NCBI RefSeq assembly: GCF_963676685.1 | Contig: NC_092350.1 | Location: 62,062,001-62,126,000, forward strand | Direction of reading: 5' to 3' | Length of the DNA stretch: 64,000 nt | From: Mytilus edulis | Lineage: Eukaryota | In this document: one piece after another, positions 1 to 64,000 of the stretch | Layout: every line of letters starts with the position of its first letter | How positions within the stretch are numbered: the first letter of the stretch is position 1 | Position numbers and translations under genes: made by a program | Notes under the pieces: model-generated | Databases searched by the model: none | Told to the model about the DNA's origin: nothing | What the model saw: the letters and a program-made list of their open reading frames with translations, nothing else

Positions 1-779
1 TGTGAAAATTAGTATATAGTTATAGATAAATACATATTGTGTATTTGCAAAGTCTGGACAGAGCAGTAATAACACAAAATATACTATAGTCACCCGAGGC
101 GAATGCGAGGTTTAAAAAAAAATTGAGTGTAAAACAAAGTCAGTTTGGTGCATGAACATTTTTTTAGTAGGATAATCCTGGTAAAAAAGTTAACTCATTG
201 ATTTTTTAAGGGAAGGATGAAAAATTATACAATGCAATGCCAATTTTCTAATGTTGTAATTCAAATTCAGTCATGATCCTTATATAACTTTTAAAAGCGA
301 CACACAATAGCTCAAGTATTCATAAAATAGGGACATGAATCAATCTCTTAGTCATCATATGCGGATTCAGTACGCATATTAGCATTACAAGACACTTCCC
401 TTTTTTATAAGAACAAGTTCGGCGCAGGACAGAGTTTGTTCAAAGCAAACACAGTTTTTTTTAGTACAAATGCTATCTGGAGCGTAAATACCGTCATGAT
501 TTGGTCAAACTCGTCAGATATAGTCTTCCTTTTGCATAGGAAACACAAAAGAAATGTGAGTACAAAGTTTCGATCAATGTTCGTGACCCATATTCCCAGA
601 TGCATATGCATGATGTATCTGCACTGCCAGTCCCAAATGTAAAGGGGCGAATGTTGCTACAGAAACGATTGACTTTGTAATAGCCATACATTTACGAATT
701 TTTGTTATCTTTAGGGACAATATACAGTTCAGAAGCGCCTTTGTGTTATTTTTCATCGATTAACTATCAAATGAACTTT

Positions 780-897
780 TGAGCCTAGGCTCTGTGTTGA
801 AGACCGGACCGTGACCTATAATGGTTTACTTTTATAAATTGTGACTTGGATGGTGTGTTGTATCATTGGCACTCATACCACATCTTCCTATATCTAT
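780..897 (+). repeat. Interspersed repeat (gtgttgaag..gacctataatggtttacttt..cattggcactcataccacatctt)
   Basis: Related copies at about 5060-5180, 43530-43620, 43940-44070 and 58260-58390. Confidence 0.75.
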
Positions 898-1684
898 TAA
901 CAAGCTATGCGGGCATCATTTCCATCGAAATACAAAAACGAGGACATAGCTCATAAGACCACTGGTGGCAGGATGAAGTAATTGTTCTTCTTTTAATGTA
1001 TCCTTGATATTTTCAGACACACCTTGGTGTAATTCTGAAAATCTTAATATAGACTTCAATTTTACTGCAGCAGATATGGCATCCCCTAAATTGAGTTCTG
1101 AGCTAAACTCTATAATTCATATCCCTTGGCCCCACTGTGTCTGAATTGTAAGGTGTCACAATATCTAGTTAGTTCTGGAGTTTGGCAGTTTGGTAAGCAT
1201 CAGAGACAATCTTGGGTAAAATTGATCGGTATATATAGAGGATGTGCCACATGAGAAAGGCTTTTTCTTATGGAAAAACAAATCACATCACTAACAATCG
1301 TTATTAATGAACTGACAGCAAGTTCAAATTCTATTTTTTCAGTGACTGTTTTACTTAATTGCACAGGTGTTGACTTCAATAAGTACTTGGTTATGCATGG
1401 ATAAATGATTACTCACATTAATAAGCACAACTTAAAAGACTGTTAACACGTTTAGAGGACTCAGTTTTGCGTAGTTTTCTGGTTTTTTTTTAAAGGGTTT
1501 TCTTTTACACAAAAACCCTGTTTTCATATCCAAACTACAAGGAAGAAACTGAGCGCGAGATCGTATAAAAGTGTCAGGTTGTGAGGTTACATGTCGATCA
1601 GTTTGATCACATATATGGATTTCTGTTGTTTCTAATTAAAATTCCCCAGGGGTGACTGGGGAAACGAAATAGGGTCACTTGGTC

Positions 1685-2066
1685 TTCCCCCGACCGGCAG
1701 TAAAACGAAGTTGGGCGTCCGTTTGGCTGTGCGGGATGTATCAAGTTCGCAGTCACGTCCGGTCAGAATGGGGACGTTAAATCCGCTGCCTCGTGTAAAG
1801 GGAGTGGCACATTCTTTGCACGTTAAAAACCTTTGCATCAACTCTTTAAGGGGTCCGTAGGTGGCATGTTGCAATGGAAAATTTCTGTCCCAATCCAATA
1901 ACCCATCATTTTCCAGTGGCAGTCTAAATTTTCCCGATCATCATCCCGAATGGCCTCTATTATGACAAAACCTACCTATTGTTTTTATTGTTAGCTTGTT
2001 CTCGTCCTGAACATGCATGAAATATTTGCCACTGGACTTTAAGCAACCAACAATCAATCAATCAAT
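1685..2066 (+). mobile_element. SINE-like retroposon body with (CAAT)n tail
   Basis: GC-richer block ending ccactggactttaagcaaccaacaatcaatcaatcaat; the same tail recurs at about 35250-35303. Confidence 0.6.
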
Positions 2067-3276
2067 TTAATTTAAAGACGCACCAATTTTGCCTTCTGGT
2101 GCAAGTCTCATAACATCACTGATGATTCGCCCACGGAAAGCAGAATATCAAGAGAAGTTGGTTTTAGCATTACCTTGTCACACACCAAATCTCTGCGAAA
2201 CTTCAATAGTACTTTTCCCCCGACCACTTGCATTCATATTAATTGCTCTGAGGTTAAACATTGACATACAATGTATTTTCACACAATGTCAACTATAGTC
2301 AGTATCCGGAAAAACCTCTTATCCGAAGGATTTGGTTAACTTTTATATAAAGTCAAAATGTTATTAACAAAAATATAACTTATTTACAGAAAATACACGA
2401 AAGAACTACTATATATATTCAAATCACTCAAAAATAAATTAACTTCTCCTACAAAATCTACATAATCACATCGAAACTATCAAATTGATTGTGAATGAAA
2501 AAAATAAATGGTGGAGCTGATTGACGGATAGGAAATTTCCGTAATTAAAAAAGGTACAAATGATGTTTTATTTTTGAATTTTTGACAAAATTGTTTGGAA
2601 TTTGCCCAACAAAATTTGCATGCAGTATCGCAATAATATGTTGTGTCCTCTCAAATGTCAAATACTGTTTTAGAATCATATGTTTTCTCGTTTTCAAAGA
2701 AAAACGCGTTAAATTTCTATCTAAAAAACAGCCAACTTTTAGTTTCAAAGTTTTACTTGGAGATGGTATAATATTTATGTCTTCATCATTCCGATGATCG
2801 TTAATGATATGTGCATAGAAAATATTTACGAAAATAGCGGGAAATTTAACCAAAAAATATATTTTTGGATTTTAAGGTAACTACCCAAAACCGTAAATTG
2901 AGGGGTACCCCCATTAAAGGGATAAAATACAAAAATGTGACCATAGAAACTTTTTACGACCCGACGGAAATTAAAATATAGATATTATTCTATCATTTAA
3001 AACAATTTGCAGCCGTGTGTTATTCCGGACCATTAAACTCGTTAACTAAGCGTCTTTTTCGATATCAGTTGCAGTACTATTTGTCTGATCATTTATTGAG
3101 ACATTCATATAAAAAATTGACAAAGTCATTTATATTCACATCACATATCCAAATGTCAGTTACGTCATTTCAGGCACTTTGATACAGTAAAGGGAAATAA
3201 TTTTGATCTTGACAAGTTCAGTTTAATTCTCGTCACAAAAAGTGTTAAGCCATTGATAAAAAAACAAATGAAAAAA

Positions 3277-3438
3277 NNNNNNNNNNNNNNNNNNNNNNNN
3301 NNNNNNNNNNNNNNNNNNNNNNNNNNNNNNNNNNNNNNNNNNNNNNNNNNNNNNNNNNNNNNNNNNNNNNNNNNNNNNNNNNNNNNNNNNNNNNNNNNNN
3401 NNNNNNNNNNNNNNNNNNNNNNNNNNNNNNNNNNNNNN
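3277..3438. other. Assembly gap
   Basis: Run of N. Confidence 1.
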
Positions 3439-3480
3439 AACTTCATTTCACATCAAATAATAACAGTTCGTTAAAATATT

Positions 3481-3521
3481 GTCACTAGCGCTTTCATGCC
3501 TTCTGACAATCTTCAGGCGAC
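3481..3521 (-). ncRNA. Minimal type I hammerhead ribozyme of a Penelope-like element
   Basis: GUCGC-CUGAAGA-U-UGUC-AGAA-GGCA-U-GAAA-GCGC-UA^-GUGAC: core boxes, stem I, stem II and palindromic stem III (AGCGCU). Confidence 0.75.
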
Positions 3522-3605
3522 GTTTTAACAATGTCCTTGACGACACTGCCGTTGGTAACGTTTATTACGTTACAATAACGGTAAGGGGAGATAAATCAAA
3601 CGTGT

Positions 3606-3815
3606 TTACGTAGATCCGTTTAATTTTGGCTGAAAGTCATTTATAAAGTGTGCTTCCTTTGCCAGTCTTTTATATTTGTTCGATTCGTTCATTTTATAGA
3701 ACGGATATACGGTAAATTTTCCACTACTGCACGTTTCGAAATGTTCGCTCACATCTTGCATTCGTGTGGATGGATCTCGTATCTGCTGTCTGTGAACACG
3801 AATGCAAGATGTGAG
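3606..3815 (-). mobile_element. Penelope-like retroelement 3' fragment, C-terminal GIY-YIG endonuclease
   Basis: IRVHRQQIRDP...VSEHFETC...FTVYPFYKM....RLAKEAHFINDFQPKLN resembles the R..H..I / H F / R...E..FI..F.P.LN pattern of PLE GIY-YIG domains. Confidence 0.75.
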
Positions 3816-5989
3816 CGAACAAGAAAATTCAGACTTTTTTTTTACTTGTATTTTATAAATTTCTGTAATGAACACCAATAACCACCTTTCCCCTATTAGA
3901 AATAACAAAAATTATCTGACAATGAAACCATGATATTGTTTTCTTATTCAAAAATGGCTATAGGACTTGTAGATCTTAAGTGAAAACAAATTAATTTAAA
4001 TGATTGATTCGTTTTTAATCATTTCCTAGATTCTGATGACTTCAACCATTCGGATTTGGACGAAGCAGCACAAAATGTGTGTATATCTTTAAGATATTTA
4101 AAAAAGAAAACAATTTTTTCGAAAGAAAATTAAAATAGAGGCAGGCTATACCGATTAGACGGTCAGACTCAAAAGTCAAGAACAAACTGACAAAACAATG
4201 GCACAAACATAGAACGACCAAATGAGACAATAAACACTACAACGAAGACAAATACCGAGTGATATTTCTCTGCATTTTGTTTCAATTAAAAGGTTCTAAA
4301 GTCAAATTATTCATGTAATTGTTATCCATTAGTTCTTACTTCATGATGAAATAAACGCTCGAAATAGATCCTGTATGATTTGTAATGTATCACACAATGT
4401 TTCAAATTACTCATACCAACTGCAGTATCGTGTTTCACTGAATATCTGAATTACTCGATTGGTTTGGTTTGCCCGTATAGTAGAAAAATATATGTGTTAT
4501 AAATTACCAAAATGCAAGACGTTTTGATTCAACATTCACGTTTAATTTTGATGAAGATAATTGTTGCTGGTTTTTTTTAGATGATGCTTTATTTTGGGAT
4601 TTTTCTCTTTTTCTACCATAATTATGATCCAGTTGTACAAGCTGTTCACTATTTTAATCCATGCATCTTTTTTGACCTTATATATAGCTTGACCTTATAT
4701 ATAGCACACAAAAAAAATGAATCATATGCTCTTTTCATGTCGGTTGCGATATGACACAGTCTCTTTTTAACATTGCAATATAGCAAAAAAGAAAGGTTTA
4801 AACCTAATTATATAAAAAGTTCGTTCCTATGTTACACTGTTACACCACTGTCCCAGATATAGCGAAGGGTTGGGATACCGCTTATATGTTTAACACCGCC
4901 ACATTTTGTATATTAGTGTCTGTGCCTAGTCAGGAGCCTGTAATTAAGTGGTTGCTGTTTGTTGGTGCGTTACATATTTGTTTTTCGTTCATTTTTGTAC
5001 ATAAATAATCCCGTAAGTTTTCACACTTAAACTGTTTTACATTTGTCCCTTGGGGGCCTTTTCTAGCTGATTATGCGATAAAGATATGCTCATTGTTGAA
5101 GGCCGTACGGTGACAATTTCTGTGTCACCTGGTCCCTTGTGGAGAGTTGACTCATTGGCAATCACACCAAATCTTTTGTCATTTTTATGACATGTTTCTA
5201 CTGTTGCACATCAACTTTTTACTGAAACACGTATTTGTAACAAAAGATAAGAACTATCATTTGATGTACAGGTAAAGGAAATCAAAACATTCGAATTTAA
5301 ACGTTCATTTAAATATGTTATTTTTTTTTCATTTGCGGGTTTGAAAATTACCGCATATTAAAACCGATAAGTATATGTTTTTAGATAAAGTTATATTTCA
5401 ATGAGAATAATATTAACAATTTCACAATTATTTTCTTTTTCAGAAAAAAAATGTTATAAATGACTAGCTGGAATGTATATGCGAAAATATGTGTTTCGTT
5501 TGAACATTACTATGTTTAATGTACAAAAGACATCTTAACCGAAAACATCCGCAATCGTAATGTCTACCACAATGGACATTTAATAGTGTCCATCCTGTTT
5601 GGTGGCGAATTATCAGATTAATACAGATAAATTGTAAGAAAAAATAATTACTTAAAAGCTAAACAAATGCCATTTATATATTCCATCTCTAAAGGGGTAG
5701 TGAAAAACAATATGTTATATATTTCTTTTCTCCATTGTTTTAATTTTCTAGAAGAACAAACCTAAGAGCAGATAACATTCAGTTGCAACATCTGTTTTTC
5801 TTATTTGCATATGAAGTGGCTCTGCAATTACTCATCCTGTAAATGTATTGTTGTTCTATAATAATGTTTGTATTGTTATATTTTGGCTTTGCTAACATGC
5901 TTTGTCTATATGCCTTCTGATGTGCCTTTGATTATGTGGTTCTTTAACTATTCATCCCGTCATTGTGTAAGTGTGCCAGAGTTGGTTCA

Positions 5990-6330
5990 CATATTTGTTT
6001 GTTTTATTATAATTAAGATAATAACACAATGTTGACTGATGTACCTGTATATATTTTGTTTACATTTGTCCTAATATATCTGTTTGTTTTGTTCACAGAT
6101 CGTTGTCAAAATAGCTCTGCGATTGTCCTGCAAGTGAGAGTTTAGCGAACTATAAAACAAGGTTTAATCTATCATTGTTTACTTAAGAAAATGACAGTGC
6201 CATGTCAGGAATATAACTGTTGTTATCTATTCGTTCAATGTGTTTATCTTTTGATTTTGACATTTGATTAGGGTCTTTCTGCTTTGACTTGTTCTCGGAG
6301 GTCAGCATTTTTGTGATTTTACTTTTTACC
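5990..6330 (+). repeat. Interspersed repeat (gtcaggaatat..gttgttatc..ttttgtgattttactttt)
   Basis: Inverted copy at about 34150-34520; fragments at 13700-13830, 14045-14175, 43620-43760 and 44085-44400. Confidence 0.65.
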
Positions 6331-7449
6331 AACACAATCATTAAAAGGTACTACATGATTGACACATTTATTGATACGTACATATTTATGTGATTAAATA
6401 GCTCATCAATATGACTATAGTGACACTGAATTGGAAAACAAACTGGAAATAAATATCTAAAAAATGTTCAACACAGATTTTTTAGATTTTTTTTATTAAA
6501 TTACAATTGAGGCATTATCATGATGAGGCATTTTTTCTTCAAAAATTTTAAGGTCATTCATTTATTATTAATTATAGAGGTTTGTACTTACAAATAGTAA
6601 ACAAATATACCTTTTAGAAGAACTATTTTATTCTTTTTGTAAATCTAACTTGACAAGCAATATGAAAAGTGACACTATTTTTTTAATTTTAAACATTGTA
6701 ATGTGAAGGATAAAAAAAATTTCTACATGTTTGTGGGCGGTCAACCCTTCATTAACCTAAAATGCAATTACATGACACAATATCAAACTTGGTATCAATA
6801 TGCTTAAATTACAAGATCGTTTCAAGACAAAATAGCATCTAAAACACAAACAATACACAAACAACACCAAAATAAGAGAACATTAGTGAAAACAAATTTA
6901 AAGTCAATTGAATCTTACAGATAGATCATAATCTTCTTGACATTTGTATCAATCATCACATGTCAATAGGATTTAGTGTAATGAGGTCATAAACACTAAT
7001 TTTTTAAATAAAATATATATAAATACTCACTAAATAACATATAAGATTAAACATATTTACTTTCCTTATCTCTCATTAGCAGAAATGAAAATGTTATCAA
7101 TTATTGTAACTATTCTCAAAAATTCTGTATAAAGTAAATGAATCACAATTTGATAATACTATGTTTTAAGATTAGGTTACCACGAAGAATAATGTTCGAT
7201 TATTTTTGCACTGAGTGTTAATCCTACTGTTTGCAAATCTAGACTTAAGAATTCAATGAGCACAAAAACGCGATTTAAAAAAAAAAACAAAAAAAACATG
7301 TGCTTATTAGTCATGTCAATCCGCCATGCCGCACTTAGTTTAATTGGATATGTATAAATAAATATAGCCAGATGACACCAATTCACTTTAGTACTGTACG
7401 TTTTAGACATTTTTGTGTATTAGTGGGTTTTTTCAGGCTTATTTTACAT

Positions 7450-7703
7450 TCATTTCATCAAATAAACTTTGAATTCCTGTACGTCCTGAACCCCGTCACA
7501 CATAACGGTGTAGTTGTTATGCAAACTGCACTGTCCTGTTGCTGTGGAAATCACAAACAGTTTACAGTTGTCAGATATGTAGCAATACCGTGCACATTCA
7601 ACTTTACTTCTTGATGTCAGGACTTGGTTAGACGGTGATGTAAGTATCGTCCTATTTGAGATTAACTGATACTGCAATTTTTCCTCTTTATATGGTAGAT
7701 ATC
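7450..7703 (-). CDS. Copy 1 terminal exon, PAN/apple-like domain
   Basis: tttacag acceptor, phase 1; SKVECARYC...C..F......C.L pattern; lies within ORF 7450..7716. Confidence 0.85.
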
Positions 7704-10700
7704 CTGTAAAAAACATTTACAAAAACAGATTTTATTTAGATTGCTATTTAACGTGTTTGTTTGATAACCATCAATCATAAATCAACTGATATAAATCGAA
7801 AACCTGACAGCCACTTATTGTAATTATAACTATTTCCCATTGAAGATTAAGCTGAATGTGATTATGTAAATAGTAAAAGGCTAAGGTCCAACTTTGAATC
7901 AATACAAAATACTGCAAATATTCTAGTTCAACTTTCACGATAAAATTAATGCAAATCGTACTAAGTATTGATATATTATTTATTTCTGAATAGCAGGACC
8001 CATTCAACTCATTGCTGCCTCTAATTTCGCCCTTCTCTAGAAGTTACTTTGAAACCATTGATGTTGTGTTTGTGCTTTGATTTATATGTTTCCAATGGAT
8101 ATATATGCTTTTCAAAATAGAGGCGAAAGATACAGAAAGTTCATTCAAAACTCATAAGTAAAAAAAAAGTTACAACGACATAGATAGATAAAATATAAAG
8201 ACAACAAACATATAATAGTACACGAAGAGTTCAAATTGGTCCAAATTTTTCGGTGTTTTTGAAATCTTGAAATTATTTACAAATTTCGCATATATATTCT
8301 TGTGATTATACTATCAAGACAAAATAGATATTTTTTGACACCTTCCTTTAAATCTTACGAAGTTATGACCAGTTACATAAGCGTTATTGCATTTAAAGGT
8401 TAATTTTGTTTTAAAAAAAATCCATTATTTTAATTGTCTTTTGGCATAATTAACCATGGCCGCTATCCACGATCCAATGGTTTTTATATTAATGAATTCC
8501 TTTTTAAAATTGGAATCTTTTGGTTACAAACAATTTTGGATCGTAGGTGGCGGCCAAGGATTGCCCAGTGCTTTTACGTCTGAAAATTGCACACAATCTT
8601 TATATTTTGACAAAATGTCCAAAATGAACTTACTTTGGAGAATATTTTGTACTCTTATGAAAAGAACTGATTTATTTCGCATGAAGGCTTTTGCAATAAA
8701 CTCATTTACAAATCAAATTGTGACCTTTTTGATATATTATGATTAAGTTGATATTTTTGGCCATTTTGTGACATATGTGAACCTTGTCCAACATAGAAAA
8801 ACTAAAAACTGTGCAACAGAAACCACAATCAAAATCCCAGATACCCAAAATGTAAGGTTAGAAGTTCATGTTTCACATGTGGCATCTGTCGTCTTGCATT
8901 AAAGTTTGATAAATCGAATGTGTAAGGTTATAATTAACGTTTGCAATCCTTCATATTTCTATCTATTAAACTTGTTGACAAATAAACGGTTTGTAGTAGA
9001 ATTAATGTTAAAGGCATATATTCCATTATATTATTACCAACTGAAATAGAGAAAAAAAAACATTGGAATAAAAAATAACACTTGAATTTGAATCCGACTC
9101 AATATACGAGGACAGAACGTGAACAAAAACAGATACAGAACTTTGATTGAGATATGGATTTTATCTTACCTAGAGTAGCCACATCACAAATGGGTTTTAT
9201 GTTGGTTTTTTTCTGACAATATGGTTTAGAAAGCAATGCTCTTTTAAAAAAAGCTTTGTAAGAAATAAAAACTAACAACGATGATAATTCTATCTAGAAG
9301 CACATCCAAGTTTCATGTACAATTAGATTGTCATTTCTTTCTTTTCTAAAAAGTTATTAACACCAAAAAAAGATTCAATTGGACCAAAACAAAATATTGT
9401 CCTTTTTCTGATAGAACTTACAACATGTGGATTCATTTTTTTTTCGTGGGTACCAATTTTCGTGGATTAAGTGCAACTTACTTGTTCTTGGATATTTATT
9501 TTTGTGGTTTGGTCCAATTCTTCATACAGTCCTATAGAACATTTGTTTACTGTTAAACAGTTAATTGCTTTGTTCAACTATACCAACAAAATTAACTAAA
9601 ATTGGTATCCATCGAATTATAATGAATCGTTTGACCGTGAAATGAGAAATACGAAATATTTAATGATGATTTTCAAAAAAAAAAAAAAAAAAGAAATTAC
9701 ACACGTTGACGATTCAAATCCCTTACCTGTTTTATACACAGACATCCTCCAAAATCCCCCACACATCTGACCAGAATCGCCATAACACTCCATATCACAA
9801 TCATAATCCTGTACGTATTTATCAGGACAGTGTTGATAAGGGTCATCTCCACAATAGCATTCGAAACCATACTAAAAATTATTAACTATGTTAATTCGGT
9901 TAAGGTCAATAGTATGTACATTTGAATTCAACAAGACTGTTCATGACTGACGACGATTTGAACTGTCAAAATATGGTTCCAGATTAGTGTTTACTAGTGA
10001 ACTGGTTACCACATAAATAAAAAAAAATCAATCTTTTGATGGATATATAATTGATATTTTAAGAATCAACTCATCATACCTCTTCAAACCATATTTATTT
10101 ATTCTAACATAAAATCATAAATGTGTCGTGGTGAACAAGTCGGTGCCGCAGCCCACCACTCCATTTATATTCACAAAAATATACAGTTTTTGTTGTATTT
10201 CTCATAATGTTAATTTTATTCAAAAATATAGTTTTATAATCTTTACGTATTCTGATTGAACTCAGAATTAGCTTTGATAATGACTACAATGATATTGATG
10301 GGATGAAGGTGAGTTTGCAATGGTGTTTTTTTTTTGTATTCTATTATCGTCTTTTGCAGATAATATAAGCTACATAGTGTGCTTGTAACCTAATACGGTA
10401 TATATGGGGTCAGTAAATTTCATATTACTGACTCCATATTTACCGTATTACCTCACTAGCACACTGTGTAACGAATTTATCTTACCGACTATCTTAACAT
10501 GTGAAATACAGACTAGTGGCATATCATAATGAGCAAGACTTCGATACTGTTAGTATTAAGAAACTAGCTACTTGTTTTATGAATTTATTCCATCTTAATC
10601 ATCAAATTCTACGTCTGTTGAAACGGCCTTTACGATTTTTTCTCAGTACCTTTTTGCTTTTATAAAGGGAAGAAACACCAATACTAACTGTGTATGAAAT

Positions 10701-13700
10701 AATCCCCGCCTCCCTACTAACCTAATACCAAATAAACACGGTCTCCACCAGGACGCGTTTAACCCGTCATATTCCCAGAAATGTATAGGAGGTAAGATAA
10801 AGCTGAATATCTCCCCATTGACATGCACGTTTACCTCATATTCGTGAAGGGGTTGTTTACTTGATATATCCAACGTGTAAGGTAAAAGTCTGGACACTAA
10901 ATCATCGCTGTATTAAATACCGATACATTCTGGTTCCCCTGTGCCTTTATCAGCGTTACCTCTTTATAAGGTCTCATGTGTTTGAAGAATTTTGTTTATA
11001 TAATTTAGTCAACATGTAACTTGTGTCGTACTTTATCTTCAAAAAGATGACAATAATTTTGTAACAAAAATCAGATTTCATCGAAGTGCCACTTATCTAT
11101 GTGCTAATTGGTTCAATTGTCAGAAGACAAACAATAACCCACGAATGTGCGACGTACTTCACTATACGATGATGTAAACGGGATATTTGCAATACAGTTA
11201 ATAGTTAATATTAATAGACTACTAATAGTTGATATTAACCCACTTTCAAAATGTTATGCTTTAACTCATAAAATGTAAAATCATTTTCGTACATAGACTG
11301 TTGCAAACAAAAAGGAAGAACTAATTTCGGAAGCAACTGTATATAGATGGTTTCATGACAGCGCAAATATAACCTTTGTGGGTTTTTTTTTTTATTTCTG
11401 TTGACATGTGTTTTGAATAATAGTTATCAATGTACCAGGCTTATAATTTCATACGCAAGACGCACGTGTCGTCTACATAAGACTCATTAGTGACGTTCTG
11501 ATCAAAATATTTAAACAGCCTAACAAGTACATAGTTGAAGAGCATTGATGACCCAACATTTCCAAAACGGTTGTGCAAATACGGCTACGGTTATATATGC
11601 CTGGGATAAGAAAATTAGTATTTGGAGTATTTGGAGTACTCTTGCAAACAGAAAATCTATCAAAATGACCATATATTAATTGAACGTAAACATTATTTTT
11701 GTAAGTCTTTCATAATAAAATAAATTTAACTATTTTGTTTGGCATATTGTTAGAAAACTATTTTAATTAAGTGAGAGCCTGGAAATAATAAGTTTCTTCC
11801 GGAATTGAAGTACTTTTCTCAGATGTCTTTTTCCTTCAATCAAAATATTGTCTAATTACGTGTGTAATATGTTAAATTATCTTTGCATTACTACACCAAT
11901 ACCTGTGTTCCAGAGTACATATATCCCTTTTCTTTACAGTAAAGCAAGCACATATTGTTTTCTGTATCTGGATGATATCTGCTCAACAAGTATTGATGTG
12001 GAAACAGTCTTTGAGATACTGTATCAATAAAACATCCAACATACGCATTGTTATCTGTGAAAAAGACATTTAAGTTACTGCATACGTTTAACACGAAGAT
12101 ATTGGTAATTACTGAATGACTAGATACATACATTTACAATGGTTACCTTCCCTTGAGGTTAAATACTGAGGAAACATAATTTACTTAAGGATGTTTACTC
12201 CTTTTTTGTATGCCAGCTTTTCTGAATCCTCTGGTTTTATCCATATACAAATGTAGTACCATTAAAAAGAAATTGCCCACTGACTTTTCTTGTCATAATT
12301 TGATTACATATAGGTTAAAAGGTCTTCTGTGAAAATGTTATCAAATCCTTGTTATTATTTCATCTTTTTAAAAGGTAAAGTGTATGAAAAATCTAGAGAG
12401 AATTGTTTCCCGCCAAATTTTCATAGGCATATACCTTGAAAACAAGCACATCGACCCTATCTTTTTTATGCTTTTTTAGTTTCTTTATTTCCAAACAATC
12501 AATTTATAACAGTCTCTATCAAAGCTTGTTATTTTGAAACAGAGTAGCGAACATCCTTAAGAAGATTAAATGTACTCTAAAATATGAGTATCGAAAATTT
12601 GCATTATATGTACAATACGTTTAATTCTCCCTCCTAGTTCCTAGTGAACTTATCTTGCTGATGATTGCTGGATGAAAGATAACAAATAAAACTAGTATCA
12701 TATATTATCAAAATACGTGAAATATATCAAAAGGAACTCACCAATTACCTGTACTTGACTCTGAAAAATAAACAAAATTAATACTTCTTTATATTTTGTC
12801 TATATTGGATATGCATATGTGAAAATGCTAAGGAAGCTAGTTTTCGTTTAAGACAAGATAACATATAAAGCGAGAACAAGCTAAACCTTACGTAGTAATC
12901 TTAGATACATGGATGTCCAGCTTTATGTTCAGTTCAAAACATGATATACTGGTAATTATTGGAATTGTTCTTCTGAATCAGCATATACATGTATGAGGCC
13001 CCTCATGGGGGGTCCTAGTAATCACATAATCACATAATCATTAAATATTTGCTTATCTTTAGTAATCAAATAATCATAAACTAAAAATACAGTCCTAGGT
13101 AATCAAATAATCATGAAATATTTGGCTTAATAATCAAATAATCATTAAAAAAACGGCCAAGTAATCACATAATCAATAACCCCATGAGGGCCCTCATGTA
13201 TACATGGTATAAATCGTAAACTATACTATTCCTCTCATATCGTACACTCAGTTCTTTGGTTTATCTGTTTGGTGACACTAAAAGGTGATTAGCAATCATT
13301 AATAATAATTATATCGGCAATTATCCTTGTATTACACACATCTTCAAATTGACCGTCCGTATTCAAATTGAAACGTAAGCTTCGCCCAATCAATCTCAAT
13401 ACATATACACAAGAAGAAGAAGATGAAGATAATATATAAAGAACTTAAATTTTTCCAACTGATAGGTACAACAGTTATTATAAACAGATAAATTGAAATG
13501 GGTTACTTGTCGATTAATTGAAAGAAACCGGGGAACGCAACATAGAAAACGCAACTCAAATTTTAAATTCTACGAATTAGGCTTGTGATAACGGACCAGG
13601 TTTATGCCATCAGCATATCTCTTAACTGAAAGGGCATGCGCAGTAGTAGCCGTGTGTATTTAGTAAAGTCAATTCATTTCTAATTGTAGACAAAACACCA

Positions 13701-16700
13701 AAATATCCTACTGTATGGCAGCTGTTTTTTTATTCATTTGACGTGCTTGAATTTTTGTTTTTGCCATTTTACTAAGGACTTTCCAATATGAATTTTCCTC
13801 GGAATTTTGTATTTTTATAATTCTACATTTTATATAATATATTTAATTGTTTATGCATAAACATCTTATTGATTTGGATCACGTTCCTAACGATTCTTTC
13901 AAAAATTACTAAAGCTAGTCTACAAAAAAACAACACCAAAACGATCACGTCAGTCAATGAAGGTTGTTTCAATATCAAATATACAAGGTAAAACCATAAA
14001 GGAAATGTAAATTTCGTTTTACAAATTACAATTCAAGATGAATTTACCAGGTCAGGAATGTGACAGTTGTTATTCATATGTTTTATATGTTTCAGCTTTT
14101 GACTTTTCCATTTGATTACATACTTTCCATTTCGATTTTTCTCGGAGCTCAGAATTTTTGTTATTTTACTTTTTTAGTACGTCTGAAATATTTTTCTGGA
14201 AATATCCTTATTGGAAACGCTCAAAACCCTCAAATCTTAAAGACCAGAACATATGAAATGTCTTCAAAGTTGTTAGTAAGTGGAAAAACATTTAACTGCA
14301 AACAGGAAGTACTGATTTGATATACTGTAAAATTGAGAATGGAAATGGGGAATTTGCCAAAGAGACAACAACCCGACCATAGAAAAAAACAACAGCAGAA
14401 GGTCACCAACAGGTCTTCAATGTAGCGAGAAATTCCCGCACCCGGAGGCGTCCTTCAACTGGCCCCTAAACAAACATATACTAGTTCAGTGATAATGAAC
14501 GCCATACTAATATCCAAATTGTACACAAGAAACTAAAATTAAAATAATACAAGACTAACAAAGGCCAGAGGCTCCTGACTTGGGACAGGCGCAAAAATGC
14601 GGCGGGGTTAAACATGTTTGTGAGATCTCAACCCTCCCCCTATACCTCTAGCCAATGTAGAAAAGTAAACGCATAACAATACGCACATTAAATTTCAGTT
14701 CAAGAGAAGTCCGAGTCTGATATCAGAAGATGTAACCAAAGAAAATAAACAAAATGACAATAATACATAAATAACAACAGACAGGTATACAATTTTTCTT
14801 TCTGGTGACTTCCTCGTGTAGACATGTGTAAAGCGGTTAATAAATAGTACAAGTTAGGCTTAGTTGAATACATATTTTGTATTTGTTGCATACTGTTTTT
14901 CGTTTGATCATCAAATTACAATGAGATAAATCGCTTCAACTATAACAGTTTTCGAAAAAAAATAATCTGATAAACATGATAAAAATACTTTTGATAATAA
15001 AGTTAATCACGCACATTGTCACTTTCTTTTTATTGTTTATGTACAAAAATCTTAGTTCTTTTTTTTAGTATAAGAATCTAGGTCGAAATATTTAACATTA
15101 AATTCATACTGATTAACATCTAACATATGTACAATACAAGTTTTTCCTTATTTCTAGTTCCAACATGTATATACTTGGAATTCTTAAGAGTTTCTTTTAT
15201 TCACAGTTATAAGAATGCATGCGATTGAATGTCTTCTAAAAAAACACTTAAAAATCTTTTTGTCAGACATCTTTTCGAAACTAGAAATAGAAAGGTGAGA
15301 TTTTTTTTCCAAAGATATATCATTGATACCTTTTAGAGAAATGGACTAATTGTGATCGAGATATAAAGCATGGGATGTAAAAGCTACAGAAGAACTTAGT
15401 TTGAAATGGCAATAGGTAGAAAATAACGCATGCATTCTTATAACTGTGATTGAATGTTACTGTTTTGAGTTAATAGTACACACGGCGATAATTATAATAA
15501 TCTAATAAATGATTGGCAAAAATGTATATGCTTGTGATCGTCCTATGTGGCAATCGTAACAACGTATTTTATTTGGTTTTTACACCAGGTATAACTAGCA
15601 ATCAAATTTTCAAACAGTGGTAAATGGAACAGCTGCAGACATTTCATAGATACTATTTACTAGCTTGAATTATTGTGGAGTCCTCGATTATCCCATCTTT
15701 TAAAAAACCCCATTAAAGATGGCAATTACATGTTTCATGTTGTTGTGAGATAATTTATCAAATTTCTATCCAAATAAAGGATATAATAATATATCAGCAT
15801 GTTAAACATTTCAATGACGTGTTCATAACTACTAAATATTGAGATTTGCTGCTTTTCTACTTAACATGATGCATTTTGGACTGAGTGCAACGACCACCAG
15901 TCGGCCTTGATATAATTTTTTCTTGTTGCATATGCCTTCGGACTGTGAAATAGCAGTTAAAAATCAAGCATCATACATCCAGACGTAAATTGAAATAACA
16001 CTTTAAAGATATGTTTAAAAGACACTGTTGAAATGACTGTTGCCCTTTTAAATCTTTTCCTTGAAAAGAGACGTGAAAGAGACGTAAAGAACATTCCTAA
16101 TTTTTTTAATTGATGCTGTGAGTTCTAATTCATGACGTTGATGTTTAATGTAACGTTGCGATTGTAAAGGTTTTGTTCTTCATTTAGGCACCAAACCATT
16201 TAGTTTAAGCATTCATTTGAAAAATAAGGATTTGTTTGTCATTACTTCAAAAATATGTTTTGTAACCTCAACTCCTATTACTGCTTTATAACTGAAATTG
16301 TTTTGGTTTTGTTTTTTTTGCATTTTCTGTGTTAATGTTGTTAAATATTAGGTTAATACACTAAACCATATTTAGCAGAACATCATAGAATAGGGTGATC
16401 GGATATACAGTCATATAAAGAATACAAATATGATAGTTCCTTTGATAATCTTAATAAAAAAGAAAAACATTTGATGTGTTTATGTTCTTTAAAGGGTTCT
16501 ATTAAGAAATGAAGTAAATTGATAAACAAATTGTTTTTTCCTCACCAGTTTAAATTGTGATGTTAAAATTTTGTAAATGGATAAACATAATTAGTTCAAC
16601 GCTATTTGAAAATATTTTATAATCAAATTCGTGTCGATGCATGTTTTATACAGAAATTAATAAATGACCTTTTCCATATCGGCCCGCTTATTATCCCGAC

Positions 16701-18816
16701 ACCCCATATTATCTCCATACGTAGTCGAGGTGCAGATATGGGTCGATGGATGATATCCGGGCCGATATGGAAAAGGCCATGTATTAATTTCTTTGTCATA
16801 TATACTTACGACAAATTTTGCATCCAACATATACACTTTAATTTTTTAACAAAAACATCACTACCTCCATATATTCTTATGGTAACGTAGATCCTGTAGA
16901 TCCTTTAAATCCATGATAAACCAGCATTATTTTAAAAATCTATACCATTGGGTTTAACCATGTTTACATCTGCTTTTCAATAACAGCTGGTACTGTATAG
17001 ACAGATTTACCACTGGATCAAATACACATTAGTTGTCCCAAATTACTGGACATCACAAAATGTTGATGTCATAATAAAAAAAAATCTGACGCCACAAGGA
17101 AAAGTTAACAGACGAAACTGGAAGTACCGGAAGTAACTTGCACGAGAGGCACTGTTATGTTGGTTTTTTTTTTTTTTTGCACGAGAGGCCCCTGATATAG
17201 TTTATAACAAGTATCAGTCTGGGTGTGAAATTATGCCATGTGTACTTCCGTGTGTTACACATATTCAAAAGCTATTATATTGATGCTAAGTATATGATAA
17301 AAAAAAGTGTTATCCTGATTTAGAGTAAATTCTCGAAATTTGATTGGCTGATATTGTTCTTATAAATTTCAGTACAAGTTTTTTGTTCCGTCAATTGGAA
17401 TTATCTCCCTTATTTATTACGTCACCCGATAGGAATTGTATTGACTCGATAAATTCTCGTATTAGGACAATTGCACACTATGTAACTAATATTATAGTAT
17501 GACCAAATACTCAACTATTGACGACAACAAAAACAAGCCATTGAAATGTCTTTATTACTGTGGAAACCTTTATGGGACACATTATATCTGCTTAGCAAAA
17601 TACTCAGAGAAGTTAATTAATTGCAATGAACACTTATTGAAGTGAAAAGAAACGTCCACCATCTAGTAAACCTGTACCTGGTGTTCATGCAGTATATTTA
17701 ACTTTCAATAACTTAAGATAACTTAACGGGTTTATTTACTATTTGTAGAATAAAGACTTGATTTTCTTTCCAGATTAAAGATTTTTAATTATTCACCTAA
17801 TTTAAACAAAACAAGTAATTGGTAAATCAGGGAAACATTGTCTTAAAACTGACGGTAAACAATGTTCCATTGACGTGTTGTCCTAACTAGAAGTTTGGAA
17901 ATTATACACATAAATAATGGCAGCAAATGATCATTTTTCAATGAATGTATGCATGACACTTTTTCAGAATGGAAATGTATGTTCATCACATAAAAATAAA
18001 TAATGTTTATAGCTAATGACACTATAAAATATATAGATACTTAGTAATGAAAATCGCCCCTTTACAAAATTTTAAAAATTATATTGAATGAAGAAATAAA
18101 TCTTCCGCACCTGCACACGCAAAGCTTTGATTCCTTGCAAACACTTTGTTATAATTTTGCTCATATTGATTCCTATTCTCTTTATATTGATCATAATTCT
18201 ATGTTCAGATATGTTTGCCCCCAGTATCTCCGAAAAGAAATGTATTGTCGAAATGTACATTTATTACAGAAAAATTGGTACCGTCAATGTTTCGGCGACA
18301 GTATAAAACACATACTTATGTGTTAAGCAGGAAAACTAATTAACATGGACGAAATGGGAAACATAATGTCGTTTTCATACAACGTTTTTTAATACAATCT
18401 ATATCACTCTTTATTTAGAAATAAAAGATCTACCAATGTTTTGGATTCATTGCAAGTTTACTCAAAGAGATCATTGCTAGCGTATTGTTCAAGTTCGTAA
18501 GGACATTATTAGCAACTCTGTTAAAGTGTTTCTATTTTTTGTGTTCAATTGTGAACTCGTAGTTCAGTATTTTTGTGATTTTATTTTTTGATGACCTAAG
18601 ATGATTCCATAAAATCTTATACGCCGAAACTGTAATTAAATTAAGTTTCAATAAGAAATAAAGAAAACATCACAATATGAAACTAATATGCCTAACTGTC
18701 GGTGTTATGCATTTGTTATTAGATATATTGATAGTTATTAAATATAAATTAGACTAAAATAGTATTACCTTAACTGATTCTATAGAATAAACACACATCA
18801 ACGAGCTCAGCAGCAT
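7450..18816 (-). CDS. Gene copy 1 (spliced): secreted WSC-domain + PAN/apple-like protein, 205 aa
   Basis: Exons 18816-18769, 12760-12742, 12054-11903, 9871-9727, 7703-7450, all GT-AG, join to 618 nt without internal stops: MLLSSLMCVYSIESVK-SQVQVI-DNNAYVGCFIDT...MCLLYCKEKGYMYSGTQ-YGFECYCGDDPY...CDMECYGDSGQMCGGFWRMSVYKT-GYLPYK...SKVECARYCYISDNCKLF...CSLHNNYTVMC...YLMK*. The YxGC..C..C..ECxCG..C..CxG..CGG..SVY pattern is the WSC signature. Confidence 0.85.
9727..9871 (-). CDS. Copy 1 WSC exon 2
   Basis: ttttag|YGFECYCGDDPYQHCPDKYVQDYDCDMECYGDSGQMCGGFWRMSVYKT-G|gtaagg, 145 nt. Confidence 0.9.
10371..10470. repeat. Foldback inverted repeat
   Basis: taatacggtatatatggggtcagtaa / ttactgactccatatttaccgtatta, with outer arms tacatagtgtgct / agcacactgtgta. 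Confidence 0.75.
11420..11690 (-). mobile_element. Non-autonomous repeat carrying a degenerate hammerhead (11454-11495)
   Basis: cgtca-CTAATGA-gtcttatgtagac-GACA-cgtgcg-TC-ttgcg; related copies at 26220-26550 (+), 55990-56040 and 47790-47845. Confidence 0.6.
11903..12054 (-). CDS. Copy 1 WSC exon 1
   Basis: cacag|(D)NNAYVGCFIDTVSQRLFPHQYLLSRYHPDTENNMCLLYCKEKGYMYSGTQ|gtattg, 152 nt. Confidence 0.9.
12189..12556. mobile_element. MITE with TTAA target-site duplication (Kolobok/piggyBac-type)
   Basis: TTAA|ggatgttt...gcgaacatcc|TTAA; sister copies at 25410-25800 and about 43146-43525. Confidence 0.75.
12742..12760 (-). CDS. Copy 1 19-nt micro-exon (SQVQVI)
   Basis: tttttcag|AGTCAAGTACAGGTAATTG|gtgagt; conserved in all three copies and needed for phase. 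Confidence 0.8.
12995..13195. mobile_element. Small MITE with 16-bp TIR and internal TAATCA(C/A)A repeats
   Basis: gaggcccctcatgggg...ccccatgagggccctc flanked by direct ATGTAT. Confidence 0.8.
14327..14782 (+). repeat. Interspersed repeat (aaaattgagaatggaaatgggg...ctggcccctaaac)
   Basis: Diverged copies at about 37073-37310 and 42460-42600. Confidence 0.7.
15202..15448. mobile_element. MITE with perfect 22-bp TIR, CAC- termini and ATT flanks (CACTA/CMC-like)
   Basis: att|cacagttataagaatgcatgcg ... cgcatgcattcttataactgtg|att. Confidence 0.75.
16652..16793. repeat. Foldback palindrome, probable end of a non-autonomous DNA element
   Basis: agaaattaataaatgaccttttccatatcggccc / gggccgatatggaaaaggccatgtattaatttct. 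Confidence 0.8.
18769..18816 (-). CDS. Copy 1 signal-peptide exon, type A (MLLSSLMCVYSIESVK)
   Basis: AAG|gtaata donor; homologous to 56166-56222 including flanks. Confidence 0.7.
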
Positions 18817-19447
18817 CAAGAATGTGATCGTTTCATGAATTGTTACGACATAATCTACGTCAGATTTAAGTAACTCCTTTCAAACAAAATACATAATCGA
18901 ATAAACAACGCTTAAAACACAAGAACATGCAGTTAACTGCAAGAAATATTAAAAAGACCAATGTCTGTATTTCATCAGTACTCAGCAAGATGCATGTTGG
19001 GCAATCAGCATTCTAATTATAAGACTATTAAATTTTCGATTTCGGAATTAACAAATTTTACTTTGAAAACTTAAATAGATCATGTAGATTGCAAATGCAG
19101 ATTATTGTTCGATTATCTGAAACAATATTTAAATAAAACAATGTCAAAATGATTTTTATACCAAAGTATTCCGATAGAAAAAGTGTACAAGACTTAAACA
19201 GAAAATTCAATATTGTCTTAAAACCGGTCAGACCAAGCTTATTTGTTTAAAACACCTTAATTACCAAATTGATCAAACTGGAAGGGCAAAATTATTACAA
19301 ATATTAATGGTTAAATAATTGTTTGTTAAAAGAGGTTTGGAAAATGACTTCTTAAATGAGTTTAATGTTACAAAAACGTTCAAACGATTTTTGTCAAATG
19401 CTACAGTAGTTTTGGTTCATATGTATAGTTGGCAATTATTGTTTTAC

Positions 19448-19675
19448 AATAGAGGGACGAACGATACCAGAGGGAGAGCACAAACTCATAGATAGAGAAT
19501 AAACTAACAACGCCATGGCTAAAAATAAAAAGACAAACAGACAACTAATAGTACAGAACACATAACATAGAAAACTGAAGACTAGGCAACACGAACCACA
19601 CCAAAAACTTGGGGCGGTCTCAGGTGCTCCCGGAGGGTAAGCAGATCCTGCTCCACATGTGGCACCCGTCGTTAC
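19448..19675 (-). repeat. Abundant retroelement-derived 3' tail repeat
   Basis: Same family as 32470-32695, 41320-41472, 46985-47130, 47410-47550, 48100-48145 and 50350-50490. Confidence 0.8.
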
Positions 19676-22600
19676 ACGTTGCGCTTTGTAAAAACGTCTA
19701 TTTTGAAAACCACACCTCTTTTGGGGAGATATATAATATAATATAAAAATTGTTTTTTGTTGATTTACTGGTTCCAAAAGATGATATCTAAGTTTCATCT
19801 CACCATGCGCATAGAAACAAATTTGTGAATTTTATATTATAAATATAATAAAATTAGCGGCAGCATTGCATTCTGAGGGAGACTAATAGCAAAGGTGTGG
19901 GTAGTACATAATTTAAGTACAAGTGTAAAATCGTCGAAGTTCAGGGCATACAAATGTTGAAAAAAAGCCGAACAAACCTATATTTTGACGTTAGAAAAAC
20001 ATAATTATTAGTGAAAATGAGCACTCTATTCTAGGTTTTATTATTTTTCGAAACTTTTTAGCCGTAAACGGAGTTCCGATGGGAAGTTGCATGACAGTTC
20101 GTATTTTCATATCTATACCGAGCATTGGTCTGGTTATTATTGTAATGTTTTTGTCGCACGAACTTTGTTATTTAATTTTACGAAAAAATGAGGCGAAAGA
20201 CAGCCTTTTGTTATTTGATCAATTGGTAGGCCAAGGTCAACAGTTTCACAAAAGGTATCACTCAAAAGCATTGAAAATCTAGTTTGAACCAAATTTTGGT
20301 GGAAAATCTGACAATTTTATTCCCCTTTTTACAATATGTTATGGTAAATAAATGCAGAATGTTGTCATGAATACACAAAAACGGAATTTAGTTTTATCAT
20401 TTTAACTTTTGAAAATCCAATCTTTGGAAAATATTGATCACATGCATATGCACAGGTATAACACAAACAGTAAGGTTAATGGATTATTAAGCCAGGAATA
20501 GAATATGAGTAAACATTTGGTGGTTCAATTTAAATTTTAATATCATACTGTGGGGTGTTACCTTATGGCACATCAAAAAGCACAGAAATGCACTTTTTAA
20601 GATACATTTTACCACAAATCTTTTATTTGTTAGGTTCTAACTTTGTTCTGAAGGGATCACATATGATAGGATGGCAATACATGTTAATTTTATTGTTTAC
20701 TGTCCTTAGCAACCAAATACACAAATTTGACACTCAGACTTGCTTCAGTCTTAAATTTGTCCTCCATCAGCTTCACATTTATAACCAAAGTTTGCGCTTT
20801 CAATGATATCATCAGAATGTATCGCTTTTTTTTTGGCATGCGAATGAGTCAGATAAACATTTAAGCAGAATTTACATATTATTTGACATTAATTCAATTC
20901 AAATAGACCAGTACTGTTAGAAATTTATTCCATATTTGAGGGTTTTTCAACCAAGGTTTTGTATGCTATTTACAGAACAAATCACCTATAAGTGCTTTTA
21001 AATACTTAAAATGATTTTAAACAGAAACGAGGGACACGTTTTAGAAATTTACCCCAAGGTTTTACACATTGATCAAGTATTTCTGTTACTTATTTGTTTT
21101 CGCGTTTAAACATCAACTGATAATCTTTATTACTGAACCGATTTTAAAAACTAAAGTACAATTTTAATCGTTACAGCTTGAAGAGCACACCCATTGTATT
21201 ACACATTGATACTGGGGAAAACAATTTTATATTTAGGTAGCACCTCGCAGTTAGGTGTGTAGTTTCGCATTTTGTCACCTGTTTTCAATATAAGAGCTAG
21301 TGTGCAATAGCATTCATTGCTTGACAGTGGGTTCATAGAAACATCAAGACTATGTGATGTTTGTAATATCGCCTGTTTCCTGTATGCCAATCCTTTTTTT
21401 TCATATCCATACTAAGCATTGGTCCAGCTATTATTGTAATGTGTTTTTCCTTTGTTTTGTCACACGAACTTTGTGATTAACTTTTACGAAAAAAAATCCA
21501 TATTTTATTTGATCAAAAGGTAGATTAATGTTTTCAGAAAAGCTATTACTCAAAAGCATTGAATTTCTAAATTGAACCAAATCTTTAAACCCCTTTGGCA
21601 TTAGTTTATGGTTAGTCGAGAATATTTCACTCGTTTGAACAATCATATTAACATTGTAAAATATATTCTAAGAAAGAAATTAAAACCAATCAAATGAATG
21701 AAAAGTATCCATGTAGTATGAAATAAGCCCGGTGGATTTACAATATATTGACCGTTATTATGAAATAGTGTGATTTGTAAAGCTATGGTTATAGAAGAAA
21801 ACCTTGCATGCCTGTATTATTTCACAACTTACTTATAAAAATTGAAAAGATGTAATTGGGAAACTTTTTTTACGATTTATGTGACAGGTGTGTGGACATG
21901 TAGTTTTAGTAAATGCCTATGAAAAGTCCAGTGCGATATTGCAGGTTTCTAGTGGTAGTTCAGATTTTTTTCTCATAGCGATGAGAAAAAAGGAGTGTTA
22001 AATAAGTTAATGAATTACCAAATTTACCAAAATGATGAGCGGCACATATTTTATTAAAATGTTTACAATCAGTTTCGGTTTAAACTAATGTTATAAACGG
22101 GTGTGACCGAGGGCCAGTTTTGTCTTGTTGTTTAACAACCCTTATAATATTTAATTTCAAATCATTTAACATATCCCTGACTGTCAGAAATTTTGATTCC
22201 GTGAATTTTACGACTTTGCAATGACTCAGTGTTTGAAGGTTGCGACACTTATGAAATAGCTATGAATAAAAAATGGCTGTTAAAATCTTTTGGGCTTTAA
22301 ATCTTTTGTTTATACACTGTTCCGCGACGTTTTTCGTGTGAGTACAGCTGTTATATAACTATTACAACATTCTAATGGTTGAAGGCCTGTGTAATTCCAC
22401 CGTTGATTTTCACTATTAGTCTTTGTTACAATTGAACTTTTCAAAGAAGTGTGCATATTTTTACTTTGTTTGAAATAATGAAATACTTGGCATGAGTAAA
22501 GTGTTATCATGTCCAGTACTATAGAACTAACTTCACAAAACAATTCATTGCATATAAGAAAATGACTATCACTGGAAGTTAACCCCAAAATTTCCCCCAT

Positions 22601-25409
22601 GTAGCCTCAAGTTGCCAAAATATTTTATAGAAACTCCCAATTAAAAAAAATAATGCTTCTTTGAAATACTCAAGATATATATTTATGACAAGAAAATGTT
22701 TTACTGCAATAAAATGTAGCATTAATTACCTACAACTGTCAAATTAAATGGAATATATGCCTACATAGGACTCGTTTTGCATTTAAGTTATATTAGACTC
22801 TTCTGAATAGTAAATTTATCGAACATTTGATTAAATACTGTTTTCACTTTTTGATAATTCGGTATTTCCAATGCCTCCTTATCGAACACAAATTTGCAAT
22901 TTCTAACCAACAATTCGTTTGATATGTTTGTATAAAGAAATGGTTATCTGGACTATTGTACAAAAAGTGTAATCTCAGTTAATTATAAGTATGAATTACT
23001 CCAAGGAGCTGGCAAAAATTAATTCTCTAGAAATATGTAAATATACAATTATAAACATTGTCGCTATCTAATTATGTAATGTGATGAAATCGAAGTTGGT
23101 ATGTTCCAGGAAATGACTTTGTGAATAATGAATTTTACTATTCTGGTTAATATATTTCATACAGTATCTGAGGGGACATAAGGAAAGCATATTTAAAAGC
23201 AATATCACTATTACAGGTCTTGGATATAACGAATAAAGAAAAATGTATCGATTTGTAATAAGTACATAACGACGTGCAAATTAACAAAAAGGATCTTTAA
23301 TTCTTACGTTTTAAATAAGTAATATTTCATTAGTAGTTCGCGATACTTTCACAAACATTAAAAATCAGCAAGGAAATTGTGTTTGGTCTAATAAAATAGA
23401 ATGAGGGTTTTTTTTTAAATTTCTGCCAATATACAAGTACTTTTGAAATGTAATAATCTTATGATTTTGTTATAAGTTAATTATTCGATAATTTATATTG
23501 ATAACGTTTGATCTTTTCAGTAATTAGCTACATCAAATGCTACCATGCAAACATGCCAACATAAAATATCTATTCTAATCGATTGATATTATAGTTATAT
23601 ATGAACGGAAAGGTAATATATCTCCATCAGTTTAAAATAAGTATAAATATTTCCCAGATTCGCTGAAACATTTTAACATACTGCGATAGTAGAAGGATTT
23701 AATACAATTTATATTATGTTTATGTCACTTTAATGTGCGTCGTCGATTATTTATCTCAGTTTCCTTTAATAGTATACAATAAAGAAAATAATATTTGGAA
23801 ACTTTTCATATTCAGTTGAATAATCGTAACATCCACACTTTCTTTTGTTACATGAATTTAGCTGTTGACAAAGGCGTCCACAAAATTATAGCAAATCTAT
23901 TTTATGTTCAAGATAAGAGTGCAAACACATATTGAACTGACATTACAAATCAGTAGTTAATGTATCTAAAGATGTTTTGAAAAACGAAATAAAAGCCTAC
24001 CAACACTTGCCACATTTGTCTTGTAAAATTAAATAATATGTCGGGGTCAGTAAATTAAACAAAATTACTCAGAATAAAATGCTTTTTATGAATTACAGCA
24101 ATATTTGAAAATTCTGACTACAATTTTCTGTTAGCTTTAATGTTGAGTGCCAACATTCCATTTTTTATTCAAAATAGCGAACAGTCATTAACAACCAGTA
24201 GTTGTGAAAAATCATGATGGTTCATTTACCCAGCAGAAATATTTGCCTGTATCAGTAAGAACTACCAATATGTGCAAGTTTTAGCACAACTATATTCCGG
24301 AACCATTAATCAGTGAATATGATAAAATATGATGGATTACATAATAGAAATTTAAAAGTGATATTGGGGCATGAAGAAGGCTTTAATTGAGAGTTTTCCT
24401 TTGTATTCACAATACCGAACAAAAACTTACAATTATATGTGTTTACATCTCAGACTATTAAGTGTTGCAAAAAAGGTAAAACGCATCAATCCATTTTGGT
24501 AATATTTCTATCTTATATTGCACATTATAGACGGGTATCATCAATGTGAAATTTAATAATATGATAGAATGGTATGATATAATTGACAGCACAATGACTA
24601 CGACATTTTTTGGATTAAACTTTTTAAAAAAATGAACCTACTTTAAAACAAAATGTTCGCCAGCATCATTTTACACTAGCAATGTTGTGCTATAATGACA
24701 ATTATATACCGGGGTCGTTAAGTGATAGATTTCAACATTTCATTTTTTGTATTCAAAACACTGTGCTAAATCTTAAATCAGTAGTTCCGGTATCTCTCAT
24801 TGCCAGTGTTGATTGATGCAAGCAAATATGCTATTATATTATCCTGATGTGTCAAAACTATTGATTTAAGTGCCAGCTCAGTGTTTTGAATAAAAGAAAT
24901 GTAATGTGGGATCTATAATTTATAGTAGAATTCAAAAAGTTGTGTACTGTTGTTGTATCTGTTGTTGCTTGAATGCATTTTGATTGTAGTGATATATACA
25001 TGCATCATCAATGAAATATGTGTGTATATATTTTAATATTTGGGAAATAAACAAAAAGTTTATCATTTTTGATAAAATAATACATTCAATAATATATACT
25101 CTTATCACAAATACTTATTCACCTGTTATGATCTTGTATATTATGTTCTATCACGTTTGTTCTCAACTTCTCAGAATAAATGTCTGTTTGTATACATTTT
25201 ATCACATTTCCTCTTTAAAATGTAGTGAAACTAAAAACAATGGAGCAACACTTTTTTTCTTGGCAGAATATAATGACTAAAACATATGTTTTAAAACCCC
25301 AAAATTTCTCAAAAGGTATACCGTATATTAACTACGTTGTAAAATAGTTAAGAATGTATTGATTCTCGTCTGAAGGTAACTTCTGGTATACAATTGTAAT
25401 TGACCTTAA

Positions 25410-25800
25410 GGATGTTTGCCCCTCTACTTTTTGAATTTTTGCCAGATTTTTGGAATCCTCTGGTTTTATCCATGTATTAACATTAAAAAAAAAATGCCCA
25501 CTAACCCCTACTTTTCTTTTCAATTTTTTATAACATATTATTTGAAAAGCCATATTTCAAAATTTTATGAAATCCTAGTTATTTTTTCATAATTTTTTCA
25601 ACAAAAAAGGTGTCGATGTTAAGTGAAAGAAAAATCTAGAGAGAATTATTTCCCGCCAAATTTTCAATGGCTTATATCTCGAAAACAAGCACACAGACCC
25701 TCCATTTTTTTCTGCTTTTTTAGTTTCTTTATTTATATACTTTCAATTTATAACAGTCTTTTAAAAAGCTTGTTATTTTTAATCAGAGTAGCGAACATCC
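25410..25800. mobile_element. MITE with TTAA target-site duplication
   Basis: TTAA|ggatgtttgc...gcgaacatcc|TTAA. Confidence 0.8.
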
Positions 25801-26940
25801 TTAATGAAAAGTATCAAGTTTATTAATGCTGTCTTTAATCAAGTGGCTTTTGATATTATAACAGAGACAAAATGTCTGACTGAAAACGGATAATTTTAAC
25901 AGAGAAAACTGACAAATACAAGGGAAATATCAAATGAATTAAAAAAAATGAAATAATATGGTATTGCCCTTTTGGGAATCATCGCAGCTTATTTTGAAAA
26001 TACCTTCTCCGTCGAATTCTCTGAATTTTAGGATGTTGTAAAGCGTAGTGTGCACAAACTATTGATGCTTAAGCAGCAGCGGTTGACAATGAAATTCGAC
26101 GTGAACAGTCCTATCACATGTAGTATAACTAAATAAATGTAAGATGCAAGTTGATAGAACTCAAGGGACATCAATGTGTCATTAAAAAGATTGGCCAGTG
26201 ATAAAAATGGATCGATGCAACAGCTGGTGAAGTTTTAATTCCCCGAGGGTATCACTAGCCCAGTAGTCAGCACTTCTGTTCTGACATTAATTATCATTGA
26301 TATGGTCATACATATATATAAATTAACTGTGTACAAACTTGTGAATTATTAGTATACTAAGGCTTTCTATTTCAGAAATAGATAACCTAAGGCAAAACTT
26401 TTAGGAATTTTGGTCCTCGATGTTCTTCAACTTCGTACTTTATTTGGCCTTTTTTTTTTTTTAACTTTTTTTAAATTCGAGCGTTATTTTTGTAGACAAA
26501 ACGCGTGTTTGGCGTAAATACAAAATTTAATCCTGCTATCTTCGATAAGTTTATATACTATTTCGTGCAAATCTTTGCAGACACTAATACTTTTAAAGAT
26601 TTATGTCAGGTAGAGCAAACTGTCAGAAAAACCTAAATATATGCATCATGTACAACATAATAAGTGAAAAAAATTAAATGTATAGTTAGTGGGATCAACG
26701 CATCAAATTGGTGGTAGTCTTATTATTGATTTCGATTACCAGAATGACATTTTTAACTTAACACACTTTAATCAATATAATATAACTTAAAAAAATAAAC
26801 TCTCAGTATTATATGTCTATCTATTGCAGTTAACTACAAAAATATAGAATGATTTGTTCAAATTTTTATCATAATGGTGTAACGTTCTGGTGCGTCAGTG
26901 GTTTGCTCCATTTCAGATGTCTAACAAATTATCATATTTA

Positions 26941-28420
26941 CAGTTGAGTGCAGATCAAGCATTACATGTAGACGGGCCGAAAAAAGTTAACGCGGCGTTT
27001 ACTCGCGTGCGCTTCAAGAAAACGTCGCGTTAACTGTGCGTTAACTCCGATATTTCAGTAGACATAAAAAGTAAACGTGCGTTTACTTTCACGTTTACCT
27101 CCGCGTTAACGAAAAATCGGTGCGTCTTTTAATTTTGTGAAGAGTAAACGGGCGTTTACTTTCGTGTTCACAAATAACAGCAATATTGGACTACAGTTTT
27201 GGTTTGCATCAATTTATATTACCAGCATGTCCTCTATTTATTCAAAATATTGAATCGTAAACAAAACATCAGAAGTTTTCATACCTCAGACTGACTGGTA
27301 TAACAAAATTATTCATGATTGATTTCACTCCCGGTTTTTAGTGGAGTTCGTGTTGTTTCTTTATTATTATTGATAACTGTTGATGTAAATGTCCTCTTGT
27401 TTTGTGAGTCTTTGTTTACTCCTCAGTTTTGATTGTTATTGTCTTATAATGAAAAGTTTTAGAAGTTCTCTTCTTTGAATAGTGTACTGTTAATTTATTA
27501 TTTCGGTTGAGTGATTTCGTGTGTAGCTTAGCATTCTTTGTTTAATTTTGTATTCATGTCTACAACGTGTATTTTTTTCGGACGTCCCCGATATCATTCA
27601 TAATCGTTACGGATAAGTCTGTTTTAATTGACGAGATATGGTACAAATGTTTATACTTATACAAGACCATATCAGTATCCTTTTTTATACAATGTACAAT
27701 TTTCGATTGAACATTTGGCAAAACAGAATTGTAAATCATATAAATCCAATGCAAACAAGGTGAAGAGACTATTAAAAATGGGGAACGAAGCAACGAAAAC
27801 CGTAATGTTTATATCCCATCATATAAAAATATTTTTCCGATGTGTTGGATAACCTATCTATGGGGGGCATCTATCCGCTTTGATTTTTGAATATTTAACT
27901 TTAAAAAAAAGGAAAAATAGCAAGTCTGCAACTCAGTAAAGGTATTGGAACTGATTTTTTGTAATTAATAAGATTTAATATTTCGAATTAAAAGTGATTT
28001 TAAATTGTTCTGGTTAGAAACACATATACGTAAAATCTTAAGATAAAAGTCGTTTTCGTAAAAGAAATGTACAAACACGAAGTTCATTGTTAATTTTCAC
28101 AATCCGTTAACGCGAAAAGTAAACGTGCGTTTACTTTCAAGTGCACGTAATAATATAGTTGTGAAATATGTAGTAAATGCCCGTTTACTTTTAAGTGCAC
28201 GTAAAAATCAACCTGTGAAATCTGAAGTAAACGCCCGTTTACTACTGACTAAACGGACACAGAGTAAACGCGCGTTTACCTGGGTAGACATTAGAAATTT
28301 CCATTTTGATCAAGTTAACGTAATTATAGTAAACGCGAAAATTAAAGTGAACTAGCGGAATATGTGCACGCGGCGTTAACGGGCGTTTACTTTATGTAAT
28401 GCTTGGTCTGCATCCAACTG
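26941..28420. mobile_element. 1.48-kb non-autonomous DNA transposon with TA target-site duplication
   Basis: ta|cagttgagtgcagatcaagcattacat ... atgtaatgcttggtctgcatccaactg|ta; subterminal GTAAACGnGCGTTTAC palindromes at both ends. Confidence 0.85.
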
Positions 28421-29414
28421 TATATGATACGTTTTGTATTTTAATTGAAACACTTTTCACAATGTTATTGCTTTTGTCTGAAGCTTTAATTTTGTTTATT
28501 ATGATGTAAAAACTATATCTATCTTATATACATTATTATATACTTTAACAATAAATTCCATATGACAAAATTAAAATCGTAATCAATCCAAGGTCCCCTA
28601 ATTTTACGCACCAATCTTGAACCACTTCTGTCTCCTGACTGTGTCTTTATTAAAATCGTCGAAAATCCTTTTGCCCAAATATCTTACAGTGTGATAATCA
28701 TTATCATAATTTAAACAGGCAACTTGTTGTGTTTTTATCTATATATGTTCCTTATTCAGAAGTTAAAACATAACGTCTGTTACATTGGCCAAAGAAATGT
28801 GTTGCCTCAGTTTAAAAGCACCCGATTTTACACTCGCCACTGTTAGTGTTGGTTGATCGTGGAATAGCATCACATTGAAGAAAAAGCTGTTAAGTTTATC
28901 TTAGATTGATTTTACATGTAAAAGATACAGATAAGGCTTTTGTGTGGTTGTAGCAATAATTACCCCCTTAAAAAAAAACTGTAAATAAGTCATGTATGTT
29001 CACTGTTGTGACACGTTCTCGGCAAGATGCTATTGCTCATAAAAACGCAAAAACAAATGATCAAGAAACTATACAAATAAAAACAATCAAGAAACTTTTC
29101 TATTTGTACAGCCTCGTTTCGTTTGGTGATGTTTCCCCCAGATATTAAAGTCTCTTCACTCCATAAGGAAATCTTATCTAATTCACCAACAAAAACTGAG
29201 AGATTCGGTCGCATGAACATGATGAACTCGAAAAGTAAAGGGTGTCTCCTACTTTGCATGCACACCACACCATGCAATTTCACCCTTCATATGTAATGAC
29301 ATAAAATTGTTATTTAATGCTTTTTCCTGATAAAAAAAGTGGTGTTTTAAAGTTAACAATTGAATAATAATAATAATATATAAATATGTTTTGATTGATA
29401 AAATAATGAGTTAC

Positions 29415-29471
29415 CTTAATTGAATTCACAATTTCAGCAAATGACAACAAAACAATACAGTTTATAATCAT
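29415..29471 (-). CDS. Orphan or alternative signal-peptide exon, type B (MIINCIVLLSFAEIVNSIK)
   Basis: 57 nt, ATG to AAG|gtaact, phase 0; homologous to the copy 2 first exon 42737-42793, with shared upstream motif ataatcaattttgaatgtgct. Confidence 0.65.
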
Positions 29472-30998
29472 CCTTCTTTCCCGGGTTGCAATGATAGAAT
29501 AAAAATTACGCAAAATGACATTCAAATACGTGGGACAAATTCAATATAAGGTTCTAAATTATTAATGAAAATAATTGCTTGTTTGCCGTGAAGTCATTTG
29601 CTGGTAAAATAATCAATTTTGAATGTGCTAATCATGGATTGAAATACATTGTTTCGATAAGACCAGCAGTTGTTAAAAGTTGTAAAAGAAGACCCCGTCT
29701 ACTTCCGATGTCCTAATACTTAAGTTTTTCCCCAGGGGATCAGAATTAAAGCAACACTTTTACATTTAAGCTTTACTGAACATCAAAATGGGCATTGTAT
29801 ACATGATTAATAGGACAATATGTATTATGTTAAGATGTTTTTATTTAAAATACACAATTCAGAACAATTGTTTTACATCAATAATATCATCAAACTATCA
29901 AACAATATGACCGCTTTCCGAAAACCCAACATACCAGAGTTGAGACATCGCCATTTCTGTTATGTGAAAAATAAACTTCAAAATAGGCTATCATATTGAA
30001 AAAAAGACCACGTCTACTTACGATGAATACTTTTAGAGTTTCGCAAGGGAATCAAAAAATTTTCACTTTTACATTTCAGTTTTACTGATACTGTCTGGGT
30101 TAATTGTGTGTCCTTTTTGTTGTGTTTTTGTTATTTGATTGATTTATGAATTTTTATGAATTTACAATTTATGTGTCTCTGCTTCCTTGATCATTTTTTA
30201 CACTGTATTTTATTTATCGAGATTGGGAGATTATGTGAGTTGTCGTCAAACATGTGTTCATTTAGTCTCAAGTGTGAAACTATAATATCCAATACAAGAA
30301 CATGACAGTTATTGCAGTCTTTGGTGGATTTATCGAAAGTTATTTCCTCGGGCATACAACCTCAATTACATTTTTAAATATCTTGAATATTTAAACCAAA
30401 AAGGTCATCTAAGTGGCAATATGTGTTTTAAAAATTATCAAATAAATGTCATAACAGAATGGTTATTTTTTGAATGTTGAATTAGTTCGATTTCCCTTTT
30501 GAAACTACCTCAAAATCAAGAAACACACAAGATTATGAATGGTGGGAAAACGTAGAACTTTTATTACCAATGGAATAATTGTAAAAGATAATTTACAATG
30601 ATTTTAATCAATCACTTTGATTTATTTAACAGACAAAATATATAGTTGGATATAAGTGCTTGTCTCAAACTAAGTATCGCTAGAGCGGTCACTGTTGTTT
30701 TGTGGTTTGCTTTATGTAAATAAATCACAGTTAAATATGGCGATATTTTAAAAAAATGCAACTCCAAAGATTTGTGTTCAGTTATTACTGCACTGAAGGT
30801 TAAAATATATTAAATAAATCAATTGGCCAAAAAAAAACGCTTATTTTCATATCTGTCACGCTTTAAAAACCGGGTTTCTCATCAATTTAAAAATAATTGC
30901 AGTGTTAATACCGTTATGAACAAATTGTTCCATATCTAAGTCAAAACAAAAATTTAAAGGTAGTTTATTCACATTTTTGTCACAAGTATATTCTATAT

Positions 30999-31246
30999 TT
31001 ATTTCATCATATAAACTTGGAAATCCTGTGCGAACTGAACTTCCTTACACATAACGGTGAAGCTGTTATACAAACGGCACTCTCTTGTTTCTGTAGAAAT
31101 CACGAATACTTTACAGTTCTCAGCCATTTGGCAATACCGTGCACATTCAATTTTACTTCCACATGTCAGGACTGTGTTGGCCGGCGCCGCAAGTATCGTG
31201 TTATTTGTGACCAGCTTATACTGGCCTTGTTTGTAAGGTACATACC
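30999..31246 (-). CDS. Copy 2 PAN/apple-like terminal exon
   Basis: ttttcag|(G)YVPYKQGQYKLVTNNTILAAPANTVLTCGSKIECARYCQMAENCKVFVISTETRECRLYNSFTVMCKEVQFAQDFQVYMMK*. Confidence 0.88.
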
Positions 31247-34200
31247 CTGAAAATGCGTTTAAAGATAAAATAGAAGAAAGGCAAAGTTTATATTCATTTC
31301 CAATGCAATAGGAAAAACTAAATCTTTAAAAAAGTTCAATGAATACAATCGCCTCTTTCAGCTTCAGTGATGAACAGATGAAAATGTTAGTGTATGCAAC
31401 CATTTCAATGTATTTTTTCGCTGAATAGCAAAACACATTCACCTTATTGACGCCTCCAATCTCGTTCATTTTAAGTAAATTAATATCCATCAGTCTTGTT
31501 TTGTGTGCTTTAATTTTTGTATTCTGAATTAATGTGTGCGATATAAGCATCGGTAACTTTTTTTATCGAGTTTATTCAGATTATTATTTATGTTTGCAAT
31601 TATTCTTATTAACCGAAATGAAGTAAAAACTTAATTAATGTGTGCGATATAAGCATCGGTAACTTTTTTTATCGAGTTTATTAAGATTATTATTTATGTT
31701 TGCAATTATTCTTATTAACCGAAATGAAGTAAAAACAATATATTGGCATTATCCAATTAATATACGATAATCAATCGAAATAGAAAGAAATAAATGAATT
31801 AAAATTGTGCACTAAAATATCATTTTACCGCAGTATATCAGGACAACACAGAAAAGAAAATGAAATCTGATACAACGCTTTGATTGAAATAGGGATTTGT
31901 TTTAATCATATTTGGCCAGGTTACAGAAATTTACAAAGTTTATTAATAAGATAAGTTGATGGCGGAATTGAGTACTGTTAAATACTGATTTAAAATTAGA
32001 GAAAACAACAGTGGCAACAGCCGAGGTCATGTAAAATGTTTAGTCGTCACTTTTCCTCAATTCTCACATTAATAAAAGATTCAATTCTGTGAAAGTATGT
32101 ATTGGTCACTCTTATTTGGAAACTATAACTGTTGTGTATGTACTCATTCAGGTGAATAATTGATAATAAACAGAATAACACTATCGTTTTCATTTTAACC
32201 GTGATATTAGAAATGAAGATAATTGAATAATGATTTACAACATGATTTACAAGGAAGCTATTAAATCAAGAGTTCAAAATGGTGAAGTTGAAATCATTTC
32301 TTCGTAAATTTTACGGACGCAATCACGAGTTGGTTGACCGTTATGGAATAACTGTTTCACAAATGATATCGGATATGTTCCTTACGTCGTAACTAAATTC
32401 CCCTTCACTTTCATGAATGTGGCCTACCGAATTAGACTATTTACCGGATTTGTTATCTCATAAGCAACAAGACGGGCGCCACATGTGGAGCAGGATCTGC
32501 TTACCCTCCCGGAGCACCTAAGATCACCCCTAGTTTTTGGTGGGGTTCGTGTTGTTTATTCTTTAGTTTTCTATGTTGTGTCATGTGGACTATTGTTTGT
32601 CTGTGTGTCCTTTTCTTTTTTAGCCATGGCGTTGTCAGTTTATTTTCGATTTATGAGTTTGACTGTCCCTCTGGTATCTTTCGTCCTTCTTTTACACCAG
32701 CATTTTCCATATTTAGCGAGCAACCTTTCTAAAAAAGTTCATGCAAAATCCACAATCAGTTAACATACCTGTTTCATACACTGATAACCTCCATCCACCC
32801 CCACATATCTGTTCAGAATCACCAACACACTCCCGATTACAATCATAATCCTTTATGTGATAATCACTTACATCTTCAGGACCGTACTGATACGGGTCAT
32901 CACCACAATGACATTCCGCTCTATTCTACAAATAATCAAATATGTTGGTTTTTTTTTTTTTTTTTTTTTTATTCAGGTGAATAGTTTGTACGTTAAAATC
33001 AAACAAGACAGTTGATGAAAGCGATAGTTAGGACTAAATGTGGATTTTGAAAAGAATTTCTGCACATATGACTGGAGCCTTGATCATGCTGATTGCCTTT
33101 TGTAAATTCACATTCAAATTCATAGCGATTGCAAGATCTTGTTGAGCGTGGGGTTGGTTCAGGGTGCTCTTTGATATTATTTCTCAATCGAAGACAAAGT
33201 AAGTTATCTTAGGCCGTGTTCATACCAAATGTCATGTACAGTAATCATGTTTACAATTTGTTTAATGTAATGTACACTGGATTCACATTGAATTTGTTCA
33301 CATCTATTCACTAGGTTTAATTACATGTAAACGAGATTTGTTCACTCTTGTTAACTATTTGCCATTTGAATGCTCATTACATAGAATCGAATTTAAATTT
33401 CTCGGACAACTTTTCTAGTAATTGGGAAGCTACCATTTGATTTTTGGAGCCGGCTGAGAAATAATTTAAAAAAAAAATCAGATGTTTGCAAACAAAAAAA
33501 GGAGGATGACAATGTAAGTAAAAAAAAGTCAGGATAAACTAATAAATCAATGCAGAACCGAATAAAAAAAAGGCAGGACAGCGATAACAACTTCAAAAAA
33601 GCAAGACAAAATGTTACCGGATCTTAGATACTGGCCAAACAATACAATTTACGCACACTCATTTTAGTAATACATTTATGAGTAAATTGTTAATTGAGTG
33701 AAGGCCAGTGATAAATATTTCTGTGTACGTTCAAAAGATTCAGAAGACATTTCAAAATGAACTATGTGTTTGGCAATGATGATGCGTTGAGTCTTGATGA
33801 GGGGTTAATAAAGCTATCTAAAGTTGATTTTATTTATTATAACAAAGCAATACATCTAGTTTAGCAAATGTTTAGAGATTTAATTCGGTAAAAACTTGAT
33901 TAATAATTATTATAAATATCCATTTTATTCAAGCAACGTTTCCTTTTTCATGGTAAAATTCATGTTCTAAGTACCTTGTTGCGTGTACACTTAACTCACA
34001 CAAGCCCTATATTGACTATCGACTGCATGTAGTCAACACATGATTTAAACTACATGTAAACATTGAGTTTTATCAATGGAAACACACATGTGTATAGTTT
34101 AGGTGTGAATTACACAAACACAACAGCAAGTTTATGTATATGTGAGAAAAAAAAATATAAAACACAAATATATTGAACTCTGAGGAAAATTCAAAACGGG

Positions 34201-37200
34201 AAGTCCCTAATCGAATGACAAAATCAAATGATAAAACACATCAAACGAATGGACAACAACCGTCATATTCCTGACTTGCTTGGTACAATCATTTTCAAAT
34301 GTAGAAAATGGTGGATTGAACCTGGTGTTATAGCGCTAAACCTCTCACTTGTATGACAGTCGCATCACATTCTTTTATATGTTCTACGATGCGTGAACAA
34401 AACAGACATAATAGGTAAAATTGTCCAAATAGGAGTACAGAAGTCATCACCGTGTCATAATCTCAATTAGAACCAAAACAAACAAATATTTAACAAAGAA
34501 GCACAAAAAAAGCATCTATCAAATTTAACAACCACATTCATTGCTAACTTATATATGTATTGTAAATCAACCCAAAAAGGACAGAAATATTTGAAGTCAT
34601 GTGACTGAATGGCAAGGTTCACATCAACTCTAGTGTAGATTCGCGTGTTTGACGTCAGAATGTACACGTCACACAGGAAAAGATATAAAATAATGTTGTC
34701 GTTCAGAGTATTTTCAAAATTATAATAGAATAATAACTTAAAACATTGTTGTGACGTCATTCTATTGTTTACCCGTTCTTTATTTCAGTGATTGGATTAT
34801 AATTGACCAGTAAGAAACCACTATGTTACCTTTAACTGTCCAATATTTTAAAGTATAGCCCTCCTCCTTCTTGAAAATATTGGACAGCTAAAACGTTCCC
34901 CAAATGTTCCTGGAACGTTTCTGTTTCGTTGTCAAAACTTTGCGATTTAACGTTGTGGGAACGTTAAAGTGTGGACTATCAGTAACGTTGTAAGAATTTT
35001 GTGATATAACGTTATGAAAAAACAATTTGGAACCTTTAGAGAACCTTGTGTAACTAATCTGGAACCTCGAAAGAACCTTGCGTAAACAATATGTAACATT
35101 TATAAAACCTTGTGTAACCAATCTGGAACCTTTATAAAACCTCGTGTAACCAATATGGAACCCAAATTTAACCTAGACTAACAGGTACAATAATGGTCTA
35201 ACGTATCTACATGCATTGGTCCAACGTTGTTTTTTTCTCCATCTTCCAGGAAATGCTTGTAAATTTTGCCCCTGAACGTTTAAGCAACCAACAATCAAGC
35301 AATATTTCTCCATGTAACAATGTTTTCTTAAATAGTGAACACAAAGGTATGAATATACATAATTTATTTTAGCTAGACAACCAGCAAATTGTTAAAAGTT
35401 TAATTTTATGTGTCTACACGTTACTAAATCAGGTCTAGAATGAAAATTATAAAGTCTATTCCTGATAATTCATGACTGTAAATGTAATTCACTTCATACA
35501 ATTATTTTCCTAGCTCTGTATTCTAACATGGTTTTTATTAAACAAGAGTGTTCCTTTTGTTTTCTGCTACACTCTCTTTTGTCACTATTTGACAGAATGG
35601 ACTGTTAAAGCCTTATATCCTTTACATAATGGCATTATAATATACACATGGAAAAAAGTATTGCAACACCAAATTCAAATTAAAGAAACATTCTTTATTT
35701 TTTTGTAATATAATTTGTTGAAATAGAACTAGTTAAACATTACTTAAATCTCACCTAAGTTTAATCAATAAATTTCGACTCGATCAGTTCGTATCTGCAC
35801 ATGCAGCCACTGCACCCGTAAACAATAAAACAGATGTTTTATCTTAATTTTTTAAACACTTTAAATAACCAAGTTCATAAAGTTATGTGATTTACAGTTT
35901 GTAAATGGTCCTCCATAACTCTTAACTGCAGCAAGATGGCAGATTATCAGCATGAGAGAAGCAAGTGTGTCGCTGTGAAAATTGAACTTATTGTTTGTAA
36001 TCACCATTCTACTATAAGTCCTTTTGAGAATACAAAATAGGCAACAAACGATGTTAAAAACCTTCCGAGATCAAGAAGACCACCTATGACATCTGCTGGG
36101 CAAAATCATGCATAATGAAGGTTGGTCAGAAGGAAACCCATTGCAAACAATACAATTCTAAAAAAAGAGAGGTTGCCATACAGGAGACTTTAAAAAAGAA
36201 CTGTTCGAGAACGACTCATTGCTACTGGATATAGTGCGATAAGACCATTTGGGGACCTTTGCTTACAAACAGACATACAATGGCCCGTATACAATGTAGT
36301 GCAGAGATCGTCAAAGTTGGAAATTAGCATCGTGGAGGAAGACCGATTGTTTCAATCTTTTTTGGCCCGATTATAGCCCGGATTTTTGAACCATATCGAG
36401 CATATATGGGACACTATTGGGCGTAAAGTGCGCGAAAGGACACCCCTAGTTCAAACACGTCATGAAATATACAATGCCCTTCATCAGGAATGGTTGCGGT
36501 TACCTCAGCAACAAATAAGTCGACTGGTGACAGAAATCAAAAGACGCTTAGACATGTTAAAGGCGGTTATCCGTTTGAATGGAGGCTACTAATTCTTTGG
36601 CGTATAACGATCAACGATGATGTCAACAATCATCATAAGATTAATTTTGAAATGTCTGACATTGTAAAATTCGACTGCAGTAAAAGTTGTAAAATGCATT
36701 TTTTTGTACAAAAAATACTTCATTTCGTTATGAAAATTGTGGTTAGATAAAAGATCTTTTTCTTGCATTTTTTTATTCGTTTTAATGCCAATGTTATCAT
36801 TAACTATGTTTCAATATTATTTTACAAATATTTCATCATATTCTATCCAAAATACCAGGCTGATTTTTCAAGGTTTAAAAAATCAAGGTGTTGCAATATT
36901 TTTTTCCATGTGTATAGAACAGTAACATAATGGCATTATAATAGAGTTCCCAATTAAGAGGAGGTCAAATGTAATATAGAATGAGCTTTAAAAAAATCGT
37001 GTGTGTTTGGACACATTTATTTTCATATTATATAGAAAATATATAAATTTGGTCGTAAAAAATAATGACACTTAAAATTAAGAATGGAAATGGAGAATGT
37101 GACAAACAACTACCCGACCAAAGATAACCACCATTGGGTCTTGAATTCAGCAAGAAAATCCCGCATCTGGCAGCGTGCTTCAGCTGGTCACTAAACAAAT

Positions 37201-40200
37201 ACGACTGTATTAGTTAAGAGAAAATTGAAGACATACTAAATTTGAGTTGAGGATATATATAAATAAACTCAACTTAAAAATCTTACAAAACTAACACGGA
37301 TCAGAGTCTAATCATTAATGTTTAAATGTTCTAAATAATTTGCCCCCCCCAAAAAAGCACAATTTCTTTAAAACATAAACAAGTCTGTTTATGTTTTAAA
37401 TAAATTGTGCTTTTTTTGGCGGCAAATTATTTAGAAATCGCAAGTTAGATGCGTAACCGCAGAAGGAAGGACAAAACCAGAAGTACATTTTGTTTAAATG
37501 ATAGCCTGCAAAATATTTTTTCAAGACAATTGCAGTACTTTTCTAAAAAATTTAATTTGTTTTCAAATGGATCAATATTTATGTATTATTTTCCTCAATG
37601 TCAATAATCATTTCAAAAATCACTTATCTTTGGAGGATATCACTTGTAATGTGTTGAATATGTTTTTATTTTACATTATTACAACATTACCTCTGTTCCA
37701 GAGTATATGTAGCCCTGTTCTTTACAGTAAAGCAAACAAAAGTTGTTTTCCATATCTGGAGTTTCGTTATCCAACACATATTGATGTGTTAACAGTCTTG
37801 TAAATGAATCAATGAAACATCCAACGTAATCATTGTCATCTGTTCAAAAGAATGTATGCATTAAGTTAACAGACTAAAACGGACAATTAATAAATAACTA
37901 ACTGTGCAATTATTGCCTACCGAGGGTGTTAGATGTTAATCGAAATGTAAACTACTTTTGTAGGTAATGGAAAGGGGGAAAACATAGTATTTGAGTTATA
38001 TATATTTGAAATTAGGTAAATAACAAAAAAATATGTAAACAAATACATTTCATTCCCCTCTCCTAGATCTTGTACTGTCATGAACAATATGTTGCTGATG
38101 TTTTTTGCATAAACAAAGATTAAAAGAGTATCATGTTTTATCATTATACACAGTATCATATCGTGCATATATTATCATTATATATGAAATATCAATTAAA
38201 GGAACTCACCAATCACCTGTACTTGACACTGAAAAAGAAACAGTTTAAATTGAAAAGATAGTTATAGATTATCTAATCGATGATTTGAAATAAGCACATA
38301 TATTTAACGAGTGATCAATCAACCCATTAATTCAAAGAATGCTCAAAGTGCATAAGTAACTTATCACTGTTGTTCGGTCGTCAGTTGAAATTTGTTTTCG
38401 ATATTTGAATTATTTGATTCGTTATATTTTTTAGATTTGCAAGAGGCTTTTTTATGAAAACAATGTAGAAAATGTAAGGAGCTATTTCATGTTTATCTTT
38501 TTCTACGTATTCACAATTTGTTTTGATCCGAAATAATCGACGTTTTGACAACGCCTACTGTTGTACGACGTCAGAGGAGTGAGATAACCACGTTTCCATT
38601 TCATTGAGAAATCAATGTTATTCATTGGAGCCAATGTTATATTGCTATCTAATATATACTAATATGTAGTGAATGCAGATCACTTGTATGTGTAATACCG
38701 TCAACGACAAACGTTCTGCATCAGCCATCCGTCATGATATCGACATCAGTCACTGTTACAAAGGACTCTTATTTGTATAACGTCATTTCACATTAAGATT
38801 AAGTAAGATCTACTTTATAGGTATATAATTTGGCTGTTACAATATAACACTCTGTATCATCCCTGAACTAATGCAAACCTATCGAGTAAAGCTCCTTAGA
38901 TTATATTGGTGTCTCGGGTTGAAATAAATGTGATATTTAACAAGCTATATGATATTCTCTATTGATAGTATGTCTTTTCATTGCATGTGCTTGATATTTC
39001 AATCTAAGGAAGCTAAATGCATAAAAAACAATGTAACATTAGAATATAAAAAAGTTAAGAACAGGAAAATCCGTAGTTAGTAATCTAATATACATGGATG
39101 TCCCGTAGTATCAGTTGAATTATATGATAAAGTGGATATCATTTCAATTAACAATGTTAATGGTGGTTTTTGTCCATGGATTTATGAGTTTGAACAGCTG
39201 TATACTACTGTTGCCTTTATTTAACCATATTGGTGTTCTCTTTACAGATTCTTCAGAGACAGGCTTTTCTAAATTGGCTAATTTATTATAATTTCTTATA
39301 AAGATAATCCAAGTCGTTTACTATGTTCATATGTTCTAATATGGGTCACGGTCCTTACGATTCCTGTACAAATTGCATTTAAACTATTGCAGGAAAAAAC
39401 TGAATTTTTTAACACATTATTCATACAATGTTCATCCAGCCAGATCAAGTAGGTAAATGTAGGCTGTTTAAATGTCAAAAAACAATGTTATACAGTAAAG
39501 GGAACGAAAATTACACTGAATATAGTTTCGTGCATCCGAAGCAATTTATGAATACACCTTCAAAACTCAAACTGCAAAACTCAAAATTTGAAAGACCAGA
39601 ACACATGAAATATTTTGATCTTTCTTCAAAGTCGTTAGGAAAAACACGAAACTCCCACAGATTTAGATTTGAGTTTTTATATAATATAGCAAATCAAGCT
39701 CATACTCTGGCATGTGTATTTGTGGTATCTATCTGTTTGTCGTAAATACTGTCATACATTCGTTTTTCTTTCTTGTAATTGCTACGTTTAGAACGGCGAA
39801 TTGATAGTAAAAGTTAGATTTATAATTGTATAATGTTTCTGAATTTAACCATTAAACTACATCATTGTTTATTTCTTCAACTATGATATTTTTCGAAAAT
39901 TGAATATATACCCAAAATCAATGCACCAAGTATAAAATTGGGTTATTCAAGTTCAATCAACTATTTTAGATAAAATTTATAATACCTGTACCTTACTATT
40001 CTATAAATAAACTTTATTGGAAATTTTTTCAGAAATTAAAATTGCACACAAAAATATAATTTTCCAATCAATTTTATCCTTGGAGATACTTTGTAGCTCA
40101 CCTGGCTCAAAGGGCCAAGTGAGCTTTGCTCATCACTTTGCATCCATCATAGTTCATCGTTAACATTTACAAAAATCTTCTCCTCTAAAGCTAAAATCTT

Positions 40201-42793
40201 AGCAACAGTCATCATCGGAGTATCTTGTTAAAAACATGTGTCCGATGACCCGGCCCGCAAAGATAGCCACCATTGACAAAATAAAACATAGGGGTCAAAT
40301 GTAGATTTTCGCTTATATCTGGGACAATATACCTAATGCGCCTCTGATTGAGGAACAGAAAAGTTGTTTGTAAACAAAAACACTGTGTAGTGATATTGGA
40401 CATGTTTAAATTTTTAACAAGTGATTGAGCTTAACTTTTTGTGTTGATCTGGAAAGTATTGGACCTCAGAATAAATGTGTAAAAACTATGGAGTTATTAC
40501 ATGTATTCAAAGTATTAAATTTTCAAAGAAATTATTGTTTGAAAAAAGGGAGGCATGCTAATTTACAGAAAAATAAATCACACTTCGTACCCCGAAAATT
40601 TAACCAAATATGTGAAAATGTCTCAGCTTCGAAACAAGTCATCATACGTTTACAAGTTTACCATATGGGCTGAGCTACAGAAGAAAACGTTACCATTACC
40701 GCCTTTGGAGAAACAATTACGCATATTGCCCCATCTCAGAAACCAAAGCATTTTCAAATATGCCATAGGAAACATTTTGCATCAGCCAAGATCTGTCTAT
40801 CTTGCATTTTTCAAATGAATCATACGACCCTTGTGTTAGAGTTACACATTACGACATTAGTGAAGCACTGTCAGTAAAAAGCTGTGATGAATAAAAAATT
40901 AATGGAACTGAAGTCAAAGCGTCAGTGTGTAGTTGTAGAGGTTGACTCCTCAAAAAAGATCATGACAAGTTACTATATTAAGGGAATTAACCGACTGTTT
41001 ATGATATGAACAAATATTTTTAAAATAAAATTATATCTTTTAAAATGACAGATGATAAATAAAAATTCTAAAACCAGCATTTATGTCACTACACAAATTT
41101 TTTGATATCTTTTTAATATTTTATGAAATAAATTCATTATGGGTACAACACATAATTTGCAGAACAGGATGTAACCTTCTGGCCCACTGTGAAAAGTCGA
41201 AAGATTTCAATTTATTGGCATAGAAGGAATAAGCACATTAACCTAACCCACAACAATTCAAATATTGCTAATGGAGTATTTTAGTGATAAAATATTTTTC
41301 ATGTGTCATTTGATAAGTTACGGGGTTCGTGTAGTTTATTCTTTAGTTTTCTATGTTTTTTATGTGTACTATAGTTTGTCTGTTTGTCATTTTCGTCTTA
41401 AGCCATGGCGTTCTCAGTTTATTGTCGATTTATCAGTTTGACGGTGCCTCTGGTATCTTACGTCCCTCTTTTATATCTTATATATTCAATGTTTATTTTA
41501 TGTTTTAAAAAAGATTTGCGTGTTTGCTAATCCTGTAGTCATATATGGGTTATTGACATGGTTAAAATTCATATTGTTAGTGTAAGGGTTACTAATAATG
41601 TCAAATCAATGATATTTGGTATATAGTTAATTTATAATATCCTTTGTAAAAATATGCCGAGCATATTCAGTATGTATTCGTTTGTATTGTTGTGGAAATC
41701 ATTATTGGATACAATTTGTCTGTTCAACAATATAATCGTTGAAATTTTATCATTTACAATGAATAATCAATGAAATTGGAGGGAAACGTCGACCTACTAG
41801 TAGACCATTTCCACATCTGCAGGATGCATACTTAACTTTCAGTAAATTAGGAGAAATTGAACATACTTTTTATAGAGTAAACACATGTTTTTTTTCTATC
41901 TTTAAGATAGATAGGGTGTCTTCCTCCATCTTGGATTTTGAAGTACCAGAAAACAAGGTCTAATCCTTTAATAGAATGCGCAAATTTTGAGAGTACTATG
42001 TAATTCATGTGTAAGAATTTTCCTTTCGATATAGAAAATGACAGGTTTCATCATATTTATGGTTATATTTCACAAAAAAACTGAAAACTTTTGTTTGATT
42101 AAAAAAAATTATTCAAACTTTGCCACATAAGGGGAGACAACTCAAATACAAGAGCAGATAATTCAGATTTAGGTACTTTTACAATAAATAGAATGTGTTA
42201 GGAATTTACCTATTTTATAATGAAGCAAGAAAACTTATCCGGTGACCCCATTTTTTTCATTTTCTTAACTGAAGGCATACTATTAAAGCTACCTTCTCAA
42301 ATGTTATCTCAAAATTATATGGTGTAGTTTACGCTTTATAGCAGAAAATTGGGTTTTCCATGCATAATCTATACAAAACCTGTCAATTTAGAACACCGCG
42401 TATAAAAAAGATCATCAGGTATATGCCTTTGTTCAATTAATAAAATGACACTGTTTTCACGATGAATCAAGAAACAACAACACGACCAAAGAGCAACAGA
42501 AAGCCACTAATTGGTCTTTAACGCAGCGACAAAATCCTGTACACGAAGGCAAGCTTCAGCTGGCCCCAAAACAGACATGTGGACACGCATACCACGCCAT
42601 GCGATTCCAATCTCAATATCTTATAAAACAAAACTATCATACAATATCTTTTACATGAACAAATTGTTGTGTTTTAAAGCAAAGATTAGTATTATAATAA
42701 TGTATATCGATGTATCGATGTTAAGTAAAGAGTTACCTTAATTGAATTCGCAATTTTCGACACAATCAACAACACAAAATATTGTATAATCAT
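30999..42793 (-). CDS. Gene copy 2 (spliced): secreted WSC + PAN/apple-like protein, 209 aa
   Basis: Exons 42793-42737, 38228-38210, 37839-37691, 32925-32769, 31246-30999; 630 nt open frame: MIIQYFVLLIVSKIANSIK-CQVQVI-DDNDYVGCFIDSFTRLL...FCLLYCKEQGYIYSGTE-NRAECHCGDDPY...CNRECVGDSEQICGGGWRLSVYET-GYVPYKQ...SKIECARYCQMAENCKVF...YMMK*. Confidence 0.88.
31528..31737 (+). repeat. Tandem duplication of about 105 bp in the copy 2 last intron
   Basis: attaatgtgtgcgatataagc...gaagtaaaaac occurs twice, near identical. Confidence 0.9.
32250..32695 (+). mobile_element. 5'-truncated Penelope-like RT fragment plus tail repeat
   Basis: Translates RKLLNQEFKMVKLKSFLRKFYGRNHELVDRYG, then the common tail repeat. 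Confidence 0.65.
32769..32925 (-). CDS. Copy 2 WSC exon 2
   Basis: ttgtag|NRAECHCGDDPYQYGPEDVSDYHIKDYDCNRECVGDSEQICGGGWRLSVYET-G|gtatgt, 157 nt. Confidence 0.9.
35645..36912 (+). mobile_element. Decayed Tc1/mariner transposon, internally deleted
   Basis: TA|cacatggaaaaaagtattgcaacacc ... ggtgttgcaatatttttttccatgtg|TA; transposase remnant WPDYSPDF/NHIEHIW...EWLRLPQ...RLV...AVIRLNGGY (WP..SPDLNPIE..W motif). Confidence 0.9.
37691..37839 (-). CDS. Copy 2 WSC exon 1
   Basis: gaacag|(D)DNDYVGCFIDSFTRLLTHQYVLDNETPDMENNFCLLYCKEQGYIYSGTE|gtaatg, 149 nt. Confidence 0.9.
38210..38228 (-). CDS. Copy 2 19-nt micro-exon (CQVQVI)
   Basis: ttttcag|TGTCAAGTACAGGTGATTG|gtgagt. Confidence 0.8.
40093..40330 (+). 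mobile_element. Helentron-associated (HINE-like) element fragment
   Basis: tagctcacctggctcaaagggccaagtgagct subterminal hairpin, typical of this class. Confidence 0.5.
42737..42793 (-). CDS. Copy 2 signal-peptide exon, type B (MIIQYFVLLIVSKIANSIK)
   Basis: ATG...AAG|gtaact, hydrophobic core, phase 0. Confidence 0.75.
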
Positions 42794-44967
42794 CCTTCTA
42801 TGGCGAGTTTCAATGACAGAATGACAGCTATATAAAATTACCTAACATGATCTCTAGACAAACAGATAATCAGTCACTACTGATGAATTACGTAATGAAA
42901 AATTATTGCTTCAAGCTTTGTCTACAGTGAATGCATTTGCAAGTACGATAATCAATTTTGAATGTGCTTTTTAGATATTGTATTATATTAATTCCATAAG
43001 TTTTGAACGGTTGCATAAAACAAAAGATCTTCAGCAAATAAGTGTGATATACTTGCCAATAAGACATCTCTGTATAAGAAATCAAATAACACAGACGGCA
43101 AATTCATTTTATAGCTTGCTTGTTAGTGTGAGCCAAGGTTCCGTGTCATGTTTTAGGATTTTTGTCATTTTTTTTTCGGAATCGTCTGGTTTTATCCATT
43201 TGAATGTATTAACAATTTTTTCCCATTGACCCCAATTTTTCTTTTTATAAATCTTTTACTTGTATAATTACAAGCCATCTGACTAAATCTTATACAATCT
43301 TAGTTATTTTGTAATAGTTTTTGAGAGCTTAAACTTGTCAATGATAAAGCTAGGAAAAATAACGAGAGAACCTTTTCCTAACAAAATATTAATGGCTAAT
43401 ATCTCGTCAACAAGAACATTGACCTATTTATTTATTTTACTTTGTTGGTTCCTTTATTAATCCCCTATCAATATCTACGAATGTTATGAAAAGCTTGTCA
43501 TTTTGAAACTGAGTAGCGAACCTCCTTAAAGGCCGTACTTTGACCTATAATGGTTTACTTTTACAAATTGTGACTTGTATAGCGAGTTGTATCATTGGCA
43601 CCCATATAACATCTTCATATATTATAAGTTAGGTAAAACAAAAAGTCCAAAATAGGGGTGCAGCAGTCAAAAACCTTGCGTTATGAGCTTAGTAACTATA
43701 AAAAATAAAAAAGTCAATATCAACAAAAACACAAATAGGTATATATAGAAAACACACTGATTAACATACTTCATGTTTTTATGAACGACAAGTTTAAAGG
43801 AAAAAAAATCGTCAGAGAAACAAACCAGATGAAAATAGAGATAAATTAAATATGCTTATCCATTTTCTGACGTTTCTAATTTAGGTTACACCGTTGGTTT
43901 TCCTGTCTGATTGGTTTTACACTATTCATGTTGGGGCCCTTTAAAGCTTGCTTGTTGGTGTGACCAAAGGGTCAGTGTTGAAGGCCGTACTTTGACCTAT
44001 AATGGTTCACTTTTACGAATTGTGACTTGAATGGAGAGTTGTCTTATTGGCACCTATACAACATCTTCTTAAATGCATATAATAGGTAAATATGTCAAAA
44101 ATAGGGGTGCAGCATTCAACCTTGTGATATAATCTTAATAACTATAAAAAAAATAAAAAATATGTAAACATCACCAAAACACAAAAAGATATATAGACAA
44201 AGCACGCTAGCAAACATGAAAGACAAGAATACAAAAATGTACCATATCACAATAACACAATTATGGAATGTGTTAGTATCAAGGCACATCAAATGCATAT
44301 TAGCAACAATATACTATAAAATAAAAGTAATATTCGCAAAGACGAATACATAATAATATAACACACTATTAAGATGATAAACAACATCAGTACCTACAAT
44401 GCATACTGCAATAACATCCTGTATTGTTTGTGAAGTTGATGTGGAAAATTTATCAACAAAGTCTTTGTATGTTGAGATGAACTTTTTTAGAATAAGGATG
44501 ACGTGTTTTGACATACCACTAGTTCATCAACTTTTTTCTCAGACACTGACGAATGCAGATGTTATTATATCACCTTCATTATAATTGATCGAACGTGACA
44601 TGAAGTAATAAAGTTAATTTTCCTTTCAAAGCAAGAATAATAAATAACCCTGAAAAATCCTTATGTGCAGTCAATGAATATATCAATTTGTTTATTTGGT
44701 ATGATTGCCAATTATGTAGCTTTCCCGAAGGACCACAGGACAAAAAAGTAAATTTCAAAACTCATTCTTATTGGGTTTTTTTTGGCGTCACTGAATGAAT
44801 GAACGATCTTTATTATCATAAACAAACTACATATTAACAGAGAAGATAGTATTACAATAATAACAAATATTAAAATAGCATAAGTGAAATACGAATTATT
44901 ATTAAGGGATATTATAATATATGTTTCATTGTATTTGGACAAAAGATAAATAAAGGCAGCAGTGTTT

Positions 44968-45520
44968 TTAACCAGGAGGAAAGCCTTTCAAATACATAGA
45001 TTTAATAAATCTACACAGTTTATTAAACTCAACACAATTTTGGGTTGAACACACTTGTTTGTATTTCATAAAATTTAAGTTTTTACTGTAATATTGTGTA
45101 AAGTATATGCTTCCTTCATGTTTGATATAAGTACATGACATGATATCATGGTATTCATCATCGATGTCAGCTAAGTCAGAAAGGTGACACACTACTCGAT
45201 GTCTTAGAATAGTGCGCCACTTTCCGTTCCAATTGGTAAACGGTTATATTTACATCTAAATTATCAGAAGGTAGTTAATAAATTAAATGGTAGTACTGAT
45301 AACTGATATTAGTTTCAAATTGAAAAAAAAACCAACAGCATTTAACAATATATAACACAGTTGCATTGTTTATTTCGGTTGACTATGTTGACCATTCTTA
45401 AATAAAGTGGTTTCTGAATATTTGCTGAACACTGAATACGACCTAACGGTTTTTAAATAAGTTGTGATGGTTATTTACATTTTGATGTAAGTTTCTTATA
45501 AAATCATCATAGCAATTTAC
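44968..45520 (-). mobile_element. Decayed LINE ORF2 3' end
   Basis: NRLPIGT, then C....DIDDEYH.IMSC...YY....N..K...LCRFIK (C-terminal Zn-knuckle-like region); frameshifts. Confidence 0.6.
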
Positions 45521-46450
45521 TCTCCAGGTCTGTCAATTTTTATTTCAATGAAGATTGATAATGCATTAAAAAAAGATGTAAAGTTTATTCCTAAGTGCGA
45601 CTCATTTGTTACAAGTTTGGCTGTCAACAGCACAAGGGTAGTTCAAATGAATGAACCCTTCCAATGAATAACGTATGCAAGTCAAGAATATTTCACTCGA
45701 ACCTCTGACCTCTATCTTCGTTAAAACACCTCTGATGTATGTGATGATTCCAATTGTATGTGAGTGGTAAACATTTCACCTATTAGAAAGATTTTCGGCG
45801 AGAATCTTGTAATTGCTTTGATCGCACATGAATAATTATTTCTAATTTCTATAGATGTTTATTATTTTGGAGGGCATTAACAAAGACAAAGAGAGAAAAG
45901 AATAAACCAGTTTACATCATGTCAGTGTGTATTCAATTACATCAATGGTTTGTCTGAGTTTAACATAATCGCATAAGAAAGCAGATGAGGTGTTCAATAA
46001 CTTAAACACTGTTATGTATTAAGGCCTTAGTAACACTCCTTCATTAATGGTTGTAAATATTAAGTCACATTTCTAATATTTTCGTGTACATATAAATATT
46101 TGTTTATATTATTAGACTTTGATATATGTAATATACAAATAGGCAAACAGATGAGATATTCTTAAAACTGTAATGTATGAAGGCCTCAATTACTCTTTTC
46201 GATTAATGTCCTATTTCTATTACTTTCGTGTAAAGCTTTTAAAAATAAGTATTGGTAAAAAAGTGACACCTAACATCAATCCGAATTCAGAAAGCAACAA
46301 ATCGTATTTGGAAGACTCCGTATACATACTTTTAGTATTTTATTGTAATTATATTACAAAATAATGATCACATGATGCTAGTATTACTTGACTTACAATT
46401 GCTTTGATTTTTACTCATAACATAATTACAGAAGTAACTGAGCTAATGAA

Positions 46451-46471
46451 AATCCACCACGCCTTCGACCA

Positions 46472-46502
<31 letters not shown>

Positions 46503-46686
46503 GTAAATCATGTTTTATTGATAGTTTTTCACATTTGTTAGTGGATACATCAAATACCGGTACCTTATCCCGGCCTCGTTAACCGTTATTAGTATATATT
46601 AAATTCTGTTAGTACTTGTTAGTTTAATTTGTCTGTAAAACATACATTTATAAATTATAATATAATCCAACACGCCTCCGACCATT
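46451..46686 (-). mobile_element. Short polyadenylated retro-insertion with long target-site duplication
   Basis: aatccaccacgccttcgacca + poly(T) ... aatccaacacgcctccgacca; minus-strand AATAAA shortly before the poly(A). Confidence 0.7.
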
Positions 46687-49600
46687 TTGTTTTGTTCATA
46701 TTGCATTGATAAAAGCCTTCAAATACGAGTCTCTGTGATCAAAGAAATGGCTAAACATGGCTAAGAAATTTGCATAAGAATTAAACATAAGCGAAGGGTG
46801 AAAAAAGCTGCAATGCAGCAAAATAAGCTAAAGTTTATGCTATCACAAGCTATAAAACAGGTTGTTAACATTTCGCATACAAAAATTAACTAATGACGAG
46901 CAATTAATATTATCCAGAGGTTTAAAATTCATTCCGTCACCGTCAGTCAAAAAGGAAAAGCAGGATTTATTTCATGATTTTAATGAACGAGGGACGAAAG
47001 ATACCAGATGGACAGTCAACATCATAGATTGAAAATAAACTTACAACGCCATGGCTAAAAAATAAAAATACAAACAGACAAATAGTAGTACATAAGACAC
47101 AACATAGAAAACTAAAGACAACTGGGTATGATCTCAACATACGTTACAAATGAAACTAAGCAAAATGACAATTATTCACACATATTAAAATAAGGACTAC
47201 TAGCAGTTACTGACATGCCTGATCCAGACTTTAATTAACTTGATTAAAAAGTTATGTTCAGTATCATATCTTTCTATAAGAATATAATAAATACCATGCT
47301 AACAACTGTTTTCAGAAGGTTTTTTAATGCAAAGACCCAAGGAGTGAATCAATATCAAGTCCCCCCGAAAGAAGTCATCTGTAATGACTCGACAACGGTA
47401 TCGTTACAATGTTGTTTATTCTTTAGTTTTCTATGTTGTGTCGTATGTGCTGTTGTTTGTTTGTCTTTTTCATTTTTAGTCATGGCGTTGTCAGTTTGTT
47501 TTAGATTTATGAGTTTGACTGTCCCTTTGGTATCTTTCGTCCCTCTTTTACAATATTTGTTAAGTCTTTTTAAAGGTTTGGTTAGCTTTTGAGGAGAATT
47601 GCGACATTTTCGTGCTTTGTTTAGAATATTACCATGATCATAGATTGGACGAGAATACTATTGATAGTCGTAACGTATCAATTGAGACATAAAAGTACAA
47701 CAAATGCATGCAATATGTGCAGATCGTATGCTCCTGTTCAAGAAAAAAAATTAACATCTAATGTTTGAATATATACTCCTCAAATATAACAGGATTACAA
47801 ATTTTGTTCACCAGTCTACAGAAGACTCGTCACGAAGGCTCAAATAAAAAAAAATCACAATAAAATTACCGCGATGATAATATTGTGTTGCTCATTTTGA
47901 GTTGACGAATACATGGATTTGAAGCATAAGTGAATGCATTTTTGTTGCCATGAATTATTAGCATCAGATCAGTGAACGAGAGGAAAACAATAGTATTTTC
48001 GAAGAATCATCATCCAAATTCAACATGTTAATTTTCTATAAAAAAACTAGCCATTCAATTTAATTTTTTTTAACTGGTCACAACCATATATCTTTTCTTC
48101 GATCTATGAGTTTGGCTGTCCCTCTGGTATCTTTCGCTCCTCTTTTCTAACATTGACTCTGATTTTTCCCAACTAGATTGTACTGTTACAGTATCTTTTG
48201 TTGTGTGTTTGTGTATACAACATTAGTAGAAGTATAGGGGAATGCTTTAGAAGTAATAAACACTGTTGAAGCCCGCAAGTATTTTGAATCTCGACCTTTG
48301 TACTTTTTGCATGTTTTTAGAGTTTAATGTGAAGTCCATCTTTGCTGCACTGGTAATTTTTGTTAAGCGTCCCCATGAAGCCCGCCGCTGTGTGTATTTC
48401 ATACATTTTTCAAGATTGTTTTTCTAGAAATACAATCCAGATATCTTCAGGCAGATATACAGGCAGATATCGTCAGCTGCAATGTCTCGCCAATATAATC
48501 ATTCAGGGGTATTTTATAAATGACACAGTTATTGATCAATAGATTTTAATGTTTTTCGACATCTCATAGATACCACGTTACTAAGTTTACATGTATCACT
48601 ATCTATATCTACATAAATTATCATTCAAACGAAGATAGAAAAAAATGTTTTTTATTGGATAAAGAATAAGCAATATAATGAACGGTAAACATTTTTTTTT
48701 TAAATATGAAAGTGTAATTATGTGTCATTAGTAACAAGAAATGACACATACAGTAACTGATATAGGTAAAAAAAAAACCACCCAAATGTTATAAAATGCC
48801 TGTCAGAAGAAAAACATAATATAATTATTAGTAAATCTTACTCAATCTATAATTTAAAAAAAGACACTGCATTATTTGATCAAAAAATATTTTCACTTTC
48901 ATTTAAAGCAATACATTTTCGATTGTATGCATCAAATCTTCGTGCAGTGTGATGGGCCTCGGCGCTCTAAGTAGTTGAACTATAGTCTGTCATCAGGAAA
49001 TATGGCGGATGGTAGAGGTACAACCTTAGATCGTTGGGCAATTATCAACTGCAAGGTAATGGTTATCTTTGTTCAAGATCAATATTGTGTGTGTTCCATG
49101 CGTGCAGTCCCGTTGGTTGATATAGTGGAGCTTATGATTCTAATTTAAAAAAAAATTTATATTAAAGTTTTTTTTTTTAATTTGCTGATAACAAAATTCA
49201 AATAATGTTGAACAAATTTACAATATCAAACGAATTATACCAACAGATAAAAAGGATGCAATGTTGGCCCTCATGACTAGATGAGTAACAATGTTTTCTT
49301 TACTATACCAAAAACAGTTTAATCAAAAACAAATCACCGCCATTGTCTCTTCTTTGCAGGAAAATGAATGTAACAAATCACCGCCATTGCCTCTTCTTTG
49401 CAGGTAATTCTAATATGACGTGCTTCTTTAGCTTTGTAAACAACACTGTGATAAAATTCTCGATAAATTATACTTAGCGCAGACTCAGAGATATACATAA
49501 TAATGGCTGTTACACTATACTTCCCATGTAAATCTACATATATTGGAACCTATTTGCAGACCCTTTGCCGATTTTATTGTTTTAAAAAGTGCAATTAAAA

Positions 49601-50203
49601 AAAGACAAAATAACTTTTATTCTTATTTGTATGCATAATAAAAAGAAGTAATGCACAAGAGCTCAGAGAAGTCAACAAAATAAAAATTAAATAAAAGTCC
49701 GCGAAAGTCTATTAATCTTTTTGGCGCATTTAAGTCATTTCAAAATATGACGTCATACAAATGAAACCGCTAAAGTTGAAAGTTTTCTGTTACGTGAACC
49801 ATCGGAATTTGTATGATATTGTATTAAAACTGATTTTTTAGGTAGGTTTTGTTTTATTTTCTATTCTATTGCATTATTCGCATATTTACTCATTTCAGCA
49901 ACTCAACATGGCGGCTCCTTAGTTACAAAATGTCAACTTTGGAATTGACGGAAGCTTATGAGAAAAACATGTAAATTAAAAATGGTATATGTTGGGTTTG
50001 AGAATTTAATAATTAAAAAGTTTTTTTTTCTAGCGGTTATTCACGAAATAACCTACGCAAGCTACATATTTATAAAGATATTTGAGATTTATCTATCAGG
50101 GAGTAAAAAGGAACAGCCACACACACACAGCATACCTACCCTCGCTTCAGTTTTTTGATGACCGTATTTGTCCTATTAGAATCGAAATAATTCATGGAAG
50201 CCA

Positions 50204-50312
50204 TAGCTTGTTGGAAATTGACACATGGCTAACGCTCAGGATAAAATTCGAATATCACGGCCCAGGCCATGTGTAAATTTCCAAAAATCTGTGGCTTCCA
50301 TGAATTATTTCT
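50204..50312. repeat. Foldback palindrome
   Basis: Arms including ggaaattgacacatggc / gccatgtgtaaatttcc, extended by gaaataattcatggaagcca (about 50184) / tggcttccatgaattatttc. Confidence 0.7.
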
Positions 50313-50956
50313 TAAATAAACATGATCAATGTAATGTAAACAAAAAACGAAATATATCAAAGGAATATTCAACCACATAAGTCAAAAATCAAATTACAAC
50401 ACCACGGCTAAAATAGAAACAGACCAATAGACAAACAACATTAGACAAAACACAAAATTGAAAACTAAAGAATGACCAACACGAACCAAACCTAACAATT
50501 ATACAATTAACTGCAATATTTGAAAAGTAAAAAGAGTTACTGTAATACGGTGAGAATTGTTTGTTTGGATTAAGCAAATTAATATTGATTTTGTTTTAAA
50601 AGAAAATGTCACCACAATAGTGCTTGTCTAATAATCCCAAATTTCGGATCACATTTTACTAAGCATATATAAGATAAATTTGTTTCAGTCTAAAAGAAAA
50701 AGTAATAACATTTAAAAATAACACATTTGTATCGTCACATATATCTATCGAAAATCGACATGTGCTAAATTAAAACAACAGAAGTATACCACTGTGCGAA
50801 ATTCATAAATAGATTGAGGAAAAAACAAATCATGAAAAATAAAGTTATACCGGATATTTAAAACAAATAGTGTGCAAAAAATTACAGTTATACTCCAATT
50901 GAAGGTTAATTTAAGCCAGTATTTATATGCAGTTGTTTCACTAGTATATTTTACGC

Positions 50957-51125
50957 TTATTTCATCATATAAACCTGGAATCCCTGTACGATTTGAACTC
51001 CTTCACACATAACGGTGTGGCTATTATACAAACTGCACTCTTTTGTTTCTGTGGAAATTACGAATACTTTACAGTTGTCAGAAATTTTGCAATACTGTGC
51101 ACAATCAATTTTACTTCTTGATGCA
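50957..51125 (-). pseudogene. Orphaned 3' half of a PAN exon
   Basis: Open frame ASRSKIDCAQYCKISDNCKVFVISTETKECSLYNSHTVMCEGVQIVQGFQVYMMK* fused directly to intron-homologous sequence; no phase-1 compatible acceptor found. Confidence 0.8.
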
Positions 51126-51534
51126 AAGATCATCTTTTAGCTGAAGTGATGAAAAGATTAAATTTGGAATACATGCAACCAGTTCAATGTACATTCTTTT
51201 GCTGAATATCAGAAAACACGCACCTATTTGACACCTCCAATCTCGTTCTTTTTTGATAAATTTGATCCATCCGTGTTGTATGTTGTGCTTTGGTTTGTGG
51301 GTTATTGATGTTGGATATTATTCCGTTATCTATATGTCTGACTAGGCGAACATAAACAAAATGAAGTAACAAAAATGTTATGTGCATTATCCAATTTTAT
51401 GATAATCAACTAAAAGGAGGCACAATTAAGGAATCAAAATGTAACACTACAATATGAATCTGACCTTAACAATATAAAGACGGAACATCAAAGACAACAG
51501 ACTCAGAGCTTCGATTAACAAATAGATTTGTTCC

Positions 51535-51654
51535 CATACTGTGCACATTAACTTACACTTATTGATGGTAGGACTTGGTTTCCCGTTGCTGTAACGTTCG
51601 TGTTATTTTAGACTAACTTATACTAAACCCAACTTTGCTTATAAGGTAAATAGC
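51535..51654 (-). pseudogene. 5' half of copy 3 PAN exon with three in-frame stops
   Basis: ttgcag|(G)YLPYKQSWV*YKLV*NNTNVTATGNQVLPSISVS*CAQY. Confidence 0.8.
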
Positions 51655-54600
51655 CTGCAAATACGTTTAAAAAAATAATAAAACAAAGGCAAAGTTATAT
51701 ACATTTCAAATGCAACAGGAATCACTAAAACTTTTACAATTTTCAATAAAAAAAAAAGAATGCAAAGAAGCACTTTCAGCTTCAGTTGTAAAAGGAAGAT
51801 TTTTTTTAATATATGCAATCATTTAAATATATATGTTTTTTCCTGATTAACAGGACACAATCAACTAGTTGACGCTTCCAATCTCGTTCTTATTTAGTAA
51901 ATTTGAAACTATCAGTGTTGATTTTGTGCTTTGACTTGTGTGCTCTAAATGAATGTATGCGATTTCAGCATTAGTAAACGTTTCGTGTTTCTATTTCACA
52001 GAATTTATTCGGATACTATTTATTTTTACAATTATTTCTGTATCTATTTTCCGAACTTGGTAAAACATAATCGATATGAAGTAAAACAATGCTTTAGTAT
52101 TATCCAATTATACGATAATTATCCGAAATTGGGCAAAATATAGAAATCAAAATGTAACACTAAAATATAAATCTGACCGCAATATATAAAGACATAACAG
52201 AAAATAAAACAAACACAGAGCTTTGATTGGAATAGAGATTTGTTTTTACGTTAAGAGACCGTATCACAAGAGATTTATGAAGATAAGTTAATAAAGGAAT
52301 TAAGAACTATTTCATAATGATTTGATCGATTGATTGATTTTTGTTTGCTTTGATTTGGTGAAATGGAGGCAATCAACAGTGGAAACTTCCGAGGTAATGT
52401 AACATTGGATCGTCACTTTTCTTCATTTCTAAAAAGTTTTCAATACCAATAAATGATTCAATTCTGTAAATTTTAAAGTGTTTATATCCCAGTGGATTTT
52501 CATTCATTCTGGAAAGGAATTTATTTTATACATTTAGAAAAATATTGCTAATAAATTCAATAACACTTTTTTCAGTTTCACCGTGATATTATGAAAAAAA
52601 GAATATTTACTGAGGTTTCACACTATCATTATCATGTTATTCTTACAACCTTTTCTTAAAATGTCTTTTCACGATTCAGTCTTATTACCTGTTTTATATA
52701 CTGATATTCTCCATCCTCCCCCACATATCTGTTCAGAATCGACAAGACACTCACAATCACAATCATAACCCGGTTTTTTGAAATAATCGGGTACATTTTC
52801 AGGGCCGTACCAATAAGGGTCATCACCACACCAACATTCCATACAATTCTAAAATAATTAAATCTGTATTGTAGATTCAGGTCAACAGTATGGATGTCTA
52901 AATCTAATAATAGCGCTTATGATAACGACGATTGGGACTGTTAACTTAATGTGGATTTATGTTAATGACAACTGTAAACCTAATGTATTGGGCTCTTTGT
53001 TTAAGAGCCTAGGTGGTCTAGTGGTCTAGCGCGTCGGACATAGTGCAATGCGATTTGGTGTCACGATGTCTCAGTAGCATGACTTCAAATCCTGGCGAGG
53101 GAAGTTCTTGCCTGGCCGGGATTCGAACTCATGCTACTGAAATACAATGGCACCAAATCGCATTGCACTATGCCTGACGCGCTAGACAACCGGACCACCT
53201 AGACTCTTAAATAATAAAGATTTAGGTAGCTGAATGTTACCTTTCCCTGTCAGTTTTTATTTAACGTCGTACATGATGTATAAGGCATGGAGATGGACTT
53301 CTTACAGATCAGCTGAATTATCTATCGTAGAGAATTTTACAAACTTATGTAGGATACAGTCACAGAAAAAAAAATCTTATTCTAAGTACGTCTCAACCAG
53401 TGACAACTCTACAACAGATTTTTTCCATCAGATCAACATTGATGGTGATACAAGGCTGAAACACACATTCTGTATATATAATTCGTCTAAATATTAGCGC
53501 AACAATGTTAAATCTGTATTTTTTTTGTTCTTCCTTGACCAGGATTCGAACTCATGTTACTGATATATCGTGGTACCAAATCGTTGCACTATGCCCGACG
53601 CGCTAGATCACCTAGGCTCTACAATGATAAATTTTTAGATGGCCGGGTGTAACCTTTCCTCGTCAGTTTTTTTTTTACCTAGCTTCGTACAGTACATTAT
53701 TGTCTTTGGAGGATAAAGTGTTTAATATATCCTTGGATTATTACAACAATACCTGCGTTCCGGAGTACATGAAACCCTGTTCTTTACAGTGAAGCAAACA
53801 CATGTTGTTTTCCATATCTGGTGGATGACTTCCGTTATTCAACAAATATTTATAAGGAAACAGTCTTGTGTATGTATCAATGAAACATCCAACGTAATCA
53901 TTGCTACCTGTTCAACAGACAATTCAATACCTATTAGAAGTTAACACGGACATATTGGCAAAGACAAAACACAACGTAAGTGTTACATACGTAGTGTAAT
54001 ACTTTTCAAACATGTAATTTACTGTCCATGTAATTGAGAAAGACTCATTTATTTTGAGCAATGCACATTTGAAATCGGCTAAAAGTAACAAAAATGTTAA
54101 CAATATAAGAAGTTGAAGACCCCCATAATTTCTGTATTGTCGTGAATAATATCTTGCCGTTGAAAAAAGACGATGTTGTTTTATGAAATTTGATAAAATC
54201 GAGAGAAAAATAGAAATAAACAGGTATCATATTGGATCAATATATATGAAATATTAAAAAAAAAGAACTTACCAATAACTTGTACCTGACACTAAAAAAT
54301 AAACAGTTACAATACAAAACTTAATACTTTTACAATTACGTTTTTCATCGAATAAACTTGAGAATTAATGTTTAGGAAGCTTAAGACGTGTAAAACAAGA
54401 AAGGAATACATACAAAGCCAAAAACATGCAAAGCCTTATGACGTTATCTTAAATACATTGATGACCAGCCTTATTTTCAGTTCAATAATATGATTCAGTG
54501 ACTTTTATTTCAAGTAAAATGCAATCATACTTATAACAAAAGGAACGGTTAATATCAGGTTGGTATTTTTTCCTTATATGACACTTCTTCAGCCACTGTA

Positions 54601-56222
54601 TCGTCGTCATGGTTTTAATTCATATGAATGGACCTAAACGAACACGCCAAGTCTCTTACTATGTTATTATATTATCATGCTGATATGGATCACAGTCCGT
54701 ACAATTCATGCCAAATAAATACATTAAAACTACTGTGCCGCAAAACAGTCAATGAAGGCTGTTCGAAACGATCAAAACCCCAACATTTTAAGGAGCAGAA
54801 ATTATGAAAAAAAACATTTACTTACTTTAAAGATGTAAGAAATCGATAAAGATTAAACTTCCACATGTTCAACGATAGAAAATAATCTAATATATTGTTA
54901 AACAGTATTTCATTCTTTTTTTGTAACTCTTTGTTTAGAAAGGTAAATTAATATGGAAAGTAATGTTTAGTTGGAAACAAGTTTTGTATTTTTTTTTTAA
55001 ATGATGTTTCTGTATTTAACCGTCAAATTATAATGAGATAAATCACATATATTATACTGTCGTGTAATCAATTAAGTATCATTACATAAACGATACCAAC
55101 TGTTCTGCACCAGATACGCATTCCGACAATCAATGTATATTCAGTGATGCTCGGGACCAGAATATAAATTTTAAAGCTTATTCAAAAGGTGATTGCTACA
55201 ACTCAAAAAAGACATAAAGGTACAGCGAACAAGGAATTAGAGCTTTGCATGGAGATACATTCCTGAATTTAAAATAATTTACAATTTTGGTAACAGCAAT
55301 TTCAAAACACAAAATTCGTATGTTCATGCCAGTATCGAATTCTTGACAATAAGGCTGTTAATACCTTCGGGGACTATTAGTCAACCAGTATAGGCATATA
55401 ACCAGTAGCTATAAGAACATACAACACTTTTGTCATCAGGAAAATTTCTCAAGAATTTTAACGTTTCATAGTAGACATAAATACTATCAAAATAATATAT
55501 TTAGATTGTGTCTATACTGGAGTGTTTGTGCATTTTGTCCCAATGAGTTAAATCAGCAACCTGGTAAACATTGTTTTAGACCAGTTCATTAAACATCAAT
55601 TCTTTTAAGCAGTGTCTACAGCTGTGATATTTCTTAAATATACATGTACTATAGAGGATGTTCACTTGTTTTGTTTTTGACTTATTGATATTCCAAATCC
55701 ACTGATTTTATCTATGTAGTGTCATAAAAAAACGGTTACCCTACTCTACTTTTCATAATGTTATTCAATGTAAATAAAAAATGTCATTGTTTAAAGTCTC
55801 ATGAAATCCTAACTATATTTTCATAGTTTCTGAAATCTAGATACACTTATATAATGCCAAATTCCAAATGACCTTTATTTCAAAAACATGGACACCGATA
55901 TTTGTTAATCTTCATTAAAATACTTTATTTTGTGTTTTTAAACCTAATATTGAACACACTAGGTCTTATAGGATGCAACTATAATATCATAAAAGTTATC
56001 AAAGGTACCAGGATTATAATTTAGTACGCCAGACGCGCATAAATTGTCAATGAGAAATAGATAAATTCTTCAAATATGCAAAATAATTAGCGTTACAGTC
56101 GGTGCTAAGCTCTCAAAACTGAATATAATAATAAGTATACACTAAATAGACTAACATAATATTACTTTCAATGATTCTGCAGAGTAAACACACATCAACA
56201 ACCAAAACAGTTGCATAGCCAT
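51623..56222 (-). CDS. Gene copy 3 (spliced): WSC-only truncated protein, 140 aa, or a young pseudogene
   Basis: Exons 56222-56166, 54291-54273, 53907-53753, 52848-52689, 51654-51623 (TAG); the first four exons are open with intact splice sites. Confidence 0.65.
52689..52848 (-). CDS. Copy 3 WSC exon 2
   Basis: ttttag|NCMECWCGDDPYWYGPENVPDYFKKPGYDCDCECLVDSEQICGGGWRISVYKT-G|gtaata, 160 nt. Confidence 0.85.
53000..53211. repeat. Inverted pair of tRNA-derived (Pol III A/B box) elements
   Basis: tttaagagcctaggtggtctagtggtctagcgcgtc...(B-box-like ttcaaatcc) / ggattcgaac...gacgcgctagacaaccggaccacctagactcttaaa; third copy at about 53525-53695. Confidence 0.75.
53753..53907 (-). CDS. Copy 3 WSC exon 1
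   Basis: gaacag|(G)SNDYVGCFIDTYTRLFPYKYLLNNGSHPPDMENNMCLLHCKEQGFMYSGTQ|gtattg, 155 nt. Confidence 0.85.
54273..54291 (-). CDS. Copy 3 19-nt micro-exon (CQVQVI)
   Basis: tttttag|TGTCAGGTACAAGTTATTG|gtaagt. Confidence 0.8.
55107..55152 (-). ncRNA. Degenerate hammerhead relic in a repeat
   Basis: gcatca-CTGAATA-tacattgattgtc-GGAA-tgcgta-TC-tggtgc; stem I pairing kept, core mutated. Confidence 0.45.
56166..56222 (-). CDS. Copy 3 signal-peptide exon, type A (MAMQLFWLLMCVYSAESLK)
   Basis: ATG...AAA|gtaat; homologous to 18769-18816. Confidence 0.75.
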
Positions 56223-56954
56223 GATACTTTTTACGAATCTAAACGACAGAATGAATGTTAGATTTAAGGAGCTCCTTTTAACAAAAAAACGATAACTTCA
56301 TATCTGATATACTATAGTCTCAAACAATTATAAATTACAGATCTGAAAGCCGAATAATGAATTTTTTTCTTATTTTATCAATGCATACTTACAAAGCTTA
56401 TAAACGGAAAAAGTACTTAACTGCAAGTCATATTAAAAAGACCAATGTCTATATTAATGGTCTTTTTCATAGATAAGTATCTTAAACATACATGTTGAAC
56501 AATAAGTAATACAAGTTTACGTTTCCGATTTCGCACAAAAAAAGACGTCAATTGGAAAAGTTCACTCTTATTGTAAAATTAAAACGTTTGTTCACTTATT
56601 TGAACAAAGAATTGATTAAATACAATGTAAAAGCTTATTTTCATACTTAAGAATTGTCATAAAATTGGAAAGCAAAAGGTGTAAACGATTTTTATCTGAA
56701 AGCAATGCATTTAATAGATAAAATATATATATCAATGAAGTTTCATAGTGTTATCTGTATTTGTCTTAGTGCAGTGTAGCTTTCAATGTTTATCATGGTT
56801 TCATTGATATCTTGTTAGCGTGAACCGATATTTATACATTCCGCAATGTGTTATTTTGCTATAGTATTTTTTTTTGGGGTATTATTGTCTTTTCATTTTT
56901 GCTTGTGTGCTTTGTCAACAGACAGTCTATGTGTTTTTGTTTAACTTTTATAGG

Positions 56955-57600
56955 ACTTACATCAAAGCTTTGACAAAGATGGTCGTTTAAAACATTTTTA
57001 CGACAAAATAGATGATAACAGCTTCAAATTATGAACATTTTAATTTTTATGCAGCACTTACATCAAAGCTTTGACAAATATGGTCTTTTAAAACATTTTT
57101 TTACGACAAAATAGATGATTACAGCTTCGAATTGTGAACCTTTTAATTTTTATGCAGCACTTACATCAATACTTTGACAACGATGATCGGTTAAAATACT
57201 TGTTTACGACAAAATAGATGATTACAGCTTCCAATTGTGAACCCTTTAATTTCTATGCATCAACATTCCATCAGCACCTACATATTGATTATATATCTCG
57301 GAGCGGATACGATGTCCCAGGATTTCCTATGATAATTTCCTTTATAGATGGTTAATATTCAAATGAATCTCTAAAACCAACATCTCCAAGTGGTGAAGTT
57401 GACATCATCTCATTATAAGGTTTATGGACTCAATCGCTAGTTGTGTGACCGTTGTGTAATATCTGTTTCATGTTCATGATGTGGTAACTACAATTCCGTT
57501 CCTTTTCCCAAATGGGACCTAATGAATTATATATATTATCGTGTTTGTACTAAAATAAGCAACACCACGGTTGACAAAGATGTAGCAGGATCTGCTAACC
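56955..57600 (+). mobile_element. Decayed Penelope-like RT fragment with three tandem units of about 100 bp
   Basis: YDK.DDYSF..VN....NIPSAPTY..YIS..IR remnant; units start at about 56955, 57056 and 57159. Confidence 0.6.
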
Positions 57601-59419
57601 CATTTTCTTAATTAAATGGATATTTGAATAGATTTTACTCACATTCCTAGTTTAACATGTATTTAACATGTTTAATTCCGAATCATGAATTTCGTTTTTA
57701 TGAATTGAAATGTTTTATTGTATTCTTGAAAAAAAATGTAGAAAGTGGACTAAATGGCATTCGATAAATGCTGACGATAATTTTGATATTTCTGTTATAT
57801 ATATAAATCGTCGTCATTTTGGATTCCATCAATTTTATGATGAAAGGGCGACAGACTAAACCCAACGATTACGAAATATAAAGACAACAAAAACCCTAGG
57901 ATGAACATGGAAACTGTGAAAAGTTCGTCGATTTACTTGTATAAAGATTTAAAAAAAATTAAAACTAATACCTTAAACGACAGGGGGGTAGGGGTGGGGG
58001 AGGGGGTTGACTTACCCATTTTAATATAACATTCACTGAAATTCAGTACCTAGTTATATAAATATATTATGTATATTTATACCTAATATGATGGACTTGA
58101 TAAATATTTAATTGTGAATAGAAATTGTTGCAGACCAACTTTAAGTTAGTGGTCGTCATTCGTTTATGTGTTACATAATTGTTTTTCGTTCATTTATTGT
58201 ACTTAAATTAAGCTGAGTTTTCTCGTTTGAATTGTTTTACATTGTCATTTAGGGGTATTTTGTAGCTGACTGTGCAGTATGGACTTATTGCATTGTTGAA
58301 GGCCGCACGATGACCTGTAGTTGTTAATGTCTGTAATATTTTGGTCTCTTGTGGAGAGTTGTCTCATTTTCAACCATGGCATCTTCTCTTTTTATTTCTA
58401 ATTCTCTTCAAAGAATATTTCTGAAGCAGGTATCAGATACCATAGATATGAGCCAGTATTTATTATTATAATACACGTTAAAATGCCATGTTTTTATTGG
58501 CTTATACGAGGGTGTTAATTTACTCTATTACATGGCTGAGAGGGTGACAATTTTTTGAATGTTACCTACCCTCTCATCTAGACCAATCAAAAATCGATAA
58601 TTTAAGGGACAATGAATTGAATTTACATCAAGTTATTAGATACAATGCTTAAGTTCTACCTTTTTGCTCAGATTATATTATTTGACTGTTAACATAGAAA
58701 AATAAAACATCTTGCTTCACTTCTGTTGATTTTTCTAATACCCGTAACGTTGTTATATAAGTGACGTCATAGAAAAATACTTTTAGATATAATTCATCTG
58801 TAAAAGACAATAATGATAGGACATTCTGTATAATAAATAAAATAACATATAGCTGAGAGGGTGATAAAGGGATTGGTACCCTTCGAAAAAGCATGTTCGA
58901 ATGTTTTCTCGGGGTAAAAATCTGCTCTATCACCCTGTCAGATATGTGTTATTCATATAATGTATACGTACAGGAAATTAAACGATGTCTGTAGGAAACG
59001 AATTTCAATGTGAATTTGAATGTATCACTTGTTTTCATCAACGGATTTTGTAAATAACAGACCTAAAATTGAACCTGTCCTTGTAAGAACATGTTTTCAC
59101 TGTGTTTTTTTCCTACATGATAGTGGTGTTAACATTTGCACAATATTTTCTTTCGATTTTTTCAGAAAGGATACTTGCTGGGATGTATGTGCGAAAAATG
59201 GCTTTCGTTTAAACATGATGTGTTTAATGTACATACGAAATAAACATCGAAGTCTGTTAGAATCGTTGTGTTTATACCAATAGACATTTGATATGTTCCG
59301 TCCTGTTAGGTGTCGAATTGACAGAAAAATGTAAATTGAAAAGAGACAATTAATATAAAAATAAACATATCCCATATCTTTTTCTATTTATTTCTAAAGG
59401 GGTTAAACAATAAACAAGG

Positions 59420-59730
59420 ACAGACGTAATGTAGTGGTAATGGTATCTGACTACGTACACAGAGGTTCCAGGTTAGATCCCTGTCCCCTGGAGAACATTT
59501 CAAGGAATGATTTTTTGGCTCTCTCTTGACACCACTTGCGCGTATGGTCTTGAGAAACTATGATAGTCCGTTGGAAAGGGGTTAGAACAACCGACCCGTA
59601 ATAAGAGAGAGCAATATCTCTTGCATTTTAAATACACCCCAATAGATTTCGATAAAAAAAAAACAAAAAAAAACAGGCGTATGCCACTACACAAGGCAGC
59701 ACTCGCATCCGAAAGGTGGAAAGGGAAACT
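59420..59730 (+). mobile_element. tRNA-derived SINE
   Basis: A-box-like tgtagtggtaa, B-box-like ggttagatccc, GC-richer body. Confidence 0.5.
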
Positions 59731-59777
59731 TTTTGGAATATTGATCCTCTATACTCTTCAACTTTGTTTTGTTTTGT

Positions 59778-59929
59778 NNNNNNNNNNNNNNNNNNNNNNN
59801 NNNNNNNNNNNNNNNNNNNNNNNNNNNNNNNNNNNNNNNNNNNNNNNNNNNNNNNNNNNNNNNNNNNNNNNNNNNNNNNNNNNNNNNNNNNNNNNNNNNN
59901 NNNNNNNNNNNNNNNNNNNNNNNNNNNNN
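59778..59929. other. Assembly gap
   Basis: Run of N. Confidence 1.
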
Positions 59930-59953
59930 AGCATTTCGTGCGTAAAAATGACC

Positions 59954-62900
59954 ACCAAAGTAGGCACGGGGTTTAACTATGCATTTCCCTGCATACTTAA
60001 ACTGTAACGATATATTTCTCTATGAAAAACTTATTTGTTCATTGAATTACGGTATTATTTTTAAAGGCTTTTACATTATCTTCCACATGCACAAAAAATT
60101 AGCTCAATTGCGTTTATTTTCGCGAAATGCCGACACTTCGAAATTTCAAGACGTATATATGATGACTTATGCGCTTGCTTAAAACATATAACTTAAGAGT
60201 GCACGGTCTTTAATCATATATATCTCATTTAAACTGATTTATATATTGCTTTTTATTTATGAAATAGATAAAGTGTAAAATACCTTAATTTTTGGTTAAA
60301 TTATATAAAGCCAACTTTCTTAGTTAAAAAGATATATTTAATAAACCGATATATACGCCTCGTTAAAAGGGGTTTTTTTTCTAGCAATGAATCTCACGTG
60401 ATTAAATACGTCACATGTAATGTGAAGGACATTTGATATCATGTACAGTCTGTAGAAAATGAAAGTTATATATTTTGAGATTTACACTATATTACGAGTT
60501 TATCAAGGTATGAGAATTCCAAATAGGATTTTATTTGTATTATTTGTTTATTGTCAGTATAATAGATATAATAGATAGGTATTAAATGCATCTAGTTGTT
60601 ATTTTGGGCTAGATGAGCTCTTGACCTACTTTACGTAATAAATAACAATAGCTTATTTAGCGTAGATTTATCACAGACCCTGGCGGATCTAGAAATTTTC
60701 ATAAAGTAGGGGCCCGCTCTAGTTATTCTTTAGTGATTCCAAAGCGGCGGATTCAAAAGGGGTAAGATTTTTTGTTTTCCTATATAATCCCCCTTTTTTT
60801 GTCCTGGTTTAGGAACCCCTTTTTAAAATGACTTGATCCGCCTGTGTTCCCTTTATATTCAACCAATTTTTCAGAAATAGAACCCTGCGCCCCCTTAAAT
60901 CTACCTCTGGGCTCTGGGTTATATCTCCAATTGAGGTCATATTAGAGAAATCAGGTGTACAAACACCAAAGTAGGCACGGGGTTTAAGTATGCATTAATT
61001 TCCCTCTATACATAAACTGTAACGATATATTTTATATATGTATTGCTTTTTATTTATGAAATAGATAAAGTGTAAGATACCTTAATTTTTTGTTTAAATT
61101 AAGTAAAACCAACTTTCTTAGTTTAAAAAGATATATTTAATAAACCGATATACGCCTCGTTAAAAGTTTTTTTTTATAGCAATGAATCTCACGTGATTAA
61201 ATACTTTATTACAATGATTTTTATAATTGTTACAATAATGAAACAATAATGACACAAATCATAAACATGAATTTAACTATTTCTTAGATGTTAATCTACA
61301 ACCAGATCAGAGCCATATACATAAAAAGGCACAACAATATATTTATTAGCTAGATGAGCTGTTGACCTACTTAACGTAATAAATAACAATAGCTTATTTA
61401 GATTTAAATTTATCACAGACCCTGGCGGATCTAGAAATTTTCATAAAGTAGGGGCCCTCTCTAGTCATTCTTCAGTGATTCCACAGTGGCGGATTCAAAA
61501 GCGGTAAGATTTTGTGTTCCCTATATAATCCCCCCTTTTTTGTCCTGGGTTAGGAACCCCGTTTTAAAATGACTTGATCCGCCTGTGTTCCCTTTATATT
61601 CAACCAATTTTTCAGAAATAGAACCCTGCGCCCCCTTAAATCTACCTCTGGGCTCTGGGTTATATCTCCAATTGAGGTCATATTAGAGAAATCAGGTGTA
61701 CAAACACCAAAGTAGGCACGGGGTTTAAGTATGCATTTCCCTCTATACATAAACTGTAACGATATATTTTTATATATATAATGCTTTTTATTTATGAAAT
61801 AGATAAAGTGTAAGATACCTTATTTTTTTGTTTAAATTAAGTAAAACCAACTTTCTTAGTTTAAAAAGATATATTTAATAAACCGATATACGCCTCGTTA
61901 AAAGGTTGTTTTTTTATAGCAATGAATCTCACGTGATTAAATACGTTATTACAATGATTTTTATAATTGTTACAATAATGAAACAATAATGACACAAATC
62001 ATAAACATGTATTTAACTATTTCTTAGATGTTAATCTACAACCAGATCAGAGCCATATACATAAAAAGGCACAACAATATATTTATTAGCTAGATGAGCT
62101 GTTGACCTACTTAACGTAATAAATAACAATAGCTTATTTAGATTTTAATTTATCACAGACCCTGGCGGATCTAGAAATTTTCATAAAGGAGGGGCCCTCT
62201 CTAGTCATTCTTCAGTGATTCCACAGTGGCGGATTCAAAAGCGGTAAGATTTTGTGTTCCCTATATAATCCCCCCTTTTTTGTCCTGGGTTAGGAACCCC
62301 GTTTTAAAATGACTTGATCCGCCTGTGTTCCCTTTATATTCAACCAATTTTTCAGAAATAGAACCCTGCGCCCCCTTAAATCTACCTCTGGGCTCTGGGT
62401 TATATCTCCAATTGAGTTCATATTAGAGAAATCAGGTGTACAAACACCAAAGTAGGCACGGGGTTTAAGTATGCATTTCCCTTTATACATAAACTGTAAC
62501 GATATATTTTTATATACATAATGCTTTTTATTTATGAAATAGATAAAGTGTAAGATACCTTATTTTTTTGTTTAAATTAAGTAAAACCAACTTTCTTAGT
62601 TTAAAAAGATATATTTAATAAACCGATATACGCCTCGTTAAAAGGTTGTTTTTTTTATAGCAATGAATCTCACGTGATTAAATACGTTATTACAATGATT
62701 TTTATAATTGTTACAATAATGAAACAATAATGACACAAATCATAAACATGAATTTAACTATTTCTTAGATGTTAATCTACAACCAGATCAGAGTCATATA
62801 CATAAAAAGGCACAACAATATATTTATTAGCTAGATGAGCTGTTGACCTACTTAACGTAATAAATAACAATATCTTATTTAGATTTAAATTTATCACAGA

Positions 62901-63165
62901 CCCTGGCGGATCTAGAAATTTTCATAAAGTAGGGGCCCTCTTTAGTCATTCTTCAGTGATTCCACAGTGGCGGATTCAAAAGCGGTAAGATTTTGTGTTC
63001 CCTATATAATCCCCCCTTTTGTCCTGGGTTAGGAACCCCTTTTTAAAATGGGTTGATCCGCCTGTGTTCCCTTTATATTCCACCAATTTTTCAGAAATAA
63101 CACCATGCTCCCCCTTAAATCCACCTCTGGGCTTTGGGTTATATCTTCAATTGAGGTTATATTAA
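59954..63165 (+). repeat. Tandem array with 740-bp monomer, about 4 units
   Basis: Marker accaaagtaggcacgg at 59954, 60965, 61706 and 62446; duplicate ORFs 61550 and 62290 are 740 bp apart. Confidence 0.95.
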
Positions 63166-64000
63166 TGCAGTTTTCATCACTTATTTTTCAAGATTCATCA
63201 TAACACAAGTTCTATATCTAATAATGTATATGGCTGAATCCGCCCCTGTAGAAATTATCTTTCTGAAACACAAAATGCAATTAACTTTTACACATCTAGT
63301 GTATGACAGATCTTAAAACTTTTCCAACTGAAGCCAGACGCCAGAATTTTTTTTTTCTCATAGTGGTGTGAACATGATTGTTGTTCCCATAATACTTGTT
63401 CCCCCTGAAACAAGTCTTTGAATGGTAATTAGTTCTTTGGAACAAACATAACATAATTTTATTTCCACCTTCTTAAGATATTTTCCTGGAACTAAAATGT
63501 TATATGGTTTCATAATATCTGTTCTTTTAGAGAGAGTGTCATTTGATTTTTTACACTTGATCACACCTTAGTTGATATTCACCTCACATTTCATTTACCT
63601 GGACATGAAGTACATACAAAGAACATGAAGAGTGGGCAAGAAAAGGGGAACGCGAACCCTGGAACACATTTTTTTTTTTAAATCTCCGGACTGACTTTAA
63701 ATTTAGTCCCTGTTTATTTTTTAATAGACTGTGAGAGAAATCAGGTGTACAAACAAGAAACACGAGGCCGGGATAAGGTACCGGTACTTCATGTATCTCT
63801 AACAAATGTAAAATTCAAAAAAAATATTATAACACTAAAAAAAACATTTTAAAAAGAGATACTGAAATGTTTTATTTAGTGTATAAAGTGCTTTTTCAAA
63901 ACTAATATATTTTCTCGTTTCAGCTGAAAGTACCTCTCTTATAACTGTTTATGTGCTGCTTAAAAATATATTGCAGCACTTCACAGTTGCTTGAAAGGTT

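What the first reader, a model, noticed from the sequence alone, without database searches (positions are those of the whole stretch)
7450..56222. Hidden tandem family of small secreted WSC + PAN/apple proteins
Seen: three paralogues with identical 5-exon architecture and intron phases, two of them fully open (205 and 209 aa), with no transmembrane segment. Known: WSC is a Cys-rich putative carbohydrate (glucan) binding module, and PAN/apple modules bind proteins or glycans. Inference: this is a compact two-domain secreted lectin-like family expanding by tandem duplication, plausibly for pattern recognition or for mucus/shell matrix. I do not recognise it as a named, characterised gene.
Basis: partly seen in the sequence, partly recalled or inferred. 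Interest (0 to 1): 0.8.

Follow-up and report, generated by a model that had tools for sequence, protein, structure and literature searches.

The report
Mussel secreted WSC plus PAN family
The window holds three tandem copies of a mussel-only family of small, probably secreted proteins built from two sugar- or protein-binding modules; the genes are real and partly annotated under misleading enzyme names, but nobody has studied them.

Summary
Three head-to-tail copies lie on the minus strand. Each has five exons: a leader, a 19-nt microexon, a WSC domain split over two exons, and a PAN/apple exon. All introns are GT-AG, with phases 0,1,0,1. Copies A (205 aa) and B (209 aa) are open. Copy C has a rearranged last exon.

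Pfam gives the two WSC halves on exons 3 and 4, and PAN_1 above its cut-off on exon 5.

The family is not really hidden. Copy B's exons tile Mytilus edulis RefSeq XP_071123672.1 residue for residue. That protein is named "sialate:O-sulfotransferase 2-like", which is a misnomer.

The family is also far larger than three. There are 35 strong exon-5 matches in this genome, 25 of them in a 1.1-Mb cluster. Of 35 loci examined, 23 are intact. Median dN/dS is 0.42.

Two-domain relatives were found only in four Mytilus species. No paper in the library describes the family.

RNA support here is thin. One spliced contig joins A's exons 3 and 4, and two raw RNA runs have no reads on A's exons.

Best reading: a secreted lectin-like binder. 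The function is inferred. This scan also noted the family elsewhere in the genome (s1-836217).

The parts
18769..18816 (-). Copy A, exon 1: leader of copy C's type, 16 aa, followed by a GT donor. An out-of-frame ATG lies 20 nt upstream and opens a 6-codon upstream ORF.
29415..29471 (-). Fourth leader exon, of copy B's type, 19 aa, with a GTAACT donor. It lies between B's stop codon and A, and may be an alternative first exon of A. Its use is untested.
14124..14130 (-). ATGGAAA followed by GT. It matches the start (MEK) of the public model P0033, which was built on A's near-identical twin. That start would give a product without a leader.
12742..12760 (-). Copy A, exon 2: 19-nt microexon (SQVQVI). 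It lacks the Cys that 20 of 23 copies have here.
11903..12054 (-). Copy A, exon 3: first half of the WSC domain (Pfam profile 1-45), 3 Cys.
   Evidence: joint 9871->11903
9727..9871 (-). Copy A, exon 4: second half of the WSC domain (profile 46-82), with the CGG motif. It has 6 Cys, one more than usual.
7450..7703 (-). Copy A, exon 5: PAN/apple module and stop codon, 5 Cys, NRT sequon.
42737..42793 (-). Copy B, exon 1: 19-aa leader.
41862..41885 (-). Decayed relic of a leader of copy C's type, inside B's intron 1.
38210..38228 (-). Copy B, exon 2: 19-nt microexon (CQVQVI).
37691..37839 (-). Copy B, exon 3: first half of the WSC domain.
32769..32925 (-). Copy B, exon 4: second half of the WSC domain.
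30999..31246 (-). Copy B, exon 5: PAN/apple module and stop codon, 6 Cys, NNT sequon.
56166..56222 (-). Copy C, exon 1: 19-aa leader.
54273..54291 (-). Copy C, exon 2: 19-nt microexon (CQVQVI).
53753..53907 (-). Copy C, exon 3: first half of the WSC domain.
52689..52848 (-). Copy C, exon 4: second half of the WSC domain. The Pfam match is weaker (14.8 bits) and there are 7 Cys.
51536..51661 (-). Copy C: decayed 5' half of the PAN exon, with three in-frame stops.
50957..51130 (-). Copy C: open 3' remnant of the PAN exon, with no acceptor in the right phase. The twin locus L038 has the same break.

Best explanation
The window holds three tandem members of a multigene family seen only in Mytilus. 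It is most likely Mytilus edulis, chromosome-scale contig C7. Each gene encodes a protein of about 205-211 aa made of four parts:
- a cleavable leader, of which two unrelated leader-exon types exist;
- a short segment from a 19-nt microexon, which usually carries one Cys;
- a WSC domain with 8 Cys and the CGG motif, split by a phase-0 intron;
- a PAN/apple domain.

Both modules belong to the PAN/apple fold class. The typical mature protein has 14 Cys.

Shown: the gene structures, the domain identities, the family size, coding constraint, and restriction of the two-domain form to Mytilus in the databases searched.

Inferred: the product enters the secretory pathway and acts outside the cell as a soluble, disulfide-rich binder of glycans or proteins (lectin-like). 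Many diverged paralogues would offer different binding surfaces, most plausibly at mucosal surfaces or in haemolymph.

Copy B is the sound copy. Copy A is open but has an atypical leader and uncertain use of its last exon. Copy C has lost a usable PAN exon and could at most give a WSC-only product.
For: - Gene models with canonical splice sites and equal phases.
- Pfam on single exons: WSC profile 1-45 on exon 3 and 46-82 on exon 4, with E about 1e-5 in A and B; PAN_1 scores 27.3, 24.7 and 23.2 bits against a cut-off of 21.4 on exon 5.
- On the public protein P0015, WSC scores 55.4 bits against 27.8. B's five exons tile P0015 residues 1-209, with both split codons matching.
- A profile of the family matches the Kremen1 WSC domain at E 2e-10.
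- The AlphaFold model of P0015 has pLDDT 86-92 over the PAN part. The top structural neighbours are PAN/apple domains: SML-2 lectin Z 10.3, TgMIC4-A5 Z 10.1, plasminogen Z 9.9, HGF Z 9.1.
- Leaders have hydrophobic cores, there is no membrane segment, and exon 5 has a conserved N-x-T sequon.
- Family size: 44 exon-5 and 47 exon-3 matches in the genome.
- All 35 loci examined keep the exon 4 - exon 5 order, and 23 of the 35 are intact.
- Median pairwise dN/dS is 0.42 over 250 pairs, and none exceeds 1.
- Leader exons occur only within the family's own clusters: 11 of B's type and 22 of C's type.
- One contig in run X1 joins 9871 to 11903 with CT..AC ends and no mismatches, which is A's exon 3/4 junction.
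Against: - No binding, secretion or tissue data were seen here.
- No signal-peptide predictor was available, so the leader call is heuristic.
- RNA: two raw-read RNA runs (X13, X16) gave zero depth on A's exons. No exon 2/3 or exon 4/5 joint was seen. The one spliced contig runs on into intron 4, and a low-depth piece crosses exon 5's acceptor unspliced.
- The public model on A's twin (P0033) skips the PAN exon and has no leader.
- PAN_1 on full-length P0015 is just under the cut-off (21.1 against 21.4).
- The WSC part of the fold model has low confidence.
- WSC domains do not always bind sugars. PMC13094651 (passages) reports no polysaccharide binding for the oxidase constructs tested, each of which carries one WSC domain. 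In Kremen1 the WSC domain contacts a protein (PMC5014086, passages).
Confidence: 0.6

Rival explanations
1. A matrix or adhesive partner rather than an immune lectin. The PAN module would bind collagen or another structural protein of byssus, shell matrix or mucus, and the WSC module a polysaccharide.
For: Structural neighbours of the PAN part include the leech anti-platelet protein (Z 8.0) and saratin (Z 5.1); that these two bind collagen is my recall. A preprint on oyster mantle lists a "WSC domain-containing protein 2" among up-regulated secreted-protein genes (10.1101/2023.01.19.524809, passages).
Against: The best neighbours are sugar-binding apple lectins, plasminogen and HGF. No tissue data were seen here. 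Dozens of diverged paralogues fit recognition better than a fixed structural partner, though that is an inference.
Confidence: 0.2
2. Mostly decaying duplicates. On this view the array is a graveyard of recent copies, the open frames are short-lived, and the public models are pipeline products.
For: - 8 of 35 loci have clear defects, copy C among them.
- A's leader is atypical.
- Public models include chimeras (P0033, P0040).
- Two RNA runs are silent on A.
- dN/dS is 0.6-2 in copy C's subgroup, on few sites.
Against: - 23 of 35 loci keep three open exons and exact splice sites.
- All 8 WSC cysteines are kept in all 23, and the 5 conserved PAN cysteines in 22 of 23; L023 has lost one.
- Median dN/dS is 0.42, with none of 250 pairs above 1, at a median dS of 0.47.
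- A's exons 4 and 5 are identical in a model from another species (P0044).
Confidence: 0.1
3. Enzymes or receptors, as the RefSeq names say: sialate O-sulfotransferase, xylosyltransferase, Kremen.
For: Only the names given by sources. They stem from the shared WSC domain.
Against: Pfam finds nothing but WSC and PAN in six family proteins. The 209 residues are filled by leader, WSC and PAN, which leaves no room for a catalytic, Kringle, CUB or membrane part.
Confidence: 0.02
4. Exons of a larger gene that the five-exon models cut short.
For: Some public models fuse neighbouring copies (P0033 at 220 aa, P0040 at 456 aa).
Against: The fusions only repeat the same unit. B's RefSeq model starts at the leader ATG and ends at the stop codon of exon 5. 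Each copy carries its own leader and stop.
Confidence: 0.03

Closest known systems
WSC domain (PF01822), as solved in human Kremen1 and yeast Wsc1
   Same: It has the eight cysteines and the CGG motif, and a Pfam score of 55.4 bits on P0015. The family profile matches the Kremen1 WSC domain at E 2e-10. The WSC fold is itself of the PAN/apple kind (PMC5014086 and PMC9024836, passages).
   Different: There is no Kringle, CUB or membrane span as in Kremen, and no Ser/Thr-rich stalk, membrane span or tail as in Wsc1 (that make-up is recalled). Here the domain sits in a protein of about 190 mature residues, next to a canonical PAN module.
PAN/apple lectins of apicomplexan parasites (Sarcocystis SML-2, Toxoplasma MIC4 apple 5)
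   Same: These are the best structural neighbours of the C-terminal module: Z 10.3 (rmsd 2.3, 72 aligned) and Z 10.1 (rmsd 1.8, 67 aligned). Their PDB entry titles call SML-2 a lectin and show complexes with lacto-N-biose (TgMIC4-A5) and a thio-galactose (SML-2).
   Different: Sequence identity is only 15-16%. The sugar-binding residues were not compared. Those proteins are built of apple domains alone.
N-terminal PAN domains of plasminogen and HGF, and apple domains of factor XI and prekallikrein
   Same: Same fold (Z 8.6-9.9). Same core pattern of four cysteines (C-x3-C ... C ... C; the pattern in those proteins is recalled).
   Different: Those are modules of large multi-domain proteins, mostly with protease domains, that bind proteins or heparin. 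The mussel module has a fifth cysteine in 22 of the 23 intact copies.
Fungal secreted WSC proteins and copper-radical oxidases with WSC or PAN modules
   Same: WSC matches by sequence to 9n3u (E 2.4e-9) and 7pz2. One fungal hit carries both WSC and PAN_4 (P0088).
   Different: The fungal proteins are longer (434-661 aa), have several WSC repeats or a catalytic module, and match only the WSC half of the mussel profile (45-66% coverage in named non-Mytilus hits).
WSCD1/WSCD2 sialate O-sulfotransferases (the source of the RefSeq names)
   Same: Only the WSC domain.
   Different: No sulfotransferase domain was found, and the protein is about 209 aa. The name misleads.

Membership tests
WSC domain (PF01822) | Profile match above Pfam's gathering score | tested here: met
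   P0015, which equals copy B's product, scores 55.4 bits against 27.8. On single exons the two halves of the profile (1-45 and 46-82) match exon 3 and exon 4 at 22.9-26.1 bits each in A and B. Each half alone is below the cut-off.
WSC domain (PF01822) | Eight conserved cysteines and the CGG motif | tested here: met
   There are 3 Cys in exon 3 and at least 5 in exon 4 in all 23 intact copies. CGG follows the last of them in 22 of the 23; L015 reads CEG. The feature itself is as stated in PMC9024836 (passages).
WSC domain (PF01822) | PAN-like fold wrapped by a long L5 loop | tested here: inconclusive
   The AlphaFold models have pLDDT 21-68 over the WSC part. The order of helix and strands is compatible, but confidence is too low.
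PAN/apple (PF00024 PAN_1) | Profile match above the gathering score | tested here: met
   Exon 5 alone scores 27.3 (A), 24.7 (B) and 23.2 (C remnant) against 21.4. In full-length P0015 the score is 21.1, just under. Only 4 of the 119 hits carry a precomputed PF00024.
PAN/apple (PF00024 PAN_1) | Apple fold: a five-stranded sheet cradling one helix, with two core disulfides | tested here: met
   pLDDT is 86-92 over residues 141-190. The nine matches with Z of 8 or more are all PAN/apple domains, and so, by my reading of the entry titles, are nearly all of the 25 with Z of 5 or more. The Foldseek list is likewise PAN/apple throughout. The C-x3-C...C...C pattern is nearly invariant.
Secreted protein | Cleavable N-terminal signal peptide, and no membrane anchor | tested here: inconclusive
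   Leaders have 9-residue hydrophobic windows of KD 2.26-2.91. Exons 3-5 have no stretch above 0.94. No SignalP was on hand. A's leader is only 16 aa.
WSCD1/2 sialate O-sulfotransferase | Sulfotransferase catalytic domain | tested here: not met
   Pfam lists only WSC and PAN_1 in the six family proteins scanned.
Kremen | Kringle-WSC-CUB triplet with a membrane anchor | tested here: not met
   There is no Kringle or CUB match and no hydrophobic span. The defining triplet is from PMC5014086 (passages).
Xylosyltransferase oxt | Glycosyltransferase catalytic domain (recalled: GT14) | tested here: not met
   P0001 clusters with P0021, the protein so named. Pfam finds only WSC and PAN_1 in P0001.
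Sugar-binding apple lectins (SML-2, MIC4) | Conserved galactose-binding residues | not tested
   Only the fold was compared.

The most novel reading that the evidence does not exclude
A genus-specific, rapidly diversifying repertoire of secreted double-apple-fold lectins that mussels use as soluble recognition molecules. The variable WSC loops would give different specificities. A disulfide from the microexon cysteine to the fifth PAN cysteine would clasp the two modules. Two interchangeable leader/promoter exons would let one gene be switched between tissues.
Probability: 0.25. Interest if true: 0.55.

Novelty: new variant of a known kind. Interest (0 to 1): 0.4.

Why it matters
Mussels are known for large, lineage-specific families of secreted recognition and defence proteins, and for gene presence/absence variation. 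That background is my recall.

A family of 35 or more loci that pairs two PAN-fold modules and is seen only in Mytilus would add a new architecture to that repertoire.

It is also a concrete case of automatic names (sulfotransferase, xylosyltransferase, Kremen) hiding what a family is. Correcting those names would help anyone who reads mussel transcriptomes.

One 2015 study lists a "WSC domain-containing protein 2" among the top gill-specific transcripts (PMC4581086, passage). Whether that transcript belongs to this family is unverified.

Tried and rejected
- **Broad literature searches.** mostly returned unrelated papers. In one search the minimum number of terms was met by common words alone, so it says nothing.
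- **Narrow literature searches.** "WSC domain" + Mytilus found 2 papers. "WSC domain-containing protein" + mussel found 2. WSC + PAN + lectin + Mytilus found 1, on C-type lectins. None describes this family. Supplements were closed, so I could not see the contig behind the gill transcript of PMC4581086.
- **First fold model.** With 21 rows the mean pLDDT was 43. A second model with 28 rows reached 59.7, good only in the PAN part. I could not read cysteine distances from it, so the proposed clasp disulfide is untested.
- **ESM Atlas.** All scores were under 0.9, and the nearest clusters were WSC clusters of rotifers and cnidarians. These are leads only.
- **Exon search by DNA similarity.** DNA similarity alone misplaced exon 1, since blocks at 14222-14279 and elsewhere proved intronic. 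The leaders were found by peptide and local alignment.
- **Rejected exon models.** For A I rejected a 12-nt version of exon 2 paired with a 19-nt first coding piece. For B I rejected a 20-nt first exon at 41885, which gives the wrong phase.
- **RNA.** Runs X13 and X16 (raw reads, about 6% and 18% of each run read) gave nothing on A's exons. X3 gave only repeats.
- **Copy C's constraint.** dN/dS on C's WSC exons has too few sites to decide.
- Where a whole protein was needed I used public proteins by id. Selection counts were summed exon by exon.


Full report
**What is there.** The window is AT-rich (GC 0.29-0.37). tblastn of the two open exon-like ORFs against the window found three minus-strand copies of a WSC-like exon and of a PAN-like exon. 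blastn between the three regions showed short conserved blocks, 77-83% identical across the WSC and PAN exons, in otherwise mostly unalignable DNA. Reading those blocks in three frames and checking splice signals gave five-exon models:
- A: 18816..18769, 12760..12742, 12054..11903, 9871..9727, 7703..7450 (205 aa).
- B: 42793..42737, 38228..38210, 37839..37691, 32925..32769, 31246..30999 (209 aa).
- C: 56222..56166, 54291..54273, 53907..53753, 52848..52689, then a broken last exon.

All introns are GT..AG, and the phases are 0,1,0,1 in each copy. In C the 5' half of the last exon (51661..51536) has three stops. The open 3' remnant (51130..50957) has no acceptor in the needed phase. A partial duplication of intron 4 and the exon's start explains the layout.

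**Leaders.** Two unrelated leader exons exist. B uses one type (19 aa). C uses the other (19 aa). A has a shortened C-type leader of 16 aa, preceded by an out-of-frame ATG. A further B-type leader lies at 29471..29415, between B's end and A. B's intron 1 keeps a decayed C-type relic near 41885. In the whole genome the B-type leader has 11 matches and the C-type 22, all within the family's clusters. Both types are spliced to the microexon in public models: P0015 for the B type, and an internal part of P0040 for the C type.

**Domains.** On single exons, Pfam places WSC profile positions 1-45 on exon 3 and 46-82 on exon 4 (E 1e-5 to 1e-4; weaker, 0.033, for C's exon 4). PAN_1 is above its cut-off on exon 5. 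The family has the eight WSC cysteines and the CGG motif that PMC9024836 describes (passages). The PAN core has four cysteines plus a fifth one that 22 of the 23 intact copies keep. The microexon codes CQVQVI-like peptides, and 20 of the 23 microexons found start with Cys. The usual total is 14 cysteines. In A's group the microexon Cys is lost and an extra Cys appears elsewhere. B's group has 15.

**Not hidden, and which organism.** A search of 1.84 billion representative proteins with A's exon 5 gave only 14 hits. By their cluster records, the close ones are Mytilus proteins. All five exons of B are exact substrings of P0015 (XP_071123672.1, Mytilus edulis, "sialate:O-sulfotransferase 2-like"). 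They tile its residues 1-209, with both split codons agreeing. Contig C7 of the window's genome has 93,447,462 bases, the same length as the contig recorded for that protein. The window is therefore most likely the M. edulis RefSeq assembly.

A's exons 3 and 4 are exact in P0033. That is a chimeric M. edulis model which starts MEK, lacks a leader and a PAN exon, and runs on into the next copy. A's exons 4 and 5 are exact in P0044, a 149-aa M. galloprovincialis model that starts inside exon 3. No retrieved protein holds C's exons or A's leaders.

Where a whole protein was needed I used these public proteins by id.

**Family size.** In the genome (1.37 Gb) exon 5 has 44 matches and exon 3 has 47. 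Of the exon-5 matches, 35 have E of 1.2e-17 or better, and 25 of those 35 lie in C7:61.68-62.75 Mb. The others lie at C7 55.2 and 68.6 Mb and on C2, C5, C6 and C9. Weaker pairs on C12 and C14 mark a distant subfamily.

I fetched 32 loci and added the three window copies. All 35 have exon 4 and exon 5 in the same order and strand. Their state is as follows:
- 23 of 35 have exons 3-5 open, with splice sites at the homologous places.
- 8 have defects: L018, L033, L035, L036, L037, L038, L040 and copy C.
- For 4 (L041-L044) the fetched stretch did not reach exon 3.

A, B and C each have a near-identical twin 72-176 kb away (dS 0.009-0.02). C's twin shows the same broken exon.

**Constraint.** Counts were summed exon by exon over the 23 intact copies. 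Over the 250 of 253 pairs with dS between 0.03 and 1.5, the medians are dN 0.199, dS 0.474 and dN/dS 0.42, and no pair exceeds 1. The copies are thus under coding constraint, but a loose one. Variation is highest at the start of exon 4 and in two stretches of exon 3. In C's subgroup dN/dS is 0.6-2 on few sites.

**Range.** With P0015 as query, 17 of 42 candidates passed, and all 17 are Mytilus. With the family profile, 119 of 1038 candidates passed. The 23 hits that cover 72% or more of the query are all from M. edulis, M. galloprovincialis, M. coruscus or M. trossulus. Named hits from other organisms cover 45-66%, which is the WSC part only. One unnamed metagenome protein reaches 71%. The sources call the mussel proteins WSC domain-containing, sulfotransferase-like, xylosyltransferase-like, kremen-like or uncharacterized. 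Only 4 of the 119 carry a precomputed PAN family.

**Fold.** The second model of P0015 is confident in the PAN part (pLDDT 86-92) and weak in the WSC part. The structural neighbours of the C-terminal module are PAN/apple domains throughout, led by two apicomplexan sugar-binding lectins. By sequence, the family profile matches the Kremen1 WSC domain (E 2e-10) and fungal WSC modules. The WSC fold is itself PAN-like (PMC5014086 and PMC9024836, passages), so the protein is in effect two apple-type modules in a row.

**RNA.** No indexed holder of the A stretch is on record as RNA. I laid 7300-13000 on four runs.
- X1 (assembled contigs; that it is RNA is only a guess) has one contig of depth 17.1 and no mismatches. 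It joins 9871 to 11903 with CT..AC ends, which is exactly A's exon 3/4 junction.
- That contig continues into intron 4.
- Another X1 piece (depth 4) crosses exon 5's acceptor unspliced, and some intronic pieces have depth 6-12.
- X3 held only repeats.
- The raw RNA runs X13 and X16 had zero depth on A's exons.
- No exon 2/3 or 4/5 joint was seen.
- A's twin is 99-100% identical, so the contig may come from either copy.

The refuting condition "no junction reads" is therefore not met. Support remains thin, and A's last-exon use is open.

**How it most likely works.** Shown: an array of constrained genes for small proteins with leaders, two disulfide-rich modules, a conserved glycosylation sequon and no anchor. 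Inferred: secretion, and binding of extracellular glycans or proteins, with paralogue diversity giving different specificities. The rivals are a matrix or collagen partner, a decaying array, mis-named enzymes, and parts of a larger gene. They are weighed in their own sections. Caution is due because WSC domains bind a protein in Kremen1, and the fungal oxidase constructs tested, each with one WSC domain, bound no polysaccharide (PMC5014086 and PMC13094651, passages).

**Verdict.** This is a real family, seen only in Mytilus, much larger than noted, annotated under misleading names and uncharacterised. It is a new arrangement of known modules rather than a new kind of thing, and its interest is moderate.

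**Limits.**
- There was no signal-peptide predictor.
- There was one read-laying run.
- Supplements were closed.
- The census is a lower bound.

Noticed in passing
G000 C7:61.93-62.03 Mb versus window (L013, L034, L038, L018): Near-identical twins of A, B and C, and of the copy just before A, lie 72-176 kb upstream. dS is 0.009-0.02 and C's twin has the same broken PAN exon. This is either a very recent block duplication or uncollapsed haplotypes in the assembly.
   Followed up: partly
window 60233-63216: About four tandem copies of a unit of roughly 740 bases, mostly 91-99% alike.
   Followed up: partly
window 56940-57259: Tandem repeat of a 103-base unit, 3.1 copies, 88% matches.
   Followed up: no
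window 36386-36592 (+): An open frame inside B's intron 3 whose translation looks to me like the C-terminal part of a Tc1/mariner transposase. The resemblance is recalled and was not tested.
   Followed up: no
window 19436-19798 (-), 32485-32763 (+), 47254-47592 (+): Three open frames share a hydrophobic peptide motif. This is a dispersed repeat in and between the family's genes.
   Followed up: no
window 9401-9591, 10356-10546, 12457-12647: Very high RNA and contig depth, 95-99% alike, with loose ends on both sides in all four runs. These are transcribed repeats inside A's introns, not exons.
   Followed up: partly
window 14222-14279, 39575-39641, 54762-54809: A short block in intron 1 is conserved in all three copies. 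In A it sits just upstream of the ATGGAAA|GT that a public model uses as its start. It may be an internal promoter or exon, or a shared repeat.
   Followed up: partly
G000 C12:49.96-50.07 Mb and C14:32.42-32.61 Mb: Clusters of weaker WSC-exon and PAN-exon pairs (24-34% identity on the PAN exon). They probably belong to the distant subfamily of P0045 and P0047, which keeps a CQIQVL segment after its leader.
   Followed up: no

What the first reader, a model, noticed from the sequence alone, without database searches (positions are those of the whole stretch)
18769..29471. Four first exons for three genes: two signal-peptide/promoter lineages and a possible alternative leader
Seen: type A leaders at 18769 and 56166 and type B leaders at 29415 and 42737. 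All end in Lys|gt at phase 0, so all fit the micro-exon. The B exon at 29415 has an intact ATG, donor and conserved upstream region, but I found no WSC or PAN exons between it and copy 1. Inference: either copy 1 has two alternative promoters and signal peptides, or this is the surviving head of a deleted fourth paralogue. In both cases leaders and gene bodies appear to have been shuffled.
Basis: partly seen in the sequence, partly recalled or inferred. Interest (0 to 1): 0.7.

Follow-up and report, generated by a model that had tools for sequence, protein, structure and literature searches.

The report
Leader-exon takeover in mussel gene array
In a tandem array of mussel genes for predicted secreted WSC+PAN proteins, the extra first exon is likely the surviving head of a deleted neighbour; it now stands in front of a gene whose own first exon has lost its ancestral start codon, and sister copies have lost that exon altogether, so this copy is probably midway through a promoter takeover, although use of the extra exon in RNA is untested.

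Summary
The four leader exons are real, at the stated places; no gene body lies at 18.9-29.4 kb. The array extends far beyond the window (11 B and 27 A leaders found), and the other copies settle the history. A1 (18769) is gene 1's native first exon. B1 (29415) is the head of a paralogue whose body was removed (junction 21826); a later crossover (24.9-25.3 kb) renewed its upstream half. A sister locus shares that junction, keeps a PAN-exon scar, has lost A, and has an intact B-to-body-1 reading frame. Gene 2 went the same way: its intron is A-type, A is dead in 1 copy and deleted in 3, and annotated proteins start with B. A1 has lost the ancestral ATG and gained an out-of-frame upstream ATG. 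B-headed bodies are not one clade (AU p 4e-5). So B has captured A-headed bodies more than once, and gene 1 looks like the intermediate stage. Missing: any B1-to-micro-exon read. Four raw RNA runs had none on B1; contig tables were swamped by repeats. This is a known kind of event (5' swapping among tandem duplicates) with an unusually complete series of stages.

The parts
29415..29471 (-). B1 leader exon, coding part (19 codons, predicted signal peptide, phase-0 donor); head of a paralogue whose body is gone
   Evidence: 55/57 nt identical to the most distant B copy whose flanks are 74% identical
29472..29842 (-). conserved upstream block of B1 (inferred promoter and 5' UTR); starts about 1.2 kb after gene 2's stop codon
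25300..29414 (-). proximal B1 intron, 91-96% identical per 400-nt bin to the B-to-body-4 units (80-88% to the sister B-to-body-1' unit)
24900..25300 (.). inferred unequal-crossover zone: the nearest relative switches from the B-to-body-4 units to the B-to-body-1' unit
21827..24900 (-). distal B intron; from 22900 to 24900 it is 89-94% identical to the B-to-body-1' unit and 82-86% to the C7 body-4 units (about equal below 22900)
21668..21826 (.). junction: homology to body-4 introns ends at 21826; the next 160 nt were found only in the window, its duplicate and the B-to-body-1' unit
18893..19180 (-). conserved upstream block of A leaders (inferred promoter)
18769..18836 (-). A1 leader: ancestral ATG at 18825 reads ACA; in-frame ATG at 18816 (16 codons); new out-of-frame ATG at 18836
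12761..18768 (-). native intron 1 of the A1 gene, collinear in patches with intron 1 of other A1-clade genes
12742..12760 (-). 19-nt micro-exon of gene 1 (begins with Ser; among the micro-exons printed this is shared only with its duplicate and the sister B-headed copy)
11903..12054 (-). gene 1 WSC exon a
   Evidence: an RNA-type contig ends exactly at its donor
9727..9871 (-). gene 1 WSC exon b
7450..7703 (-). gene 1 PAN exon with stop
42737..42793 (-). B2 leader, first exon of gene 2 in annotated protein P0013
38229..42736 (-). gene 2 intron 1: B-derived start, A-type distal part, A exon deleted here
30999..38228 (-). gene 2 body (micro-exon 38228-38210, WSC 37839-37691 and 32925-32769, PAN 31246-30999)
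56166..56222 (-). A3 leader of gene 3
50953..54291 (-). gene 3 body; PAN exon broken (upstream PAN-like copy stops after 9 codons, downstream copy lacks its 5' part)

Best explanation
The exon at 29415 is likely the head of a neighbouring paralogue whose body was deleted, left in phase 16.7 kb upstream of gene 1's micro-exon, and the locus is probably an intermediate in a takeover in which this B promoter and signal-peptide exon would replace gene 1's damaged native A leader. Shown by sequence comparison: (1) A1 and its intron are gene 1's own; (2) the B intron ends at a junction shared with a sister locus that keeps a scar of a removed gene's last exon; (3) that sister locus has lost A and has an open B-to-body-1 frame; (4) gene 2 shows the same series (A dead in one copy, deleted in three, proteins annotated from B); (5) A1 lost codon-1 ATG and gained an out-of-frame ATG. 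Inferred: every leader ends at phase 0 before the same micro-exon, so any deletion or unequal crossover inside the long first intron gives a spliceable gene with a swapped promoter and signal peptide. While both leaders remain, A's donor is nearer the micro-exon and would compete with B's, so loss of A would be tolerated or favoured. Untested: that B1 is transcribed and spliced to 12760 in this copy.
For: Window 12864-18769 matches intron 1 of the A-headed genes at C7:61746822 and C6:66057482 in ordered patches. Sister locus C7:62332510-62349240 is collinear with the window from B1 to the PAN exon except for 12864-21668. Its gap holds a PAN remnant plus 3' flank and no A promoter or exon. Its exons are open: 190 codons, 0 stops, 156/189 aa identical to body 1, dN 0.092, dS 0.157. 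The 160-nt junction segment was found in three places only. Gene 2's distal intron is A1-clade intron; the A exon is broken in 1 of 4 copies and removed in 3 of 4 by at least two different deletions. Annotated proteins P0010, P0013, P0017 and P0018 begin with B2 plus the micro-exon, and P0018 matches the copy with the dead A inside a 13.5-kb intron. In a tree of 33 bodies the 9 with a B leader upstream are rejected as a clade (AU p 3.6e-5; 4 changes of leader type). The B exon is more conserved than its flanks: 2/57 differences to two distant copies (p 7e-6 and 4e-5) and 4/57 to the sister copy (p 0.03). Best 8-residue hydropathy is 3.04 for B1 and 2.30 for A1; only one full-length A leader scores lower than A1. 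Gene 1 and gene 2 exons appear spliced in RNA-type contigs X2 and X1.
Against: No B1 junction was seen. Four raw RNA runs (2 studies, 6-18% of each read) had zero depth at 28972-29595; whether gene 1 is on in those runs could not be read. No annotated model joins body 1 to B1 or to A1: P0001 starts at an internal Met and P0006 is a fused model. The window's B1 came by crossover from units whose body 4 is dead in 2 of 3 copies (stop in WSC exon a, truncated; one B frameshifted). Its lack of changes since that split is not significant (2/57 to the nearest unshifted copy, p 0.16). A1 still has a promoter block, an in-frame ATG and a good donor. The PAN scar is only 65-70% like the body-4 clade and sits at an open node, so it may belong to another removed neighbour. 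dN/dS between body 1 and body 1' is about 0.6 overall and above 1 in the PAN exon (2 synonymous changes only), weak evidence of constraint. Exon conservation could also come from gene conversion. Near-identical copies can cross-map, so annotated B2 models need not prove each copy is expressed.
Confidence: 0.58

Rival explanations
1. Same origin, but B1 is a silent relic. Gene 1 is made from A1 only (shorter 16-codon leader, less translation because of the upstream ATG), and B1 has not had time to decay.
For: Zero raw-read depth on B1 in 4 of 4 runs. B1's nearest relatives head dead bodies. Only about 6-8% divergence since the split, so an intact 57-nt exon is expected by chance. RNA-type contigs run from gene 2's 3' end into B1's upstream region, which could mean read-through over the promoter (these runs were picked for holding that stretch).
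Against: The sister copy keeps body 1' open with B as the only leader found. Gene 2 completed the same change. A1 is damaged.
Confidence: 0.27
2. A stable two-promoter gene: both leaders are kept by selection to give gene 1 two expression patterns, as in variable-first-exon arrays.
For: Both donors are phase 0 and both upstream blocks are kept. The arrangement is present in two tandem copies, 99.3% identical.
Against: A is lost or dead in the 5 other loci where B precedes an A-derived body (sister of gene 1; 4 copies of gene 2). A1 lost ATG1.
Confidence: 0.08
3. B1 is spliced onto A1 as an internal exon, giving an in-frame double leader (B signal, 17-residue spacer, A segment); loss of A1's ATG would then be harmless.
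For: An AG 51 nt upstream of A1 codon 1 is in frame and open to the donor; an AG at about that place recurs across A leaders.
Against: It scores -6.1 on a matrix from 74 family acceptors (true sites: median 10.9, 5th percentile -0.1), and position -3 is A where 72 of 74 true sites have C or T. In most A leaders the same spacer is 52 nt, out of frame.
Confidence: 0.03
4. B-to-body-1 was the ancestral gene and an 8.8-kb piece carrying A1 was inserted into its intron, for example by a transposon.
For: The sister locus lacks exactly 12864-21668; a second A leader lies in a gene-2 intron.
Against: The segment continues as ordinary A-gene intron towards the micro-exon. The sister locus has a scar of another gene at that place instead of an empty site. 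For gene 2, copies without A keep different parts of the segment, which fits deletions.
Confidence: 0.02
5. The arrangement is an assembly error among near-identical copies.
For: Several 95-99% segmental copies; the two B1-A1 units might be two haplotypes laid in tandem. I could not lay DNA reads.
Against: The junction at 21826 is shared with a locus about 10% diverged, so it is old. The two B1-A1 units differ by a 20-kb and a 1.5-kb insertion.
Confidence: 0.02

Closest known systems
Chimeric genes from tandem duplication and later deletion that shuffle 5' regulatory ends (Drosophila yakuba, PMC5460883; abstract and one discussion section read)
   Same: 5' end (promoter, first exon) of one unit joined to the 3' part of another, with deletions following duplication.
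   Different: Here donor and acceptor are paralogues of one family, only promoter and signal peptide change so the mature protein is untouched, the same leader did it repeatedly, and stages with both leaders survive. Expression change is unmeasured here.
Unequal-crossover chimeras in tandem families (spiggin PMC4989455 and Fc-gamma receptor cluster PMC6563257: search listing only; CYP11B1/B2 and Hb Lepore: recalled)
   Same: Hybrid paralogues by crossover in an intron; the window has such a switch at 24.9-25.3 kb and an A-for-A swap on body 3.
   Different: The B events are deletions across a whole neighbour that leave two first exons in series, not a one-for-one exchange.
Variable first-exon clusters (protocadherin, UGT1A; recalled)
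   Same: Several promoter-bearing first exons upstream of shared downstream exons, all in one phase.
   Different: Only two leaders, from old separate lineages (51% identical); the second arrived by loss of a neighbour's body; the other copies resolved to one leader.
Mytilus secreted immune families with conserved signal peptide and variable mature part, under presence-absence variation (CRP-I, PMC10138031; passages read)
   Same: Tandem, fast-changing secreted family with many broken copies and a conserved leader.
   Different: The passages I saw do not report leader swapping (the terms 'promoter' and 'first exon' do not occur). The product here is WSC + PAN, whose only clear solved relative by sequence is the Kremen-1 WSC domain.

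Membership tests
Chimeric gene by 5'-end capture among tandem paralogues | 5' part and body come from different paralogues | tested here: met
Chimeric gene by 5'-end capture among tandem paralogues | junction lies in an intron with compatible phase and an open joined frame | tested here: met
   phase-0 donors and acceptor; open bodies
Chimeric gene by 5'-end capture among tandem paralogues | the chimeric transcript exists | tested here: inconclusive
   gene 2: annotated B2 models; gene 1 from B1: no junction seen, tables cut or gene not shown to be on
Chimeric gene by 5'-end capture among tandem paralogues | expression pattern follows the captured promoter | not testable with these tools
   run tissues are not given; no quantitative data
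Variable first-exon cluster (protocadherin/UGT1A type, recalled) | two or more first exons with own promoters before shared exons | tested here: met
   in structure only:
Variable first-exon cluster (protocadherin/UGT1A type, recalled) | each first exon is spliced to the shared exons | tested here: inconclusive
Variable first-exon cluster (protocadherin/UGT1A type, recalled) | first exons arose by tandem copying of the exon and are stably kept | tested here: not met
   B1 arrived with a neighbour gene; A is dead or deleted in 5 comparable loci
WSC + PAN/apple domain secreted protein | WSC and PAN domains | tested here: met
   PAN_1 above cut-off in 2 of 2 PAN exons; WSC halves E 1e-4 to 1e-5, each under cut-off because the domain is split over two exons; PF01822 and PF00024 on P0001
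WSC + PAN/apple domain secreted protein | cleavable signal peptide | tested here: inconclusive
   hydropathy only; no SignalP available
Sialate O-sulfotransferase (name given by a source to P0006, P0013, P0017, P0018) | sulfotransferase domain | tested here: not met
   the 209-211-aa models consist of leader, micro-exon, WSC and PAN only

The most novel reading that the evidence does not exclude
This family has a 'serial thief' first exon: one B promoter and signal-peptide module has taken over A-headed bodies three times (bodies 4, 2 and 1), always in that direction, because it confers an expression pattern that selection favours. Gene 1 in this window is a live intermediate making both B1- and A1-led mRNAs while A1 is being switched off, which would let regulatory takeover be measured stage by stage within one animal.
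Probability: 0.3. Interest if true: 0.65.

Novelty: new variant of a known kind. Interest (0 to 1): 0.45.

Why it matters
Swapping of 5' ends among tandem duplicates is known, but the step in which old and new first exons coexist is rarely caught. This array holds, in one genome, the start (B on its own body), the intermediate (B and A both present, A damaged or dead) and the end state (A deleted), for two body lineages. That makes it cheap to test whether promoter capture runs through an alternative-first-exon stage and whether competition between splice donors drives loss of the old exon. It also shows a way for a fast-evolving, probably carbohydrate-binding family (inferred from the domains) to change where it is expressed without touching the mature protein. 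Automatic annotation misses the 5' end of gene 1.

Tried and rejected
RNA, raw reads: window 11500-30200 on 4 runs; repeats dominated all tables; B1 bin empty; gene 1 expression unreadable. RNA, contigs: window 11760-31400 on 4 runs, 3 of them only guessed to be RNA and all chosen for holding 27000-33500. Only 15 of 51 joints, 24 of 863 loose ends and 32 of 5752 pieces were shown, none at 29415 or 18769. By my arithmetic the listed contigs explain the whole depth of bin 29445-30099 in X1 and X3, so these two have no contig on B1's ATG half; X2 and X4 have unexplained low depth near B1 that I could not place. Lack of cover in contigs proves nothing. A leaders as second exons with an acceptor: rejected by matrix score and by absence of further conserved upstream blocks; the matrix is family-trained and may be too strict. 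Transposon carriage of A leaders: rejected. Placing the PAN scar in the body-4 clade by tree: unresolved. A remnants in body-4 introns: none, so capture of body 4 rests only on its sister being A-headed (100/99). Rows left out: 3 of 27 A leaders (donor not parsed) from the leader tree; gene pieces lacking one of the three big exons from the body tree; 5 of 33 bodies without a found leader from the count of changes. About 1.06 Mb was examined; more distant WSC loci listed (C8, C9, C12, C13, C14 and others) were not fetched. Papers: 'Mytilus'+'WSC domain'+'PAN' gave 0; 'WSC domain'+'bivalve' gave 3; 'Mytilus'+'WSC' gave 26, none on this family by title; some searches gave only the general comparators. 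PMC4581086 lists a 'WSC domain-containing protein 2' among gill-specific transcripts (one passage); I did not show it is this family. No supplements were read. Three look-ups of earlier findings were empty. No structure prediction was run; it does not bear on the question.
Full report
Observation. The window (G000:C7:62062001-62126000) holds three minus-strand copies of a five-exon gene: leader, 19-nt micro-exon, two exons that make a WSC domain, and a PAN exon. Protein searches return Mytilus records, and annotated protein P0008 has this leader + micro-exon + WSC + PAN build. Sensitive profile and tblastn searches find no body between 18900 and 29400. A and B are old homologues: 51% exon identity against 31% for shuffles.

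The array is larger than the window. Genome searches gave 11 B leaders. In 1.06 Mb examined, profiles found 27 A leaders and 33 bodies with all three large exons. The B1-A1-body 1 unit occurs twice, about 99.3% identical, with a 20-kb and a 1.5-kb insertion in the other copy.

Which leader is native to gene 1? A1. The stretch 12864-18769 matches, in order, intron 1 of A-headed genes at C7:61746822 and C6:66057482. A1 falls in a well supported clade (100/100) with the leaders at C7:61746822, 61941950 and 62033316. It is damaged: the first two of these start with ATG at codon 1, A1 reads ACA there and starts at codon 4, and a GTG-to-ATG change has made an out-of-frame upstream ORF whose stop overlaps the new start.

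Where B1 came from. Three other B1-like leaders (C7:61910427, C7:62289939, C5:77640058) head a different body, called body 4 here. It is complete on C5, and stopped and truncated in the two C7 copies. The window's B1 intron follows those introns down to 21826 and then leaves them. A fourth locus, C7:62332510-62349240, leaves them at the same base and shares the next 160 nt, a segment found only there, in the window and in its duplicate. That locus then has a decayed PAN exon with 3' flank (E 7e-33) and joins gene 1's intron at the equivalent of 12864. The ancestor therefore had a B-headed gene, at least one gene end, and then A1-body 1 in tandem. One event removed body 4; afterwards one lineage lost the scar and kept A1 (window) and the other lost A1 and kept the scar. 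The scar's low-copy flank hits only body-4-clade genes but at 67-71%, and its place in a tree is open, so its exact owner is unsure. Identity to the two donor types switches at 24900-25300: above it 91-97% to the C7 body-4 units, from 22900 to 24900 89-94% to the sister locus. I read this as a later unequal crossover.

Does B take over? In the sister locus B' is the only leader found and leader and body are open: 0 stops in 190 codons, 156/189 residues identical to body 1, dN 0.092 and dS 0.157. Gene 2 shows the same path. Its distal intron 1 is A1-clade intron; one copy still carries an A exon with in-frame stops and a changed donor; three copies lost it through at least two different deletions. 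Annotated proteins P0010, P0013, P0017 and P0018 start with B2 and the micro-exon; P0013 is the window's gene 2 and P0018 the copy with the dead A inside. That such models rest on RNA is my inference from the 19-nt micro-exon; three other members of the cluster (P0014-P0016) start elsewhere. In a tree of 33 bodies the 9 with B upstream are rejected as a clade (AU p 3.6e-5, group named before the tree was seen; 4 changes of leader type among 28 labelled rows). One B-headed body is a long branch, and gene conversion can distort such trees. A-for-A swapping also occurs: the body at C7:61939346 is 0.004 from the window's gene 3 but has an A1-clade leader instead of A3. I found no case of A replacing B.

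RNA. Gene 1 is spliced in at least one run: an X2 contig matches 11903-12031 with no difference, and its other 195 letters leave at the donor. An X1 contig covers gene 2's PAN exon to its acceptor. Both runs are only guessed to be RNA. Neither leader junction was visible. In four raw-read runs the B1 bin had zero depth, but gene 1's own exons could not be told from repeats. Annotated models of body 1 carry neither leader. Use of B1 is therefore open; this is the main weakness.

Mechanism. Shown: uniform phase-0 leaders, the shared junction, the scar, the crossover, decay of A1, and the end states in paralogues. Inferred: deletions and crossovers in long first introns put B in front of A-headed bodies; B transcripts must skip an A exon that has a donor but no good acceptor, so loss of A's donor or exon would help B-led splicing; the result changes promoter and signal peptide but not the mature protein. 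I give 0.58 to gene 1 being such an intermediate with B1 in use, 0.27 to B1 being a silent relic, 0.08 to a stable two-promoter gene, and little to the rest. The origin alone, apart from function, I put at about 0.9.

Comparison. 5' shuffling after tandem duplication is described in Drosophila (PMC5460883; abstract and one section read), and unequal-crossover chimeras in tandem families are common (listings; other examples recalled). The locus resembles variable-first-exon clusters (recalled) but fails their test of stable retention. Seven paper searches showed no description of this family's gene structure; the library lacks most subscription journals and no supplements were read. The name 'sialate O-sulfotransferase-like' given to some models reflects the WSC domain only.

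Verdict. A real feature and a known kind of event, with an unusually complete series of stages and a clear experiment outstanding. Interest 0.45.

Noticed in passing
window 50953-51657: Gene 3's PAN exon is broken: an upstream PAN-like copy stops after 9 codons and the downstream copy lacks its 5' part; the copy at C7:61936461 shares this, while C7:61955263 has a whole exon behind the same upstream copy.
   Followed up: partly
G000:C7:61941950 versus window 56166: Nearly identical gene-3 bodies carry leaders from two different A clades: a recent A-for-A swap.
   Followed up: yes
window 28736-31249: Low-depth RNA-type contigs lie from gene 2's last exon across B1's upstream region and in B1's intron; possibly a long 3' UTR or read-through, or DNA in the library. 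Six AATAAA words lie between 31003 and 29845.
   Followed up: partly
G000:C7:62304552 (-), C7:62537719 (-), C7:68616106 (+): Further orphan A leaders with open frames and no body directly behind them; the one at 62537719 stands 24 kb upstream of another A-headed gene (an A-A pair).
   Followed up: no
G000:C7:61.86-61.94 Mb and 62.26-62.33 Mb: Large inverted segmental copy (about 94-97%) of the gene 3 - gene 2 - B1 block.
   Followed up: partly
G000:C5:77632791-77678177: A dispersed copy of gene 2's end (with stops) followed by B and a complete body 4 across a 35-kb intron; a 250-nt insertion sits just upstream of the ATG.
   Followed up: partly
G000:C7:61868640 and 62316052: Micro-exon is 28 nt instead of 19 (three extra codons), same phases.
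   Followed up: no
window 59953-63164; G000:C7:62128800-62133200 and 62145687-62160901: Tandem repeats with periods of about 740, 200 and 2410 nt (the last 99.8% identical) beside the array.
   Followed up: no
window 14328-14782 and 19445-19672: Young, highly repeated elements (455 nt at 94-96% elsewhere) that dominate RNA read depth.
   Followed up: no
window 18893-19180: A promoter block contains a conserved ATTGG (reverse CCAAT, motif recalled), and nearer the ATG many A leaders carry a palindromic AGGAGCTCCT word, degenerate in A1.
   Followed up: partly
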